DNA of 64,000 bases. Origin: Vermamoeba vermiformis. Lineage: Eukaryota. Both the position numbers and the translations under genes were made by a program. A model generated the notes under the pieces. That model was not told the origin of the DNA. It worked only from the letters and a program-made list of their open reading frames with translations, and searched no databases. Of this stretch, positions 1 to 64,000 are shown piece after piece (position 1 is the first letter of the stretch; each line of letters begins with the position of its first letter). The DNA is taken from NCBI GenBank assembly GCA_045837725.1, contig JBEWZL010000209.1, positions 62,001 through 126,000 on the forward strand. Reading direction: 5' to 3'.

Positions 1-206
1 ACATGTACATTAATAGTAAATATAGTATCTAGCTTTAGTATAGAATAGGATCGTAAACGCTATCAGCAACTTCAATAATTGAATCACTGCCCGTATCTTT
101 TTGGTGAACAGCGTAATTACTTCAAATCCGACAAAGTTGATATGAGAATCGAGCGATTACATCGTTATTGGTTTATTACAATCGACCGGTTAATAAATAA
201 GATGTT

Positions 207-929
207 TTAGTGGAAGAAAGCCAAGATCAAGGCAACAGCGAGCAAAACAAATGAAGGCAAGACGTTCATGCCAGCAGCGAAGCAATTGTCTGAGGCACGA
301 ATAACACCCGGGAGGTACATCTTGTTCCAGAAGTCTTGAGAGCTATCGTAAACGTTCTGGCAGTAGTTGCTGTTGGAGTTTTGTCTGCAATCTACGGACG
401 AGTTACCGTTGGTAGCGCATTCCTTGACCTCCAAGCAGGCCTTCTCGAGGGCATCATAGAAGTTGTCGCACAAACGAAGCTTCAAGCCGTCCAAGTAGGT
501 GGTAAGGAAATCAGGCTTGCAAGTAAGTCCGCAGCTCAACAAACCTTGCAAGTAAGTGCAGGTATCTAATGAAACAGTATTAGCGCATGCATGATTAAAT
601 ATAATCAAAATAAGAACAAATCAAAGTATATTTCTGGATTATAAAATAAAAAAACCGATCCACACTCACCAGGAACGCGTCTGCAGCCATCGTAGCTAGA
701 GCAGGTAGTTTCGGTGAAGGTAGCAGGGCAGCAAGTGTCAGAAGCGTATTGAGGGCAGGTAGTAGTAGCCTTACTATTCAATTACAATGAGGTCAGAATC
801 AATCTGGGGTGCGATCCGGCAAAATGCAACTTACTCGACTGAGAATGAGTTGTAGAGAATCAAGCCGCACTTGCCAGCAAAGGCAGAGAGCACGAGGCAT
901 GAGAGAACGACTAAAGTAATGGCACGCAT
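207..929 (-). CDS. Secreted, probably GPI-anchored Cys-rich protein (folate-receptor/Frizzled-like Cys pattern), 3 exons
   Basis: Signal peptide MRAITLVVLSCLVLSAFA from ATG 929. GT-AG introns at about 834-775 and 670-566. Cys pattern TCCPA..LLSCGLTCKPD..LRLCDNFYDALEKAC and a hydrophobic C-terminal tail VLPSFVLLAVALILAFFH. Confidence 0.65.
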
Positions 930-1449
930 GACTTGGATCTGATTCGAGTAGAATTGGAATGACCGTTGCAGAAGAAGTTTGATCTTTTCTGTTAATCAAG
1001 CACGTGTTTGCAGGTAAAATCACGTGAGCGTATCAAATTACATAAACTGTGCCAGGGCGGGCCGTTCAGAATCAACGACAACATCCAATTTTGAGGTTGG
1101 TTTTGCGTTGATTCCCAAAAAAACTAACACAAATCATCCGATCCGCGGCTAAATCTCCATCGAGCACAGTGCAGATGAATAACTAAGAGATACCGTGCTT
1201 TGTTGTTCAATGAAATCCGATCTTTTCAACGAAAGAGCTGGAAATGGATCTCAGTTAATTCAATTCTCAACAAGTCAATGTATTGTTACAATGATATGAG
1301 AACCATTCATTCCTGGCCAAAAAGATAATAACTTGTGTAAGTCAGGGCAGTGAAAAAAAAAAACACAAACAACGCGTCGGGCATGATTATCAAAACGCAA
1401 ATTTACAAAAATGTACAATGAATTCAAAATTAGAGCACTAGGATTACAA

Positions 1450-4225
1450 TTATTTGTTCTTAGTCGCGCGGTACATCTCGCTGCTCTTGTGACCCTCAGG
1501 CACGCCTTCTTTCACCGCGCACGCCAATCGGTTGTCCTTGTTGTCGAAGGTCACCGTGCAATGTTCGCGCAGCTCGCCAGTCAAGATCATGCGGCTGACT
1601 TGCGTCACGATGTGCTTCTCCAAGTAGCGGCGCAGAGGACGAGCACCGTAGACTGGATCGTAGGCCTGTTTCAAGATGAAGTCCGAGGCCGCAGGTGTGA
1701 TCACCACGGCGATGTCTTTGTCGGCCAAGCGCTTCTCGACTGAACGCATCTGGAGGTGCACGATGCTGTTCAAGTTGCTGCGACTGAGGGCGCTGAAGAT
1801 GACCATGTCGTCCAATCTGTTCAGGAACTCGGGTCTGAAGTGCTTCTTCACCTTGTTCATCACCTTGTCGCGGATGTGTTCGGGGATCTTGCCGTCTTCA
1901 ATCGGAGCTTCCATCAAATGCTCCGATCCCAAGTTTGATGTCATAATGATGACAGTGTTGGTGAAGTCGATCACGTGGCCTTGACCGTCGGTCAATCGTC
2001 CGTCGTCCAGAACTTGCAGCAAGACATTGAACACTTGGGGATGTGCTTTCTCGACCTCATCGAACAGCACCACGGAGTAAGGTCTGCGGCGCACTTGTTC
2101 AGTCAATTGACCACCCTCCTCAAAGCCGACGTAGCCAGGAGGAGCACCGATCAATCGTGCCACGCTGTGCTGTTCCATGTACTCGCTCATGTCGAGGCGA
2201 ATCATTTGCTTCTCGTCGTCAAACAGTTCAGCCGCGAGGGCCTTGGCGAGTTCTGTTTTACCGACACCAGTGGGACCGAGGAACAAGAACGAGCCTGTGG
2301 GTTGGTTCTCACGCGCCAGGCCAGCACGTGATCTGAGCACGGCCTCGGCGACAGCATCGACAGCCTCGTCTTGACCAATCACGCGCTTGTGGAGGTTGTC
2401 AGCGAGGTGCAAAAGTCGTTCTTTCTCGGTCTGGCTCAGCTTGGAGACGGGAATGCCAGTCCATTTGCTGACCACTTCGGCGATTTGTTCGGGGCCAACA
2501 GTCTCGACGACCAATGTGTTCTTGTCGCGGTTCTTTTGGTCTTCTTCCGTCACCTTCTGGATCTGCTTCTCGATTTCAGGCACGGCGTAGTACTTCAAGT
2601 CAGCAGCACGTGCAATGTCGTTGGCACGCTCAGCCTCGGCAATCTTGAGTTTGACACTTTCGAGCTTCTTGCGCAAGTTGGTCAAGTTCTGAACACGACC
2701 CTTCTCTTCTTCATAACGAGCCTTCAATGGCGTGATCTCGTCGTTGATCTTGTTGAGCTCTTGGCGCACAGCTTCAAGGCGCTGTTTGCTGGCAGGATCG
2801 TCTTCTTTCTCGAGGGCCACTGCTTCGACTTGCAACTGCAATTTTCTTCGTTCCAAGTTGTCAATGACTTGCGGCTGGCTGTTCAATTGCACACGCGTGT
2901 TAGCGCATGCCTCGTCGACCAAGTCAATAGCCTTGTCGGGCAAGAATCTGTTGGTGATGTAGCGTTGAGCCAGTTGCGCGGCCATGACGATGGCACTGTC
3001 GTAGATCCGGACACCGTGATGCGTCTCGTACTTCTCTTTGAGACCTCGCAAGATGGAGATTGTGTCCAGCACGCTAGGCTCTTTCACGAGCACCTGTTGG
3101 AAACGGCGCTCGAAAGCTGGATCTTTCTCGACGTGTTTGCGGTATTCGTCGAGAGTTGTGGCACCAATGCAGCGCAATTCACCACGAGCAAGCATGGGCT
3201 TCAACAAGTTAGCTGCGTCCATGGCACCGTCTGCCTTGCCGGCACCGAGCACGAGGTGGATTTCGTCAATGAAGAGGATGATGTTGCCATTAGACTCCTT
3301 GACTTCCTTCAAAACAGCCTTCAGACGCTCTTCGAAGTCACCACGGTATTTAGCACCAGCGACTAAAGCACCCATGTCCAAGGCAATGACGCGGCACTTC
3401 AAGTTTTCAGGGATGTCGCCGCGAACAATTCTCGAGGCCAAGCCTTCAACGATGGCTGTTTTACCGACACCAGGCTCACCAATGAGGACTGGATTGTTCT
3501 TTGTTCTTCGGGATAATACGTTGATAACACGGCGAATTTCCTCGTCTCGACCAATGACGGGATCGAGTTTGCCTTCTTCTGCGAGCGATACCAAGTCTTG
3601 ACCGTACTTGGAAAGGGCCTCGTATGTTTCTTCTGCGTGTTTACTATCTACTTTCTTGTTACCGCGAACCTAAGAAGATATTTTAGCATACTGAAACCAA
3701 AAAAACATTTCATGAAAAATAGTGAAATCTGATCAGTACATACCTCTTTGACAGCGGCTTCGAGTCTTCCTTTATCGAGACCAGCCTCTTTGTAAATATT
3801 TGAAATATCTCTGTCGTCGGCAGAAGCCAAAATTAAGTGATCTACAGCCATGTGGCTGTCACCATTTTTCTTTTGGATGTCAGCAGCGCTTCTCAACAGT
3901 CTAAGCAATGAGGAGCTAGGATTGACCTCGCTAAATTTCAAATATTAGTCCCAATTCTCAAATTTCATAAAAGAATTACTTACGTTGGAGGTGGATCTTG
4001 AGCAGTCATCCGGACCAAAAGTTTGTTCAATCCGCGTTCCACTGACTGTGGTTGGCCTCCAGCCTTTGTGATAATTCTCTTGAGCAAGCCATCAGCGTCT
4101 TCGTACATGGCCTTGACTAAGTGAGCAGGAACCAGCTCGACGTGTGAAGAGGAACGAGCCAGATCTTGGGCGGCCACCAAGACGCTGTTGGTCTTCTCTG
4201 TAAAGTTCTTGGGATCCAAACTCAT
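1450..4225 (-). CDS. HSP101: Hsp101/Hsp104 (ClpB-type) AAA+ disaggregase, 3 exons
   Basis: Clp-N domain ([12 protein letters not shown]...), Walker A motifs GEPGVGKT and [14 protein letters not shown], coiled-coil M domain, [16 protein letters not shown]. Confidence 0.97.
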
Positions 4226-5109
4226 GTTGTATTCTTGTTGAAAATATAGTTACTGAATGTTTGCCGGGCCAAAAAAGTGGCTTTTAAGGCTGTTTTTCTG
4301 ATATTTGGGATGTTTCAGTAAAATTTGCACGGGATGCTGCGGAATTCTCAATGAAATCCGGAGCAGTGTGGGGTCGTGGCATCGTTTCAGGACGGTTAAT
4401 GAAAAATATATATCGGAGTTATGTGGCACATGCAACAGAAGAATTAAAATAATTGCTGCAAAATCCTGAGGCAGTATCTGCTGATCGATCAACCACAAAA
4501 CCCGGTAACAAATATTCTCGGAATAATTTAACTAAAATGGCGATTAATTACCTCAATACTATCGCTACCCGAATATTTGCAAAATTGAATTTTGTCTGCT
4601 TTTGAATTGTTATTTTTGATTTTAAAATCAACTGTTGCGCAACGAGCGTTGTAGTTTTAACTAATTATTTCCTAAATTCCTCGCCAATACTGCTTTGTTG
4701 TTAAATAAGCGGCTTGTCCAACTAGTTGCTAGGAAGGGTTCGCACGCCGATGTGGATCCAATCGTTTGTTGTATTTTAAAGTCATCTTATGCACGGGATT
4801 CGTATGAAGTGCGTTTAGTAATCAAAGACAATTGAGGGATATTACTGGCTGCAATCTCAGCGCAATCTTGAAACACAAAAAAAGCTGACGAATCAGAGAG
4901 CGTTTAAAAACGAGTTAAGTCGCGATTGGTCAGTTAAGTCATGGTTCTTGCCTCTTTTTATGGTCTGTCCGTTTTTTATTTGAAAATCTCAACTAAACCG
5001 ATTACCAGAACCTCAAGCAAGCCCGCCTTACTTGAAAAACAACGGTTTTAAATATCTTCAAACGCACCTGTTTAATCAATCAAATTAACAAAGCCAACAA
5101 CAAAACACA

Positions 5110-6095
5110 ATGCCAGATTACAAAATTGTCGTTCTCGGTCTCGGAGGTGTCGGTAAATCCGCCTTGACTGTAAGTTAATGCTCTTTTATGTACTGGTTGT
5201 GCTATTATAATTATCAACCGTGTACCAACCGACTTCAGTTGGTCTGATTTGCTAACATATTGTTATTTTAATAGGTCCAATTCGTCCAAGGTATCTTCTT
5301 GGTTAAGGTAAATATAATTTTGCTTGTTTTTGAGTTTTTTTGAAATTTATTAGACCGTTTTTTGATTTGTTTCAAATGCGGTTTGTAATTGAATTGCATG
5401 GCGGTTAGTTCAAAACATAATAAGCAGATAATTAATAAATTGTATTATAGTACGACCCTACTATTGAGGACTCATACCGCAAGTTGGTTGAAGTCGACGG
5501 GGAACAATACATGCTTGAGATTTTGGATACTGCCGGTACTGTAAGTATTCTATTAATATGATATCGTGTTATTAAAATAATAGGCAATTAATTACATGTG
5601 TTCAAGTGGAAGCTACCGATTTTTTTAACTTTAAAAAATTGTCCGTTACATCGAAGAAACGAATGCAAAATATTATTTCGGTTGTACTAATTCAATTTAT
5701 TGTAGGAACAATTCACTGCTATGAGAGATTTGTACATGAAGAACGGCCAAGGTTTCGTTTTGGTTTACTCTATTATTGCTGCTTCAACCTTCAACGACAT
5801 CCCCGATTTGAGAGATCAAATTCTCCGTGTCAAGGACGCCCAAAGCGTTCCTATGGTTTTGGTTGGCAACAAGTCTGACTTGCAAGATCAACGTGTCGTT
5901 ACCACCGAACAAGGAGAGAAGCTTGCCAAGCAATTCAACTGCACTTTCCTCGAGGCTTCCGCCAAGACCAAGCAAAACGTCGAAGCTATTTTCTACGACT
6001 TGGTCCGACAAATTAACAAGGCTAACCCCGTTGGAACCAAGGAAAAGGCTAAGGCTGGCTCCAGCAGCCGCAGAGGTCGTTGCCTCATCTTGTAA
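5110..6095 (+). CDS. RAP1: Rap1-family small GTPase, 4 exons
   Basis: Spliced protein [42 protein letters not shown]...[22 protein letters not shown] carries the Rap-specific T61 and K31, NKSD, EASAK and a CAAX box CLIL. Confidence 0.93.
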
Positions 6096-6457
6096 ATTAA
6101 CTCCGATGGAAACGACTTCCACCTTATTTAATTTGAATATTCGCAGTATTTTTTTGAAGGCTTGACAACCTAACCTTTGTACGTTAAAAAACGGTTGATG
6201 TAACATTATGCTAATAAATTATTATTTGTTAATAACTCCGGTCTTCTTCAAGATCTCCTCTTGTCTTTAGTATACCTTGCAACTTCACGGCCGATGAGTA
6301 GGCCTACAAATCGAGTTTAATGTGGCAGACTCGCTCGTGTAGCAGCTCGTTTTGCGTGCTGCCAGTGTTCGGCATTTGCAACTGCGCACCTGGAAGAGAA
6401 AACACGCAAGAATAATTACGGAACGAGTGTAATTATTATCTTGCCTCCTTCTATACA

Positions 6458-9400
6458 ATGGACCATAATTTAAAGGAGCCTCTGCTAATCAATACGAGCA
6501 GCAATAATAATAATGGGCGCCCATCCGTCGATCTGGATGAAGAGCTACCGCCATTAGTATCGCGGTTCAGTGTTCATGCGCCGGCTGAAAGGCTTAGTCC
6601 TCGTGATATGATGCGAAATACGGTGGAATTGCTGAGCGAGGAGGTACGATCGGCATCTTAAACCAAACTGTGGAACTTTACTAATTATATTTATAGACGT
6701 TAATTCGCGCATCGTTTTTATTGGATGGTAAGATTGATATTTAGAATCACGTACAAAGACAGTAGCAATAAATTATTACGGATTGCGTGGTGTCTAGCGC
6801 TCTACCGCTCAATACTAATGAATATTTAGACGCGATAAATCACCGATTTGAAGAAAGAAAGCAGGATGCCGACTCTCTTAGGTAACTAGCGCTATTAATG
6901 AAAGATTTTGAAATTTCTTCGCTCAGATCTGACGATAATTCTCCACAGGATTTATGGAATATACAGAAAAATGAGAGATTATTGGCTCTTTAGATCCTTC
7001 GTATTATTACACATGTTAATGATATTTTTTGAGCCTCCTGAGGTTTGGTAAGCATTTAACGGCCTATTAAATGAGTACTATTTTCTTTAATCGTTAATTC
7101 ATTAAATGATTGAAATTTGATCGCTATACAATTTATTTCCGTAGATAAAACGCAGGCCGATGTTTTTGGAATTAAATCGAGAGATCCCTAATGAATTATA
7201 ATTGTTGCGGCCTTCCAATCATTATTTTAACCATATTAATCAATACTTTGAGCATATACACGACATACTTCTAGAACCCCGGAACATTTGGGGTTATTTT
7301 CGGACAGCAAATGTGTCACATTAGGACACTTTCGTTTTTGCGTTTCTATAATTAACGGCTAAATCTTTTTTTTATGCAGGAAAATACCCTCAGCAGTTGT
7401 AGTCGTTGTTATATTGTTGGCTTTGGTCGTTTATTCCGTAGATCTGCTAATACGAGCTCGATTCATGAAAGATCCGATTCTACGGCAGCCTTGGAGTGTG
7501 ATCCAATTAATTGCAATTTCAGTACGTCTCATTGATAATCTGTACTATTTGATGTTAATAGAGCTCTATTGCAGCTATCTTTAGCGGATCTGATTATCTG
7601 GCAAACAGCGCCCATCTACCTGCGCATTGGTCAATACGTCAGACCGTTCTTCGTGCTGATATTTTTTCCGTCAGTTCGCCAGGCATTTTGGCAAGTCAAA
7701 GTCGCGATGAAAGAAATGTTGCAAGTGCTGGCCATGATTCTCTTCGTCATGTTATTTTTCTCGTTGTTCTTTGTCATCATGTTCAAGGACAGGTACGTTC
7801 ATACTATTATCATATTGAAGCATACTAATCATATTAATGTACTAGCACTATCGGCCCGATGCACTTCCAGAACTATTTCCGAAGTTTTATTAGTTTGTTT
7901 GTCTTATTCAATCTTGGTAAGTAGCTCACTCAATCGTATTATTGCCGCGAATACGAATCTAATCCATTTTTTTACTTACAGCAAACTATCCCGAAGTAAT
8001 GTGAGTGCACTATAAATGGATTATATGGTGGGGCGAACATTATAACAACATATTTTTATTTGAATAGGAGCCCTTCGTTCAATGATAATTACGCTACATT
8101 GATCCCCTTCATGGTCTACGTTGTTATTTCAGCATTTTTCTTGAAGAATTTGTTGCTCGGTGTGTTGTACAACTTTTACAAGATCAACGTCGAGGTACCA
8201 CTTCACGATCAATGTTTAGCCTATATAATTATCGTATTAATGTACTTTTTATAGGAACAAGTACGACGAGGCATTGAGCTCGAGAACAGATTGTTGCGCC
8301 GTGCATTTGATATGCTGGATCCGAAGGGCAGCGGCATCATCAACGAGGGAACGTGGACTATGTTGTTCAGATACTTGCGCCCTTCATATTCTAAAGTCAA
8401 GGTGGCACTCTTATTCAAAATTCTCGATGAAGACAGCAGCACTACCATTAGTATCCTTAAAATATGAACGAAAAGTGCCTCATATCGAAACTCCTTCAAT
8501 TTTATTTTCTTTGATTTACATGAACAGAATACAAAGAGTTTCAACGTATTGTCGAGCTCTTATCGCTCAAATTGACGTACAAGAGCATTGGACAGAACGT
8601 CTTTTCGAAGAAGTGCCCGCGCTTTTACAACGCGCGCGTCATCAAGAAAATTCGCAAAGGCATTAAGAGCATGTAAGTGTTCAATTATAGAGGTTTATTA
8701 TAGATGTCGATACTAACACTTAATGCAGCTATTTTACGATATTTGTTGACTTGATGATTCTTGCCAATGCTATTTACGTCGCCATCCAAGAACAATTGAC
8801 TGATGAGTAAGTTCAATGCCGACTACAATACGAAATGCAAGTATTAATATCTAATATAGGAGTGAGTTGCCTGAAGCCGGATTTTACCGTTCAATTTCAA
8901 TTTGGGAGTTTTCATTCTTCTGCGGCTACGCGTTGGAAATTATTTTGAAAATATTCGCGTTTGGATTTAGAAAGTACTTCAGATCATTATGGAATAGGTA
9001 TTGACTTAATATACAATATTATTGCTATATGAGTGCTAATGTTATTCATAGATTCGACTGTTTGTTGATCGTTGGATCTGCTGTCGCAATTATTGTTTCA
9101 GCAGTCGATTTCGAAAGCCGTAAGCGATGCCGTGTTATTTATGATACTATGGCACCATAATATTCATATTATACTTTTTAGAGCTTCAACTGCAATTCTT
9201 CAGAAGTTTGTTGCTGTTACGAGTGTTGCGATTGGCCAAATGGTTCTCAAAGCTAGAGCGATTCAAAGTCATTGTTGGTACGTTATATAATTACATTAAT
9301 ATAATAGTGACATATGGTCCTAATAATATTATTGTAGCGACCATCTATCAAATTGCCCCGACAATGGCCACTTTCAGCGGTGTACTGATTGTAAGTTAAC

Positions 9401-10321
9401 TTTGCAATAATTTATCAGCCCCGGCATTAATATTTCCTAATTAGGCTGTTTTCTTCTGGTTCTCAGCGATCGGCATGTCAATTTGGGCTGGAAAAATCTA
9501 CGAAGACATGCCCGAATTGATCAACACCGAATTTGCAGCCATGAGTCTGTGGCGCATTGGGTAAGTTAGTCTTTGCAAGTATTTATCGGTGCTAATTGAT
9601 CTATTTTTAGCTTTAACAACGTCATCGAGTCAGCTGCAATGTTGTTCACGCTAATGACAGTCAATAACTGGCACTGTATGTCCAAGACCTCGACGGAAAA
9701 ATATTTGCAATATTAACGCGCTCTATATTTAGTGCTCGCTGCTGCTCATGAAACTGTCTCGACACCATTCGCGTGGATCTACTTCTGCGTGTTTATTTTC
9801 TACGTGTCCACGGTGATGATGAGCGTCGTGTCCGCCTTCACAGTCGATGCATTTGTCGTGCAATGGACGATCATCAAAGACCGCACTAAGAGCCCCGTAC
9901 AGCTGCGCATTGAACAATTGAGCACGATTTAGTAAGTGACACCGAGATGTCAAAAATGACACCTTGACACGTGTCAAATGTTGTGAAGTGTCGTGTTATT
10001 GACCTGTTTGTTCACAGTCGCGATCAGAACTCGGACAAAGAAGGCATATTTATGGACCAAGAAGGCGAGCACAAGAGAGTTTGGACCGTTATTCCCAACT
10101 ACAACATTTTCCAACTGACGCGCACTGTCATCGAAGAGGGTGATCTCGAGTCTGCAAATGAAGAACTGCGCAAGAGTGCTGTGATGAATATTAGCAGTGT
10201 GATTGGCAATCAGCTCTTTGCGAACAATTTCCCGCCCTCGCCACTCAGCGGCAGTCCTCAAGTTCAAAGCAGCATCAATTTGTCGAGCACCCCGCCAAAT
10301 GATTCACGGTCAACTTTTTAG
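6458..10321 (+). CDS. TPC: Two-pore cation channel (TPC), many short exons
   Basis: Two 6TM repeats with S4 motifs (YLRIGQYVRPFF; LLLLRVLRLAKWF), pore loops LFVLFNLANYPEVM and LFTLMTVNNWH, an inter-domain EF-hand (RRAFDMLDPKGSGII) and an N-terminal EPLL dileucine signal. Confidence 0.9.
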
Positions 10322-10412
10322 TGAAACAAATTCAATGTCTCATTTCTTGTAATAAATAGTTTATTTTTCATGTATAAATGAACCTTTATTGGTTACCAGT
10401 AAACGCACTCGA

Positions 10413-12126
10413 TCATTCAAAGGCCAGTTTAGTCAATCCACGCAATTCGTTGCTGTACTTGTGAGGGTTCAGAACGCTCAAATAAGTCAACTGTTTCAAG
10501 TTCGTCAACGCCACGACATCGCGCATGGTAATCATCGAGTTCTTGAGATCTAAGTGCTCAAGCGCGGTAAGAGGTGCGAGCCAGTCGAGCGTCTGATAAT
10601 CAAACTTTGGGAGGCAGATGTGCGTCAAGCGAGTCAAGCACGATAAGGAATTCGATTCGAACGGCTCGTCAAAGTCCAATGTCAAATGGTTCAGATTGGT
10701 CAAGCGAGCCACATCTGCAATCGCATCGGTATTGAGTTTTGTATTCAATTGCGTATTGATTTTCGCATTCAATTGTTCCAAGTTTGTCAGGGCAGTCCAT
10801 CCATTCATCGTGTTGCTATTGGTCAGGTCTGCGTGTAATATCTTCAATCGTGTCAATCGTTCAACAGACTTGCACTGTGCCTTGACCAGCACGAGACGTG
10901 TCAAAAGTGTCAAAGTGTCAATGCCTCCAACGAGCACTACTGTGGTTGAGTGGACTTGCAACGCCTCTAATCGCGTCAATCGCGTCAATTCATTCTTGAA
11001 CATGCTCGTATTGTTAATGCTGACGCTGAGTTCTTTGAGCAGGTGTGGCTTGAAGTGCTGGATGCACTCTGCGTCATCGCGCGTAACTTGTAATATCGTA
11101 GCTGAGACTAGTGGCAGTTTTGATATGAATGATATCGCCTTGACGAACCTATTGTCAGTGTGGCTGATGCTGAGTACTTTCAGTTTTGTTAGTCTCGAAT
11201 AGCTCGACAGATCCTCGGCTTCATCAGGTCGGTGGTGGCCAAAACATCCTTTGCTGAGCTCTAATCGCGTCAATCGCGTCAATTCTGACACGACAGAGGG
11301 GTGTATTCGCGACTCCATCGTGAGAGACTCGAGTTCGGTCAGGTCTGGCAACTCTTCGGAGAAGTCACCGCCGCCATGCACTGTCAGTACTTTAAGGCGC
11401 CGCAAGTTTGACGTGTCAATATGACGTGCAAACCAATGCATGTGCTCGAGGACTAATTTAGTCAAGTTTGTCGAGTTTAACTGCAGGTCATCCGGAACAT
11501 AGGTGTCTTGGTGACAGAGGTGCAGCTCTTCGAGGTTTGTTAGATTGGTGAGCTGTGGACTGGAATCAATGATGTTAAGGCGCGTCAGATTATGAAATGA
11601 GTTTAAGGCCTTTGTATTGGCGGAGCGCACATCCAAAGATTGCAAATTATTGAGCCTTGTTTAGAGCGATAATGCGTCTGACGGGTGTTTCAATTCAGCA
11701 ATATTCAAGCGGTAAATATCTAAATGACTCAATTCTGCGAATATTTGTAAGAGATTCGTCGTCGCTGATTTTTTTGCTGTATTTCTTATTTCGATCGAGA
11801 TGTGGCGCAGGTGACGTAGCGGTTTAAGAACTGAATGGGCATTTTCTGGTTGTAGATTATAAAATATAAATCGCTTATTGCTTATTACTGCGAAGTACGT
11901 ATGGCAAGTTGAGCGCAAGGCCAAAGTTGTTTTTGGATCTGCTAAATTACCAATGTGTGCTATTATTTCCAAGGGCAACTCCTTAATTATAAATAATTAT
12001 GTTAATTTTAAATGTAATTATGAGCGAAACGCTATTGGCGTCGGATCGCAAGGAGCGACTAAAAATGACTTCTGCTCTTGTGTAAATCAATATTGAAATA
12101 ATGTACATATTATGCCAACATACCAT
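10413..12126 (-). pseudogene. F-box + LRR protein interrupted by an in-frame TAA (probable pseudogene, or a sequence error)
   Basis: ATG-only exon 12126-12124, intron 12123-11982, then ELPLEIIAHIG (F-box) and LTRLT-type LRRs. TAA at 11663-11661 lies between two same-frame ORFs (..ALSL*TRLNNLQSLDV). Paralogue of 19859-21610. Confidence 0.7.
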
Positions 12127-12320
12127 TATAATTTTGTCTTGTGACTGCTGAGCTCACATGCATGATCACTGGGCAAAACTGCGCAAAAGATTTGGCGTCC
12201 AAACTAAATAAAGTTAATAAAAAGTTTATTTCTGCGTGCTCTTTACAAAAGAAAACAAGTAACGACTTAGCCAACTTATTATATAACACAATAGTAGTAA
12301 TTAATTTGTGTAAATTAAAA

Positions 12321-13511
12321 ATGCACTTCTCTGGTAAATTGAGGTAAGGAAAGAAAGAGGTAATCCGGTTTAATAACGAATAATGCAGATTACTTCACAT
12401 ATTGCTTCTACTATTCATTGTGTCGGTCATATCTCAGCCATATCCGACCGACTACGCAAATAATCAGCGATCTAGCTTGGTAAACACAGTAACAACTACA
12501 GGTTATAATCAGCCCAGATGGAACATATCCTTAGGAATGGCCAATAACAACCCAAATATATTAATTGGTGCTAATTCTTTATACGTTGCCTCCTCGACAA
12601 TCGGACTGCTCTCGATCAACTTGGCGGATGGTTCACAAAATTGGGTATTTACACGCTCAGGGTTCGTAGGAGGTCCTCATCTGCTGTTACCTGACGAGAG
12701 GACTCTTGTCGTATTTGGAGATGCCTTGTACGTGGTTAGCAGTGCAGGAGATGAGATCGCATCCATTCCTGTTCCATTTCGCTGCGACGCTATCTATTGC
12801 GGTAATGTCATTATTGTTGTAACTTGGTTTGAACTTAACACCACTGTAACTGGCTACTCCTCTTCTGATTTTCAACAAATATGGCAAACGTTCATCCCTG
12901 CATCTGCTGGCTGTACCCAAGGCGACACAATGCTGTTATCAACAGACGATAATACATTATTGTATGTCCATTGCAGAAATATTGGCACGAGCATTCTTGC
13001 GCAAACAGGTTCCATCAAATCGACGCTGATCTACCCTGAACCGATGCGAAACAGAGCTATAATCACGCGAAATGGTCAATATGGATACCTGCAGACACAA
13101 AATGGCCTTACCTCCAAATACGACCTCAGTTCTGGTGCACCGCTGTGGGGATGTTACGACTGCAACATTGCAGCTTTGAGTGATGACGAAAGCATCTTTT
13201 ATATGGAACAGTACCGTAATGGACGTTTCTTTGTGGATGGACTATCGGCATTGAACGGCGAAAAAGTGTTCACCTCGCACGTGTGCAGCCGAGGGGATCC
13301 TTTCCAGTACTCGGTGATTCTGGGTCGTAATAATGTTTTGGCCCTAGGATCGCAGTGTGGTATTAGCACTGAAACTGGAGAGTTAATATGGCGAGGTCAT
13401 ATGGACAGCTTTAAATTTAACGGTGGAGGTTCCTTGAGCATAGATGCGCAAGGTAATTTGTACGGTGCGTGGCGGCCAGATTCAGGGGAAAGTACCCTGA
13501 TCGGATTTTGA
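12321..13511 (+). CDS. Secreted PQQ-like/BamB-like beta-propeller protein
   Basis: MHFSGKLR|LLHILLLLFIVSVIS signal (intron 12344-12388) and repeated G..W propeller motifs (INLADGSQNWVF, YDLSSGAPLW, STETGELIW). Confidence 0.65.
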
Positions 13512-13958
13512 TGAACGGTATCTATCAATGTTACTCAGGTTTGCTTGTACTCTGTACGTTTGAAAATAAAAGCGATACCTCTTGTTACGCTAGAGTGTCC
13601 AATTAACTGATATTGATACTCAATTGTTATGTTAGGTCATATTTCCTAGTTAACGCTTTGCCAGCAAAATCGACGATTCGGGGACACCCATAATATCAAC
13701 GATCGCGATCCCAAATGGAGGAATACAGTCCATGACACAATAGCCTGACAAACGCATTGCGTGACGGTGGCTGAGGTTGCGGGATTGTGTTGCAGGAACA
13801 CAATGGCAAATTTGTGCTGCCAAAAAAAAAGCTCCTGCTAATTGTGGTCAAAGATTTTTTTTGCCTGTTTTGACCCTGTTTTACACGTGGCCCAGTTAGT
13901 AAACTAAAATGGATCAAATTTCAAAATCGGTACACATGAAAACAAGTCTAAGCATATT

Positions 13959-16051
13959 ATGAAAGCTGAATATAGCATACTATTAGTTATACTTGCCGTA
14001 AGTTACGAAGCGATGCATATTCAATTACGCACTACAATTTTTGCTCGATCAGATTTGTTTTGCGTCTACCGTCAAGGCCCAAGAATGCAATAATACAGTC
14101 ACGTGCGATAGTTTCAGCACTTGTTGCCAAGGAAAATGCGTTACAAACAACGGGTACACGATCCCGCTTGGCGAGAGTTGCAACCCTTACTCTGCTTGCG
14201 AAAAGTAAAGAACGATACCAATATTTTAAAATAATACTTATCTAATATATTACCTTTAGGTGCGCAGGAATGGGTGCCTGTATTGGACAAAAATGTTTGC
14301 TATCAACTATTGGATGTCCTTGCGATACGTCCAACGAGCCTTGTGCTACCGGCTATTGCACTTCTGTTAAGAAAAACAGCAATATATGCGGACGTAAGTA
14401 GCTTAATAAGATAGCAGAAACTGCGGATCACTGAATCCGACTTAGCATACGGAGCAGCCAACGGTAGTCCTTGTTTCGTTGATAAAAATTGCGCGAGCCA
14501 GAATTGCATCAAAGGAAGGTGCCAGGGTATCGGCTACATCGACGAACCTTGCGAATATAACTCCGATTGTTTGTCAAACCTGTGCGTAGCGCAACCTGGA
14601 AAACCGAAGAAATGTATAGCTCCACTGCCTGCGGTAATTAGACCATTATGAGCGTCGTTGGCCATGTTTAACTCGTACTAGGGAGCTATTTGTGGCCCGG
14701 TCAGTTCACAGAATTCACAGTCACCGTGTGCAACAGGTTTAGCGTGCTCCTATGGTATCAGACTATCAGACTATACTCGAATATGACAGGATACTGACAA
14801 CTTATTATTGCTTCAGAGGCCTCAGACGTCACCTACTCAAAGCAGATCTGTATTCCCAAATATTCGAAGCCAGCCGGATCTCGTTGCGTGTTTAACGAAT
14901 ACAGCGCAGTGGACGAGAGTTGTGCTGGATCTGTTTGCGGTCACTACTATGAGCTCATTGAGCCTGGCTCTTACAAACGTAAGTATCAGGCACCGCTCCT
15001 CAATTTTAGCGAGAAATTATTCCTGGAATGAATCGTCTAATTTTTGCTTTTACCGAACCAGCTATTACCGTTTGTGATGCAGCAGGTGTCCACAAAGAAG
15101 GCGAGTTTTGCGATCAGGTGAACAATGTCATGCCCACTTGCGAAGCGGGTCTGATCTGCAACCGAGGAGCAACTAATTTCGACAGACCTGTGTGCACCAA
15201 GCCCTATTCAGTGCAAGAAGGTGGTGGTTGTGGTTCGGACGTGGTGTGCGCTGATGGGCTGCGCTGTTTGTACAATCAAAGTACTGGCCAGTACGGTTGT
15301 GTCAATACCGTTGGACAGTACGTTATGGTTTAATCATTTTCACCATTACCACTCATTTAACTATTAGGGTCTGTAATGCTTCGCAAATTTGCGGTAATCG
15401 AGCAAAATGTGTCGATGGAGTTTGTGCGCTTGATCAGAACACCCCGCCACCTGCTGCTCCCACGTGTGTGCAAGAATTGATCGTTAGTATTAGCGTACAT
15501 ATGCATGGGTTTACAATACATTGTTAGGACATGTTGCAAAGCCAATGCTGGTCTGATTATGTTCTGATGAGTCGAGGCGTCGAATTCAATTTCAGCACGC
15601 CCGAGTGTGGGGTCCTTGTTCTCAAGTACAAGTGCTGCAAGGATTACTGCTACAATTCAATTGCTACTTCGTTGCGACATCCATTCGTAGTCGATTGTTC
15701 TCTATTCAAGATTAGCAGTTGGAGGTAATTCGTTACCTGGTGAATTAATGTTGTCTTCGCGGCTGACTAACAGTTATTGGCAGCCCGGAGCCGTGCTGTG
15801 GAGCGACAAGTGCCACCGAGTGTCAAAGGCGTGTTTTAGGATGCGGCCTGCCAGAAGCGCCTTCAACGGCAGGAGCTCCGACAACAGAAACAGTTCCTTC
15901 AACAGAAGGAGTTCCGTCCGCAAATGTTACTGGTGGGGAGGTCAACGACTCGCAGCTGGTACTGTTGATTGTTTTTGGCGTGGTTGGAATCCTCGCGATC
16001 GGTGCTCTCATCTTCGTTATTGTACGAGACAAACGAAACAAACTCTTGTAG
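13959..16051 (+). CDS. Cys-rich type I membrane protein (Dickkopf/EB-like Cys modules), multi-exon
   Basis: Signal peptide MKAEYSILLVILA|ICFASTVKA, many C-x5-C-x4-5-C modules, a Pro/Thr stalk, TM VLLIVFGVVGILAIGALIFVIV and a short basic tail. Confidence 0.7.
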
Positions 16052-16105
16052 ACTAAAAGTTTAGTGAAAATATTATAATATACAGCCAAACCAGTGCGGA
16101 ATAAA

Positions 16106-18047
16106 TTACAGCTGCCTCAATTCAACACCCCGAGTTTCTTGTGCGAATAACTGCACAGCCAAATCTTTTCTGACCTTGCCGAAATAGACACCAAAGAAGA
16201 CTACGACTCCAGAGATTGCAAAAAGCTCTACCGCGAGAATGGCCCAGGGCCAGTCAGTAGGCCCACCAGACGCAGGGTTGATCGAGGAATCGTTACCCAC
16301 GTTGCTGCTTGGTGGTGGTAGCGGAACCGGATCCAATATCGGGTCGTTAGGTACGCTGTAGGGTGCAGCAGGGGGGTCTGAGCGCACTGGCGGCTGTGCT
16401 GGACAACCGTAGACACGCATCGCATCGCATTGCAGCGCATCTGAGGCACCGCAACAGGGCTTGGTGCTGTGGAAAAGGATCAGACTAAGTTCGATTTGAT
16501 TTAAGATGGCACGTACTCCCAGAAGATCTTTTGTGTGCTGCAGTCAAGCAAAAACGGCGGATAGGGCGCGCGACCAGCTGTAACCTCAGGACAGTAGACA
16601 GCACAACAGAGGTACGCGGCGACTTTAGCCTCGCACACAGCAGGCTCGTAGTAGAATGGCTCGCTGTTGCCACGGTGCACCCGCTGCAGGTACTCCAGAC
16701 AGCCCGTGTTGACCAAGTCCTGTCAGCAGTCAGCAGTGATGGTCACTGATTACCAGTACTCACCAGCCACGTGTCAAGGCAAGGGTCAGGCAGAATATTA
16801 GGAGTCGGTCGGGTCACGCACTGGCCCGCACAGTTGCACACGCCAGTTCCGCATTCGCCGTCGTGCACACACTGTGTAGGGAAGGATGAACACGTTGAAT
16901 AGCTGCACACCAGGCCTTCTTGACATTGAACGCTGAGACTGCACGAAGCCTCCCCACCCTGGCTAAACGGTCGGATGCACGTGCCGGTCTTGTCTTGATA
17001 GCGTTTGTTGCAGTACAAGCCCGGAGCACATTCTTGAAAATTTAAATCCACACTGGTGCACGGCTCGCCTTCACCAGCCTGTCCTATGAGCTGACACTTG
17101 CCACTGGCATAGGTTTCAGGCGCGCAGAACGAACTGGCACACGCTAGATCCACGGGGGTTTTGACGTCAACGTTGCACAGGTCACCAGTGTTCTTAAGTC
17201 GGCGCGGAAAGCACGTGGCAACCTCGACCTCTGATAAGCAGTGTCAGCACCAGTCACGTGATGTGTCGCAGTACTCACCGTCAATCGTGTATAGTGAACA
17301 GGCTTGTGGGCCAGAGCAGTCGCCAAATATGGCATGCGGCGGCGTGTAGCAATTTCGCAGCATTGATTTTTTCTGCGTGCAGAGCTTGACATCGTCTACA
17401 CTCAAGTCGTAAGTACACGTGCCTTCGATGCACTGACTCGGCACTACACAAGGCGCATCTGTCGCAAGCACGCCAGTGCACGTTTCGGCCTGGCAATTGT
17501 TCGAATAACAGGTCGCGTTGCCAGTGCACGAGTAGGTGTTGAGTATGCCGTACTCTAAGCAGCGGTGAGTGTCGAGCACGTGGTCAGAAGCAGCTACTTA
17601 CGCACACACTGCGAGCCCTGGCATTGGACCGCCGACAGCTGACTCGAACAATCTGTGTCGAGTGTGCAGCTACAGCCGAGTGTATTGAGCCTGCATTGCC
17701 CGTTTATGCATTGATACGGTGTCTCGCATCTGGAATACGAGTAATTGGAATCAGTAATAATAATAAACCTAAATGACACCGCTAGCTATTATTATATTGC
17801 GTATAAAAGTATTCTCAATGCAATATGTAAGTTAGGTTAAGATAAGCATTTTAAAAACGTACCGGTCGCAATTGGGATCGCAAGATTGGCCTCCACTTTT
17901 CATATTCACAGAGTCACTACATTGTCCATTACAACACGTGCCTCGCTGACACGGATTAAACTGGTCACAAGGCGCGTTGCAAAGTTGTGCCCTCAATCCG
18001 CCCAGCAGAAAATGACAGAGAAGCAGCCCACAGATATATGGACGCAT
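16106..18047 (-). CDS. Cys-rich type I membrane protein, paralogue of 13959-16051
   Basis: Signal MRPYICGLLLCHFLLGGLRA, similar Cys modules, Pro-rich stalk and TM WAILAVELFAISGVVVFFGVYF. Confidence 0.7.
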
Positions 18048-18198
18048 TCGTATAGCGTCACGATTGATAAGAGCTAGCATTCGTTACAAAGAGTGGTCTA
18101 TTTGTGTTGTAGGTGAAGGTCCTACCCATTTAGTAAAGCGGAATGCGAAAAATTCTAAAGTTTGTTAATGGAGCCATTTACGCCTTCCGCTTTACTAA

Positions 18199-18552
18199 AT
18201 GAACAAAGCTGTGCTATTGTGCTTGTTAAGCACGATTATAGTGGTCTTGCAGGCCAAACCTGTAGACGTGGAGAGTTGCGCAGTTAATGGATTCAGCTGC
18301 GAGATTATCAAGTCGACGCACTCAATATTCCTCAGCTACACAGCCATCAGTCAGGACCCGTGCACCGTACGCTATTCTACTGCCGATTTCTCCGGCTTCG
18401 AAATGGATTCGTATTACGCTGATGGAGGTGGCGGAGCGCTGCGCACCGCGTATTTGAACCGATTGATACCAGACACGAATTATTACATCCAAGTATGCTG
18501 CAATAAGGCCTGCAATAATGTTTTTTCAGTTAAGACGCGAGCTGTAAATTAA
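18199..18552 (+). CDS. Small secreted protein with a fibronectin-III-like domain
   Basis: Intronless 117 aa with a signal peptide and LNRLIPDTNYYIQV (FN3 LxPxTxY motif). Confidence 0.6.
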   Translation: MNKAVLLCLLSTIIVVLQAKPVDVESCAVNGFSCEIIKSTHSIFLSYTAISQDPCTVRYSTADFSGFEMDSYYADGGGGALRTAYLNRLIPDTNYYIQVCCNKACNNVFSVKTRAVN

Positions 18553-18940
18553 TTTTAGAAAAACAGACGAGGTAGCAGCGAAAAATTAATTACACAATAA
18601 CAATACACACCCCGCCTTGATACAAAAATATTTGATGTAAATAAAGTATCTTTTTAGCAGGTACGCAATTAAATGACAGATGCGCTAGCTGGAAGGAGGG
18701 ATTTAACTCCTCGGTATTTATAGCTATCACGCAGTAATATAATTATACAGCACTTACTTATGACTTGCTCATGATCATTTTGTTTGAGAAAAAGAGAATA
18801 ATGATTGAAAGAAAAAAACGTCAGCTAATTGCATTACCACCCAACAGGACGAGCACCAATGACATTACAAAAGATTGGTAATTGATAGCACCCAACGTAT
18901 AAGCCGTAACATATATATATATTCTTTATTCATTCTAGAG

Positions 18941-19845
18941 ATGCAACCAGATGTCGTTCACTCAGAGTAAGATTAAGGTTAAAACACCGCTCAGTATTAT
19001 TGACCCAATATACTAGGTCGCAGATATTAAGGAACATCCAACTCGGCAAAAAATTTATTATTCACGATTCAGTGCGTGATCTTGAACTTCGCGGCGAAGA
19101 TATCAACGCTAAAGGAATTAAACTATTAAGCGAGGCTATTAAAGACAGCAATTCGCTGATCTACCTAGATCTCTACGACAACCAAGACTTCAGATCTGAA
19201 GGATGTGTCTGGTTGTACAAAGCACTCATGGTCAACAAGTCGCTCCAGATTCTTAATCTCAACAAGTGCTATATCCAGGCTGAGGGCTGCAGATTATTAT
19301 GCAAGGCGCTACAAGAGAACGAAACTTTAACCGAGCTGCATCTGTACAACAACAACATCGCCGCTGAAGGCTGTAAATGGTTGAGCGAAGCACTTAAAAT
19401 TAATCGTACTTTGAAGAGAATAGATCTTCGATACAATAGAATTGGTTCAGAGGGCGCTAATTATCTCATTGAAGCTCTCAAAGTCAATCGAATACTGACA
19501 GCCCTGGATTTTGTTACGGATCCAAACGGACCAGACCTTAACACAACAATTTTGTCAGTGATCGAACAAATGTTAGAATATAACAAGCACTACCCGAAGA
19601 ACGTGATCATGGACACTATACTGCTCTTCATCAATTTTGTCAGACGCAAACAGGAGCTGTTATCGTTGTGGCCTTTGGAAGTGTGGCGATTGATATTTAG
19701 CCAGCTTAAATACGCTCAATATGAACGCTTTGAACTGTTGTTTGACAGAGTGGTCAATAACATCGAGACAATTAACGCAATTATTCGAAACAAAGAGAAA
19801 CTGAGAGTAGTTGTCAAGTCAAATTCTGTCGATTTAATTTTGTAA
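18941..19845 (+). CDS. RNI-like (NLRC3-type) LRR protein with a C-terminal F-box-like motif
   Basis: ATG 18941, intron 18967-19016, 28-residue LRRs (LTELHLYNNNIAAEGCKWLSEALKINRT) and C-terminal LLSLWPLEVWRLIFSQL. Confidence 0.8.
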
Positions 19846-19858
19846 GTAATAAAGGTTA

Positions 19859-21610
19859 TCAGTTTCCATCTTCAAGTTCTAAATTGATTTTCAATGCCAC
19901 AAAATGAGGTAAATGCTTGATCAGCTGCTCTTTGAAATTTCCTTGTGGTGGTTGTTTGAATGGTGCAAATTGAATGCGCTGCAAACGAGTGAGTTTGAAT
20001 AACACCTCGGTGCTCGGCTCATCACAGTGAACTTTCAATTGCGTTATTCGACGCAGTGCTGTCAACAACTTGAAGTTTTCAGGCTTGATCGAGCAGTTAA
20101 GTAAGTCCAGATGATCGAGACGCGTCAATGATGTGAGCCACGCCAGGGACGGCACATTGTACGTGGTGAGCTTCAAGTACGTCAACTGCGACAGACGTGC
20201 CAAGACATTGGCTTGCACTGAGCCTTTGACAGTCAGTTGAAGGTCTTGAAGTCGTGTCAGGGCTGAAAGATAATTGAGTTCTGTGGGCTTGAGCGCGCAT
20301 TCCAATTGCTCCAAGTTGGTCAGTGAGTTGAGTCCGCCAAGTACCCGTTGATTGCCAACCACGGACAAGACCTTCAGACGTGTGAATGAAGCTACAGTGC
20401 CGCACTGCACTTGATGTAATTTGAGTCGTGTCAAGCGTGTCAAAGATGTCAAAGTGACTGACTGAAGCATTGAGGCCGTCAGTGTTAGGGACTCGAGTTC
20501 GGTCAGTCGTGTCAAGTGGTCTTTGTATTTTGAATTTGCATCGATCTCCAAGCCCAAGTGGTGTAGTATATCAGTGTTGAAGTACTGAATTGCCTGTGTA
20601 TTGTCGAGTTTTGCAATTGACAAGTGAGCGGATCGCAAGGGCAATTTGGTCAAAAACGTGAATGGCATAGGCGCTGTCATTTGTTTTATAGTCAAATCGA
20701 GATGCTGAAGCTGTGTTAGTGCCTCGAGTGTAGTCAAATCGCAGGCTGTCTCGTGACATCGGATCTCCAATCGTGTCAAGTTGGTGTTGAGTGCAATTTC
20801 ACTCGGCATTGTGAGTATATCTAAATTCACATGCTCTAATTTTGCTGCATGCCATCGATTTGGCATCAATTTGACGCACGTGTCTTTATGTTTAAGGGTA
20901 ATGATCAGTTGCTTGAGGGTTGTGGGTGTTGAGATGCTACTCCATGTAGTCATTTGAGGACTGGCTTCTATATGCAGTCTAGTTAAACTCGATATAGAGG
21001 AGTAATCGTACATTTCGCAGTTAGGAAGTGTTAGATCGTGCAAATTTGTCAGCATCGAAAGGTTGTTTAATCTCCAGTACTGCATGTTGTTAACTGTCAA
21101 TTTAGTCAATCCGTTGAGTGTGGTCAATATTGGTTCTAGTACATAGCTTTGTATTGCCAGTCGTTCTAGATTCGACAGCAATGTTAGCATAGTTACCCTA
21201 GTGTCTCTTGCGTGCTTCGTGTAGAGATCTGATGTAAGGTCAAAGATATTCAAAGACGTGATGTTTGTATACAATGATATCGATTCTATCGCTTTTAAAG
21301 CTTGTAGTCGTAATTTTAGGGGTGGATCTCTGAAGTCAACTGAGATCCGGTCTGACACGCGTTGTGCTAATTGCTGCTCTATGGCTTCTAATTGTTCTAC
21401 TGTTGTATTGTGGAAAGCAAAGTGATATTGAGGAATATAATGGTTTAGAGTTCTGCACGTTGTTCTGAAAATTTGAGTTGTTCCTAAATCCATGTATGAA
21501 CCAATGTAAACGAGTATTTCAACGGGCAAGTGTTCCTAAATTATAAAAAATATTAAATTATGAATTGAAAAGAAAAACCAATTAAATTATTTTCAAGCTA
21601 TGCTTACCAT
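19859..21610 (-). CDS. F-box + LRR protein
   Basis: ATG-only exon 21610-21608, intron 21607-21536, then EHLPVEILVYIGSYMD..FRTTCR (F-box) and many LTRLT-type LRRs. Confidence 0.8.
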
Positions 21611-21755
21611 TTGACAGTTTAACTAGTGAAAGGGTATTACAGATATCTGAAAATATTACAATATAATGTGGTGTACATTTATACGAAATGGCAAAATAAT
21701 ATCAAACCGGTTCCGCAACTTTATTAACGAAATTTTCCACGTCATGACACGACAA

Positions 21756-22418
21756 TTAGAAGTCAAATGTTTTGTATTTACGCCAAGGATAATCTTCGGG
21801 CTTATGAGTCAATAGAGTGTACAACACAAGCTCGTGGCCAAAGGGAGCAGATGGATCTAAATATTCTTCTTCGATCGGGCGATGTCCAACAGGTCGTCCA
21901 TCATATCCAACTATTTGCAAATTAATTCCATCATCGAGCATTTGACGCAACTTTTTGAGATCGTCATTTTGTTCTGTTAGTCGTTCATAAAAAATGCAGT
22001 AAAATTGTCTGCTGGTAATGTAATCAACTTTGTGGATTTTTCCTTGCTTATCTACCCATACGGAATATAATGGCTTTTTTCCTTTATATTTATGACGATG
22101 TGGCTCTTTGTCTTCGTAATAAGCTAATCGCATCTCGTCAAAAAGAGGCGCTGGATCCTCGTTTTCATCGGCTTCTAGTGCAAAACATTTGTTTCCTTGG
22201 TGGAAGTTTTCTAAATTCTTCGAAGGAGGCAAGCCAGGCTGCCCGTGGTTGACAGGACCCAATCTCATCGGAGAAAGTGAGCAGCATCCAAAGCCATCCT
22301 TGCGATCTTGCATCTTGTTATTAGGAAATACTTTTAAATAGCCCGCATGATCTTCTGGTGTATAATTTTTGAGCTGCGTGACTATTACAGATCCTCTTTT
22401 CTTTTGCCCGTGTTCCAT
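21756..22418 (-). CDS. Intronless hypothetical protein, NADAR-like / giant-virus-like
   Basis: Uninterrupted ORF of about 220 aa with LSPMRLGPV...NLENFHQGNKCF (resembles the NADAR E-x2-3-Q-x2-K motif) and PFGHELVL. Family assignment is from recall, not a search. Confidence 0.55.
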   Translation of the reverse strand: MEHGQKKRGSVIVTQLKNYTPEDHAGYLKVFPNNKMQDRKDGFGCCSLSPMRLGPVNHGQPGLPPSKNLENFHQGNKCFALEADENEDPAPLFDEMRLAYYEDKEPHRHKYKGKKPLYSVWVDKQGKIHKVDYITSRQFYCIFYERLTEQNDDLKKLRQMLDDGINLQIVGYDGRPVGHRPIEEEYLDPSAPFGHELVLYTLLTHKPEDYPWRKYKTFDF

Positions 22419-22609
22419 AACCTTCAGTGGTAGTACTGTTGCGATCAATTAAAGATGGATAACCTAAGCTCGATTGCTTAAATTATGCCAGGTTCTCATG
22501 TTTTTAGCAGATCAGAATTTCCGAGAGCTTCGCAAGTCGTGTAAAATTAAATTTAATAAATAAGCAAATTATAATACATGCAGTTGTTTTGTGTCATTAG
22601 TTCGCAATT

Positions 22610-25600
22610 TTAGTTGTTTGTGTTAGTATTGTTGTCCACGTGCGTATCTTCAGCAACGTCCTGCGTCTTTCGCTTCTTATTCTTCTTGTTCAATTTCTTC
22701 AAGTTAGTCGCGAATTTGCTGCGCGCAATCTTGCTTCTCAATTTCAGCAAGAAGTCGCGCTCACCCTTGCTTTGCGAGAACGCATAGCCAGTAACTAATA
22801 GAAATATGAATAAAGGTGGTGATTAATAGAAGATGATGGTAGCTTACACTTGAAGTCTGGATCAGCTTCAGTGAAGTTGTTCTTGACAGTGAATGCTTGC
22901 AAAGTCGGCTTGCGAGTAGCTCTCTTGCGTGAGGGTGGAGGGCCTTGCGTGACTTCCACGGGGATCTTGTACTTTCTGATCTCTTGCACGATGTGGTGAG
23001 GTCTCGGGAAGAACGTTCTTCGGATGCTGTAACCGATATATTAGTGCTGTTCAATACGAACAATAAGGTTACGTACTATTGATTAAAAATGTCGGGAACA
23101 AGACCAATGGCCACGATAACGACCAATGTTAGCCAGAAGCTCGCTGTGCCCATGATTTCTACGGCCAAGTAGTTCTGTTGCGGGGTCAAATAAATGACCG
23201 AGTAGACCAAACAGAACGCGACGTAGACACCGAGACTGGCCCAAGTGAGCAAGTGATTGATCCAGGTCCAAGTTCTAATCTCCAAGGCAATCTTGAATGT
23301 GACCATGAACACGACGCAAGTGATGGCCAAAATACCGAGATCAAACCAGCTGACTGTACGACCGTTGCTGTACATCATACCATCGCCCAAGGCTTGTTTG
23401 GTCAAGAAGAAAATGATCACTGAGTGGAAGATTCCCTCGCCAATGAACGTAATGAACTTCTTGATGGAGAACTGGTGACACGTGTCAGTAATTCTACGTC
23501 AATATGTCGTATACTCGACTTACAGCCTCGTTGTTCTTCGGTTGGCCAGAAGCGTACAAGAGCGGGAATTTTTGCGACAATTCGCTGCTCGTGTCTTGGT
23601 CTAAGACTGAAAGGCCGACAATGGGCAGCGAAGTGAAAATGACGTTGTAGACTGTAATGTACCACGAGTCATAGTAGGTCTGCAGATGTCGTTAGCATCG
23701 ATGCATGTCAAAGCTAATTCGCAGCACTTACGTGACCAGACCAGCCGTCGTAAATGGAGAGCCAGAACTGCACCATGGAGAAGGTCATGTTCTTGTAGAA
23801 CGAGTACAAAATCAACATGCAAATACGCTTGTACGACCAACGACCGTGCACCAACAAGAGTTTTTGAAGGAATCTGAACTGGGCAATCGAATAGTCACTG
23901 GACAGCACGGCCTGCATACCCTCTTGACCACTGATACCAACACCTACAGAGTCGTTAGGGCAAGATATAATTGAAGTTGATTGAGATGTTGCTCTTCATA
24001 GACACAACAAGTACACGAGCATTCACTTGTTGTCGGTCGAAGAGCAATAACAAAAAATAGCTAAGTTGATAAACATACCGATGTGAGCTGCTTGAATCAT
24101 GCTGACATCATTGGCACTAAAAAGGAATTGATATTAATCATAAGAAGGTATTTTTGATTGAAAGGAACATACCCGTCACCAATAGCCAAAGTACGAGCCT
24201 TCAAACCGTTCTTGACGAGCTTGACCACATCGGCCTTTTGTTTCGGACTGACGCGGCAGCAGATGACCGAAGAACAGTTCTTGGCGACTTCTAACAGCTG
24301 CCAGCAATTGCTCTCGTGCAAGCCGTGTTCGAGGGCAGCACCGTTGATGACAAGAGCCCACTCCGACGAGCCTTTTGCTTTTTCTTCACGAAGTTTGGCA
24401 AGAGCGCCGTCAATTTCTTGACGCACGTCTTCTTCAGTCTCACCGTTCATAATGATCAACTTCATGTCTTCGAACAACAACGAGCATGCGTAGCCAATGT
24501 TGATGGCTGTTTCTTGCTTGTCACCAGTCAACACCCAGATCTTAAGATTGGCTTGGCGGAGGTTGTAGATCGTGTCAGGCACGCCTTGCTGCAGCTTGTC
24601 TTCAATGGCAGTGGAGCCGACCAAAGTGAAGTCAACTTCAATCTCTTCGGCGATAGCGTCCATAGCCTTGTCACGGTCAATAAGAGTCACTGAAGCCTGT
24701 TGATATTTAGCAGCCCACTCCTGATAAGTGGCATCGTCCAGCTCTCGTGAAGCCAAGCACAAAGTACGCAAACCATCGTTGGCGAACTCTTCAAGCTGTT
24801 GCCAAGTCTGTTCGAGGAAATCACACTTGACCTTGTTGCTCAAGCGCTTTTGAATAACACTGTCAGCACCCTTGACGAGCACTTTGACCTTGCCCTCAGG
24901 TGTGCGCACGACGACTGACATTCTCTTGCGGTCACTGTTGAACTCGTTGACTGCCAAGATTTCGAATCGTCGATCTTCACCGTGCACTTTAACCACAACT
25001 GAATCAATGGTACGAGTCTAATAAAGAAATTAATAATAGTACTCGTTATGTTGAAAAACAATGAGGCGTACGTGGAAATAGTGACCCATATAACGGGCAG
25101 CAGTGACAAGAGCAGCCTCGTCGGGGGAAGAAGCTTGGTACTTGACTTCACCACCTTCAGCTTCTTCGGGGATGACAGTGTGACACACGGACAAGATGGT
25201 CAAAAACTCTTCGATCATTTCTCTGCGCTCGGGGTTTTGCAAATCAGCCAAGAACTGCTTATCCTTGAACGGGAATGTGGGCTGAATAAATTGAGTGATT
25301 AGAAGGCGTTACGGTGAAATAGTTGCAATGCTTACAGGAGCGCCAGGCAGAGGTTCATCATCGGGCAAGGGAGGCAATTCACGGCCTTCACGCTTGGCTC
25401 TGTTGATCGCAATCTCCGTGTAGCCAGCACCGTACGTGACACCAGCAATGTTGCACTTCATAAAGTCCATACGATTGCACGTCAATGTGCCCGTCTTGTC
25501 GCTGAAGATGTACTCGATTTGTCCCAATTCTTCCGACAAGTTCGACGTGCGTGCATTAGCTGGCGTGTCACTCACAGGGTCGTACATCTCAATGTCACCG

Positions 25601-27371
25601 CTGATCAGTGACGCGTGGAACAATTTGACCACTTCGAGCGTGACGTAGAGTGAAATTGGGACCATGACTGCGAAGAGAATCAAAAAGGCCCAAAACACGA
25701 GGAAAGCATTCAAGTCAATGTCAAAATTGGCGGGGAACTCCAAATACCACATCTTGCTGATGTTTTGACGCTACAAGAATGAATATTAATTTTGACGTAA
25801 CTACGATGTACTTTGACATTTTGACACTTACATGCCACACGCTGTACATGACAGAGCCGATAATACACACGCTAAGCATGATGCTGAACAAAATGATCAA
25901 ACCAATGTTCATGCGCTCTTCGACCAAACTGCGCTTCAATGGTGGTCTGCTCGCGTTCTTCATCAACTTGCTCTCTTTGCCCGCGTACACAACTACACCG
26001 TAGACCCACTTGGTGTTGCGCAATGTGCAGCCCTAGCCAGGCACTACTGTCAGTCACTGCTTTCCTCATTCACATGCGCACTGTACTTACACGCAAGAGC
26101 ACTTGTTTGTTGGACAGGGAGTAAGTCTTGTCGCCCAAAGCAAGTGTCGCATCGAACTTGTAAAGTCTGTTGTTGGGCAAGTCACACTCGACCACGCCTT
26201 TGAGCTCGCTCAACGTCTTTTTGTCTTGCAGCGAATTCGTTTGTGACAGCGCTTGACGCAGCTTCAAATTGGTTTCACTGAAAAATCGAGTGAGTATTCC
26301 GATTCACATGCTATCAAAAGTTATGGACACCACTGTCACATTATTATTATCATTATTATAATATCATTCACTAGATTTGATCAAATTCTGGACGGAGTTT
26401 CAGGCGAGCACGAAATTTAGAAAAAATTGGTTCGGAGCGGCGTGGCCTCCGAAGAAATTCCCGATTCTTACCCGTCCAAGTTAGCAGTCTCAATATAAGC
26501 AATGCCTTCAATCTCGCTCGTCGATAATATGACCACATCCGCTGGAATTTGTTCTCCGCTCTTAATTTTGATGATATTACCGACTGTGATGTCGCGCCAT
26601 CGTTTGTGAGCAAATTTTTCGCCGTCTAATATTCTGCAGGGCGAATTGTTGATTTCATCGTCTTGTTTATGACGGCGCTATTTATAGAGCAAATTAATTA
26701 TGATTGTTGTATGACTTGGGTAGATCGCACGAGGAATTTCAGTATTATGACGGAATGAGATAGTAATGGTATTATTATACTTACAACATCTTCGACAATT
26801 TCTTTAATCATCGTGACCAATAAGACAATAATTAAAGGCACCCAGCTGGACCAAGAACTCAGCGGGGTAATTTGAGGGATACTCTAATAACATGATAAGT
26901 TAATATTATTCGTATTATTATACAAATTCGTGGATTTTAAGGAGGGCAAATTAAAATTCTACGGATGCAGAACCAAAAAAACCGCCAAAAAAAGTAATGT
27001 ATAGGAAGTACCTGTAAGATGGCTATAATTAAGAAATAACTGTTGGCTATACGTCTAAATTGCTCGTACAAGTTGATTGGTAAGAAACTCCACCTAAAAA
27101 GATATCGGGATCAGTGCCATAACCGAAAATTAAATTATTTATATTTCAATCACTAAAAAACATTATTAATTACATACCAAGTATATTTTGATGTCTTGAT
27201 TTGATTGTGCTTGAATTTATATTGCGCATTCGCGTTCTGATCATTGATGTGTACAATTCTAGTTTCTCTATCCGAGTCCTCTTTCTTGTCATGAGTGCCA
27301 TTTTGAGCTTCAAGTTCAATTTCATCTTTAGGGCCTCCCTCGTTGAGGGTAAGTTTCTCTTTCGACATCAT
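22610..27371 (-). CDS. P4-ATPase phospholipid flippase (Drs2/ATP8A/ALA3 clade), multi-exon
   Basis: [51 protein letters not shown] and the C-terminal regulatory GYAFS motif. Confidence 0.95.
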
Positions 27372-27983
27372 GCACAAAGAAGATCCAAAGTCAAAACCTC
27401 CTTTCAGCGAGAAGGAAAGAGAAATATATGAATATTCAGAACAATGTTATTAAGCGAGTGTGTTGCGCTGTCGCTTGAAGGAATAAAAAAGACTTTTTGA
27501 CACACGCGCATAGTTTCTACGGACAAACGGAAGAACAACAACTCAAAATAACGCAAATTCGAAATATCACTGTCATAAATATACGCTTCTTATACTTATG
27601 CGAGGCCTCTAGCTATTCTATTAGACTCCGTGACCGAACAATTATTGTTACGCATTTCGGGCTTGTACAAGAAAATAGATCCTAACCGTTGGCGATATGA
27701 CACATTTGATATCTAATAACCAATTTTTTAGCGATGAGGTTGTATTCATCAGCTCTTGTACCAGTCCATACGCCAAAATCAATTAATTTTGCTCGATCAG
27801 GTGAGTAATATCTTATCTATTGGTGGAATAAAGGCAATTGCATTCTGAAAATAAAATTGATAACAGCAAAATTGTTTCGCGGCGGCAAATATTTTTATTT
27901 TTTCAATTTTTTTGACCTAGAACAGCACGCAGATCAACAAAAAAGCAACGTAGTTTTCCTCCTCTTTTAAATTTGCTCAAAAT

Positions 27984-29141
27984 ATGGCTGCAGTACTCCT
28001 TGCAGACTTGGACAACGGTCCTCAAACGTGTATTTTATTGCAGATGTGGAACAAATTTAATTCCTTGTCCTCCAAACCAGCCTACCGAGCATTCTTCTTG
28101 CAATTTTCGCAAGATTTGTCTTTCAAGCATCGTGCATCAGAATTATTAGAACTGCTGGCTCTGTACAAAGAAAAATCAGCCAAGAAGAAAGAACTGCATT
28201 TGCAGCTAATCAGGCATTCTACCGCCACTTGGATTTTCTCCTCAAACAAAATCGGTCTCGGCGGTGTAGATACGGGGACGTTGACTGAGGCAGAGCAGTT
28301 AATCTCTTGCCAAGTTTTTGCAAATACAACCACAAAAGAGTTTATGCAAACGTTGGAATTGGTAAAGAAGACTAACTCACCGAACCCCACTTTGGCCTCG
28401 CGTCAATTAACTAAAGAGACCCTAAACAGTTGGCACGCGACACTCTTTGCCAATCTTCTCAAAAATCCAGGAACTTTTCGGCGACTGGGCCTCAAAATGG
28501 AGTCAACATTTGTTCCGCAGTTGAACATTACCCTCATCAATGAGCACTACTACCCGCATCATCAAATTATTCCGCACGCAATATCAGTCTTATGCGTACT
28601 CACGAGCTTTTTGACGAAGGAGATTGACAATATTAGTAACGAGCTCGAAAAACTGATCAATATTTTCTCTTTCGCTGCATTCGTGCAGTTTCATTTCGAG
28701 GATATTCGCCCGTATGTGGATGGTAATGGACGTCTGGGTCAATTCCTCAGCAAGCACTTTTTGGATTCAGTGCTGCCGTTGCCGTGCCCAATGTTTAAAA
28801 ACCGTGAAGTGTATTTATCTGCTTTTGTCATCGACAGTACGAAGGACCCCATAGAGGCTCCCGCAAAGTTGATGCTCTTACTACTCGACTGCGCAATTTC
28901 TTACTACAAAGAGGTGCTCGAGGTACTTAGCCGTTCGTACGACAAATTTTTGTTCGCTACAAGCAGTGCCGAATTCGAGCAGGCACTTGACATCGCGGCC
29001 ATCAGCGATGAAAAAGAAAGGAAGTTTTTGTCGTCGAGTTTTCGTATCTTGAAGATTGGCAGTACGGAATTGACGAGCCCTCACACCGGCAAGGTTTATG
29101 CAATCAAAAAAGAAGAGTTCTCTACTCAATTGGATGTCTAG
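27984..29141 (+). CDS. Intronless Fic/Fido-domain protein with a degenerate active site
   Basis: WHATLF...PGTFRR and FEDIRPYVDGNGRLGQ, compared with the canonical HPFxDGNGRxxR. Confidence 0.8.
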   Translation: MAAVLLADLDNGPQTCILLQMWNKFNSLSSKPAYRAFFLQFSQDLSFKHRASELLELLALYKEKSAKKKELHLQLIRHSTATWIFSSNKIGLGGVDTGTLTEAEQLISCQVFANTTTKEFMQTLELVKKTNSPNPTLASRQLTKETLNSWHATLFANLLKNPGTFRRLGLKMESTFVPQLNITLINEHYYPHHQIIPHAISVLCVLTSFLTKEIDNISNELEKLINIFSFAAFVQFHFEDIRPYVDGNGRLGQFLSKHFLDSVLPLPCPMFKNREVYLSAFVIDSTKDPIEAPAKLMLLLLDCAISYYKEVLEVLSRSYDKFLFATSSAEFEQALDIAAISDEKERKFLSSSFRILKIGSTELTSPHTGKVYAIKKEEFSTQLDV

Positions 29142-29143
29142 TC

Positions 29144-29214
29144 TGTAATAAATACCAGTGCACTAAAAAGGTAATTACCCGTCAGTCACTTTCCTTGACT
29201 ACGGATTCATCACA
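29144..29214. repeat. LTR copy (3' LTR in element orientation)
   Basis: tgtaataaatacc...ggattcatcaca, identical to 29396-29466. Confidence 0.95.
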
Positions 29215-29395
29215 TATCTCTCTCCTTAAGATTGTCTCCAACAACCTTATGCAAATCTAACGCTCATCGACGATCTCCTATCGCCGAACTCTTGCGCTTC
29301 AATCTACCAATAACGACAACGCTCATCAACGAACTCCTGTCGCTGAACTCTTGCGTACACCCGGGATCGATCCTTCGACCCGCTTCGCTACCAAA

Positions 29396-29466
29396 TGTAA
29401 TAAATACCAGTGCACTAAAAAGGTAATTACCCGTCAGTCACTTTCCTTGACTACGGATTCATCACA
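29396..29466. repeat. LTR copy (5' LTR in element orientation)
   Basis: Identical to 29144-29214. Confidence 0.95.
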
Positions 29467-29702
29467 AGTCATTGCAACGATCGATTGTTTAGATAGATTT
29501 AGTTATATATTTACTTCTTTAAAGTTTGTTTTGTCGGTATTTTTAGGCAGATCGTGCAATTACTCTGCCGAAATGCTCCAACGAAGCGTGACCATATAAA
29601 CACATTTATTTAACGGTTGTTATGCTAAATAAACTACCTTGTTGAGTCCAAGTGAGTATTCAACAGATTTTTTCATTATTTTTTTTTGTATCGAATGACA
29701 AC

Positions 29703-32273
29703 ATGAAGAGGAACCTCAACTTAGCGTATATTGCGCTAATTATTATATTTATATTTATTATTGCCGGTCAGGTTACCGATGGCGCAGAATATCCGTCGAG
29801 AATGTTCCCTGCTCTCGCGTTATCAAATTGGAAGTCCTCTGTATTATTGTGGGGAGCTACGAGGGATAACGCCAATCAAATGCCATTCAAGTGCGTTGAC
29901 TAATTGCTTATTGATTGAATATTAGATAATTATTGGCTTTTTTTTGCGATCTGGAAAATAATTCATTGAATATAATTTTAATTCAACAGACCACTAGGCG
30001 TTAATTCACTACGCATTGCAGACGATTATACAAAGAGCGTATTATCCGAGGACAGTTTTCTCATGCAAATTGATAACAACGTGTACGCTAATGCATCTCG
30101 GTGGGACGGTGATGTTGTCTTCAACGCTCGAGGTAAGCGGTGCCATTTAGATTAAATGTTAAATATAATTCATGAAATGCGTTTATTTATCCTTTCTATG
30201 TTTAGAGGGCGGGATCTGCACTAAAATCAATAACTATGGTGGATCAACCTTAGCGGTCGATATCGAGCAATGTTATTATTTCCCGCCACAAGAGGACTTT
30301 TATATTGTTAAATATCATATTAACAACCCTTCGTTGACTCAAACACGCACGATCCAGCTGTTCGAATACATTTCAACTCCGGCTTGCGGACAAGAGCAGC
30401 AACAACAGGGAGAATATGATGCGAACAACAATTGGGTCACTATTAATATGAATAACTGTGGCGGATTCGTATTGAGATCAATTCAAAGTCAATCGGCCAG
30501 TCAGATCCAAGTGGGTCCTGTCACCGGTCAAAATTCGCCGCTGCAACAGTGGATCCAGAGCCAAAAATTGAACGACGATACTAAGGCTCAATATAACGCA
30601 GTAAGCAGCTATTATTGTGACGCAATTCAATGTTCTAATTGATCGCCATAGCTGTCATTTGGAAGTGTCACGAGTGTCAAAGTGTCAAACATGTCATCCA
30701 CTGACCTCTATTTCATTCGATTCGCTGGTCGTGACATGAGTGCCGTTAACTCAATCTCGCAGCGAGCTCGCAGCCAATCACCCAAGTACTGGGTCCAACA
30801 AGCACGTGACCGCTACAACGCGTGGCTGAGTGCCGCACCTGTCCCGCCAGTGCTGAGCAACAATCCTGACGCGCTGACACTCTACACGTCCTCGCTGTTG
30901 ATTCTCAAGAACGGCTTGATGCCGAAAGTCGGCACGATTGTCGCGTCGTTCCATCCAGCCTATGGCTACAAGACGTGGGGCCGCGATGGATTGTTTGCAG
31001 CCATGGTCCTCGATGCTGCGGGATATCAAGATGAAGCGGAACAATACTTCCTGTGGATGGCACAGTACGTTCACTGAAACTTTTATTGCTGTTTATTTGA
31101 CACGTGTCAAAACAGGGCTCAACTGCGCGATGACGGAGGCTTTCACACCTGTTACGATTGGTTCACTGGCGGACCTGTTGGATTTGTCGAGCCTCAATTT
31201 GGTACGGCAATTCAATTCATGAGTAATTCCGTCGTGACTAATTATGGTAATTATAAGACTCCGCTGGCGCCTATTTATTGGCAATCTATCGCCACTTGGT
31301 GATCACGCCAAATGTCTCAGTTTCGTTTTTGAACGCAGTGACCCCTCGCGTGCGGCAAATTGAGGACTTCTTTTTGAAGAATGTTGGTGCATTCAACTTC
31401 GCGCCAGCTGATTACTCGATTTGGGAAGAAAGCAGCAACGGCCTCAACGGCCAGGGACTGCCGGTAAGTACTTCAATCGCGTGACTACGACGCTCACATT
31501 GCACCAGACATCGTACTTTACCTTCACGCAATCGATGGCCTGGGCTGGACTTGTTGCAGCCTCCAAGCTCGAAAACAAAGTGTTCCACGACAATCAACGC
31601 GCTCAATCGCTCAATCAACGCGCTGCACAAATCAAATCAGCCGTTGAAACGAAGCTGTGGATTGCCGATGAAGGCTATCTCGCTCGTTCAGTGAATTCAC
31701 AAACACTCGAAGTGGACCCTCGCCCCGACAGTTCATCCATGGCCGCTATTTACCTCGGCCTCGTGACTGACGCGCGCAATCAGTCCTCGCACCACTCAAT
31801 GGTCACTGCCAACTTGACGAGACTCGACGCGGGTATTGCGCGCTATTGGGGAGATCCGTTCTTTTACAACTCCATCTACAACCCTGGCGGCCAGGAAGTC
31901 GGTGCTGCCTCGCCCCCTTGGTACGCGTTGAATGGCACTAGTAGTAAGAATCGTGACTGATGTGTTTGCAGGGGAGTCGTCACCATGTTCACGGGCTGGG
32001 CCGAGTTGTTGATGGGACTGCGCGATGAGACACGCACACGTCTCGAGTGGATGGTCAAGTACGCTGCTCCTGGTCCACTGCCTGTGGGTGAGGCCATTGA
32101 CGGTGTGTCGGGCAATTACGTCATGACCGCGAGGTACGTGCTGCAGTTATTCAATCACTTGATGGTTAATTTTTATTTGCAGTCCTGATCTGTACGAGCA
32201 CGGTGGAGTGTTCATCCTCGGGGCATTATTGTACGATAATTTAACACCACCTTTGGGCCCACTGATGGTATAA
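29703..32273 (+). CDS. Secreted glycoside hydrolase family 15 (glucoamylase-like), multi-exon
   Basis: Signal peptide, YGYKTWGRDG, EPQF|DS, DYSIWEE, RYWGDPF and PVGEAID. Confidence 0.8.
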
Positions 32274-32349
32274 AGCGCGTGTTATCCTAAGATTTTGGTA
32301 ATTTTATTTTACATAGTGTTGCTGTTAATATACATCCAATTATTGACGA

Positions 32350-34293
32350 CTACGTCCTGTCCTTGGCGCTCGTGCTGTTGACGTCCAATGCACTCGAACT
32401 CATCGTGCTCTCTTTGCCGCCCGGCACGTGAATGGCCAGTACGTGCATGAAACCTAGCACGCGTTAATATCGAGGGCAATATTCTATATTATATTGCTCT
32501 TACTCGCAAATGTGGTGCCCAAGAAGATGATGAACCACAACACGATGAAGTTGTCGGGCACCCACAGCAGCGGCGTCAGTCCTCCGAGAATCATCGGGAT
32601 CACCCACATGAACAGTCCCACACTGCTGAGTGTGATGTGTAGAGTCGTCTATAACATATTAATACTCCACTATCAGATATTAATATCACCACTGCGTACC
32701 TCTTTGAGTTTCTTTTTTCGTCTGTCGTTCATATTCACCGCACCTGAATCTTTCGATAAAATTGAGCGCAGTTTGAAGCCAGTGTACAAGAAGAATATCG
32801 TCGACAATATAACGAGCACGGTGTATAATAGGCCTGCGAGAATAATCATCGCGAATAAGTCGTAGTTCAGTCCTCGAAGTATGCTGCTGGTCAGATCCAG
32901 TGCCAACAACACTGCAAATATGACCTATATCAGGTGTTAGTATTATCGCTAGCCAATTATCATACAGTGCATCAAGTAATTACCCAAAAAGGAATTCTCA
33001 GCTTTTGCAAGAAGAGACGGACTTTGCCAAGTTGTTTTGTTTTTTTAATCAGCTCGAACCTGTTACACCGATCAGCACAAACTCGATGCACTATATGCTA
33101 TATTATATAAATCGTACCAGTAGAATGTGATGAGCAAGGTGCTGACGATCATAAACGGCCAGTGGACCGTGTACAGAATGTTGTTGAGCAGGTACGGAAA
33201 TACTTTGCGCGACTGACAAGGGTCCACTGTGACTGCTAAGAAACGTACTGGCATAGGCATTAGTGTTGGTTTTTAAACAGTAATTAAGTTGAATGCTAGA
33301 ATCACTTACGAGCATTCGCTACAATCTCGAACGAGAGTACTGTGGTGCCAATATTCTCGGCGCCTAGTCCGCGACGCACGAAGAAAACTAATTTATAAGC
33401 AGCGAATATTAATGTGCCCAGAGTAGCCACGCCTAGCACGATCGAGTACCCGATCATCCAATTAGACTCGAAAGATTGCGCCCAGGTATTGAAATCTGAA
33501 TAATTGGAGTATTAAAATTATATTCCGTATTGTTTGACGGGTCAATTGCAGTAAATGCCTGCAATCCGGTGAAATTACTTAATTATTGCTGGCTTTATCT
33601 CCGATATGTGATATTGCTCCATCATGATGCTCAATAAATTACCTGTATTGTTGAATGTTACAGTGACCTCGGTTCCATTTTCAACGAAAGGTAATAACTC
33701 CTGAAACGCGGGGATCGAGATCTCAACGGCAGGCAGTTGTAAATCGGGGAACTTAGCATTCCAGGCGAAGCTTCCGAGGCCTGCAATATCGACTAAATGG
33801 GAATTAGAAATAAGTTTCTTTCATTTTGGCAACGGCAGTTTTCATCCGGTATCGCGATCGGAGTAACAAATCAATACATACGAGGAGAGCCACCCATCAC
33901 TAGAATAAATCCAAGTGCACCTGCTTCGTGTAATATTGGCGCTTGTTGTTCGAAATCGTTGAACGGTTGCTTCACATCTTGCAACACCAGTCTAAGTGCC
34001 ATAAATGTCAGAATTAATATACAATATTTTATAGATGTGCGAGTAAGCTTACTTATTCTGAAAGTCTCCCGAGGAGTATAGCGTGATGACGCCAGTGACA
34101 TTGAAAACGAAATCTGTTGGCCCGATAGGAGTTTTGCGGGGAGAATTAAAGTACTATTCATATTATTAGCCATATGTCGAAGTGACGTATTTTTACTTAC
34201 TCTACCCGCGAGTGCAGGAGGAGAAACTACAACCAGGGCTGAGACGCACTGCAGCAATGATATTAGACTGACGCAAACAAGAATTAGCCGCAT
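32350..34293 (-). CDS. Multi-pass (about 7 TM) membrane protein with an extracellular PA-like domain
   Basis: Signal peptide, EAGALGFILV..LPAVEIS (PA-like segment), several TM helices (HWPFMIVSTLLITFYW; IILAGLLYTVLVILSTIFFLY) and a short cytosolic tail. Confidence 0.6.
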
Positions 34294-34489
34294 CTCTTGC
34301 TGCTCGGGTTAAGTTCAAAAAACAAAAATAAATCGCGGCAGCAGTTCTGGAACAACATTAAATTATTGCTATTTTTGGAAATCATTTCTTAATTAGCGTT
34401 TATTAATTCGGGTCATGTCAATAGGCAAGATAGGCAAGATATGGATAATGATGGAAATATTTACAATATATTATTCATGGCTAACCGGT

Positions 34490-35900
34490 TCACAGCTTGT
34501 CAATTCCGTTCAGAATAATTTTGCCCATGTTGCTGTTGGATTCCATGTACTTGTGCGCTTCAACAGCTTGAGTCCAATTGTAGTCTCTATCAATCACTGG
34601 CTTCAATGTCTTGGACTCGAACAGCGGCATAGCCCACTCAATGAACTCCTTACTCAACTCGGATTTGTATTGCTTGCTCCTATTTCAGCTGGTGTTAAGC
34701 TAACTGACGTGAAGGCATTAATGCACGTACCTGTTACGCAAAGTGGATCCCTTGACAGTCAATCGTTTCGCTAGGATTGAGGCCATATTGAAGTTCGGTA
34801 CGTTGGTGCCGCCCAAAAAACCGAGGATCACCAATGTGCCTGCAACGATGCGTTACATTATGCGTCACTACAGCTGCATTTCCTTACCGTCCACTTTGAG
34901 GGCATCAATATTTTGCTGCAGGTAATCAGCGCCGATAAAGTCCAACACAACATTGACGCCTAGCAAGGTGTATTTTGTTAGTCAAATCAAACAATAAATA
35001 TCTCTCAAATCAACGCACCTCGCTTCTCAGTGTCGCGCAAGACCTTCTCCAAGAACGGTCCTGACTTGTAATTGATCGTGTGCGTGGCTCCAAGTGTTTT
35101 GCAAAATTCGAGCTTGGCGTCAGTACCAGCAGTCGTAAAAATACGAAGAGCATTCATCGCTTGTGCTATTTGAATAGCCGCTGAGCCAACGCCACTGAAA
35201 AATATCAGAAATTGAGTGGAAATTTCGCGGCATTAAATTACGTACCCAGCACCGGCGTGGATCAACACGTCTTGACCTGCTTCGAGACCTCCAAGCCACT
35301 TTAAGCCTTAAAACCATACTTAATACGAATGTTATGAGCATATGTACGCGAACCTTGATAAGCTGTCAAGAAAGCTTCTGGGACAGCAGCTGCTTCCGCG
35401 TACGAAAAGTTTTTCGGGATCGGCATGGCGGTACCAGCGGGAATAGCGCAATCTGAACGATAACATTAACATTAATAGTTCTAATGGTGTTTGATTAAGT
35501 GTTCTTACATTGCGCATAACCTCCACCAGCCAAGACAGACATGACGCGATCTCCTACTTTCCAATTACTGACTTCAGAACCAACTTTAACGATCTCTCCT
35601 GCCCTAAAATAGAGTTCAATTAAATATTACATAAATATGCACGAGTAGTCGTACATTTCTAAGCCCATAATCTCGCTTTCGCCGGGAGGTGGTGGGTATT
35701 TTCCGCGTCTTTGTAAGAGATCTGCTCGATTCAAGGCGGTCGCGTGAACCTTCACTAAAATAGACTTGGAATCCATCTCAGGGATGGGTACGTCTTCTAT
35801 GTGCCTGAGAAACAGATTTTTTTAGTGCAAAGTCATCGAAAGGTCACACTTACATATTATCTGCAGGACCAAATTCTTTAATTGTAATGGCCTTCATCAT
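34490..35900 (-). CDS. NADPH:quinone oxidoreductase, PIG3/TP53I3-like (MDR family), multi-exon
   Basis: MMKAITIKEFG, ALNRADLLQRRGKYPPPPG, VLIHAGAG|GVGSAAIQ, KGSTLR and GKIIL. Confidence 0.9.
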
Positions 35901-36949
35901 TTCCGTAGAGTCTATTATCGTGGTTAGTAATCATAATTTTTTGAAAAATTTTTGAAATTGAATTGACAGAAAAGGGAAAAAATCTTTACTTACAAGACGA
36001 TCGGCCAGGTTTCTTCGATTGAAATGCTCTTAAAAATATTCTGTGTGCATTAATTAGTCGGGATACGCTAAATTCCAAGGGATGTCCGGATCCGTACCTC
36101 GACGATCCGCAACCAATTCGTGAAAACATTACTAACCAATAAACGGGAAGTGTTGTCTAACAATCTTAAGTGTAATTGATCGGGGATGACAAATCCATAT
36201 TTTTTGACCCAAAGTTCTTGGCCGGATTTTTTTGGGCTGAAAAATTTAAAACTAACGAAACGCGCGCAGTTTTTGAACTAAAACACAAAAAACTATGTTC
36301 GAGCCCTTCTATTGACTTCCTTCCAATAACGCCACCAGAAACTGTGGACTAATGCTTGGTTAACGTAAGTTCTTAACTTTTTTCGTTAAAAGGCACGATT
36401 TTTTTGTGATCCAGATGCTTTCCGAAACCAAATTCGCTTGATGCAGTAGATTCTGAAACTTGCAAAATCGATTTGTTTTATTGTTTTATGTTGTCCAATA
36501 CGCTTAATAATATTCATTGATCTTTGCCTAATGGCTTTTATGTGCCGTATTCGTCGTTTAACAAAATAGGCCCTCGATGCATCGAGTCAACTTTTTTTTC
36601 GGAAATGCTTATGGGGACTAGCTACCCCGGCAAACAATGCATAATAATACGGACATTTTAATAGTGTCAACGGGCAAACTTCTCGCTTTACACAAAAAAC
36701 CAATCCGACTTCTATCATTTTAATAACTTTTTTTTAGTATAGGGTCTGGTTGCGTTTTCTTGGTGATAACAACGATAGTTACAACAAAACACAACGAGCA
36801 TATAAGAAACTAAGGCTACAGCTCTTGATTTGGTACGTTTTCGACTTCGCGAAGAATTTAATTTGCAGACACTATCGAGTGCCAGCATATTAGTCCATCA
36901 TCTGCATCGTATTTAAGCTTGCTAACGACTATACTTAGTAAGCAAAATC

Positions 36950-39900
36950 ATGGCGACTCGAAGAAGAAGAAACGTAATTTCTTCGGACGAAGAAGACATG
37001 CATGAAATTATGGAGGACGTTCCAGTCGCCCCACCTGTTGTTGCCACAAGTACAAACAGACCATCGCGTCGCAATTCTGCTCGTAGACCAAAGAAGGAGG
37101 AGGACAGCTTTGATGATTCGGAGGTACGGAAAATTCAATTTTTTTGGTAAATTTCATGCTGATTTATTGACACTTAGGATGACGGCGACTCTGCCGAAGA
37201 AGAATCTTTCGATGAAGATGACGACGATCTTCCAAAGAAAAAGGCTCCGGCAAGAACTCGAGCACCTCGTGGCGGAGCTGCCAAACAGGACATGAAACAA
37301 ACCAAATTGTCCAACTTTCCCATGAAGCAAGTCGATCCTCACGAAGAAGATAAGAAGGCCCCAGCCAAGGCTAAAGCACCACCAAAGCGAGCTCCTCCAA
37401 AACCAAAGGCCAAAGCAGAATCCAAACGAGGAACCAAGCGAAAACGTGTTGACTCGGAAGATGAAGGGGATATCGAAGACTCTGAGGGCTCAGAGGAAGA
37501 CGCAGCTTCATATGGCGATGACGAAGATAGCGAGGGAGATGAGGACGACTACTCCAATAAAAAGGGAGGTGCTAACACTGGTGGTCGTGCTCGTAAAGTT
37601 CCTTCACGTTTCACTCCAGAAGATATTGAGCCAAAGAAAACAACGCGAACTAGCTCGAGATCCAAGAAACCCGAGGACTTTGCCTTCCCCGTCGTCACTC
37701 TCCGTCAAAAGAAGAAAATTGACTACAACATGGACGACTCCAGTGACTCGGCTGACTATGCTGAGAGCGAGGGCGAAGAAGACGAAGACAAGAAGTCAAC
37801 CACTTCGAGCAAAAAGGGCAGCAAAAAAGAAGATGACACTCCTCCTCAAGATGGCGCTAAGCACGTCGAAAAGATTTTGGCGATGCGCGCAAAGAATGAA
37901 GAGGCAGAAAAACAACCGAGCGTCACTACACAATCATCGCAAGAGCTGCCACATTTGAAGCCCGGCAATCCTGATGATCCTCGAAGCAACGAATACTTGG
38001 TCAAATACAAAGACTTGGCGTACATTCACTGCGACTGGGTCTCAGCTGATTTCATCGAAGCCCAGAAGATGGGCAAACAAAAGCTCCAGCGATTTATGAA
38101 CAAGATTGCAAACACAGTGGATCCCGAAGAACCTTTCCCTGCAGATTGGGTAGTCGTAAGTAGACCTTACCATTGTTTAATATGATCACGTGACCGTTAA
38201 TAACGATGTAAATTGTAGGTCGAGCGTGTTGTTGCTAAAGAAACAAGAAAAGATGGCATTTGGTACCTTGTCAAGTGGGAAGGTCTGCCGTATTCTGAAG
38301 CTACCTGGGAACGCGAGAAAGATGTCAACGTAAGTCTTTCAGTGCATTCTTGTATTCTTGCATATTCTAATGACTGTATAATCAGGACGACTCGAAGATC
38401 AAGCAGTACGAAGAATTCAACGTGCCACCTCAAGAGTACAAGGAGCCTCCACGCCCTCCTGCCAACGACTGGTACGAGTACAAAGAATGTCCGCAATTCA
38501 AGCACGACAATCAATTGCGCGCGTATCAATTGGAAGGTCTCAACTGGCTGCGATATTGCTGGTACAACCGCACGAACAGCATTCTCGCTGACGAAATGGG
38601 TCTCGGCAAAACAGTGCAAAGTGTTTCTATTATTAACAGCATCTTCACCGAACACAAGAACCGTGGTCCTTTCTTGGTTATTGCTCCGCTGAGTACCATC
38701 CCTCATTGGGAGCGAGAGTTCGAGAACTGGACTTTCATGAACGTCATTGTCTATCATGGCAATTCTGACGCTCGTGCTTTGATGCGCAAGCACGAATTCC
38801 ACTACACTGACGAGAACAACAAAGTTGTGCAGAAGAATCTCTTCAAATTCAACACCTTGATTACTACATTCGAAATGATCATCACCGATTCGAGCATTTT
38901 GAGTCAAATCAAGTGGAAGTACGTCGTTATTGACGAGGCTCATCGTTTGAAGAATCGTAACTCGCGAATCTTGACCGAGTTCAAGCACTTCAAGTTCGAT
39001 CACCTGCTTCTGTTGACTGGTACTCCCATTCAAAACAACACCGAAGAATTGTGGACGCTGTTGAACGTTTTGGACGAAAAGAACTTCCCGTAAGTTTCGC
39101 TCATCCTAGTCTCAGTTTTAGCGCTCTTACTGATTTTGATTAAGGTCCTTGAACAATTTCTTGCTAGAATTTGGTGAACTCAAAGAAGCGTCTCAAGTCA
39201 AATCTTTGCATTCTCTTTTGAAGCCTTACTTGCTTCGTCGTATGAAAGAAGACGTCGAGAAGTCACTGGCACCCAAAGAAGAGACCATCATCGAAGTAGA
39301 GCTGACTAGAATTCAAAAGAAGTACTACAAAGCTATTTTGGAAAGAAACTTTGAGCACTTACGTGGTGGAGGCACTTCAAAGAACTTGCCGAGCTTGTTG
39401 AACATTATGATGGAGTTGCGAAAGTGCTGCAACCATCCTTTCTTGGTGAAGGGTGTCGAAGAGGCTGAAATGGCCGGCCGCACTGGTCACGAAGAGACAA
39501 ACAAAGTCTTGATCGACAGCTCCGGCAAGCTTGTGCTCATCGACAAATTGTTGCCCAAACTTCAAGCTGAAGGCCACAAAGTGCTCATTTTCTCACAAAT
39601 GATTCGAGTGCTTGACATCCTCGAAGACTACATGAACTACCGAGGCTATAAGCATGAGCGAATTGACGGCAGAGTTCGCGGTAACGATCGCCAAGCTGCT
39701 ATCGACAGATTCAGCAAGCCCGACTCAGACATTTTTGCCTTCTTGCTCTGTACTCGTGCTGGTGGTCTCGGTATCAACTTGGTTGCCGCGGATACTGTCA
39801 TTATTTACGACAGTGATTGGAACCCTCAAAACGATCTTCAAGCCCAAGCTCGTGCCCATCGCATTGGTCAACAAAAAACAGTCAAGATTTACCGATTGAT

Positions 39901-42900
39901 CACAAGAAACACCTACGAGCGACAAATGTTCGAGCGTGCTTCACTCAAGTTGGGCTTAGACCAAGCCGTCTTGAATCAAATGGAAGATAGCGATGGTCCT
40001 GCCGTTGGAGGCAAGGGCAAAGCTGCGTTGACCAGCAAAGAAGTGGATTCTTTGCTTAAATACGGTGCTTACGACATCTTCCGTGATGAAGACGATGCTG
40101 CACAAAAGTTCTGCGAAGACGACATTGATTCAATTTTGCAACGAAGAACAACGACTATTATTCAAGAGAGCAAAGAAGGCTCGTCATTTGCCAAGGCTAG
40201 CTTTGCTTCTGAATCTGCTGTGCCCGACATCGATATTGACGATCCAGAGTTCTGGAAGAAGATTATGCCCGATGTTGCAGACAAGCCTGCTTTTGACTTG
40301 ATGGCCGAGCCTAGACAGAGAAAGCAAGTGCAACGTCTTGAAGTCGCCATGTCGGACGAGTCAGATTCTGACGACGATGATGATCGCGACACAGCTGTTA
40401 TGCCAACTGGTGGTGGTACTGATGAAGACTCCGATCAGTTGTACGCTGACGACGAGAACGCCGATGACCTCAACCCTGAAGATCACGAGTTGCCTCACCA
40501 CCTCACTCAAAAGAAGAAGGGCAAGAAAGGAGAGTGGAGCGCTGTGCACAGAAACCGCTTCCAAAAATCGATGCTCAACTTCGGCTTTGGTCGTTGGAAG
40601 AGAATCAGAGAAGCAGCGAGACTTGGCAATCGTCCTCTCCGTGAGATTGCTCTCTATGGTCTGGCATACCTGTGCAAGATCGCCAAAGTGTTGAAGGAGG
40701 ATGAGAAAGCGTTGTTCACTCGCGTCTACAGCAATGATCCAGTTGAAAATGTCGAGGATAACACTGACAAGGCTGGAGAGGAAGCTGCAGTCCCAGCTCT
40801 CGAGCAACTGATCAAGGGCGATGAATCGAAAGCCAACGCTGAAGTCAAGACAGAGACAACTCCTGCAACCACAGAGGAACAAAAGCCCGCTGTTCAAGGT
40901 CCCAATGAAGGCGCTGTAATTCTCGAGCAATCCGCCGCCCCTGTGAAGGTGGAACCTGCTCTTGCACCAATGCAAGTTGAGAAGCCCGTAGAAACAAGTG
41001 CGGAAGTCAAGACTGAGACAACTCCCGCAGCTACAGAGGAACAAAAGCCGGCTGAGGCTGCTGCTGCCCAACCTGAGCAAGCTGCTGAAGCCCCTAAAGA
41101 AGAGGCTAAAACAGAGGACAAAGCAGAGGTCAAGGACGAAAAGGCTCCTCAACCAGAGCAAACATCTGAGCCCATGCAAGTCGACCAGGCCACGACAGAA
41201 GGCGCAGCGACTGAAGCTAAGCCCGCTGAAGCCAGTGCTGCTACGACTGAGTCGAAGCCTCAGGATGAAAAGAGTGAGGCTGCTGAGGAAGCCAAGAGCG
41301 AGGCCGATAAGAATCTCGAACCGCATCGCGTTTACGAAAATGATCCTTCGTTGAACGATCCGAAGTGGTTGGAAAGCTTAGAAAAGACAGGCCCGTCAAT
41401 TGTCCGCCGTTTGGAACTTTTGGCCGAAATTGGTTACCTCGTGCGCACCAACTTCAGCGAGTTCGAGGGCACTTGGGTTGACTACGAGTTCCCTGACTAT
41501 CCTAACTGGGGCGAGCAAGAAGATCGCGATTTGTTGAAGGGCACTTACAAGCACGGATTTGGCAAGTACGAGAAGATTCGTACCGACCCTGATTTGTGCT
41601 TCCTTGGCAAGCCCAAATCTTTCTACGAGCAAGAGCCTGTCGATGAAAAGAAGAAAAAGAAACGCGAAAAAGCCGAAAGAGAGCGTGCTGAGAGGGCTAA
41701 GGCCGAAGCCGAAAAGGCTGCCGCTGAGAAGGGCGAGGCCATGCAAGTGGATCAGTCCGCTGCCGAAGGTGCCGCACCAAGCGAACCCAACGCTGAAGAG
41801 AAGCCCGCTGAAGTAGCCAAGACTGAACCTAAAGTCGAAGAACCAAAGGCCGAAGACAAACCAGCTGAAGCCAAAACTGATGACAGTGAATGGCTCGCTG
41901 CTGGTCCACTCTCACTGCGTGTCAAATGGCTGCTGAAAGGTTTCAATTCCCTCCGCAAACGAATGGAGAAGCAAAAGCGTCGCCATGAGTCTCAAGCAGC
42001 GAAGGACAAGAAACAGAAGATGAAGCAAGAGCGCAAAGACAAGCTCGAAACTGAGTGGTCGAAGCGTGAAAAGCAAGACTTCTATCGCGCACTCATCACT
42101 TACGGTGTGCCTATTGATCCTGAAACTAAGGAGAACAACTTCGACTTCTTGAAACATAAGGCGAAGCTTGGTTTCAAGAACAGCCAGACTATCAGCACTT
42201 ACTACGTCAACTTGCTGAAGATGTGCCGTCAGCTCAAGCAATCCAAGTCTGCAGATCCCACCAAGCACAAGCACAAGAAGCAGAAGACTGGTGAAGAGGC
42301 CGAAAAGGTTGAGAAGCCCGAGGACTACGGCCTGTCTGAGATCCAAGCCATGCGTGCCTTGGAACGTGTTATTATGTTCATCAACTTGCGAAAGAAAGTG
42401 CTTACGATGAGCTCTGAAGAGTTGAATAACCGCTTCAAATACGCGCGACCTCGAGAGGCCAAGTTGCCCTCATGGTGGGTGACACCTGAACACGACATTG
42501 CTCTCTTGAAGGGTGTCGACAAGCACGGCTACAGCAAGTGGGAAGATGTGTGCAATGACAAGGACTTACCATTCTTTGAAATCTTGTCTCCAATGAAGCC
42601 TCTTGAAAAGAAAGAAAAGAAAAAGAAGCCGAAGCCCGGCGCACCTGCAGCTGATGCCAACGCCAATAACACCAACGTAGCTCCTACGACTGGTTCAGAT
42701 GCAGCCGCTGCTGCTCCCGCTGAGGCTAAACCAGCAGCTCTTGATCTCCCTGTTGCTGAAAAAGATCACGAAGCCTCGACTGAAGAAAAGAAGGAGGAAG
42801 ATAAGGATGACAAAGAAGATAAGGACGACAATGAAGGCGAGGGTGAAGATCAGAAGTTCAAGACTGGTCTCGCTCAGCACATGCCACGCGAAAAGATCTT

Positions 42901-44209
42901 GTGGAAGCGCATTCAACAGTTGATCAAGTTGGCCACTGACACTCAACTGCAGTTCAAGCCTGCTCCTCCTAACGCAGAACCCAACAAGGCCACTAAGCAA
43001 GCCATGCTCTCATTCGGCAATGGATCTATCCTCGTAGCTTCGAATGACGACAACAAGGACATGGATGACTTCCAAGCTCCCAAGAAGAAGTCGGCAAAGA
43101 AGAGAAAGCGTGAAGATGGCGCGGAAGAAGGAGGAAACGATGACGACAAGCCTGCCAAGAAGCGTCGTACTGGCGCTAACGGCCGTGGTCGCAATGTTGA
43201 CATTCACCGCGACTCAAGCGACAACATCGTCTTCCCCATCAAGATCGGTGTTGCAACATTGATTGAAGCTCTCGGCACCATCAACACCAAGCCCAACTTC
43301 CATTCGGAGAAGTACATTTGGCCCGTTGGTTTCAAGAGCACACGTGAATTCACGAGCACGAAGAACATCGACGAGCGCTGCATGTACACGTGTGAAATTG
43401 TTGATGGCGGTGACAAACCAATCTTCAAAGTCACTCCCGCTGACGATCCTGAGACCCCCAGTGAAGCTAGCTCTGCCTCACAAGCCTGGAAGCAAATTTT
43501 GATGCGCATTAACGAGCGCAAGCCCGAGCAAGCGAAGAGAACCTCAGTCTCTGGTCCTGAATACTTTGGCTTCGGCTTCCCTGCCATCGCTGACCTGATC
43601 GCCAAGCTGCCCAATGCAGACAAGTGCACTAAGTACAAGGGTCCTGATGCAGTTGAACGTCCTGGCAAGAAAGAGGACGAAGAAGGCGATGACGCTCCTC
43701 AACCAAAGAAGAAGAAAGAGGAGTCTGGCGAGCAGAAAGAAAAGAAGAAAAAGAAGTCTAAGATCTCTTTCCCTGCCCTCGCTGTCGAGCCTGCCAAACA
43801 AAAGACCGCCGAAGGCACTGCTCGATTTAACTTGCCCGTGCAAGCTCCAATGCCATCGCTTGGAGGACTGCCAACTATCGCCTCGCTGCCCATGCACCGC
43901 CCTGAAGTGACACCTGTCAACATTCAACCTGCGCCAGTGAGCATTCAACCCGCCCCTGTCAATATTCAACCTGCCCCAATCAACTTGCAGCCCGTGCCCA
44001 CTGGCGCTGTGTCGTTGTTGAGCGATGAGACCTTCGTGCCCAGTGTTCCTAGCGTGCACCCAATGCCCATGATGCAAGGCCAATGGTACCCTGCCCCTAT
44101 GTCTTATGCTGGGTACCCTCCGTTGATGCCTGTGCATCAGTTCCCTGTGATCGCCAACCCGCAGTTGAACAACAACAATAACAACAATCAACAGCCGCAG
44201 CAGAAGTAA
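36950..44209 (+). CDS. CHD: CHD-family chromatin remodeller (tandem chromodomains, SNF2 ATPase, SANT/SLIDE-like, C-terminal FYR), 5 coding exons
   Basis: [15 protein letters not shown] and [46 protein letters not shown]-like [27 protein letters not shown]. Confidence 0.95.
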
Positions 44210-44380
44210 ATATCGTGGCAAACGCCTATGTAAAAAGTCGTTGTAATTTTTTGTACAATTCGTCATTAAACTGTTTTAATCGAGCTCGATTAAATGATGT
44301 CACGTGCTGATCTCGAGTCCGTGCCAAAATTGTCTTATTATTTTGAACAAGCAACACAACCAATTTCACACAACGATACT

Positions 44381-45243
44381 ATGCTTCGTAATATTATAAG
44401 CGAGTGCTGGCGAGGACGAACACTATTCGGCCAAGCTTTTAAAGGTAATTATTTCAATGCCTTGCGAACATAGAAATATTCTATTACCAGATTTACCTTA
44501 ATAACCACACGGCTAATACGGGACAATGCTTCGCATAATATTTGCTTTTTTTTTTAATTTTTAAATGAAATTCAATTTGCAATTTTATTAGGACAGAAGC
44601 GTCATTACGGCTTCAATCACGGTGAAAATAATCAAATGGTCGCCACTACAATTTTGTGCGTACGAAAAGACAACAAAGTGGTGATGATAGGCGATGGACA
44701 GGTCACTTTTGGCAACACTCGTTTGAAGGGAAACGCGCGCAAAGTACGTCGCGTGTACAACGACACGATATTAGGTATGAATGCTAGTGTATAATATACA
44801 ATTAACGTAATAACATGTTCGTGACAGTGGGCATGGCAGGCGCTACAGCAGATTGCTTCACCTTGATAGAACTGTTCGAGAAAGAGCTCGAGAATGCCAA
44901 TGGCCAGCTGTTGCGTGCCTCAGTGTCACTCGCCAAGCAGTGGCGCACGGACAAGATGTTGCGCAAGTTGGAGGCGTGGTTGATTGTAGCAGATGACGAG
45001 CTGAGTCTGGCCCTCACTGGCAGCGGTGATGTCGTTGAGCCTGAGGGCAATGTCATCGCTGTTGGCTCTGGCGGCAACTTCGCGCTGTCAGCAGCTCGTG
45101 CCCTGATTGATGTACCGGGCTATGACGCTGAGGGCGTGGCGAAGAAAGCGATGAACATTGCTGCTGAGCTGTGCATTTACACCAACAGGAACTTTGTGAT
45201 TGAGACGATAGATCTGGCCAAGAAAGAACTCGCTAAAGAATAA
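44381..45243 (+). CDS. hslV: Mitochondrial HslV (ClpQ) protease subunit, 3 exons
   Basis: Basic presequence followed by [23 protein letters not shown] and [14 protein letters not shown]. Confidence 0.93.
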
Positions 45244-45368
45244 TCTCATTGTATAATATAGTGATATGTATCTGAACCAATGTGTTTATGGTGATTGATG
45301 CAGATCTGTACAGACAAAACGAAATTAAAAACTACACGTACAAGCAGACCAATTGGCTATCATCAGCA

Positions 45369-46668
45369 CTACTTCTTCTTCTTGCCACTGCTGTTGTTGG
45401 TCTTTGCAAACAGTTTCGGATCGATCTGATGGCGAGACTTGCCGCGCACAGAGAACAGTCTCGCGGCCCTGTCTTTCAAAGTACCGCCGCACAACAATCC
45501 ACGTCGTTGCAGCTCGACTTTGAGCACCTCCAGGCCCACAGACTCCAACTGCTCGGCACTCTCGTACGTGTTCAAGTCCAATTCTTCGTGGTCTTGCTTG
45601 CCTTGAGCGCTGTCACTCGTGGTTTGTGCCTCGGATGCAGCTGTCTCGATCTGCTGTTGTGAGTTGTTGTTGTTATTGTTGTTCGAGTGAATAGGCACAA
45701 ATTGATTATCAGATATCTTTTGGCGCTTATTCGCTCGTTCATCGCTGTTTGTGTCGTTGTTCGATCCCTCATCTTGACCTGATGCAGTCTCTTTCTCCTC
45801 GCTAGGCGGGCTGTTCTCTTGATTGCTCTCGCTCTCTTCATCGCTGCTCAAGTCCATGTCGCCCCACATCTTTTTCATCGCTTCTTTCTCCTCTTGTTTT
45901 TTCTTTTCCATCTCAGCTGCCTTGCGTTTTTTTGCGTTTTGAAGACCAGTCTCGATGGCTTTAGTAACATCTTCTAATATCTCTTTCTTTTGCTGGTTGT
46001 ATTTCACTTCTTGAGCGATTTTTAATTCTCTTTCCTGGATTTAGTTACAAAAATGTTAGCAATCTTAACCGCTATCAATAATGATAAAAATCGCTTATTT
46101 GTAATTTTAATTGATTATTCGACGATAATTTGGCTTATTAAGCGTTGAATAAGCACAATAAAGTAATTTTCTCAATTATTGATTATTTCATAATTGGCCT
46201 TGTAACGACAATTACCTTTTCTCTTTGTTCTTCTTTTTCATCTACTACTTCCTCTTCTTCATCATTTTCATCTTTCTTCTCAGTCTGTGCTGCAGCTTCA
46301 TTTAATCTTCTTTCGGCGTCCACGATCCGTATTCTACGGCCATTCAAATCACGACAAGAGTTAAAATTTGTTGTTTTTTTATGATTTAATCCTTGTCCGC
46401 CTCTGAGCAATGAACCGAAGCCTCCTTTGCCTCCATCCAGACCAAGATGCAGTTCCAAGCAGATTGGAGCATTCTGCGCTCGTGAAACAATGGTGCTGAG
46501 TTGTGCATCATTATATATATATCCTGACGTTGTTTTTAATGAAAACTGTTCATAAGGCACGCCAGCCACACGGGCAACGTGATCCTTTAAAAATCCAAAG
46601 GACAGATCAACCTTGCTCGTGCTGAACAAGGACGATCGGCCCAAGGATGATAACACGAACTGTAGCAT
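45369..46668 (-). CDS. SDE2: SDE2 (ubiquitin-fold protein involved in splicing and replication stress)
   Basis: UBL followed by GGKGGFGSLLRG, TTNFNSCRDLNGRRIR and C-terminal LKVELQRRGLLCGGTLKDRAARLF. Confidence 0.92.
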
Positions 46669-46923
46669 GGTGTTGTTAAGTCGTGTCAAACAATAAATAA
46701 CAGTTTGCCCCAGAAATTTTTTTTACTTCTCGGCGCACGTGGTCATTCTCGGCTGGATCCTATCTAGCACAGCGGTTGATGCTAGTGGGGCTGTTAGTAG
46801 ACTATTGTCGAAGTATAGCCATATTCTTGTACTAATGAGAAATGATTGTGCCATTGTCTCGATCCTTCTCGGATGTACCGTTCAATTTTGAGGATTGGGC
46901 AATATTCTCAACCAACATCTAGC

Positions 46924-49489
46924 CTACGTCTTCTTTTGCTTCTTGTTGCGCTTATGATTGAGAATGGTGTTGTAATTGCTGGTGCCATCACGAATCATCG
47001 CAATGTGTCGGTGAGCCTCGCTGCTGCTGTCCTCACTCGCACTCACTTCAATGCTCGCTGAGTGTGGCGGGGACGGGTCTGAGCGCCGCAAGTTGTCAAG
47101 GGACATGCGCTGGTGCAGCAACATCGGGTCAATAATTGGATCGTCTTCCGGGTCTATCAAGTTGTTATTAGGCCCTGGTCGCGGTGTCTCGTCACTTTCG
47201 TCGCTGCTGTCAGGCACTTCAACCACCACTGGCGCGGGCTGATTGTTGTTGTTGCTGTGCACATTGCGATTGCTGGTGGACCGGACATGGCGATCAATCA
47301 CGTAGTTGCGTGTCGGTTCAAACACCGCCATGGCCTCACCCTGCGGCCCCTCGTCATCACTCACTGCGCTGTCACTGCTACTCGGAGTGTCGCTGCTCGA
47401 TTCAACACTGCGTTCAATGCTCTGACTAGGACGACTCGTGTCACGTGATGCTCTGTCACGGCGAGTGTTGCGCGTGTGATTGGTCGAAGGTTCCAGCACG
47501 ACCTCACTCTCATCATCGAATACAACGACATCGGGACGGTTCCGATTGATAGGTGTCGCGAGGGGGTTCATGGCTGCAACACCTGCTTGGTGGATGTCCA
47601 ATAGCATAGTACGCTCAGCAGCTGCACTAATGCGCAGTGAGTCTAAGGCACGCAAGATAATGAACAGAATGCAGGCCCAGAATGTAGTCCAGCCTAGAAT
47701 AACTGCAAAGGCTAGTAGCTGCATGGCCAATTGATTTCCTGTGCCCTCTGTAAACAGTCCTCCTGTGACACGTGTCAATACAAGATTGACTATCGAATGC
47801 TCAACATTACCTCCTCCGACAGCAGGACGCAAATACACAGCCTCGATCTTGTCCGAGACTGCAAATAAACCAGTGGCAATTAGGCCCCACGAGCCACCGA
47901 AGAAATGCACGACTGGATGTAACGATTAATATTCATATTAACAAGTTGAATGTAATGGCTGCGTATTACCTGAGGCCTCAAGTGGATCGTCAATCTTCAG
48001 TCTGATCAGCAGTTTGGCTCCCCAGAAGTGAATCACTGAGCCGACAATGCCAATCGCTATCGCTGCCCAGGGCTGCACAAATGCACAGCCAGCAGTGATG
48101 GACACGAGACCAGTCAGAATGCCGTTCAGTGTGACGGGCAAGTTGTACTCTTTCATGATCAATCGTGCTTGAAACAGCGACGTGCAGCCTGCAATAGCTG
48201 CCGAGAGTGAGGTGTTCAACACGCTGATAGGAGGTTAGTGCTGTACTCTGTTTGACACGTGTCAAATGAAGTGTCTTACACTTTCGAAGCAATCGACGAG
48301 CCACCTTGATCGAGTCTCAAAATAGAGCCGCCGTTGAAGCCGTACCACGAGAACCACAAAATAAATGTGCCGAGCGTCATGAAGGCACTGTTGTTCGGCG
48401 CGAATTCGTTCTTGCGCTTGGGTTCAAATCGCTCCATGCGAGCTCCGACCACTATGGCACCGACCAGGGCAATTATTCCGCCAACCTATTTATAGACCTG
48501 TTAGCCGATGTTTCAGTGAATTTCATTTAGTCACGTGCCATATGTACGACGCCGCAGCCTGCAAAGTCGAGCACTCCATTCGCGTAGAACAAGTCGCTGA
48601 CGGGTTTGTTGGCTGTCAACCATCCTGTGACACGTGTCAATGAGTGGCCCGTATGAAATCATATCTAGCTTGTGCAACGTACCATCAGTGGCCCAGATCC
48701 AATGTGCCACCACAGGGTAGATCCACGCACTGCTGATGAAAGTGCAGACTAAATAGGCGCGCAGTCGAGTGCGCTCTAACAAGCTGCCACTGACTAATAG
48801 AGGGTCAGTGTATATGCTATGACTATTGAACACTACAAATAACGTGCCTATAGTGGCTGAAGTAAGCGAGAAAGTCCACTGAAAGAACCACGTGGTGTAA
48901 CTGACTGTCGTAGAGTCTTCAATGCCGTACAGTGCGAAGTAAGTGGTGCCTATGAATGGATTGCCTAGCATCGTGTGAGCGAACAATCATTTGCTAACTG
49001 TTTAAAGGCGGAAAATTACCCGTTCCGAAAGCAAATCCGAATCCAACCAACCTAATCATTGAAATTAGCATTCTTATATCATAATCATTTAATATGCACT
49101 ATACGTACCAAAATGCGACCGCTCCGATGCATATTGTGACAGCTTTCTGGATTTTAAAATAAATTAATATTGAAATCGGTCCAATATTAATCATCTCGAT
49201 AATATTTACGGAGTATTATCGCAGAGGCGCTTTAGTAAGTAATAATACTTACCTTTAGTAGTACTACTGTTGAATTCAATAATCGGACCCCTCCGACTTC
49301 AACTAAAGTAAAGCCAGCTTGCATAAAGAAGATGAAGCAGCCTGTTATTAATATCCACGCTATATTTAAATTTTCTGCATCCAAATCATTCTCGTAGCGG
49401 AGTTCTGAAACGGAGCGATTGAGATAGCCAATAACTGCTTTAAGCTCGTCGATTTGAGCACTGAGCTCGCTGATTGTTGGTGCGCTCAT
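46924..49489 (-). CDS. amt: Ammonium transporter (Amt/Mep) with a long disordered C-tail, multi-exon
   Basis: FFMQAGFTLVEVG, FFQWTF, YPVVAHWIW, DFAGCGVVH, NGILTGLVSITAG, IDDPL and HFFGGSWG. Confidence 0.93.
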
Positions 49490-49602
49490 TTGTTAGTGTT
49501 TACATCGTCTATTTACTCGTTAGATTAAAATACTGCACTCCGAAACCCGGATTAATCAACCGAATTTTCGCAAACATTTACAACAAGTCCAATAGCAACC
49601 AA

Positions 49603-50195
49603 ATGTGGCACAGACTCATATCAAATTGTCGTGCAGTCGTTCGGAACACCTCCGCAAGCTCGAGACATATGGGTGGCGAGTTTTTATTAAACAGATCCCG
49701 CAGGACGCAATCATCAACTCGAAATATTATTACGTCAGACAATTATAATATTATGTAAGTCACTTGTATCAAATTCTACGTTAAAGAATTTTTGTAATTT
49801 TTTTGAATTTTCTTTCAGGTCAAATTCAATTTCGCGAGCGTTTTGTACCGGTAACAAGACGAATAAACGTAAGTTATTAGCACAGCGATTAATGTAATTA
49901 ATTATGAGCATTAGTCCCGACACTCAATGAGATTCAGTCCTACAACACAGATCAGCTCTGTCAGTGGCTAGCTCGCTATTCAGAAGAGACTAACAGCGAC
50001 ACCAACAGTGCTGCTAACACCTCTCACACGCGCATATTCAACGATCAAACAATCACCGCGCTGCGCGGACAGCTGATCGATGGCCCGTCGCTGTTCAACT
50101 ACCCCAGTGCGCGCTCCATTCAGTGCAGTGGTGTGCAGCACAAACAGGCGCAACGACTGTTCGAACTGATTCAACTGATCAAACGTGGCAATTAG
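49603..50195 (+). CDS. Small protein with a mitochondrial-like presequence and a SAM-like domain (not in the ORF track), 3 exons
   Basis: Exons 49603-49754, 49819-49868 and 49915-50195 splice in frame to MWHRLISNCRAVVRN..IQSYNTDQLCQWLA..ALRGQLIDGPSLF..AQRLFELIQLIKRGN*. Confidence 0.65.
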
Positions 50196-50360
50196 GGGGC
50201 TGTAACACAGTGCTTTGATTTGTAATATAGAATGTTTAAATACACAATGCATACACAGCGAATGTTTTGTACAACAGTGGACGATGCCGACTAGAGTGAG
50301 CTACATATGGTGCTCTTATATATAGTGCCCGTATATATAGTCCCCAGACCAGTGCCAGTC

Positions 50361-51734
50361 CTACAGGAGTCTGAAGGTCAGACTGGAGGCAATGAACAGC
50401 GCACCAGTGGCCACGAGCACTGAGCCCCAGAATGCCTTGCGTTCAGTCTCTGGCCGTGTGCCGAGATCAACGAGCAGTCGCTCCATTTGATACGAGACGA
50501 CGCGCTGCACGAGAGTGAAGGGAATGATCTTCAAGTGATTCTGCACCACACCCTTGAAGATGCCACTCACGCCTTCCTCTTGCAAAATATCTGCAATGCC
50601 TTCCCACGTGCCTTTGTACGCGAACTGATGACCGGCAGGGAAGATTGTGCTTTGAATCTGCAAATGAGAGCGTCGTTAGAGATCACTGTTTGACACGTGT
50701 CAATCACGTACCTGCATGCGCTTCTTGATCAAATCGAGCGGGTAAGAGGCTGTTTGCGCGACAAAGTTGGCACCGACCCCTAGTCACGTGATCAGTTCAT
50801 TAGTTCACTGAACGAGAGCTATATTTAGTATCACGTACAGATGGCAAAGTCCGCAAATCTGTTGCCGCGGCGATTGAATTTCTTGGAGAGCCAATTGTAG
50901 AGCAGCACTGCACCGCCTTCATAGGGCACTACGGCGAGCACTGCTGGCAACACGCCACCGTAGAGACCTGACACCTGTCAACGTGTCACTTGCCTGCTCG
51001 TGTCTTACGCGTCATGCAACTACTTACACCTTCTTCTTTGACGAGACGAGCCATGCCAGTCCACGTGCCTGGAGCGAGATACAGCGTGAGATATCATTAC
51101 TATAAAAGGAAATATTCGCTCAATGTACCGTGGTAGTAGTCGCGCCAGGGCTGCACAGTCAATCTGTTCTTGATGGTGTCGAATGGGTGCGTGACAAACA
51201 CTGCAATCATGCCAGCCAATATTCCCTAATTAGGAAATAATTGAGCACGTTCTCACTGATACGTATTGAAATAACTTACGACGACATTGTGATTCTTGAA
51301 TACCGACCACATGGTTTGCGATTGCATCACCCACATGCGCGTGACCAAAAATGGAATAAGACGCCACACTGCCGTGCCGTTGCCTTTGAACCAAAAAAGG
51401 AAAGGGTTCTCTTTCAGTAACGCGTCTTTGACTGGCTCCGTGGCCCAGATTGTCTGCAAAAATACGATTAATACGGGTCAATACTGCTGACCATATAGCC
51501 ATTTAATATTAGTGCGCATTTAATACCGTTTTAGCGCTCTTGTGCACGGCAATAATGATTTTTGCTACATCCAGCGGACTGGTGATGGTGCGGGCTGAAG
51601 ATCCGGCCACAAAAGAGCAGACCAACATCTCCCATCGCTGCAATGGTCTTCCTATGAATTAATAGTCGTATTAGTGACTATAGGGCGTAATTTGTGTCGT
51701 AATGAAACTACAACTTCGAATTTACACCGTTCAT
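50361..51734 (-). CDS. Mitochondrial carrier (SLC25) protein, multi-exon
   Basis: Three PxDxxK motifs (SPLDVAK, HPFDTIKNRL, YPLDLIKKRMQ) plus YKGTWEG..EEGVSGIFKG. Confidence 0.85.
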
Positions 51735-52077
51735 TGAATTTAAAATGAAATATATATTATTTAATAATAATTTTTGGCTTGATATTATTTGGGCACCATA
51801 GTTATATTGCTCTTTTCATTAAAATTCCGTATCGTAATTTTTTTGGGAGCTGAAAATCTTTTTGTCGCATTTTGTTATTGGCTATTTAATCACGCTGTAA
51901 TTTGCAGTCCTAAATTACATATTATATTTGACAAATAAAAACTACTTACTGTTCGACATGGCCACGTGTGTCTGTTTGAACAAATAAAATGAAATATTTC
52001 TTATTGTTTTCAATTTCAATTTTATTGACGCAGCACACGGCACAAAAGGTTAACTATTAGAGTTCAACTGATATATA

Positions 52078-55000
52078 ATGCCACTTCACGAGGTCGGATG
52101 TTGTACGAAGCACAAGTTTGCGCACGAAGGTGAATCTGGTGAACAGCAACACGAGAGCCAGAACAGCTCTAGCAAGGGCTTTACAGTCACCAATCCCGAG
52201 AAGCGATATGCGCCGCACTTGCATATTGAACCCAAGCACTTGGACATCACTATTGACGCTGCACAACTGGAGCAGAAATTGGTTGATATTCAATTGACTT
52301 ATTTACTCGAAAATAACACTGTTGGTGCCTCGACTATTACTTTTAATGGCATAGGTACGATATAATACCTTTCTCGAGCTTTCTGGATTTCTTTACCAAT
52401 TTTTAATTTGTCTACCGCTTCTTAGAGCAATACTAGTACTAAACACTTGACCGTTATGTGAGTATACTTATAATTACTAGATTTTGCGGACATCAAGGTC
52501 AGCGGTGAGGGCAAGCCAGACTGGTAAGACGAGTGTAGTTGCAATATTGCCTTTAATATTAATGTTGCTATCTTAGGACCTATGACGGCAAAGAGCTCCA
52601 AGTTTGTTTCAGTGAACCATTCGGCGCTGTTCATGAACGCCGATCACTCACCATCTCGTATCGAGTGGCGCATCCACTCGTTGGCTTGCACTTCTCCGTG
52701 CCCAATGATAAATATCCGCAAAGACCTCTGTTCGCCATGACCGGTATGCGCTTAATTTCCTTTTATGGCAATGCTGACTTGCCGGGCCCAATCAGATCAC
52801 GAGACCGAGAAGGCGCGCTATTGGCTGGCATGTGTCGACTATCCCACTGTGCGCACCAGTCTCGCGTACCACATCACTGCCAAAAAAGGTAAAGTCGTTG
52901 CCAAATATAGTCATTGTGTCTCACACTGGCAGGACTGGTCGTGGTGGCCAATGGTGTGCACGAGAAGGACGAAGAGCTCGATGTGACACGTGTCACTTCG
53001 CACTGGCGACTCGAACAGCGCTGTCCGTCGTACTTGATCTGCTGGGCTGTCGGGGACTTCCAAATTGGTCAGTATTGCCTAATTAGGCTATAACGTACTC
53101 ACACCGCGCAGAACACGACAAAGACGTGCACGGCATTCCCATCGCGTACGTGGCCCCGAAGAATGTGTCACGTGATGTCTTGCGCAGTTCATTTGCAGCC
53201 ACGCCTGCCATCATGAATTTCCTCGAAACCAGACTCGGCGTGCCCTTCCCATTCCCCAAGTACTATCAGATCGCTGTCTCTGGTGTACTCGGTGGGGCGA
53301 TGGAGTACGTAGTTTGACACGTGTCACTCGCAGGTCACTAACAGCCGTGCCATTCACAGAAACATCAGTTTGACATCGTGGAGCGTGCTGTTCTTGTGCG
53401 ACGAGACCTGGGCCAAAGAGTTCCAACTGTTCACTGACGAGGTCAATGTGCACGAGATGGCGCATTCCTATTTTGGTGACAGTGTTGTCATGCGCCACTT
53501 CGAACACGTGTGGCTGAAGGTACAGCTCCAATAATAGCATTGAATGCAGTGCGTAATCCTCATTAGGAATCCTGGGCGACATATATGGAAAGTGTGTGGC
53601 TCGAACAGCACCGCGGCGACGATGAATTCCGCTACGAAATGTACACCAATCTGCACTCGTACGTCAGCGAGACCAACAGCTATGTGCGTCCAATGGTTGA
53701 GCGCCGCTACGACCACTCGTGGGACATGTAAGTGGCACTTATTGCCTTATTTGGCAAGCGTACTGACCTGCGTTAGGTACGACTCTCACACCTACCCTGG
53801 CGGTGCATGGCGCATTCACATGTTGCGGTGAGTACTGTGGTGGCACATGTCAACACGTGCACTGACTGCTCGTTCATGAATCAGCCGTCAGTTGGGCGAT
53901 GACGCGTTCTGGGCAGGTGTCAAAGACTATCTCACGACATATGCTGGCAAGGTGGTGGAGACCGATGACTTCCGCAAGTGTCTCGAGAAGTACAGCGGCA
54001 CCAATCTGACCAAGTTCTTCGACCAATGGTACTAATTATAGCGCATGTGAGTCCGCTAATTGCCTTATTTAGGTACTACTCGGCAGGATTCCCGAAATTG
54101 AAAGGCAGCTACGAGTTCAAAAAAGAGACCAATCGCGTCAAAGTAACGCTCGAACAGACGCAAGTGGACGAGAAGACTGGCGTGGCACTGTTTGACATTG
54201 CACCGGTCATTGAGCTCGTGGACGAGAATGGCAAGACATATCGCGCGACTGTCGTGTTTGAAGGGGCACGTGGCTCAGTGGTGGTGCAAGTGGACAGCAA
54301 GCCCGTGTCGGTGGTGGTGGACCCTGACTACGCGCTGCTGCACACACTCGACTTCAATCCCGGCACCGAGCTCTTGAAGCACACGCTCGTGCACTCTGCG
54401 TCCATGCCACACCGCGTCTGGGCTGCGAAAGAGCTCATCAAGGCACGTGCACTGTAGTCGTAGCACTCAGCACTAACAGCTTCATCCTGCAGCACGGCAG
54501 CTATCAGAGCTTGCAAGCAGTGGATGCGGCCATGAAGACGGAGCAGTTCTACGCGGTGATTGGTGAAACTGCTGCGGCCCTCGCCAAGTCCAAGTCACCC
54601 TTTGCGCTGGATGGTACGTGTGCGTGATTGATCGATACGCGTATTAATGGTGATGTGCAGTGCTCGTCAATATCCTCGCCAACACGCAGCTCGTCAAGGC
54701 ACAAGTACGTGACACAATACAATAGTGATGCTACTGGTACTCATCTCTTATTGTGACCGCGCAGACTATCTCCACACTCGCTGCAATGTCAGTGCGTCAT
54801 CCCAAGATCAGAACTGCACTCCGCGACTACTTGACGCGTACTAACTTGCCCTACCGCGCCACCGCTCGTGCTCTGAATGGACTCGGCAAACAAGTGCGTG
54901 CATGCATTGTTATTGGCACGCAATTACTGACCACTTGTTGACAGCGCAATGAAGAAGATGTGCCGCTGTTGATTGAATGGGCACAACGAAAAGACGTGCT

Positions 55001-55675
55001 CCACGGGTACCACGCCATTGTGTTGTCGGTACGTGAATTCATGAACGAGATGTGGTGTGCTGAGTGGTGTTGATAGGGCGCTATTCGTGGCTTGGGGGAC
55101 AGTCAGTCGCGCAAGGCCTGGGAGTACTTGTACCACGCTGTACGTGACACGTGACATGTTGACAGCTGCATTGACACGTTGTTGCCTAATTAGGTTGATG
55201 AAGGTGTGTTGCCTGAGCTTGCACGTGTTGTTGCCATTGAAGCCCTCGGTGAGATCGTAAGTGTCGCACAGTTGTCACGTGATCGGTGACTGACACGTGT
55301 CCAGAGCAAGATCGACGAGCAGTGCAAGGAGAAGGCACGACTCAAGCTAGAACAGCTGTTGATGGAAGAGAACTACGCTGTGCGCAAGAGTGCCATCACC
55401 GGTAAGCACTGACAGACCTGCCAATGACACTTTGACACGTGACTGATTGACACCTGTCAGCCCTCGTGACACTCAAGGCCTCCAGCTCGAGCAGTGCCAT
55501 CAGAGCCGCCCTCATCTCGCACCAAGATGCGCCGTGGCTGCAACGCAAGCTGAAGACCTTGTCCGAGGCCAAGAGCGGCGAGGAGCTGAAGAGCGAAGTG
55601 AGTGACTTGACGGCCCGCGTCAGCGAGCTCGAGAAGAAGCTGCAGCTGTTGAGGGAGAACAAGGCACTCAACTAG
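52078..55675 (+). CDS. M1 zinc aminopeptidase with C-terminal HEAT-like repeats and a coiled coil, about 18 introns
   Basis: GGAME|N, HEMAHSYFG..WLK|ES (HExxH-x18-E) and YPGGAWRIHML. Confidence 0.9.
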
Positions 55676-55759
55676 TGTTCGGTGACAAGTGATTGCGAGT
55701 AAATGCTCTTAGTGTTCTCTCTTATTATGGCTATTTTTATGTACAAAGTTAATTACAAA

Positions 55760-56681
55760 TTAGGCAAACAGTTGCACGAGCACCAGACCGAGCACAAAAA
55801 TAACTGCAAAGTCAATCCAGAGTCGTCTATCTGCCACGGGAGATTTAGCTGTCGTGGGTACTGCAGCTGATGTCACTTCCTTATTAGGCAAAGTCACGTG
55901 TGCATTCTTTACTGCCCCGTGTTCGGTTGGTTTAGACTCGATTAACAGCGGCACTGGCTCGTGATCCACAAAGCAATTCTGCGCAAAAGGTCGTTGTAAT
56001 TGATACTATTGTCCTATTTATAATAATTTCACTTACGTAAAACTGTGCTTTCTTGTTCAAATGTTCGATCAGCACTGGATCGCGATCAGTAATTGACTTG
56101 ACAAACACATCGAGGTCTTCTTTGCACCACTCGTATGCCCAGGCTAGTACGATAATATTGATTATTAGTCTGTCTATTCAGCAATTACCAAAACATACCC
56201 AGATGTGGTCCAACAATGTTGTGAGTTCTACACGCGTCGCATAGTGCAATGTAGGCAGCAGGACCTCGCTCTTCAAATATCGATAATAGGGGCTGTATAT
56301 AATGCAATTAATAACCTCACACAACGACGAAGCAAAGAATTACCGAAATTTACCTTTAACGATCCAGCATTAGATCGAGCCAGCTTGTTGCCAATAGCCT
56401 GAAAATTAATTAAAATTATTAAGAAAATTATTGGCGGTATTTGACGCGTCACATATTACCGTGAATATCAAATCCCACTGCTCAGCTTCTGCCGCTCGTT
56501 TAGGATTGTTCCAATAGACCTTGGCCTCGTCAATCAATGTGTCTGCAGCGATGTCTTTCAGTGCTACTTCAATAGCACGCTGATCTATCGCGCCACTCGT
56601 GCTCTGGTCCTGCACTGGCGCTTGGTCGCTCTCTTCGCCACATCCACAACTCGTGCAGCCTCCTGAACCACACGCAGACAT
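55760..56681 (-). CDS. Hypothetical tail-anchored protein with an N-terminal Cys cluster, 5 exons
   Basis: Exons splice in frame from MSACGSGGCTSCGCG to a C-terminal TM LWIDFAVIFVLGLVLVQLFA. Confidence 0.6.
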
Positions 56682-56808
56682 GGCGTATGTATAACTGTTA
56701 ATAATTGCACTGAAGGTTGACTCGTTCAGTTTTTATTGACAGCACGTGGCTGGTTCAACAACAGAAATTTCCCGAGTAAAGTGTGATTGCATGCTGGGGA
56801 TTGGTCAG

Positions 56809-58065
56809 TCAGCGAATCTCTGTTCGATCTCGTGAGGGGACACCATTGGACACTACTGACCAATCCTCGTCAAGCCACAGACTAGCGACACCTATCGTAC
56901 TCCAAGCGACACGTGTCAATCACCATGCCTATTCACTACCAGGCTTGCTACAGCTCGTGCCAGGTGCCACCAGCTCAGCCAGCACGCGTGACTCGGCATC
57001 AGACCTGGCACCAACGAGCTGCAGTTTGGCGCGCTGTTTGAACACGGTGCTCATGCGCGGCTGTTCCGTGAGCACGCGGTGAACAGTCGCTGGCAACAGG
57101 CCACGTGTCAATCGCGCGACAGTGTCACCGAGTAGCACGAGACAGATCGATCGGTCACGTGGTCCTGCGCGCCAATCACGTGTCAGTGGACTGTAGATTT
57201 CGAGGCCACTCTCACTGGTGCCAGGGATGAGCGTCAACAGCCCTGCTGCGCATGAGTGACATTGCCCAATTAGGACATTCATCGGACGTACCTCCGTCAG
57301 TATGCGGCACACAGCCCGTGGAGTGCGGTCGTGTGTAGTGAAACACATTCAGACAGCTGTTCGACCACGCACTCGAGAGCGGATCTAGCACTTGCGACAC
57401 GAGCTCTGCGGGCTCTGACGGTGATGACGTGTCGGTCACATGATCGGCAGTGAGATCTCCAGTCACGTGATCACCGTGCAGGTCAGCAGTCACGTGTAGA
57501 TATCGCTCTACCAGGGCCTCAAGACACGTGCGCGCAATGGCCTCGAACAAGAGATAGACGCGCGTACTGATCGCAGCGAGTGCTGGTGAGGGCCAGGCGG
57601 TGAATGCAGGCACGTGACGGATCTGCAGTGAATGATTAGATGGTTGATATATTTGATATGTGACTGTTGGATAATGATTCTATTCGCTGAACGGAAATTG
57701 AATTTCAGATTTTAATTGATTAATTATTTGAAAATAATAATATATACAATAATATTGTCTTAAATACGCTCGTAGTTAACTACCTGAAATGTCTCTTTGA
57801 TTCCTCGACTCGCCATGTATCCAGCATCGTACTGCGCCTCAAAGTGCTGTTCCTTGCGCTCCTTATCCTCGTTGAAAAACAGCTTTGAACTCGCGCGCAG
57901 CTGTTCGAGCAGGTCCACGGCTACATCTGGCAGTTGTAACAGCGCATAGCCTTTGTGCTGCAGTGCAAAGTAGAACTGTTCGTGATCATCTGCGAGGGTG
58001 ACATTAAAGGGTTGTATATGATTGTCAGCCCTAGTCTCCACGGTGACCTTGAGTGGTGTGTACAT
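56809..58065 (-). CDS. 2OG-Fe(II) dioxygenase (IPNS/DIOX family)
   Basis: DIOX_N-like ALQHKGYALL..LFFNEDKERK; HTDG|GLLTL, GDTVARLT..ATVHRV..RMS. Confidence 0.85.
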
Positions 58066-58132
58066 CTGTTTGTGTAAATAATTGTAATTACCACGAACAC
58101 ACCGCAGTAACAATTAATACTGTACTATAGTC

Positions 58133-58841
58133 ATGGAAAAGGCACAAAAATACGCAGAGGGTGTTATCAACGACCCTGTAGTCGAATTCGCTTGGTAAGT
58201 GCCGAACTGAGATCTGATCGAGTTGATCGCGATCTGAATTGACGAATAATTGCGTATTAAATTAATTGCGTAAATAATACGTAATATTAATGGCCCACCT
58301 AAATTAATATCAAAATAATAATTATTTTTTAACGTTTGTAAAAATATTAAGCACGTCATTGAGCTAATACACCCGTGAACTATAGGGCTGAAGTTGCAGC
58401 TAAGCACGCTGAAACACACTTCAAGCTGTTGACTTCATTCGCGGACAGTACGAAGCTCAATCTGACCAAACTCGACGATGAGATCTACAAACACTTCCGA
58501 CAGGTGAGTTAGAGCGTGATCTTAGCGGTAGATGTATATACTAACCCCTGCACTATTACAAGGTATTCCCTGAATTGCGCGTGGATGTTTTGGACTATGA
58601 CGCGATGAAAACAGATGCAGCTAAATCTGAGTGGCGTGACTTCTTCAAGCCTTACGAGCAACGAGTGCATCAATTCAACTTTGCGACGTTGTTGCGCGTT
58701 AATAGCAGTGATGAAGAGGGCTATTGGGAGAAGAATACGATCATTGTCCCGCGGATTCAGTTCTTGGCCATTGAAATCGCTCGTAACAAAGAGGGCCACA
58801 ATAAGAAGTTATATGATACATTACAAAGCAAGAAGCAGTAG
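58133..58841 (+). CDS. PBDC1: PBDC1/YPL225W-like protein, 3 exons
   Basis: NDPVVEFAW|AEVA, LTKLDDEIYKHFR, KSEWRDF, FNFATLLR and VPRIQFLAIEIARNKEG. Confidence 0.88.
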
Positions 58842-59114
58842 ATAAATGCGGTCACTTGTGTAATTATTAAGCGAATAGTCGCGTGTGGTGGGATCGATCG
58901 AGTTTTATTTTGTTACAAATCTTTAAGATTGTGATTAGGCAGTACCTTTCAAACTGCGTGCATCCCTTAATATACCTATAGCCGATTAGTACTGTTGAAA
59001 GGTGTCTATTCAAGTTCGGAATTTACTTTCAGTTGTCGTTTAAAATTTGGATGCAGGACCTCGAGTGAAGTGCGGTGAAATTGATTTTATTACGGGCGAT
59101 AGTGCTATATTCCA

Positions 59115-61420
59115 ATGAATAAGAATAAGGCCAACACTGGCAATAACAAGCCTAAACAGGTATCACTAAACTAAAAAATTATAAGTCCATTTCGAAATCT
59201 GATTGAATAGTAATTTAATAGTTATTATTTAAATTAATCCTATTAATGGCGATATATGCGCATTTAATTGTACCATAATTAATAATTTTCGTCTTTGATA
59301 GCCCACATCCAACACAAAATCAACCAAGCCAAAAGAAGCAGCAAAAAAATCAGCCACAACCACGTGCGTGTATTTACAGCCCTATTAATTATTATATGCT
59401 CCGAGATATTTATATTTGATTTCGATAAAGCTATTGAAATCTACAGATATTTTCGAGTACAAAAGCTGTGCCAAATTTAGTAACACATTGATTCATTGCA
59501 GAACTGCAAAGACTGCACCGAAGACAGCCAGTACAAGTGTCAAACCGACGCCTGTCACCAGCACCACGGCCAGTGCGAAGAAGACACCAGCAACCAAACC
59601 CAAGGCAGCAACAAATGTCAAACCCCCGCCTCCAGCTGTTGAGACTAAAAATAGCGCTGAGAGTACCACCAACGAGAACAACACAAATGTCAAAGTGGAG
59701 TCACCGCCGAGCAGCACAGACAAAGTTGAGGTGAGTGTCAAAGCGACACCTGCCGCGCCGAAGTCCAGGTATGTAATTGACACGTGTCATAATCGCACCA
59801 CCGCAGTCGAGACTGACATTGACACCTGTCAAAGTGCCAAAAAAGCACCTGCAGCAACAGCGAAGAGCAAGACGAGCACTGCCACTGCCAAGACGAGCAC
59901 GACAAGTGTCAAAGCGAAGCCTGCAACCACAACCACCTCCAAGACAAGTGTCACCAAGCCACCTGCACCGACTGCCAAGACCAGCGCTGCCAAAGCAGCT
60001 GACAAGAAGCGACCAGCCGCGACAAGTGTCACATCGAGTGTCAAATCCAAGCCCGCGACCACGACTTCCAAAAGTGGCAAGAGCAGTGCCAACACATCGA
60101 AATCGAACAGTCGTCAGAGCAGTCGCCAAGTGTCACCGAGCAGCACGGTCAGTGACAGGTACGCACTGGTCTATATTGCCCTAACACCACTAATGACACG
60201 TGTCATTGCAGGTCAAAAGTGTCACACGAGACACCTGACAGTCACGAGACACCAGCTGGCACACCCAATGACACGCCTGAAGACAGCGTGACACGACCAC
60301 GTGCCAACACGACGTCCCTGCGCGACCTGGTCACGGTGTTCGAGTCCACCGCGCAGCTCATTGCCGCGAGCACGCAACCTCCTGAGAAATCTCCGCGGAG
60401 ATCAAGTGTCAAATCGTCAACGCTGCGACAGCTCAGCAAGAAATTTGAGCGGGAAAATGAAGACAGCACGGATGATCTCCGAAAATATCTCAGTCTGCGC
60501 CACCTGGACGCCTCATCGGAACTGCTCCGATCTCCACACGTGACTGAAAATATTCCGCTGCTGTTGTGGAGCAATCACGTGACAGCTGAGCACGTGGTGT
60601 CGAACGATCACGTGCTGGTGACAGCGACGAGTGAGGAGTACGTGACGGTGTGGGACCTGCTCGAGAACAAGTGAGTGTTGCGTCTATATTTGGTTCTTTG
60701 CACTTATTAACTTGATGTGTCAGTGCGCACCAGTTCAGTGGACATACGAGTCACGTGACGGGCATGGCACTGGCAGCCGAGGGCGATCAGATCGTGACGC
60801 TGAGCGAGCACGAGATACTGTCGTGGCGCGCGAGTGACTGTCACGTGACTGGTCAGCAACAACTGCGCGCTGATCTCGTCGCACTCACCTCCGACGGAGC
60901 ACACGCGGTGACAGCTGTCAATGCCGAACTCACGCTGTGGACGGGCGAAGAGCTCAAGCCCCTGAAGACAATCTCGCACGGAGATCACGTCACGTGCTTG
61001 ACCATGTGGCCGCGCAGTGCGGGACAATTGCTATTTATAGTCACTGGATCACGTGATCGCGCCATCAGACTGTGGGACCTCGCAACAGGCGAGTGTCTGA
61101 GCACGATTGAAGACGCGCACCAGGGCCCCATCACTGCACTGCGCGTGCTCTCCCAGGGCCGTCACGTGATCTCGTACTCGGCACGTGATCAGCACGTGAA
61201 GATTTGGGAACTGGACAACAAGGAGTGCGTGCTGCAACATCACGTGACTGAACCCTGCACGCGCACCCTGATCAAAGTGGTGTCAGACTGGAGTCACGTG
61301 ACTGCGCGCGAGAGTCAGCAGTGGGACGATCTCCTATTGGCCACCGAGATTCAAAATCTCAAACTGCAGATTGGACTCAGCGAGGGCTGCTGTTGCATTC
61401 TGGTCAGCGACGAGTTGTAA
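59115..61420 (+). CDS. WD40-repeat protein with a Lys/Thr/Ala/Ser-rich N-terminal region, multi-exon
   Basis: VTGSRDRAIRLWD, AHQGPITAL..VKIWE and low-complexity KPATT repeats. Confidence 0.75.
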
Positions 61421-61591
61421 ATTATTATTAAAATATCCTCCCTGTTAATACTGACCACGCGCTTGTTCTCGTTCATGAACCGTCGCGCACGTGATTTGTC
61501 ACGTGGATTTGTGCCCTGAGGGACTTGTTCGCTTCCAGAATCTACTTTTGTTGCCTCACCGAAGTAAAGACATCTATATTAACCCTTTATA

Positions 61592-64000
61592 ATGTCCGCT
61601 CTCGGTGCTGCGAAGATAAAGCTCTTTTTAGCGAATCTTGTGGATCATTACAGCAAGAGTTCAGTGAGCGCTAAAAACAAGTTCAGTGGTCGTCAAACAC
61701 TCCTCGGCACTGGCTTGGTATTGTTCGGCGCTGTAGTGACGATATATAAGAGGATTCAATTCAACAAAGTTAAAAAAGAGCGAGAGATCGAAACGACTAC
61801 GAAGATCACACCAGCTACCAAGCAAAATAATAAGGTGAAAGTAGACAAGCTATTCTTTAAGAGATTGGGCGATATTTTGAAGATTATTGTGCCCTCGTGG
61901 AAGTCCACTGAGGCCCTACATCTGATCGTCTTGACTATTCTCTTGTATTCCCGCACTATATTGAGGTATGTATGCACTAATATATGAACGCGTCGTATCG
62001 ATGTACTGTCATGTCGGAATAACGACTACGGGCCATAGTAAGGCCCGATAAATGACACATCTCCATTCAACCGTCACTAACGCTTGAATCCAGCATTAAA
62101 GTCGCTGATATTACTGGCAAGAATGCTCAATACATCGTGCAGAAGAACTTGAAGGACATATTCTTGGGCATAGTGCAGTTCGCGCTGATTGGTGTGCCTG
62201 CGTCGCTCGTCAACAGTGGCTTGCGTTACGCAACGGATTCGCTGTCGTTATTGTTCAGAAAACGACTGACCGATCATGTGAACAACGAGTACTTGAAGGG
62301 CACTAACTTCTATAAGGCCTCCAACTTGGGCGGTGAGAGCAGAATTGACAACGCGTAAGTAGCGGATCTAACCTTAGAAGTGCTGTTCGAACCAGATGAT
62401 TGATGCGTATATAGCGATCAACGAGTGACAAGAGATATTGAACGTTTCAGCGAGTCATTGAGCTCATTGTACGCGACTATCTTCAAGCCATTGTTGGATG
62501 TGATCTTGTTTACGTACAAATTAGCTCTCGTGCTAGGTCCTCAAGGTCCTGCGCTTATATTTACTTATTACTTCTTCAACGCACTCGTCAAGCGATTCTT
62601 GATGCCCGCCTTTGGTAAAGTAAGCAAAGTCTCGAATAATTTTTAGATCTCGGATATGCTCTCGAGAGGAATAAGAAGCTAATATAACGCTCTTATTAGT
62701 TGACGGCGCGCGAGTCAGAACTCGAAGGCGACTATCGCATGGCACATCAACGGCTCATCACCAACAGCGAGGAGATCGCGTTCTACGACGGCAGCAAGCG
62801 CGAGAAAGAGATCATTTCGCGCCTATTTATGGGCGTCTATCACCACGCCAACTACTTCAACCACCTCAAGTTCTTGGTCGGCATATTCGACGAGTTCTTA
62901 GTCAAGTACGGTGCGAGCATCATTGGCTATGTGATCTTAGCGCTGCCCATCATTCAAGGTACGCCGTTAATAGGCCCCTATTCATATAGAGCTCTATACT
63001 CACCTCACACAGGCCGCACTGGCTCCAAGACCACCGCTGATCTCACGGGAGATTTCGTCCGAAATAGGCAATTGCTGATTTCACTCGCCAAGGCCATTGG
63101 TCAGCTCATCGTGCTCTTCAACAAAGGTACGTGTTTGACACGTGTCGCCAGTACACCTCCGCTCACTTGCCTTATTTAGTCACCATGCTCGCGGGTCTGA
63201 CAGCACGTGTCGCGGAATTACTCGAAATGGTCAAGACACTTGAAGGCGCGGGCAATGCTCCGTTTGAACTGCGCGATGATGACACGCGTCAAAAGGTGAC
63301 TCAGGCCGCACCCGAATCGCAGCCTGCTGACGTATACAAACAAGGTAAGTGGCACTTTGACACCTGTCACTCGACCAATGGCTAATGATACGTGTCAGAC
63401 GAGCACATTGACGCGTGGCTTGCCTCGTTCAGTGAACGCAAAACAGCGCAGCGAACACGTGTCATTTCGAATCCTCCAAGCGAGGCTGAGCTGCAGCAGT
63501 TAGCCGCGTCGAGCAAACAGCGCGGAGTGTTGCTGGAGGGCGAGCTGATCAAATTCATGAACGTGTCGATTGTGTCGCCTGAAGGCAAGTTGTTGGCACG
63601 TGACATGTCATTTGAAGTCAAGCGCGGTCAGAATGTCATCATCACTGGCCCCAACGGTGCTGGCAAGAGCAGTTTGTTCCGCATTCTCGTACGTAGCACA
63701 CGTGACACTTTGATGCAAACCACTGGTTGACACGTGTCACAGGGTGAACTCTGGCCCCTGCACTGCGGTGTAGTGGTCAAGCCGCGCAAAGAGGACGTTT
63801 TGTTTGTGCCGCAAAAGCCTTATTTGGTGTTGGGCACTCTGCGCGATCAGGTCATTTATCCGCACAAAGGTCAGTGTTTGACACGTGTCACTTGGCAAAG
63901 ACTAACCCATCATTGCAGAGGTTGACATGAAGGCAGCAGGAGTGACAGACTCGGACCTCGAACGACTGATGGACATTGTGGACCCTTCGCGCACCATCCT
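61592..64000 (+). CDS. ABCD: Peroxisomal ABC half-transporter (ABCD/PMP70 family), continues past the window end
   Basis: [21 protein letters not shown] (EAA-like), [14 protein letters not shown] and PQKPYL. Confidence 0.93.

Follow-up and report, generated by a model that had tools for sequence, protein, structure and literature searches.

What does an exact 12-letter palindrome do in the very short introns of an amoebozoan, and by what is it recognized? In the 64-kb window, by which we mean the whole stretch of DNA analysed, TGACACGTGTCA occurs 13 times against an expectation of 0, and none of 100 dinucleotide shuffles of the window contained any copy. The recurrent motif is real: the 13 perfect copies given in a preliminary description were confirmed at every coordinate, its seven one-mismatch examples are all present, and the massive over-representation it claimed is borne out by the shuffles. 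Sites with up to two mismatches number 38, where 3.6 are expected, and comprise 13 perfect copies, 11 with one mismatch and 14 with two. The 11 one-mismatch copies are distributed among 36 possible variants, and the perfect copies outnumber these near-misses; an exact palindrome so far above expectation, with more perfect copies than near-misses, behaves in this respect like the cyanobacterial repeat HIP1. When TGAC and GTCA are considered as separate halves, a spacer of four bases is the sole enriched one (21 occurrences versus 1.5 expected), filled by ACGT in 13 cases and by ACCT in 5. The motif thus has a CACGTG core with dyad symmetry, as in E-box and G-box sites.

The catalogue used for locating the copies holds 77 short introns, typically of about 45–65 nt, which make up 4,847 of the 64,000 bases (7.6% of the window). 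Fifteen of 50 RNA joints were listed, and the remaining introns were called by a home-made predictor trained on 14 introns, whose acceptor matrix spans the last 8 intron bases. The copies are the following, with distances measured from the intron ends:

9965–9976: perfect copy, mid-intron, 33 nt from the 5' end of a predicted 86-nt intron (9932–10017, forward strand), which is also rich in TGACAC/GTGTCA half-sites and is the sole motif intron with a fold z-score near -2.
23476–23487: perfect copy in intron 23472–23523 (reverse strand) of a P4-ATPase (flippase) gene, 4 nt short of the intron 3' end; the PhoLip_ATPase_C profile spans the intron, matching 60–106 and then 110–240.
31098–31109: perfect copy in predicted intron 31065–31115 (forward strand), 6 nt short of the intron 3' end.
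47766–47777: perfect copy in predicted intron 47763–47813 (reverse strand) of an ammonium transporter gene (Ammonium_transp match), 3 nt short of the intron 3' end; an alignment of transcript contig X5 ends at 47764, a weak hint.
48253–48264: perfect copy in predicted intron 48224–48279 (reverse strand) of the ammonium transporter gene, 15 nt past the intron 5' end.
48628–48639: perfect copy in intron 48625–48682 (reverse strand) of the ammonium transporter gene, 3 nt short of the intron 3' end; around it the Ammonium_transp profile matches 65–136, then comes a 25-aa exon, then 159–220.
50691–50702: perfect copy in intron 50658–50711 (reverse strand), 9 nt past the intron 5' end; RNA joint 50657>50712 in transcript contig X5 and in two reads of X21.
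50969–50980: one-mismatch copy spanning the 3' splice site of intron 50975–51027 (reverse strand), its right half exonic; RNA joints in X5, X22 and X23.
52984–52995: perfect copy in no catalogue intron, possibly coding (D-V-T-R-V-T in an open frame); the region has no Pfam match and no predicted gene.
53315–53326: perfect copy in intron 53305–53359 (forward strand) of an M1 aminopeptidase gene, 10 nt past the intron 5' end; the Peptidase_M1 profile matches 10–39, then 51–95 from residue 10 of the next exon.
55145–55156: one-mismatch copy in intron 55140–55193 (forward strand), 5 nt past the intron 5' end; RNA joints in X5 and X21.
55291–55302: one-mismatch copy in intron 55257–55304 (forward strand), 2 nt short of the intron 3' end; RNA joint in X5.
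59778–59789: perfect copy, 9 nt past GTATGT; the intron is ambiguous, as a 300-aa open frame runs through it.
60194–60205: perfect copy in predicted intron 60159–60211 (forward strand), 6 nt short of the intron 3' end.
63136–63147: one-mismatch copy in predicted intron 63127–63179 (forward strand) of a peroxisomal-type ABC transporter gene, 9 nt past the intron 5' end.
63358–63397: two one-mismatch copies sharing predicted intron 63345–63398 (forward strand), one 13 nt past the intron 5' end and the other 1 nt short of its 3' end.
63728–63739: perfect copy in intron 63689–63742 (forward strand) of the peroxisomal-type ABC transporter gene, 3 nt short of the intron 3' end; two reads of X23 skip 63684>63742.
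63879–63890: perfect copy in predicted intron 63870–63918 (forward strand) of the ABC transporter gene, 9 nt past the intron 5' end.

RNA evidence therefore backs the introns of the perfect copies at 50691 and 63728, with the hint at 47766, and continuity of Pfam profiles backs those at 23476, 48628 and 53315; the introns at 9965, 31098, 48253, 60194 and 63879 come from our own gene finder. Eleven of the 13 perfect copies lie inside catalogue introns and two in the other 59 kb, which is about what the preliminary description had stated (12 of 13), the ambiguous copy at 59778 being the twelfth. Non-genic or unannotated sequence, amounting to 29.8 kb, contains one perfect copy, as against 11 in 4.8 kb of intron. 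Only 1 of the 13 falls outside predicted genes, so the 12-mer does not have the location of a promoter or otherwise non-transcribed element; with 11 of 13 copies in 7.6% of the bases, neither is it spread regardless of coding status as HIP1 is. The motif introns belong to unrelated genes on both strands, and the motif-rich regions are higher in G+C.

Sixteen copies with at most one mismatch lie in 15 of the 77 catalogue introns (about one in five), in line with 4 of the 14 RNA-supported introns, and 14 of the 15 motif introns hold a single copy. The motif is absent from 81% of short introns and is therefore no general splicing requirement. Where present, it sits 5, 9, 9, 9, 10, 13 or 15 nt from the intron 5' end or 1, 2, 3, 3, 3, 4, 6 or 6 nt from the 3' end, with one further copy mid-intron, forming clusters 9–10 nt past the GT and 1–6 nt ahead of the AG. 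Column shuffles of the real intron ends (2000 trials) gave on average 0.000–0.003 copies, against 5 and 8 observed; the motif is thus enriched at intron borders, as an intronic splicing enhancer would be, and the earlier claim of two preferred intronic positions holds. Four independent environmental contigs (25.8 kb) contain 7 further copies with at most one mismatch, 5 of them in predicted introns and at the same two positions. The shuffle figures bear on whether the motif could be a chance by-product of base composition, or of independent position-specific preferences for branch-site and 5' splice-site words. Splicing signals do favour TGACAC and ACGTG individually, but the absence of any copy from the dinucleotide shuffles and a column-shuffle mean of at most 0.003 leave this explanation a negligible probability, and at the level of this window both shuffles refute it.

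That the motif is nearly absent outside introns, and is placed relative to splice sites with single-nucleotide precision, speaks for a connection with splicing. The interpretation towards which we lean, tentatively and short of calling it probable, is that TGACACGTGTCA is a lineage-specific cis-element of this amoebozoan's very short spliceosomal introns, acting with pre-mRNA splicing. The element would be placed as near to the exon as the splice-site consensus permits, on either side. Its 5' half, (Y/G)TGAC(AC), is the organism's own branch-site word, and the A of TGAC in the 3'-end copies, 10–18 nt from the AG, is the putative branch point. Introns that lack the motif show a matching strand bias, with TGAC found 32 times versus 7 for GTCA, GTGAC 16 versus 0 for GTCAC, and CTAAT 16 versus 3 for ATTAG. 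Words of the form yTrAy peak 14–20 nt from the intron 3' end. Eight 3'-end copies carry the branch-site word on the sense strand at 10–20 nt from the AG, with the A of TGAC 10–15 nt away from the intron end, and in four of the six perfect ones no other yTrAy word was seen by eye at branch distance. Given that TGAC is the organism's branch-site word, as this bias supports and in keeping with the earlier suggestion that TGAC could double as a branch point, the 3'-end copies probably act as branch sites, judging from their sequence and spacing. Against the splicing interpretation counts the fact that the majority of catalogue introns are calls of our own predictor.

The copies at +9/+10 directly follow an extended 5' splice site, GTAYGTG. 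Since the CACGTGT core is complementary to this site, these copies could fold back onto it; alternatively, they might keep branch-site factors beside U1 in intron-defined genes. By prediction, introns with a copy at offset 9–10 have a less accessible 5' splice site (0.27, n=7) than 75 motif-less introns (0.39; one-sided p = 0.04), although two of the seven were ascertained by the motif search pattern. Folding revealed no excess RNA structure in motif introns (mean z-score -0.25 versus 0.11, p = 0.23). The 5' splice sites GTCAGT, GTATGT and GTACGT all occur together with the same 12-mer, and given this absence of co-variation, a cis hairpin is unlikely to be the selected feature. As yTrAy words are otherwise rare at +10 to +19 (4 in 76 introns), the 5' copies are more than harmless spare branch sites.

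A branch site requires the left half of the motif alone, and an action in splicing leaves the exact retention of the complementary half unexplained. The combination of an otherwise avoided GTCA half with perfect 12-bp symmetry is typical of double-stranded DNA sites for dimers. It is possible, though somewhat doubtful, that a dimeric factor of E-box/G-box type (bHLH or bZIP) binds the 12-mer as double-stranded DNA and acts within gene bodies; the full site would then be possible in introns only, and its position would be set by what the splicing code tolerates, namely on top of the branch site or immediately downstream of the 5' splice site. Strict palindromy and an E-box core that is also enriched in exons argue for duplex recognition, and TGAC/GTCA pairs are enriched at the four-base spacer only. 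CACGTG is the top enriched 6-bp palindrome in the 47–64 kb interval (59 versus 11.4), and exons contain 36 cores versus 13.5 expected from synonymous shuffling; two more cores (61488, 61500) lie about 100 bp upstream of an ATG. This enrichment in exons and the double occurrence upstream of a gene start suggest some DNA-level role of the core. Genes with many intron palindromes are also rich in exon cores, and the latter are flanked symmetrically (RTCACGTGAY), with T at -1 in 9 of 13 and A at +1 in 10 of 13 cores of a WD40 gene. These T/A flanks, however, differ from the A/T flanks of the intron palindrome, so one factor would not obviously read both. Two further points weigh against a dimeric factor, besides the scarcity of perfect copies in non-genic sequence: the positions are fixed within 1–2 nt relative to splice sites, and 13 perfect copies against 11 with any one mismatch represent a stricter site than is usual for transcription factors.

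The right half is retained even within an exon. The variant TTGACAG/GTGTCA (the slash marking the splice site) furnishes the AG itself in window intron 50975–51027 and in intron 177–231 of L010, and in both cases the complementary half has been kept although it is exonic, which implies duplex-type recognition. A rather speculative joint possibility is that at exon borders the palindrome is recognized in duplex form, either by a dimeric DNA-binding protein that couples chromatin to splice-site recognition or through mutual pairing of copies that bracket exons in the pre-mRNA. The pairing mechanism taken separately, whereby the self-complementary 12-mers would join splice sites within an intron or across an exon and lead to exon looping, back-splicing or regulated skipping, seems very unlikely. 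Exon 63743–63869 does have one perfect copy 3 nt ahead of it and another 9 nt behind it, and introns 63345–63398 and 63689–63742 have elements at both ends, but no second exon has a perfect bracket, and nearly all motif introns carry a single copy. In a hand count over four genes, an intron with a 3'-end element was followed by one with a 5'-end element in 4 of 5 cases versus about 4 of 12 otherwise, an association that is not significant and is confounded by the clustering of the motif in certain genes. No circular or skipped joints were present among the 15 of 50 RNA joints listed.

The exactness of the copies may instead reflect how they arose. The palindrome could be self-propagating or repair-driven like cyanobacterial HIP1, or the conserved core of an old intron-generating mobile element, with copies tolerated only where they harm neither coding nor splicing; we consider this unlikely. 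Perfect copies as common as all one-mismatch variants together are expected from copying or biased correction, and the higher G+C of motif-rich regions points the same way. An identical 21-mer, GTCAGTGTT plus the motif, occurs in two unrelated genes (window 63870 and L010 177–231), and the motif plus AACAGTGA is common to two others (window 50658 and L001 531). Outside the 12-mer, however, motif introns show no similarity (mean local score 5.5 for 21 motif introns versus 6.7 for 77 others), the flanks are nearly without information except for T at -1, boundary direct repeats are not in excess (3.0 versus 2.3, p = 0.10), and drive does not account for the +9/+10 position. The CpG deamination neighbours are not specifically depleted: CATGTG/CACATG stand at 0.48 of expectation, and other neighbours likewise, so that the figure does not discriminate.

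An Introner or MITE family as such was rejected, since motif-masked local scores reached at most 10 among the motif introns and 16 among the others, and the longest boundary repeats (means for n=15 and n=62 introns, respectively, as above) give no sign of target-site duplication. The masked comparison also upholds the earlier claim that the rest of each intron is non-homologous and belongs to no longer repeat.

Introns of about 50 nt must have their borders marked with very little sequence, in ways that are poorly known outside yeasts and animals. An exact 12-mer that is tied to one or the other splice site, and joins a branch-site word with a complement avoided elsewhere, offers a testable handle and could reveal an unknown splicing factor or snRNA contact, an exon-border DNA-binding factor, or sequence drive in transcribed DNA; its exactness also makes it a simple genomic marker of the lineage in metagenomes. 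Should recognition at exon borders prove to be of the duplex kind, eukaryotes would have their own, intron-anchored version of the highly iterated palindromes, and tiny-intron organisms a new level at which introns and exons are defined.

The intron-border palindrome looks like an undescribed kind of intron signal: no described equivalent was found in the literature searched, in agreement with the preliminary description, which knew of none in eukaryotes. Introns of Giardia and Trichomonas have a fused branch-site/3' splice-site motif (ACTAACACACAG), a conserved 12-nt 3'-end block with the branch point, then AC, a few bases and CAG. The 3'-end copies resemble it in reading yTGACACGTGTCA(C)AG, but here the element marks only about one intron in five and is also found past the donor, at +9/+10; it is, moreover, perfectly palindromic and may enter the exon. 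McCullough and Berget reportedly described intronic enhancers composed of G triplets, which lie at the edges of small introns in vertebrates. G triplets are credited with enforcing intron borders, base pairing with U1 snRNA being one proposed mechanism. They share with our motif a concentration of short elements near both ends of short introns, but they are degenerate, strand-specific and non-palindromic, whereas here a single exact 12-mer is used. Introners and MITE-derived introns of Micromonas, Aureococcus and dinoflagellates are alike over their whole length, often with inverted ends and target duplications. As with Introners, many short introns in unrelated genes on both strands have a common sequence near either end; unlike them, only 12 bp are shared and boundary repeats were not found. 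E-box/G-box (CACGTG) sites are degenerate and lie in promoters. The plant ABRE-type palindrome GACACGTGTC, a 10-mer, appears in papers on plant drought and promoters. Such sites have the same core, the same inner 10 bases and the same dimer-type symmetry, whereas TGACACGTGTCA is intronic and keeps fixed distances from splice sites. HIP1 (GCGATCGC) of cyanobacteria (PMC4390886, PMC13756078) is a highly iterated exact palindrome with a CG-containing core, found in coding and non-coding DNA and tied to known methyltransferases. TGACACGTGTCA is likewise iterated and exact, with CG in its core and perfect copies in excess of near-misses, but differs from HIP1 in being confined to introns and anchored to splice sites.

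The palindromic 12-mer TGACACGTGTCA, with core CACGTG and halves TGACAC and GTGTCA, is present in 13 perfect copies in the 64-kb window, each exactly at the coordinate listed in the preliminary description. That description held that the motif should exceed a composition-matched background, and in the window it does: of 100 shuffles that kept the dinucleotide composition, not one yielded a copy. With up to two mismatches allowed, the sites number 38 where 3.6 would be expected, split into 13 perfect, 11 one-mismatch and 14 two-mismatch sites, and the one-mismatch examples cited previously were all found. As an inverted repeat, TGAC-N4-GTCA occurs 21 times against 1.5 expected, four being the only enriched spacer length. 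Among these spacers, ACGT accounts for 13, ACCT for 5, and three others occur once each, so that the repeated unit is a single specific 12-mer together with one recurrent centre variant. Perfect copies reach a density of 2.3 per kb in introns versus 0.03 per kb elsewhere.

Introns were defined by aligning two kinds of RNA evidence to positions 44001-64000: transcript contigs from a close relative at strain level (X5), and RNA read runs of low depth (X21–X23). These sequences are only 95-99% identical to the window, so related strains exist that differ from it by a few percent. Fifteen of 50 RNA joints were examined, giving 14 GT..AG introns, 12 of them 47-73 nt long and the other two 181 and 298 nt. 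Donors follow GTAYGTG; 9 of the 14 have G at +7 (read by eye), a hint of an unusual contact with U1 or U6. At the 3' end, CTAAY, CTGAC or TTGAC is found shortly upstream of the AG. A spliced-ORF finder was trained on these introns, and the version used recovers 10 of the 14; its predictions and three hand-checked introns make up a catalogue of about 80 introns (4,847 bases). Although the finder's acceptor matrix spans the final 8 bases of the intron and could favour motif-bearing ends in the predicted catalogue, copies with at most one mismatch have a similar frequency in RNA-supported (4 of 14) and catalogue (15 of 77) introns. Self-training of the intron matrices on signals only drifted, giving 186 candidates versus 125 in the reversed sequence, and was discarded. 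Environmental sequences match a 739-aa Hsp104/ClpB frame (1450-3669, minus strand) at 97% and 76-77% identity. Among named organisms the closest are Dictyostelium, Heterostelium, Planoprotostelium and Physarum (72-75% identity), so the window belongs to an amoebozoan that is not a member of these four genera.

Eleven of the 13 perfect copies fall in catalogue introns, one (59778) in predicted coding sequence and one (52984) outside predicted genes. The initial assignment of 12 copies to introns is thus about right, with eleven in introns and 59778 ambiguous. The basis of each assignment is as follows.

Perfect copies of the 12-mer and the basis of their assignment
50691 and 63728: RNA joints
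47766: a transcript contig alignment ending 2 nt away (weak)
23476: flippase C-terminal domain, Pfam profile continuous across the intron (106 then 110)
48628: ammonium transporter, Pfam profile continuous (136 / 25-aa exon / 159)
53315: peptidase M1, Pfam profile positions continuous across the intron
9965, 31098, 48253, 60194 and 63879: prediction only
59778: ambiguous, 9 nt past a GTATGT, yet inside an open frame reading through

Pfam continuity was judged exon by exon, and since the short ABC-transporter exons have no Pfam match, the introns of that gene rest on prediction and 2 reads. The host genes are a flippase, a glycosyl-hydrolase-like gene, an ammonium transporter, a mitochondrial-carrier-like gene, an M1 peptidase and a peroxisomal-type ABC transporter; these six kinds of gene, on plus and minus strands, bear out the view that the copies sit in unrelated genes of either orientation.

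The 77 introns of 44-100 nt contain 16 copies with at most one mismatch, one of them mid-intron. Seven are located 5, 9, 9, 9, 10, 13 and 15 nt past the first intron base and eight 1, 2, 3, 3, 3, 4, 6 and 6 nt ahead of the last, reproducing the two preferred positions, near donor and near acceptor, first noticed by inspection. The palindrome adjoins the splice-site consensus on its intron side, leaving room for about 9 nt of donor consensus and about 3 nt of acceptor consensus. Permuting bases among introns column by column, over the 22 positions at either intron end, retains all position-specific preferences; 2000 such trials averaged 0.000-0.003 copies, compared with 5 and 8 observed, so independent splice-signal preferences do not account for the motif. 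The centre variant TTGACAG|GTGTCA twice spans the acceptor, with its right half exonic.

Introns with the centre variant across the acceptor
Window intron 50975-51027: RNA-supported
Environmental locus L010, intron 177-231

The donor-arrangement pattern retrieved 13 metagenome loci, of which four non-redundant ones (L001, L002, L004 and L010; 25.8 kb) were counted. We take these to come from the same or a related amoeba, given their good score with the window's coding model and the same tiny introns, and none overlaps the window. Besides the four pattern-selected copies, they hold 7 more with at most one mismatch versus about 0.06 expected, and five of these lie in predicted introns at the positions seen in the window: two near the donor (9 and 5 nt), two near the acceptor (3 and 9 nt) and one across it. 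L005 and L006 duplicate L002 and L001 almost exactly (99.9% identity) and are uninformative on conservation, and L003, L007, L008, L009, L011, L012 and L013, which seem to be chance hits or to come from unrelated organisms, were left out of all counts. The observation of TGACACGTGTCA is confirmed and replicated.

Once the motif is masked, the 21 motif introns of the window and the four loci have a mean local similarity score of 5.5, versus 6.7 for the 77 others, consistent with the earlier remark that the rest of each intron is not homologous. The flanks of the 12-mer are almost uninformative except for T at -1, and a palindrome extended beyond 12-14 bp was rejected (flanks at most 0.5 bit). 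No excess of direct repeats was found at the intron boundaries (3.0 versus 2.3, p = 0.10). The element is not an Introner. Two introns of unrelated genes, that of the ABC transporter at 63870 and one on L010, share an identical 21-mer (GTCAGTGTT plus the motif), and the motif plus AACAGTGA is common to window position 50658 and L001 position 531. That the 12-mer is the product of a drive or the relic of a mobile element is improbable, as this leaves its +9/+10 position unexplained; a depletion of deamination neighbours of the VSP/HIP type was considered and proved not specific.

An RNA hairpin was likewise rejected, there being no fold excess (mean z -0.25 in motif introns versus 0.11, p = 0.23), and a search of the window and four loci against Rfam was negative. 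As for pairing between copies of the 12-mer, there is only one perfect exon bracket; with no supporting joint among the 15 of 50 RNA joints examined, such pairing is highly improbable.

We tentatively favour, at a little less than an even chance, a splicing-linked element of intron borders whose 3'-end copies double as branch sites. In motif-less introns, sense TGAC outnumbers its complement GTCA by 32 to 7, GTGAC outnumbers GTCAC by 16 to 0 and CTAAT outnumbers ATTAG by 16 to 3, and yTrAy words have their maximum 14-20 nt from the intron 3' end; this bias and this peak mark TGAC(AC) as a branch-site word of this organism. The AC after TGAC would lengthen the U2 duplex via the GU preceding GUAGUA. 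In 3'-end copies, the A of TGAC is 10-15 nt from the intron end, and four of the six perfect ones have no other branch candidate at that distance (by eye). The suggestion that TGAC doubles as a branch point stands as to the word and its distance, and from these we infer that the 3'-end copies are actually used as branch sites. The right half, GTGTCA, is kept exactly although introns otherwise avoid the word, and this retention needs a reason beyond the branch-site role; the main weakness of the splicing-element reading is that it leaves exact palindromy unexplained.

All 5' copies have an ordinary branch site downstream, often ACTAAC. Judging from base complementarity, their CACGTGT core could pair with the GTAYGTG donor, and predicted 5' splice-site accessibility is 0.27 in introns with 5' copies (n=7, two of them ascertained through the search pattern) versus 0.39 in motif-less introns (n=75; one-sided p = 0.04). 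The 12-mer is constant whatever the individual donor sequence. The idea of a 'safe position', where a spare branch site near the donor would be harmless, was abandoned: branch-like words are actually rare at +10 to +19.

Across the window and the four counted loci, GTGAC is the most strand-biased intron 5-mer (16-21 sense versus 0 antisense) and is distributed along the entire intron, beyond the branch position. A second palindrome, CCTAATTAGG, has four copies (9436, 51225, 53078 and 55185), three of them forming intron 3' ends in which CTAAT overlaps the TAG acceptor (CCTAATTAG|G), which implies a very short distance between branch point and AG.

The core is not confined to introns. The window has 87 CACGTG sites, and at 47-64 kb this is the top enriched 6-bp palindrome (59 versus 11.4 expected). 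Its density per kb is 4.1 for introns, 1.3 for predicted coding regions and 1.0 for the remainder; coding copies number 36 versus 13.5 by synonymous-codon shuffles. Fifteen of the copies belong to a WD40 gene at 60.3-61.4 kb, where 9 are read as His-Val codons; the flanks there are symmetric (RTCACGTGAY) and differ from those of the intron palindrome, and a search for orthologues, for His-Val conservation, returned only generic WD40 proteins of at most 36% identity. The cores at 61488 and 61500, next to a TTCATGAA palindrome, precede the following ATG by about 100 bp. Since the core is enriched in coding sequence and also occurs upstream of an ATG, it probably also has a meaning at the DNA level. 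As an account of the 12-mer, a DNA site for a dimeric factor is somewhat less likely than the splicing-linked element, the restriction to introns and the fixed positions being left unexplained.

Several other features of the window concern related sequences. Region 60298-61500, the WD40-repeat gene and the following spacer, has 16 cores in 1.2 kb, with 6 versus 2.6 and 8 versus 4.1 CACGTG against synonymous shuffles in its two open frames. TTCATGAA has nine copies (3709, 7462, 30169, 38734, 52630, 53873, 55038, 61472 and 63554) and, at 47-64 kb on both strands, 10 versus 0.6 expected; one copy is 9 nt past the donor of the RNA-supported intron 55029-55076 and another in the spacer upstream of the gene beginning near 61592. 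Two large intron-less leucine-rich-repeat genes (10413-11660 and 19859-21535, both minus strand) encode a recurring L-T-R-L as TTGACACG..., scattering palindrome half-sites through exons, and AATCGCGTCAAT occurs four times within 10969-11283. Dense half-sites and near-copies (TGACACGTGACT, TGACACCTGTCA and several TGACAC) cluster at 55400-55470, directly past the end of a plus-strand gene model (55412), probably in a 3' UTR or a spacer between converging genes.

In the openly accessible literature searched, the 12-mer appears only inside primers in two Ebola papers, and nothing relevant was found there on CACGTG in amoeba introns, on the 10-mer, on palindromic intron motifs or Introners in Amoebozoa, or on iterated palindromes in eukaryotes. 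The element TGACACGTGTCA is a new, exact, intron-anchored palindrome.

Follow-up and report, generated by a model that had tools for sequence, protein, structure and literature searches.

The window, by which we mean the whole 64-kb stretch of DNA analysed here, is gene-dense and eukaryotic: it encodes a CHD-type remodeler with FYRN/FYRC, an Hsp104/ClpB-like ATPase, a split P4-ATPase, Ras, a proteasome subunit and SDE2. Homologues of the CHD fragment occur in Physarum (55%), Arcella (53%), dictyostelids (53%), and oomycetes and animals (50-58%), and environmental proteins match it at 92-95%. A further gene encodes a Fic-domain protein, whose best relatives stand at 72% and 54%, with that of the jakobid Andalucia godoyi at 31%. 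The host is best read as a free-living protist, possibly an amoebozoan, from a lineage that has been little sampled.

In the 3´ flank of the Fic-domain gene lies a short element, antisense to the gene, that is bounded by two long terminal repeats (LTRs) and a target-site duplication (Table 1). The duplication begins at the second base of the Fic stop codon TAG. Because it starts within the stop codon, the Fic ORF and its stop are the same in the filled and the empty allele. The LTR, read on the plus strand, also sets an AATAAA (29147-29152) 6 nt past the Fic stop.

Table 1. Features of the Fic-gene 3´ flank and of the inserted element, in window coordinates; 5´ and 3´ LTRs are named in the sense of the element.
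Feature	Positions	Strand	Evidence or remark
Fic-domain gene, 385 codons from first ATG	27984..29141	+	PF02661, E 5.7e-8
Target-site duplication, left copy AGTC	29140..29143	.	overlaps last 2 bases of Fic stop TAG (29139-29141)
3´ LTR, 71 nt, TG..CA ends	29144..29214	-	100% identical to other LTR
Internal region, 181 nt, non-coding	29215..29395	-	word depth in probable source run suggests ~1 copy
Spacer TA, between purine tract and 3´ LTR	29215..29216	-	direct reading
Polypurine tract AAGGAGAGAGA, presumed plus-strand primer	29217..29227	-	direct reading; function inferred
Imperfect 38-nt repeat no. 1, internal region	29259..29296	-	repeat search, spacing 59 nt
Imperfect 38-nt repeat no. 2, internal region	29318..29355	-	89% identical to no. 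1
Predicted RNA hairpin: 8 pairs, one bulged U, 4-nt loop; includes GGATCGATCC	29362..29382	-	MFE and centroid structures
Primer-binding site TGGTAGCGAAGC, complementary to ...GCTTCGCTACCA tRNA 3´ end	29382..29393	-	sequence
Spacer TT, between 5´ LTR and primer-binding site	29394..29395	-	direct reading
5´ LTR, 71 nt	29396..29466	-	repeat search
Target-site duplication, right copy AGTC	29467..29470	.	sequence and public contigs

Anatomy of the element

The repeat search recovered the two 71-nt LTRs as direct repeats in the same orientation, with a start-to-start distance of 252 nt. With up to 3 mismatches allowed, the window holds these two copies of the LTR and no more, and none of 100 shuffles held any. 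Nowhere in the window was there another LTR-like pair of direct repeats of at least 40 nt within 15 kb. The LTR begins and ends TGTAAT...ATCACA on the plus strand and TGTGAT...ATTACA on the minus strand, which is the sense of the element, and so has the TG..CA ends of an LTR. The whole element measures 323 nt, and along the minus strand the order is GACT, LTR, TT, TGGTAGCGAAGC, about 150 nt, AAGGAGAGAGA, TA, LTR, GACT. The two spacers mirror each other: 2 nt (TT) part the 5´ LTR from the primer-binding site (PBS), and 2 nt (TA) part the 11-nt purine run, taken as the polypurine tract (PPT), from the 3´ LTR.

A sequence-only reading of this DNA had proposed a 323-bp element with identical 71-bp LTRs, a PBS located 2 nt past the 5´ LTR, a 4-bp target-site duplication AGTC and no plausible retroelement coding capacity, and each of these proposals held up; the AGTC is present at both flanks and occurs once in an empty allele described below. 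The same reading placed a PPT directly against the 3´ LTR. The purine run is there and the abutment is not, since the claimed 13 nt had included 2 spacer bases and the pure run, of 11 nt, ends 2 nt short of the LTR.

The interior could hold at most about 60 codons, into which gag, protease, reverse transcriptase (RT), RNase H and integrase (IN) cannot fit. For the same reason of size, an autonomous LTR retrotransposon of the Ty1/copia, Ty3/gypsy or BEL type was rejected as an identification. The window has 144 ORFs of 90 aa or more, and a Pfam scan took in 63 of them: every one of the 39 that reach 150 aa, and 24 that measure 120-149 aa. Among these 63 it detected ordinary cellular domains only, and none for RT, IN, RNase H, gag or protease.

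We identified no promoter, R region or 3´-end signal in the 71-nt LTR, which leaves little room for them. The internal region contains two imperfect repeats and a predicted hairpin (Table 1), the latter overlapping the last base of the PBS. Folding of the full 323 nt gave z = -4.2, with 0 of 100 shuffles as good, for an input that had both full LTRs, unlike the real RNA.

Primer-binding site and initiator tRNA

The PBS string TGGTAGCGAAGC, which runs from 29393 to 29382 in the sense of the element, is unique in the window even when up to 1 mismatch is allowed. As a bare 12-mer with 1 mismatch it is not rare (at least one match in 21 of 100 shuffles), and it is its position that counts. The string predicts a tRNA ending in GCTTCGCT-A-CCA, that is, one with A1:U72 as its first pair, and this pair marks eukaryotic and archaeal initiator tRNAs.

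ARAGORN detected no tRNA genes in the 64-kb window. We also scanned environmental contigs with a tRNA pattern that joined the predicted acceptor stem to an initiator anticodon arm, the arm motif being taken from general knowledge, and matched at least 125 loci. Among the matches listed, 137 in number, there were 34 distinct sequences; the eukaryote-initiator T-loop GATCGAAA is present in 23 of these and absent from 11. Eukaryote-type initiator tRNA genes of environmental DNA do have the predicted 3´ end, ...CTTCGCTACCA, on contigs that are not tied to the host. Complementarity of the PBS to these tRNAs over 11 nt is set by the search pattern and is circular; it reaches 12 nt in 5 and 13 nt in 6 of the 137 listed matches. 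Initiator tRNAs with exactly this 3´ end are common in environmental eukaryotes, and they lend the predicted PBS partial support.

A more extended likeness, between the PBS-proximal sequence (…CCCGGGATCGA…) and the T arm of initiator tRNAs, was considered and dropped, as its best score of 9 was equalled in 184 of 500 shuffles. In the literature, among the matches listed, the PBS string returned unrelated primers only.

The empty site and further copies

Positions 28600-30000 were compared with public runs: the probable source run (X1, as Logan contigs), a water metagenome (X5), an aquifer metagenome (X6) and a raw RNA-seq run (X21). All statements on copy number below depend on Logan contigs, which are short and lose rare variants, and of which 30 letters per loose end are visible.

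An empty allele is present in the aquifer metagenome. There, a contig of 216 nt (record 16), with 2 mismatches and about 99% identity in the flanks, covers 28995-29139, then 29467-29537, and nothing in between. The joint skips 327 nt, which equals the 323 nt of the element plus one AGTC; the 4 letters at the joint fit either side, and a single AGTC is kept. The entire unit of LTR, interior and LTR came in as one event, with 4 bp duplicated. The insertion in the window is young or still polymorphic, and in this the data bear out the sequence-only reading, which had called the insertion recent and had pointed to an empty site and to further copies as the places to look; the contig joins 29139 to 29467 at exactly the place expected of an empty site. 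Identity of the LTRs is by itself a loose bound on age, given that 0 differences in 71 nt permit a divergence of up to about 4% at 95%. The contigs of the source run showed no joint and no variants at the site. In the water metagenome the flanks carry roughly 1-3% mismatches plus some gaps, and one contig (record 11) ends at 29143 with 6 letters unplaced.

Copies of the LTR or of the element with other flanks were found in the source run and in both metagenomes, one of them apparently a solo LTR. Word depth, which is not the same as copy number, stood in the source run at 1100 and 1016 for the LTR unitigs, 370 and 377 for the flanks and 324 for the interior; as a rough check, these depths point to roughly three LTRs and a single interior. 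In agreement with this, a foreign flank whose last letters are ATTT leads into the LTR start on one contig of the run, and on another the LTR end is followed by a foreign flank that opens with ATTT. Such borders fit a separate insertion that made a 4-bp duplication of its own, either a solo LTR or an additional copy of which the two outer ends are seen. No source-run contig joined the LTR to a different internal region.

In the aquifer metagenome, a second contig (record 17) runs from 29319 in the interior through a complete short LTR to 29467, with 1 mismatch, and then enters a different flank. The strain pool that is empty at the window site therefore bears the element elsewhere. Taken with the window locus (AGTC) and the ATTT-bordered copy of the source run, this contig places the short-LTR form in at least three flank contexts, at low copy number, from which it follows that the short form itself integrated repeatedly.

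The water metagenome holds a variant of the family. Its record 12 spans LTR, interior, PBS and the first 6 LTR bases (29155-29401, with 7 mismatches and 1 gap), and in records 13 and 14 LTRs adjoin other flanks. In records 12 and 13, the first 60 nt of the LTR (in the sense of the element) and its last 6 nt (ATTACA) do not adjoin: unlike sequence lies between them, and the loose ends measure 99 and 52 letters. This split shows that a form of the family with a longer LTR exists, and the 71-nt LTR is most simply explained as a deletion derivative of it.

Wider searches returned 0 matches to the LTR end plus PBS in JGI metagenome contigs, and 0 matches to the LTR start in GTDB genome contigs and in IMG/VR. 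Two IMG/VR matches to ATTACA-NN-PBS were rejected as chance, as they lie inside phage-like coding sequence and have neither LTR similarity nor a tRNA.

Kind of element and route of mobilization

We conclude that the Fic-gene flank carries, on the minus strand, a complete LTR retrotransposon of TRIM/SMART type, non-autonomous and recently mobile, and we put the probability of this reading at roughly 0.85. The assignment to TRIM/SMART follows from the short LTRs, the TG..CA ends, the putative PBS of Met-initiator type, the PPT, the tiny non-coding interior, the target-site duplication, the apparent solo LTRs and the position beside a gene.

The arrangement might instead have come about by local tandem or segmental duplication, or as an assembly artefact, with a 252-bp unit present 1.28 times and with TG..CA ends, PBS and PPT that arose by chance. 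The presence of one full copy in the window, and of an interior that looks single-copy in the source run, would agree with such an origin. We hold it to be extremely improbable, because the allele from the aquifer metagenome is without all 323 nt and one AGTC and not without one 252-nt unit, and a joint that skips exactly the element and one AGTC rules out both an assembly duplication and a 252-nt tandem duplication. The LTR-internal junctions, moreover, recur in two independent metagenomes, which disposes of the assembly duplication that the sequence-only reading had itself raised; the LTRs adjoin unrelated flanks, and PBS and PPT each stand exactly 2 nt off the LTR ends. It is also improbable, if less starkly so, that the copy is a dead relic, in which the 71-nt LTR is an internally deleted remnant, only relatives with longer LTRs ever moved, the copy is immobile and the LTRs are identical because they are short. 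The longer-LTR relative in the water metagenome, which shares the interior, the first 60 nt and the last 6 nt, speaks for this, as does the lack of an assignable promoter or R region in the 71 nt. Set against it are the occurrences of the short LTR in at least three flank contexts, each of which fits a separate integration, and the fact that both LTRs have the same short form, as expected from reverse transcription.

A very unlikely further reading is that the element belongs to a special subclass with an RNA device of its own, either a Pol III promoter of 5S or tRNA type located within or beside the LTR, as in Cassandra, or a hammerhead, as in the retrozymes. Plant retrozymes share 4-bp duplications and, on the prediction made here, a tRNA-Met PBS with it, as described in the available text of PMC5680766. 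By eye, and judged by the consensuses as generally known, a B-box-like GGATCGATCC lies beside the PBS and a weak A-box-like TAGTGCACTGG in the LTR, and the internal region is free of T4 runs. Against this, the stretch that Pol III would have to read holds a T5 run, shortly before the A-box-like motif, that would bring an early stop; the Pol III (A/B box) reading, a matter of motifs, is contradicted by this run and was dropped as unsupported. The PBS-proximal likeness to initiator-tRNA T arms, too, is at the level of chance. An Rfam scan of 29000-29600 at E up to 10 returned no 5S, tRNA or hammerhead, and on this basis the element was assigned neither to the Cassandra-type TRIMs, which are recognised by 5S, nor to the retrozymes, which are recognised by the hammerhead. 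The scan yielded four matches, all at chance level: one U7-like (17.5 bits against a gathering threshold of 34, and outside the element), one MIR393-like, one togavirus-CRE-like and one lncRNA-like.

For a TRIM/SMART element, the course of events would be as follows. A transcript that spans the element from its 5´ to its 3´ LTR would be taken up, in trans, into the particle of an autonomous LTR element. The host initiator tRNA-Met would anneal to the PBS and prime minus-strand DNA, and the polypurine tract would prime the plus strand. Integrase would then remove TT from one end and TA from the other, 2 extra bases in each case, bare the CA ends and join them across a 4-bp staggered cut. The element entered the short intergenic region right after the Fic-gene stop codon as a 323-bp unit and duplicated AGTC. 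No autonomous partner was found in the window ORFs scanned, the JGI metagenome, the GTDB genome or the IMG/VR contigs. Two-nt spacers with 3´-end processing are typical of retroviruses and Ty3, and Ty1 has its PBS directly against the LTR and makes a duplication of 5 bp. On this comparison, drawn from general knowledge, the 2-nt spacers and the 4-bp duplication favor a partner that was probably Ty3/gypsy-like (or retrovirus-like) rather than Ty1/copia-like, which is our best guess. The PBS of the dictyostelid Ty3/gypsy element DGLT-A, which lies 2 bp past the left LTR (PMC5006619), and the 4-bp duplications of plant retrozymes (PMC5680766), as given in the available portions of these papers, point the same way.

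More tentatively, the 71-nt LTR could be minimal and yet fully functional, its U3, R and U5 all fitting into 71 nt; it would then derive, through loss of sequence, from a longer LTR that a sister strain retains, and the family could be currently active in a deeply branching, unsampled, free-living protist. We regard this as possible and rather doubtful. If true, the LTR would be among the shortest transposition-competent LTRs known outside plants, and it would define, by a natural example, which cis-requirements Ty3/gypsy-like machinery minimally has for LTR retrotransposition. Of the RNA-seq run, which bears the same species label, 46% was read; this part gave 1 read on the 1.4-kb stretch and 0 on the element, and no RNA run was among the public runs listed as sharing the stretch.

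Nothing that we searched contains a known element with sequence similarity to this one, and the comparisons that follow concern structure. Plant TRIMs, as described in the available text of PMC4717578, are alike in their short identical LTRs, TG..CA ends, PBS of tRNA-Met type (putative here), PPT, tiny non-coding interior and location beside genes, and also in having solo LTRs, empty orthologous sites and an autonomous partner that is usually not known. The published TRIMs are gene-associated, and new insertions among them were shown through empty orthologous sites (PMC4717578). They differ in their 5-bp duplication, against 4 bp here, and in their host, a plant rather than a protist (PMC4717578). 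The copy number here is, unlike theirs, very low, at about one full copy and one extra LTR in the source run. The classic range of TRIM LTRs lies above 71 nt.

The SMART element FRetro129 of grasses (292 bp, with 85-bp LTRs and a 122-bp interior) resembles the element in size class, identical short LTRs, ends of TGT..ACA type, lack of coding sequence, solo LTRs and genic preference, as set out in the available text of PMC3281118. It differs in a 5-bp duplication and in having a Ty1-copia candidate partner with which it shares interior, PBS and PPT (PMC3281118). The plant TRIM CcaRetroS9 has 233 bp and 52-bp LTRs (PMC4717578). The element in the window is small, then, and not the smallest published, as these two, known to us from the available parts of PMC4717578 and PMC3281118, are smaller overall. 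Its 71-nt LTR, short as TRIM/SMART repeats are, is longer than the 52-bp LTRs of PMC4717578, and is among the shortest. The sequence-only reading had placed the element near the small end of LTR elements; small it is, while nearness to a record does not stand beside the 233-bp and 292-bp elements in print.

By the CHD comparison, the Amoebozoa are the named lineage nearest to the host, and the LTR elements described from them are the Ty3/gypsy elements DGLT-A and Skipper. Both, set beside the element by description only, are 3.4-7.5 kb long and coding and have LTRs of 206-563 bp, according to the available text of PMC5006619. That text also records that no complementary tRNA turned up for the PBS of DGLT-A and that many Skipper elements have no canonical PBS. 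Plant retrozymes resemble the element in being non-autonomous and bounded by LTRs, in duplicating 4 bp and in having a PPT and a PBS for tRNA-Met (putative here); unlike it, they measure 1-1.5 kb and have LTRs of about 300-400 bp with hammerhead ribozymes, and they are thought to be moved by Ty3/gypsy elements (available text of PMC5680766). For a haptophyte, 240 'potential TRIM' sequences have been reported, stated as not manually checked (available text of PMC5963040). Our literature search, with many papers outside its reach, listed no TRIM that had been characterised in an amoeba or a comparable protist, and the word 'TRIM' is absent from the Dictyostelium giganteum preprint.

Our data document cleanly a miniature LTR retrotransposon outside plants and animals, with both its filled and its empty allele; hand-checked examples from outside these two groups appeared rare in the literature searched. 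The kind of element is already known, and the general understanding of such elements is unchanged. What the locus adds is that LTR-retroelement machinery is active in this lineage now or was so recently, and that there is a very small natural substrate on which to ask what an LTR minimally needs. Presence or absence of the element at the Fic-gene 3´ flank can also serve as a strain marker. The stretch is partly shared with runs labelled as water, aquifer, soil, drinking-water and wastewater metagenomes.

The Fic gene and the LTR-borne hexamer

The element lies antisense in the 3´ flank of a gene encoding a Fic/DOC-domain protein, whose nearest relatives in a homologue search were environmental proteins (72% and 54%), and for which the sole named organism matched was the jakobid Andalucia godoyi (31%). 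The host of this gene is a eukaryote. On the sense strand of the gene, 6 nt downstream of its stop codon, the inserted LTR brought, as read from the sequence, an AATAAA hexamer, a motif that could change 3´-end formation of the Fic gene. Directly downstream of the element, a U7 snRNA-like match (17.5 bits against a gathering score of 34; E 0.3) scored below that threshold and is probably due to chance.

Initiator tRNA-Met genes in metagenome contigs

Among the matches listed, eukaryote-type initiator tRNA-Met genes were paired head-to-tail in several marine or freshwater contigs, with a spacing of exactly 149 nt from start to start; contigs L001, L038, L042, L044, L060, L064, and L075 were tied to these pairs in the metagenome pattern scan. 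The most frequent initiator tRNA sequence accounted for 47 of the 137 matches listed, which fall at 125 or more loci.

Neighboring genes

Several ORFs together make up a large CHD-type chromatin remodeler gene with chromo, SNF2, helicase-C, CHD HTH, Myb-like, and FYRN/FYRC domains. The P4-ATPase gene is broken by small introns into many short exons, and host gene structure is thus intron-rich and compact.

Features in the window
Feature	Position	Strand	Evidence
Fic/DOC-domain gene	27984-29141	+	domain and homologue searches
AATAAA within inserted LTR	29147-29152	+ (Fic sense strand)	read from sequence
Weak U7 snRNA-like match	29505-29580	+	Rfam scan
CHD-type chromatin remodeler	37178-44209	+	domain search, several ORFs
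55-nt coding repeat in remodeler gene (copies 89% identical)	40838-40892, 41000-41054		repeat search
Phospholipid-translocating P-type ATPase (P4) gene	22761-27446	-	domain search

What the first reader, a model, noticed from the sequence alone, without database searches (positions are those of the whole stretch)
60190..61510. CACGTG saturation of coding DNA imprints 'HV(T)' on a WD40 protein (HIP1-like behaviour)
Seen: about 17 CACGTG hexamers in 1.3 kb (e.g. 60298, 60537, 60576, 60591, 60609, 60752, 60842, 60991, 61050, 61163, 61182, 61193, 61241, 61295), where fewer than one is expected. They occur in different reading frames and give HVT/HVV/HVL/HVI/HVK, SRD/ARD and VTC peptides. The 7-kb CHD gene has only about 3 by eye. 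Inference: a DNA-level force, either mutational conversion or selection for the site, is overriding protein-level constraint in weakly constrained genes, as HIP1 does in cyanobacteria.
Basis: partly seen in the sequence, partly recalled or inferred. Interest (0 to 1): 0.7.

Follow-up and report, generated by a model that had tools for sequence, protein, structure and literature searches.

The report
Motif-packed genes around candidate amoeba centromeres
In a common freshwater amoeba, most large chromosome pieces examined have one zone of about 60 kb around a small repeat core that looks like a centromere, and genes in that zone are so packed with protein-binding DNA words that the words change the proteins' amino-acid sequences.

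Summary
The count is right: 17 CACGTG in 60190-61510 against 0.39 expected; 14 lie in exons of a spliced WD40 gene, 10 of them read as His-Val. The cause is regional rather than HIP1-like. The organism is Vermamoeba vermiformis or a close relative. The gene lies about 20 kb from a 2.5-kb gene-free, CpG-poor nest of MITE-like repeats. One such nest is found per contig on 40 of 40 contigs hit. Within 30 kb of a nest, hexamer density is 2.9-5.0/kb and GC about 0.5; beyond 40 kb it is 0.4-0.8/kb and GC 0.41. A blind test on other contigs gave 98 per 40 kb near versus 10 per 32 kb far. His-Val is the top dipeptide only in these zones. A diverged relative keeps 87 of 89 intronic motif positions but only 237 of 575 others. 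The genome encodes CenH3, USF/MITF-type bHLH-ZIP and PKNOX/MEIS-type proteins. Best reading: a candidate centromere with a sequence-encoded pericentromere. Centromere function and protein binding are inferred, not shown.

The parts
59115..61420 (+). WD40-repeat gene, about 617 aa, 6 exons (59115-59159, 59302-59363, 59502-59768, 59835-60158, 60212-60670, 60724-61420); Lys/Thr/Ser/Ala-rich N-terminus, beta-propeller C-terminus
   Evidence: Hand-built model; WD40 Pfam hit; joints in X24 and X21 at or near the modelled introns, the 5' end least certain; orthologue L023 at 89% aa identity over exon 6
60212..61420 (+). Exons 5-6 with 14 CACGTG sites, mostly in the extended 8-10 bp form (type example 60750-60759, 'motif E')
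   Evidence: 8 of 9 sites in exon 6 are kept in L023
60192..60207 (.). 16-bp perfect palindrome in intron 4; its central 12 bp (60194-60205) are the type example of 'motif T', two inverted 5-bp half-sites 2 bp apart
   Evidence: spacing 2 occurs 52 times versus 0-4 at other spacings; a 14-bp form occurs 511 times in the genome versus 0 for the control
59778..59789 (.). Motif T in intron 3 of the WD40 gene
61592..64000 (+). Peroxisomal ABCD-type transporter gene (runs past the window end); its 3' introns carry motif T copies (e.g. 63728-63739, 63879-63890)
   Evidence: intronic motifs are kept in L023 while the rest of each intron has diverged
46001..64000 (.). Part of the left flank of the motif-rich, GC-rich zone (G000:C209 about 108-180 kb). 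Its core (C209 about 143.1-145.6 kb) lies outside the window, about 17 kb beyond its right end.

Best explanation
The WD40 gene lies in the pericentromere of a small chromosome of about 0.65 Mb. SHOWN: each examined zone is centred on a 1.5-3 kb gene-free nest of shared MITE-like repeats, CpG-depleted and almost free of the hexamer. Its flanks, about 30 kb each side, are gene-dense, GC-rich and CpG-intact, and are packed in exons and introns (not between genes) with two palindromes. These palindromes are conserved between lineages and bias codon and amino-acid choice. INFERRED (about 0.7): the nest is the methylated CenH3 centromere core. INFERRED (about 0.85): motif E is bound by a USF/MITF/Cbf1-type bHLH-ZIP dimer and motif T by a PKNOX/MEIS-type TALE homeodomain dimer (site preferences recalled, not from a call). 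INFERRED (about 0.55 against the drive rival): the bound proteins give the flanks a pericentromeric chromatin state. That state would keep the genes unmethylated and active beside the silenced core, confine CenH3, and perhaps recruit cohesin or kinetochore factors as Cbf1 does in yeast. Selection on chromosome function then accepts tolerable changes such as x-Val to His-Val in permissive proteins.
For: There is one density and GC peak on the whole 649-kb contig C209. That contig starts with telomere repeats and has similar ~2,600-aa genes near both ends. One motif cluster was seen on each of C3, C8, C11, C12, C13, C36, C44, C48. Cores were later found inside or beside clusters predicted from motifs alone: C44 and C36, C12. 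The core module gave 81 matches on 40 contigs, each in one cluster of 3 kb or less. Core CpG o/e is 0.34-0.70 with TG/CA raised. Core copies differ at 150 of 427 CpG positions versus 704 of 6671 others. A BAH-plus-methylase (DNMT1-type) gene is present. The blind near/far test gave p=0.004 for the motif and p=9e-5 for GC. Conservation in L023 is strong. A CenH3 is present whose 9 best PDB hits are Cse4/Cnp1. bHLH L137 is nearest to MITF/USF2/SREBP; TALE L191 is nearest to PKNOX1/Meis.
Against: There are no ChIP, Hi-C, methylation or binding data. GC peaks at these zones, whereas yeast centromeres sit in GC troughs (recalled). Sites are rarer between genes (0.57-0.94/kb) than in exons (2.6-4.4/kb), which is odd for regulatory sites. 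The core itself lacks the hexamer (1 in 12.6 kb), unlike yeast CDEI. The 4-fold-site shift is broad and context-dependent, and other words are also enriched, more than two factors explain. Only 11 telomere junctions were found, so most contigs are not proven whole chromosomes. In one search, 46 of 86 candidates were not scored. C235 has a second, solo repeat copy. C6 (348 kb) showed neither zone nor core cluster in the listed hits. One of 10 blind near loci had 0 sites (C101); its other flank had 10 in 2.5 kb. Gene models come from my own predictor, which merges some genes.
Confidence: 0.45

Rival explanations
1. Same location, non-adaptive upkeep ('protected allele wins'). DNA breaks are frequent around the core. 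Alleles covered by a tight-binding factor or a stable nucleosome are cut less often and serve as repair templates. Gene conversion therefore fixes strong binding sites of several factor families, and nucleosome-friendly sequence, even at some cost to proteins.
For: Density is equal in exons and introns and low between genes. The 4-fold shift is strand-symmetric, context-dependent and absent in some contexts, so it is not plain GC bias. A/T runs are fewer and purine-pyrimidine alternation is raised. Several unrelated words, including A/T-rich ones, are enriched over synonymous shuffles. GC at 4-fold sites falls off gradually with distance. Drive mimics purifying selection in the L023 comparison.
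Against: Crossovers are normally suppressed at centromeres (recalled). No polymorphism data could polarise changes, because the SNP table showed 40 rows and hid 1437. Whether the extra words are zone-specific was not tested. A literature search for this mechanism returned 0 papers.
Confidence: 0.25
2. The core is not the centromere but a once-per-chromosome pairing or recombination centre, or a dominant replication origin; the motifs recruit its machinery and GC rises by biased conversion.
For: The GC peak fits high recombination. Motif clusters within a gene-containing region once per chromosome resemble C. elegans pairing centres (recalled). The orientation-averaged 4-fold skew changes sign near the core.
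Against: The skew is not significant (p=0.08 at 144 kb) and is absent in introns. C209 offers no other repeat nest or long gene-free island for a centromere: the predicted gaps are 1.8 kb or less, and the core modules hit nowhere else on it. Methylated transposon clusters are the centromeres of Dictyostelium (PMC13510849, passages).
Confidence: 0.17
3. HIP1-like genome-wide palindrome, made or kept by a methylase or mismatch-repair ratchet, and visible mainly in weakly constrained genes.
For: Genome-wide excess of 2.3x over the control; 2.5-2.6x excess far from cores; motif T in introns far from cores at 0.3/kb; 8 C5-methylase matches in the genome.
Against: Density depends 6-10-fold on distance to the core. 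The deamination product of the hexamer is not enriched (0.72). Motif T tolerates a central change that removes the hexamer, also between lineages at 63139.
Confidence: 0.06
4. Ordinary gene regulation (exonic factor sites, 'duons') or protein-level need for His-Val in WD40 strands.
For: Val is normal at that WD40 position (recalled); two sites lie upstream of the ABCD gene.
Against: The effect covers unrelated genes on at least 16 contigs, by position. A His-Val not coded by the hexamer (60984-60989) is Asp-Val in L023. Intergenic DNA is poorest in sites.
Confidence: 0.04

Closest known systems
Transposon-cluster regional centromeres, e.g. Dictyostelium DIRS-1 centromeres (PMC13510849, passages)
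   Same: One CpG-decayed repeat nest per contig examined; amoebozoan; CenH3 encoded.
   Different: The core is only 1.5-3 kb, internal rather than telocentric, and built of ~650-bp non-autonomous elements with terminal inverted repeats and 3-bp target duplications. It is flanked directly by ordinary genes.
Budding-yeast CDEI/Cbf1 (PMC13462599, passages)
   Same: An E-box of the CACGTG class near a centromere; a bHLH-ZIP of the same broad group is encoded (Cbf1 hit E=2e-4).
   Different: Yeast has one site inside a 120-bp point centromere. Here roughly 170 sites lie in the flanking gene bodies of C209 and almost none in the core. L137 is closer to MITF/USF than to Cbf1.
Cyanobacterial HIP1 (PMC5861425, passages; PMC4390886, search listing only)
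   Same: A palindrome over-represented in coding DNA in all frames, conserved beyond codon need, and proposed to serve chromosome structure.
   Different: HIP1 is genome-wide and quasi-periodic. This signal is concentrated once per contig, eukaryotic, made of at least two motif classes, and shows no clear short-range spacing.
C. elegans pairing-centre and X-chromosome recruitment motifs; bacterial DNA-uptake sequences (all recalled, no call)
   Same: Motif clusters that mark a chromosome region; uptake sequences imprint on proteins.
   Different: Here the same motifs occur on all chromosomes examined, arranged symmetrically around a repeat core and inside exons.

Membership tests
Regional centromere | One locus per chromosome | tested here: met
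   40 of 40 contigs hit by the main module have a single cluster (46 of 86 candidates unscored). One solo copy of a second element lies on C235. Contigs are not all proven chromosomes.
Regional centromere | Gene-free, repeat-built, methylated core | tested here: met
   Six cores read in full and four more in part; CpG o/e 0.34-0.70. Methylation is inferred from CpG decay, not measured.
Regional centromere | CenH3 encoded | tested here: met
   L232: longer loop 1, Trp in place of the H3 Phe, best hits Cse4/Cnp1.
Regional centromere | CenH3/kinetochore occupies the locus | not testable with these tools
   Needs ChIP or Hi-C.
Regional centromere | Early replication or skew inversion | tested here: inconclusive
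   4-fold skew difference p=0.08; introns show none.
Point centromere (CDEI-II-III) | Single E-box within a ~120-bp AT-rich element | tested here: not met
   Cores are kilobases long, GC 0.39-0.45, with 1 hexamer in 12.6 kb.
HIP1-type iterated palindrome | Over-represented in coding DNA and conserved beyond codon need | tested here: met
HIP1-type iterated palindrome | Genome-wide, roughly even or periodic spread | tested here: not met
   One peak on C209; near/far 2.45 vs 0.31 per kb. Kilobase-scale periodicity was not tested.
HIP1-type iterated palindrome | Cognate orphan methyltransferase acting on the motif | tested here: inconclusive
   C5-methylases are present but their specificity is unknown; no deamination shadow of the hexamer.
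MITE (PIF/Harbinger-like by recall) | Short, non-coding, terminal inverted repeats, 3-bp target duplication | tested here: met
   About 645 bp, ~26-bp inverted ends, duplication in 3 of 4 intact copies.
MITE (PIF/Harbinger-like by recall) | Autonomous partner transposase in the genome | not tested

The most novel reading that the evidence does not exclude
Vermamoeba writes its pericentromeres into the genes themselves. About 60 kb around each tiny MITE-nest centromere is saturated with sites for ordinary transcription factors (bHLH-ZIP, TALE, perhaps MADS-type), kept either by selection on segregation or by a protected-allele conversion drive. Chromosomal position thereby rewrites the amino-acid sequence of some 30 genes per chromosome. 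This would be a sequence-encoded pericentromere of a kind not found in the searches made here.
Probability: 0.4. Interest if true: 0.92.

Novelty: new variant of a known kind. Interest (0 to 1): 0.84.

Why it matters
It yields coordinates for candidate centromeres on more than 50 contigs of a tubulinean amoeba. Amoebozoa are absent from a 2026 centromere atlas, Acanthamoeba centromeres were not located by Hi-C, and clustering in the group is called largely unclear. It also shows chromosomal position overriding codon and residue choice in a eukaryote, which bears on how pericentromeres are specified and on dN/dS and codon-usage work in this host of giant viruses. A 2-3 kb core with known flanks is a direct candidate for minichromosome vectors.

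Tried and rejected
Orthologue search with exon 6 among longer proteins found only generic WD40 proteins; shorter and near lengths were not searched. The metagenome scan gave 1 true orthologue among 65 loci. No indexed RNA holder was listed; this is no evidence on expression. Strain polymorphism could not be polarised, because the table was cut to 40 rows. Tandem or long repeats do not explain the sites. An RNA-hairpin reading of motif T was weakened: it also occurs in exons and has no fixed intron position; the sense-strand centres were 48 self-complementary, 5 of one asymmetric form, 0 of its mirror and 1 other, too few to exclude a strand effect. Generic palindrome correction was rejected because other palindromic hexamers are not raised. 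Replication skew was inconclusive. Rfam found nothing in 60 kb including five cores. H3 variant L186 was considered as CenH3 and dropped, since its best hits are H3. Earlier scan notes: 5 look-ups, all empty. The zone-versus-far comparison for the additional enriched words was not obtained, so their zone specificity is open.

Full report
OBSERVATION. CACGTG is the commonest hexamer of the window (87 copies), and there are 17 in 60190-61510 against 0.39 expected. A six-exon, 617-aa WD40 gene was modelled by hand. A contig of run X24 and reads of run X21 skip introns at or near the modelled places. Fourteen sites lie in exons 5-6, 10 of them as His-Val. Synonymous shuffles give 7.9+-1.3 and codon-order shuffles 1.5, with 0 of 5000 reaching 14. 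Both codon choice and residue choice are therefore affected.

ORGANISM. The Hsp104-type ORF at 1450-3669 is 97% identical to P0124, whose cluster holds a protein labelled Vermamoeba vermiformis. The assembly is 43.3 Mb in 309 contigs; the window is C209:62001-126000.

TWO MOTIFS. Motif E is the hexamer with preferred flanks (type example 60750-60759), mainly exonic. One 10-bp form occurs 1304 times versus 92 for the control. Motif T is a pair of inverted 5-bp half-sites 2 bp apart (type example 60194-60205), mainly intronic: 52 at spacing 2 versus 0-4 at other spacings, and 511 versus 0 for a 14-bp form. Single-mismatch neighbours are rare, except a central change in motif T that removes the hexamer.

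CONSERVATION. L023 is the only orthologous locus among 65 returned. It keeps 20 of 27 hexamers, including 8 of 9 in exon 6, and has 2 of its own. It is identical at 87 of 89 intronic motif positions versus 237 of 575 other intron positions, and at 23 of 28 four-fold sites in motifs versus 288 of 528 outside (p=0.005). Two-fold sites show no significant difference (7 of 8 vs 416 of 544). Three of four exonic sites in the conserved ABCD gene are lost.

ONE ZONE PER CONTIG. The whole of C209 (649,273 bp) starts with telomere repeats and has one peak at about 110-180 kb: 15-37 hexamers per 10 kb versus 0-12 elsewhere, GC 0.48-0.51 versus about 0.40, with a minor rise at 540-560 kb. With my own gene predictor (275 genes), four-fold GC is 0.63-0.68 at 120-180 kb versus 0.39-0.47 at 220-640 kb, and intron GC 0.38-0.40 versus 0.30-0.35. 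Hexamers per kb are 2.58 in exons, 2.52 in introns and 0.94 between genes, against 0.44, 0.63 and 0.43 outside. The first 100 listed hits of two patterns showed one cluster each on C3, C8, C11, C12, C13, C36, C44 and C48, a few hits at the end of C2 and on C30, and none on C6. In 170 kb from five of these zones the densities were 4.44, 4.30 and 0.57 per kb, and His-Val was again the top dipeptide (2.72x; Val-His 0.84). Per-gene density runs from 0 to over 7 per kb and rises with gene length (Spearman 0.56, n=96). Small housekeeping genes carry 0-1 sites (names judged by eye). dN/dS was not measured.

THE CORE. In all six zones read, the middle holds a 1.5-3 kb stretch without credible genes, built of modules shared between contigs at about 72-95% identity. 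On C209 my predictor had called a false gene there. Cores have CpG o/e 0.34-0.70 and 1 hexamer in 12.6 kb. Density is 2.9-5.0 per kb within 30 kb, 1.2 at 30-40 kb and 0.4-0.8 beyond (the far bins come from C209 alone). The main module hit 40 contigs, each in a single cluster of 3 kb or less (81 matches; 40 of 86 candidates scored). A second module added 13 contigs and one second site on C235. That site proved a solo copy with intact CpG (1.13) and a weak flank (2 sites per 2.5 kb versus 8 beside the main core). A core-specific spaced palindrome occurs 245 times versus 18 for the control, and its listed hits cluster at cores, including one inside the C12 zone. The main module is a ~645-bp element with inverted ends and a 3-bp target duplication in 3 of 4 intact copies, so MITE-like. 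Counting, 58 contigs carry core sequence. Some are tiny or broken at the core, so this overstates the chromosome number.

BLIND TEST. Ten 4-kb stretches 8-9 kb from cores on ten other contigs held 98 hexamers (GC 0.51; 9 of 10 with 4 or more, one with 0). Eight far stretches held 10 in 32 kb (GC 0.40). p=0.004.

TRANS FACTORS. CenH3: L232 (criteria from PMC2995078, passages). bHLH: 7 matches, 3 with the His-Glu-Arg basic region that reads this E-box (signature recalled); L137 is nearest to MITF/USF2. TALE homeoboxes: 11 matches; L191 is nearest to PKNOX1/Meis. That such dimers bind motif T is recalled, not tested. C5-methylases: 8 matches on 4 contigs, one with a BAH domain.

HOW IT WORKS. The simplest role for a methylated-looking repeat nest present once per contig, on a near-complete chromosome with no other such feature, is the centromere. 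The flanks are then pericentromeres marked by dense factor-binding sites inside genes. Most likely these keep the flanks in a distinct, unsilenced state and are held by selection strong enough to change tolerant residues. The main rival keeps the location but replaces selection with conversion favouring protein-protected alleles. The broad, strand-symmetric, context-dependent shift at four-fold sites and further enriched words favour that rival, and nothing here separates the two. A pairing centre or origin remains possible, since a GC peak is unusual for a centromere (recalled).

LITERATURE. No description of these motifs, zones or centromeres turned up. The library lacks most subscription journals, and I did not find or read the genome paper of this species. 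Passages only were read of PMC9528979, bioRxiv 10.64898/2026.09.17.752431, PMC13510849, PMC5861425, PMC2995078 and PMC13462599. No supplements were read; those of genome papers could mention centromere repeats.

VERDICT. The feature is real and larger than first described. Interest 0.84; new variant of a known kind, with a categorically new reading not excluded.

Noticed in passing
window 62959-63012: A 54-nt intron of the ABCD gene is cleanly absent from the orthologous locus L023: an intron gain or loss between lineages.
   Followed up: no
G000:C209:1442-10940 and 628135-637549: Similar ~2,600-aa predicted genes near both ends of the contig, judged by their N-terminal sequences; probably a subtelomeric family. 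The last 9 kb are CpG-poor (0.48).
   Followed up: no
coding DNA of the zones (C209, C8, C48, C13, C11, C3): Further words are enriched over synonymous shuffles, including A/T-rich 7-8-mers resembling MADS-box sites and TALE half-sites (resemblance recalled). The HpaII-site tetramer is depleted (0.27 vs 0.63 far).
   Followed up: partly
G000:C3 about 446.2-447.1 kb (core): The core holds an ORF-like fragment and a short stretch that looks like the 5' end of 18S rRNA (recognised from memory; Rfam found nothing). About 800 bp are 97% identical to the 4.3-kb contig C14.
   Followed up: partly
G000:C209:540-560 kb and C11 about 344-374 kb: Minor secondary motif clusters; on C209 there is no core module there. 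Possibly relics of former centromere positions.
   Followed up: no
L181, L182, L184, L185, L186, L233, L229: Many divergent H3-like and histone-fold genes besides CenH3, including one with long acidic inserts.
   Followed up: partly
window 27954-29141: ORF with a Fic/DOC domain.
   Followed up: no
L138 (G000:C276 about 328 kb): One bHLH gene itself lies 19 kb from a core, and its locus carries 12 hexamers in 3.2 kb.
   Followed up: no
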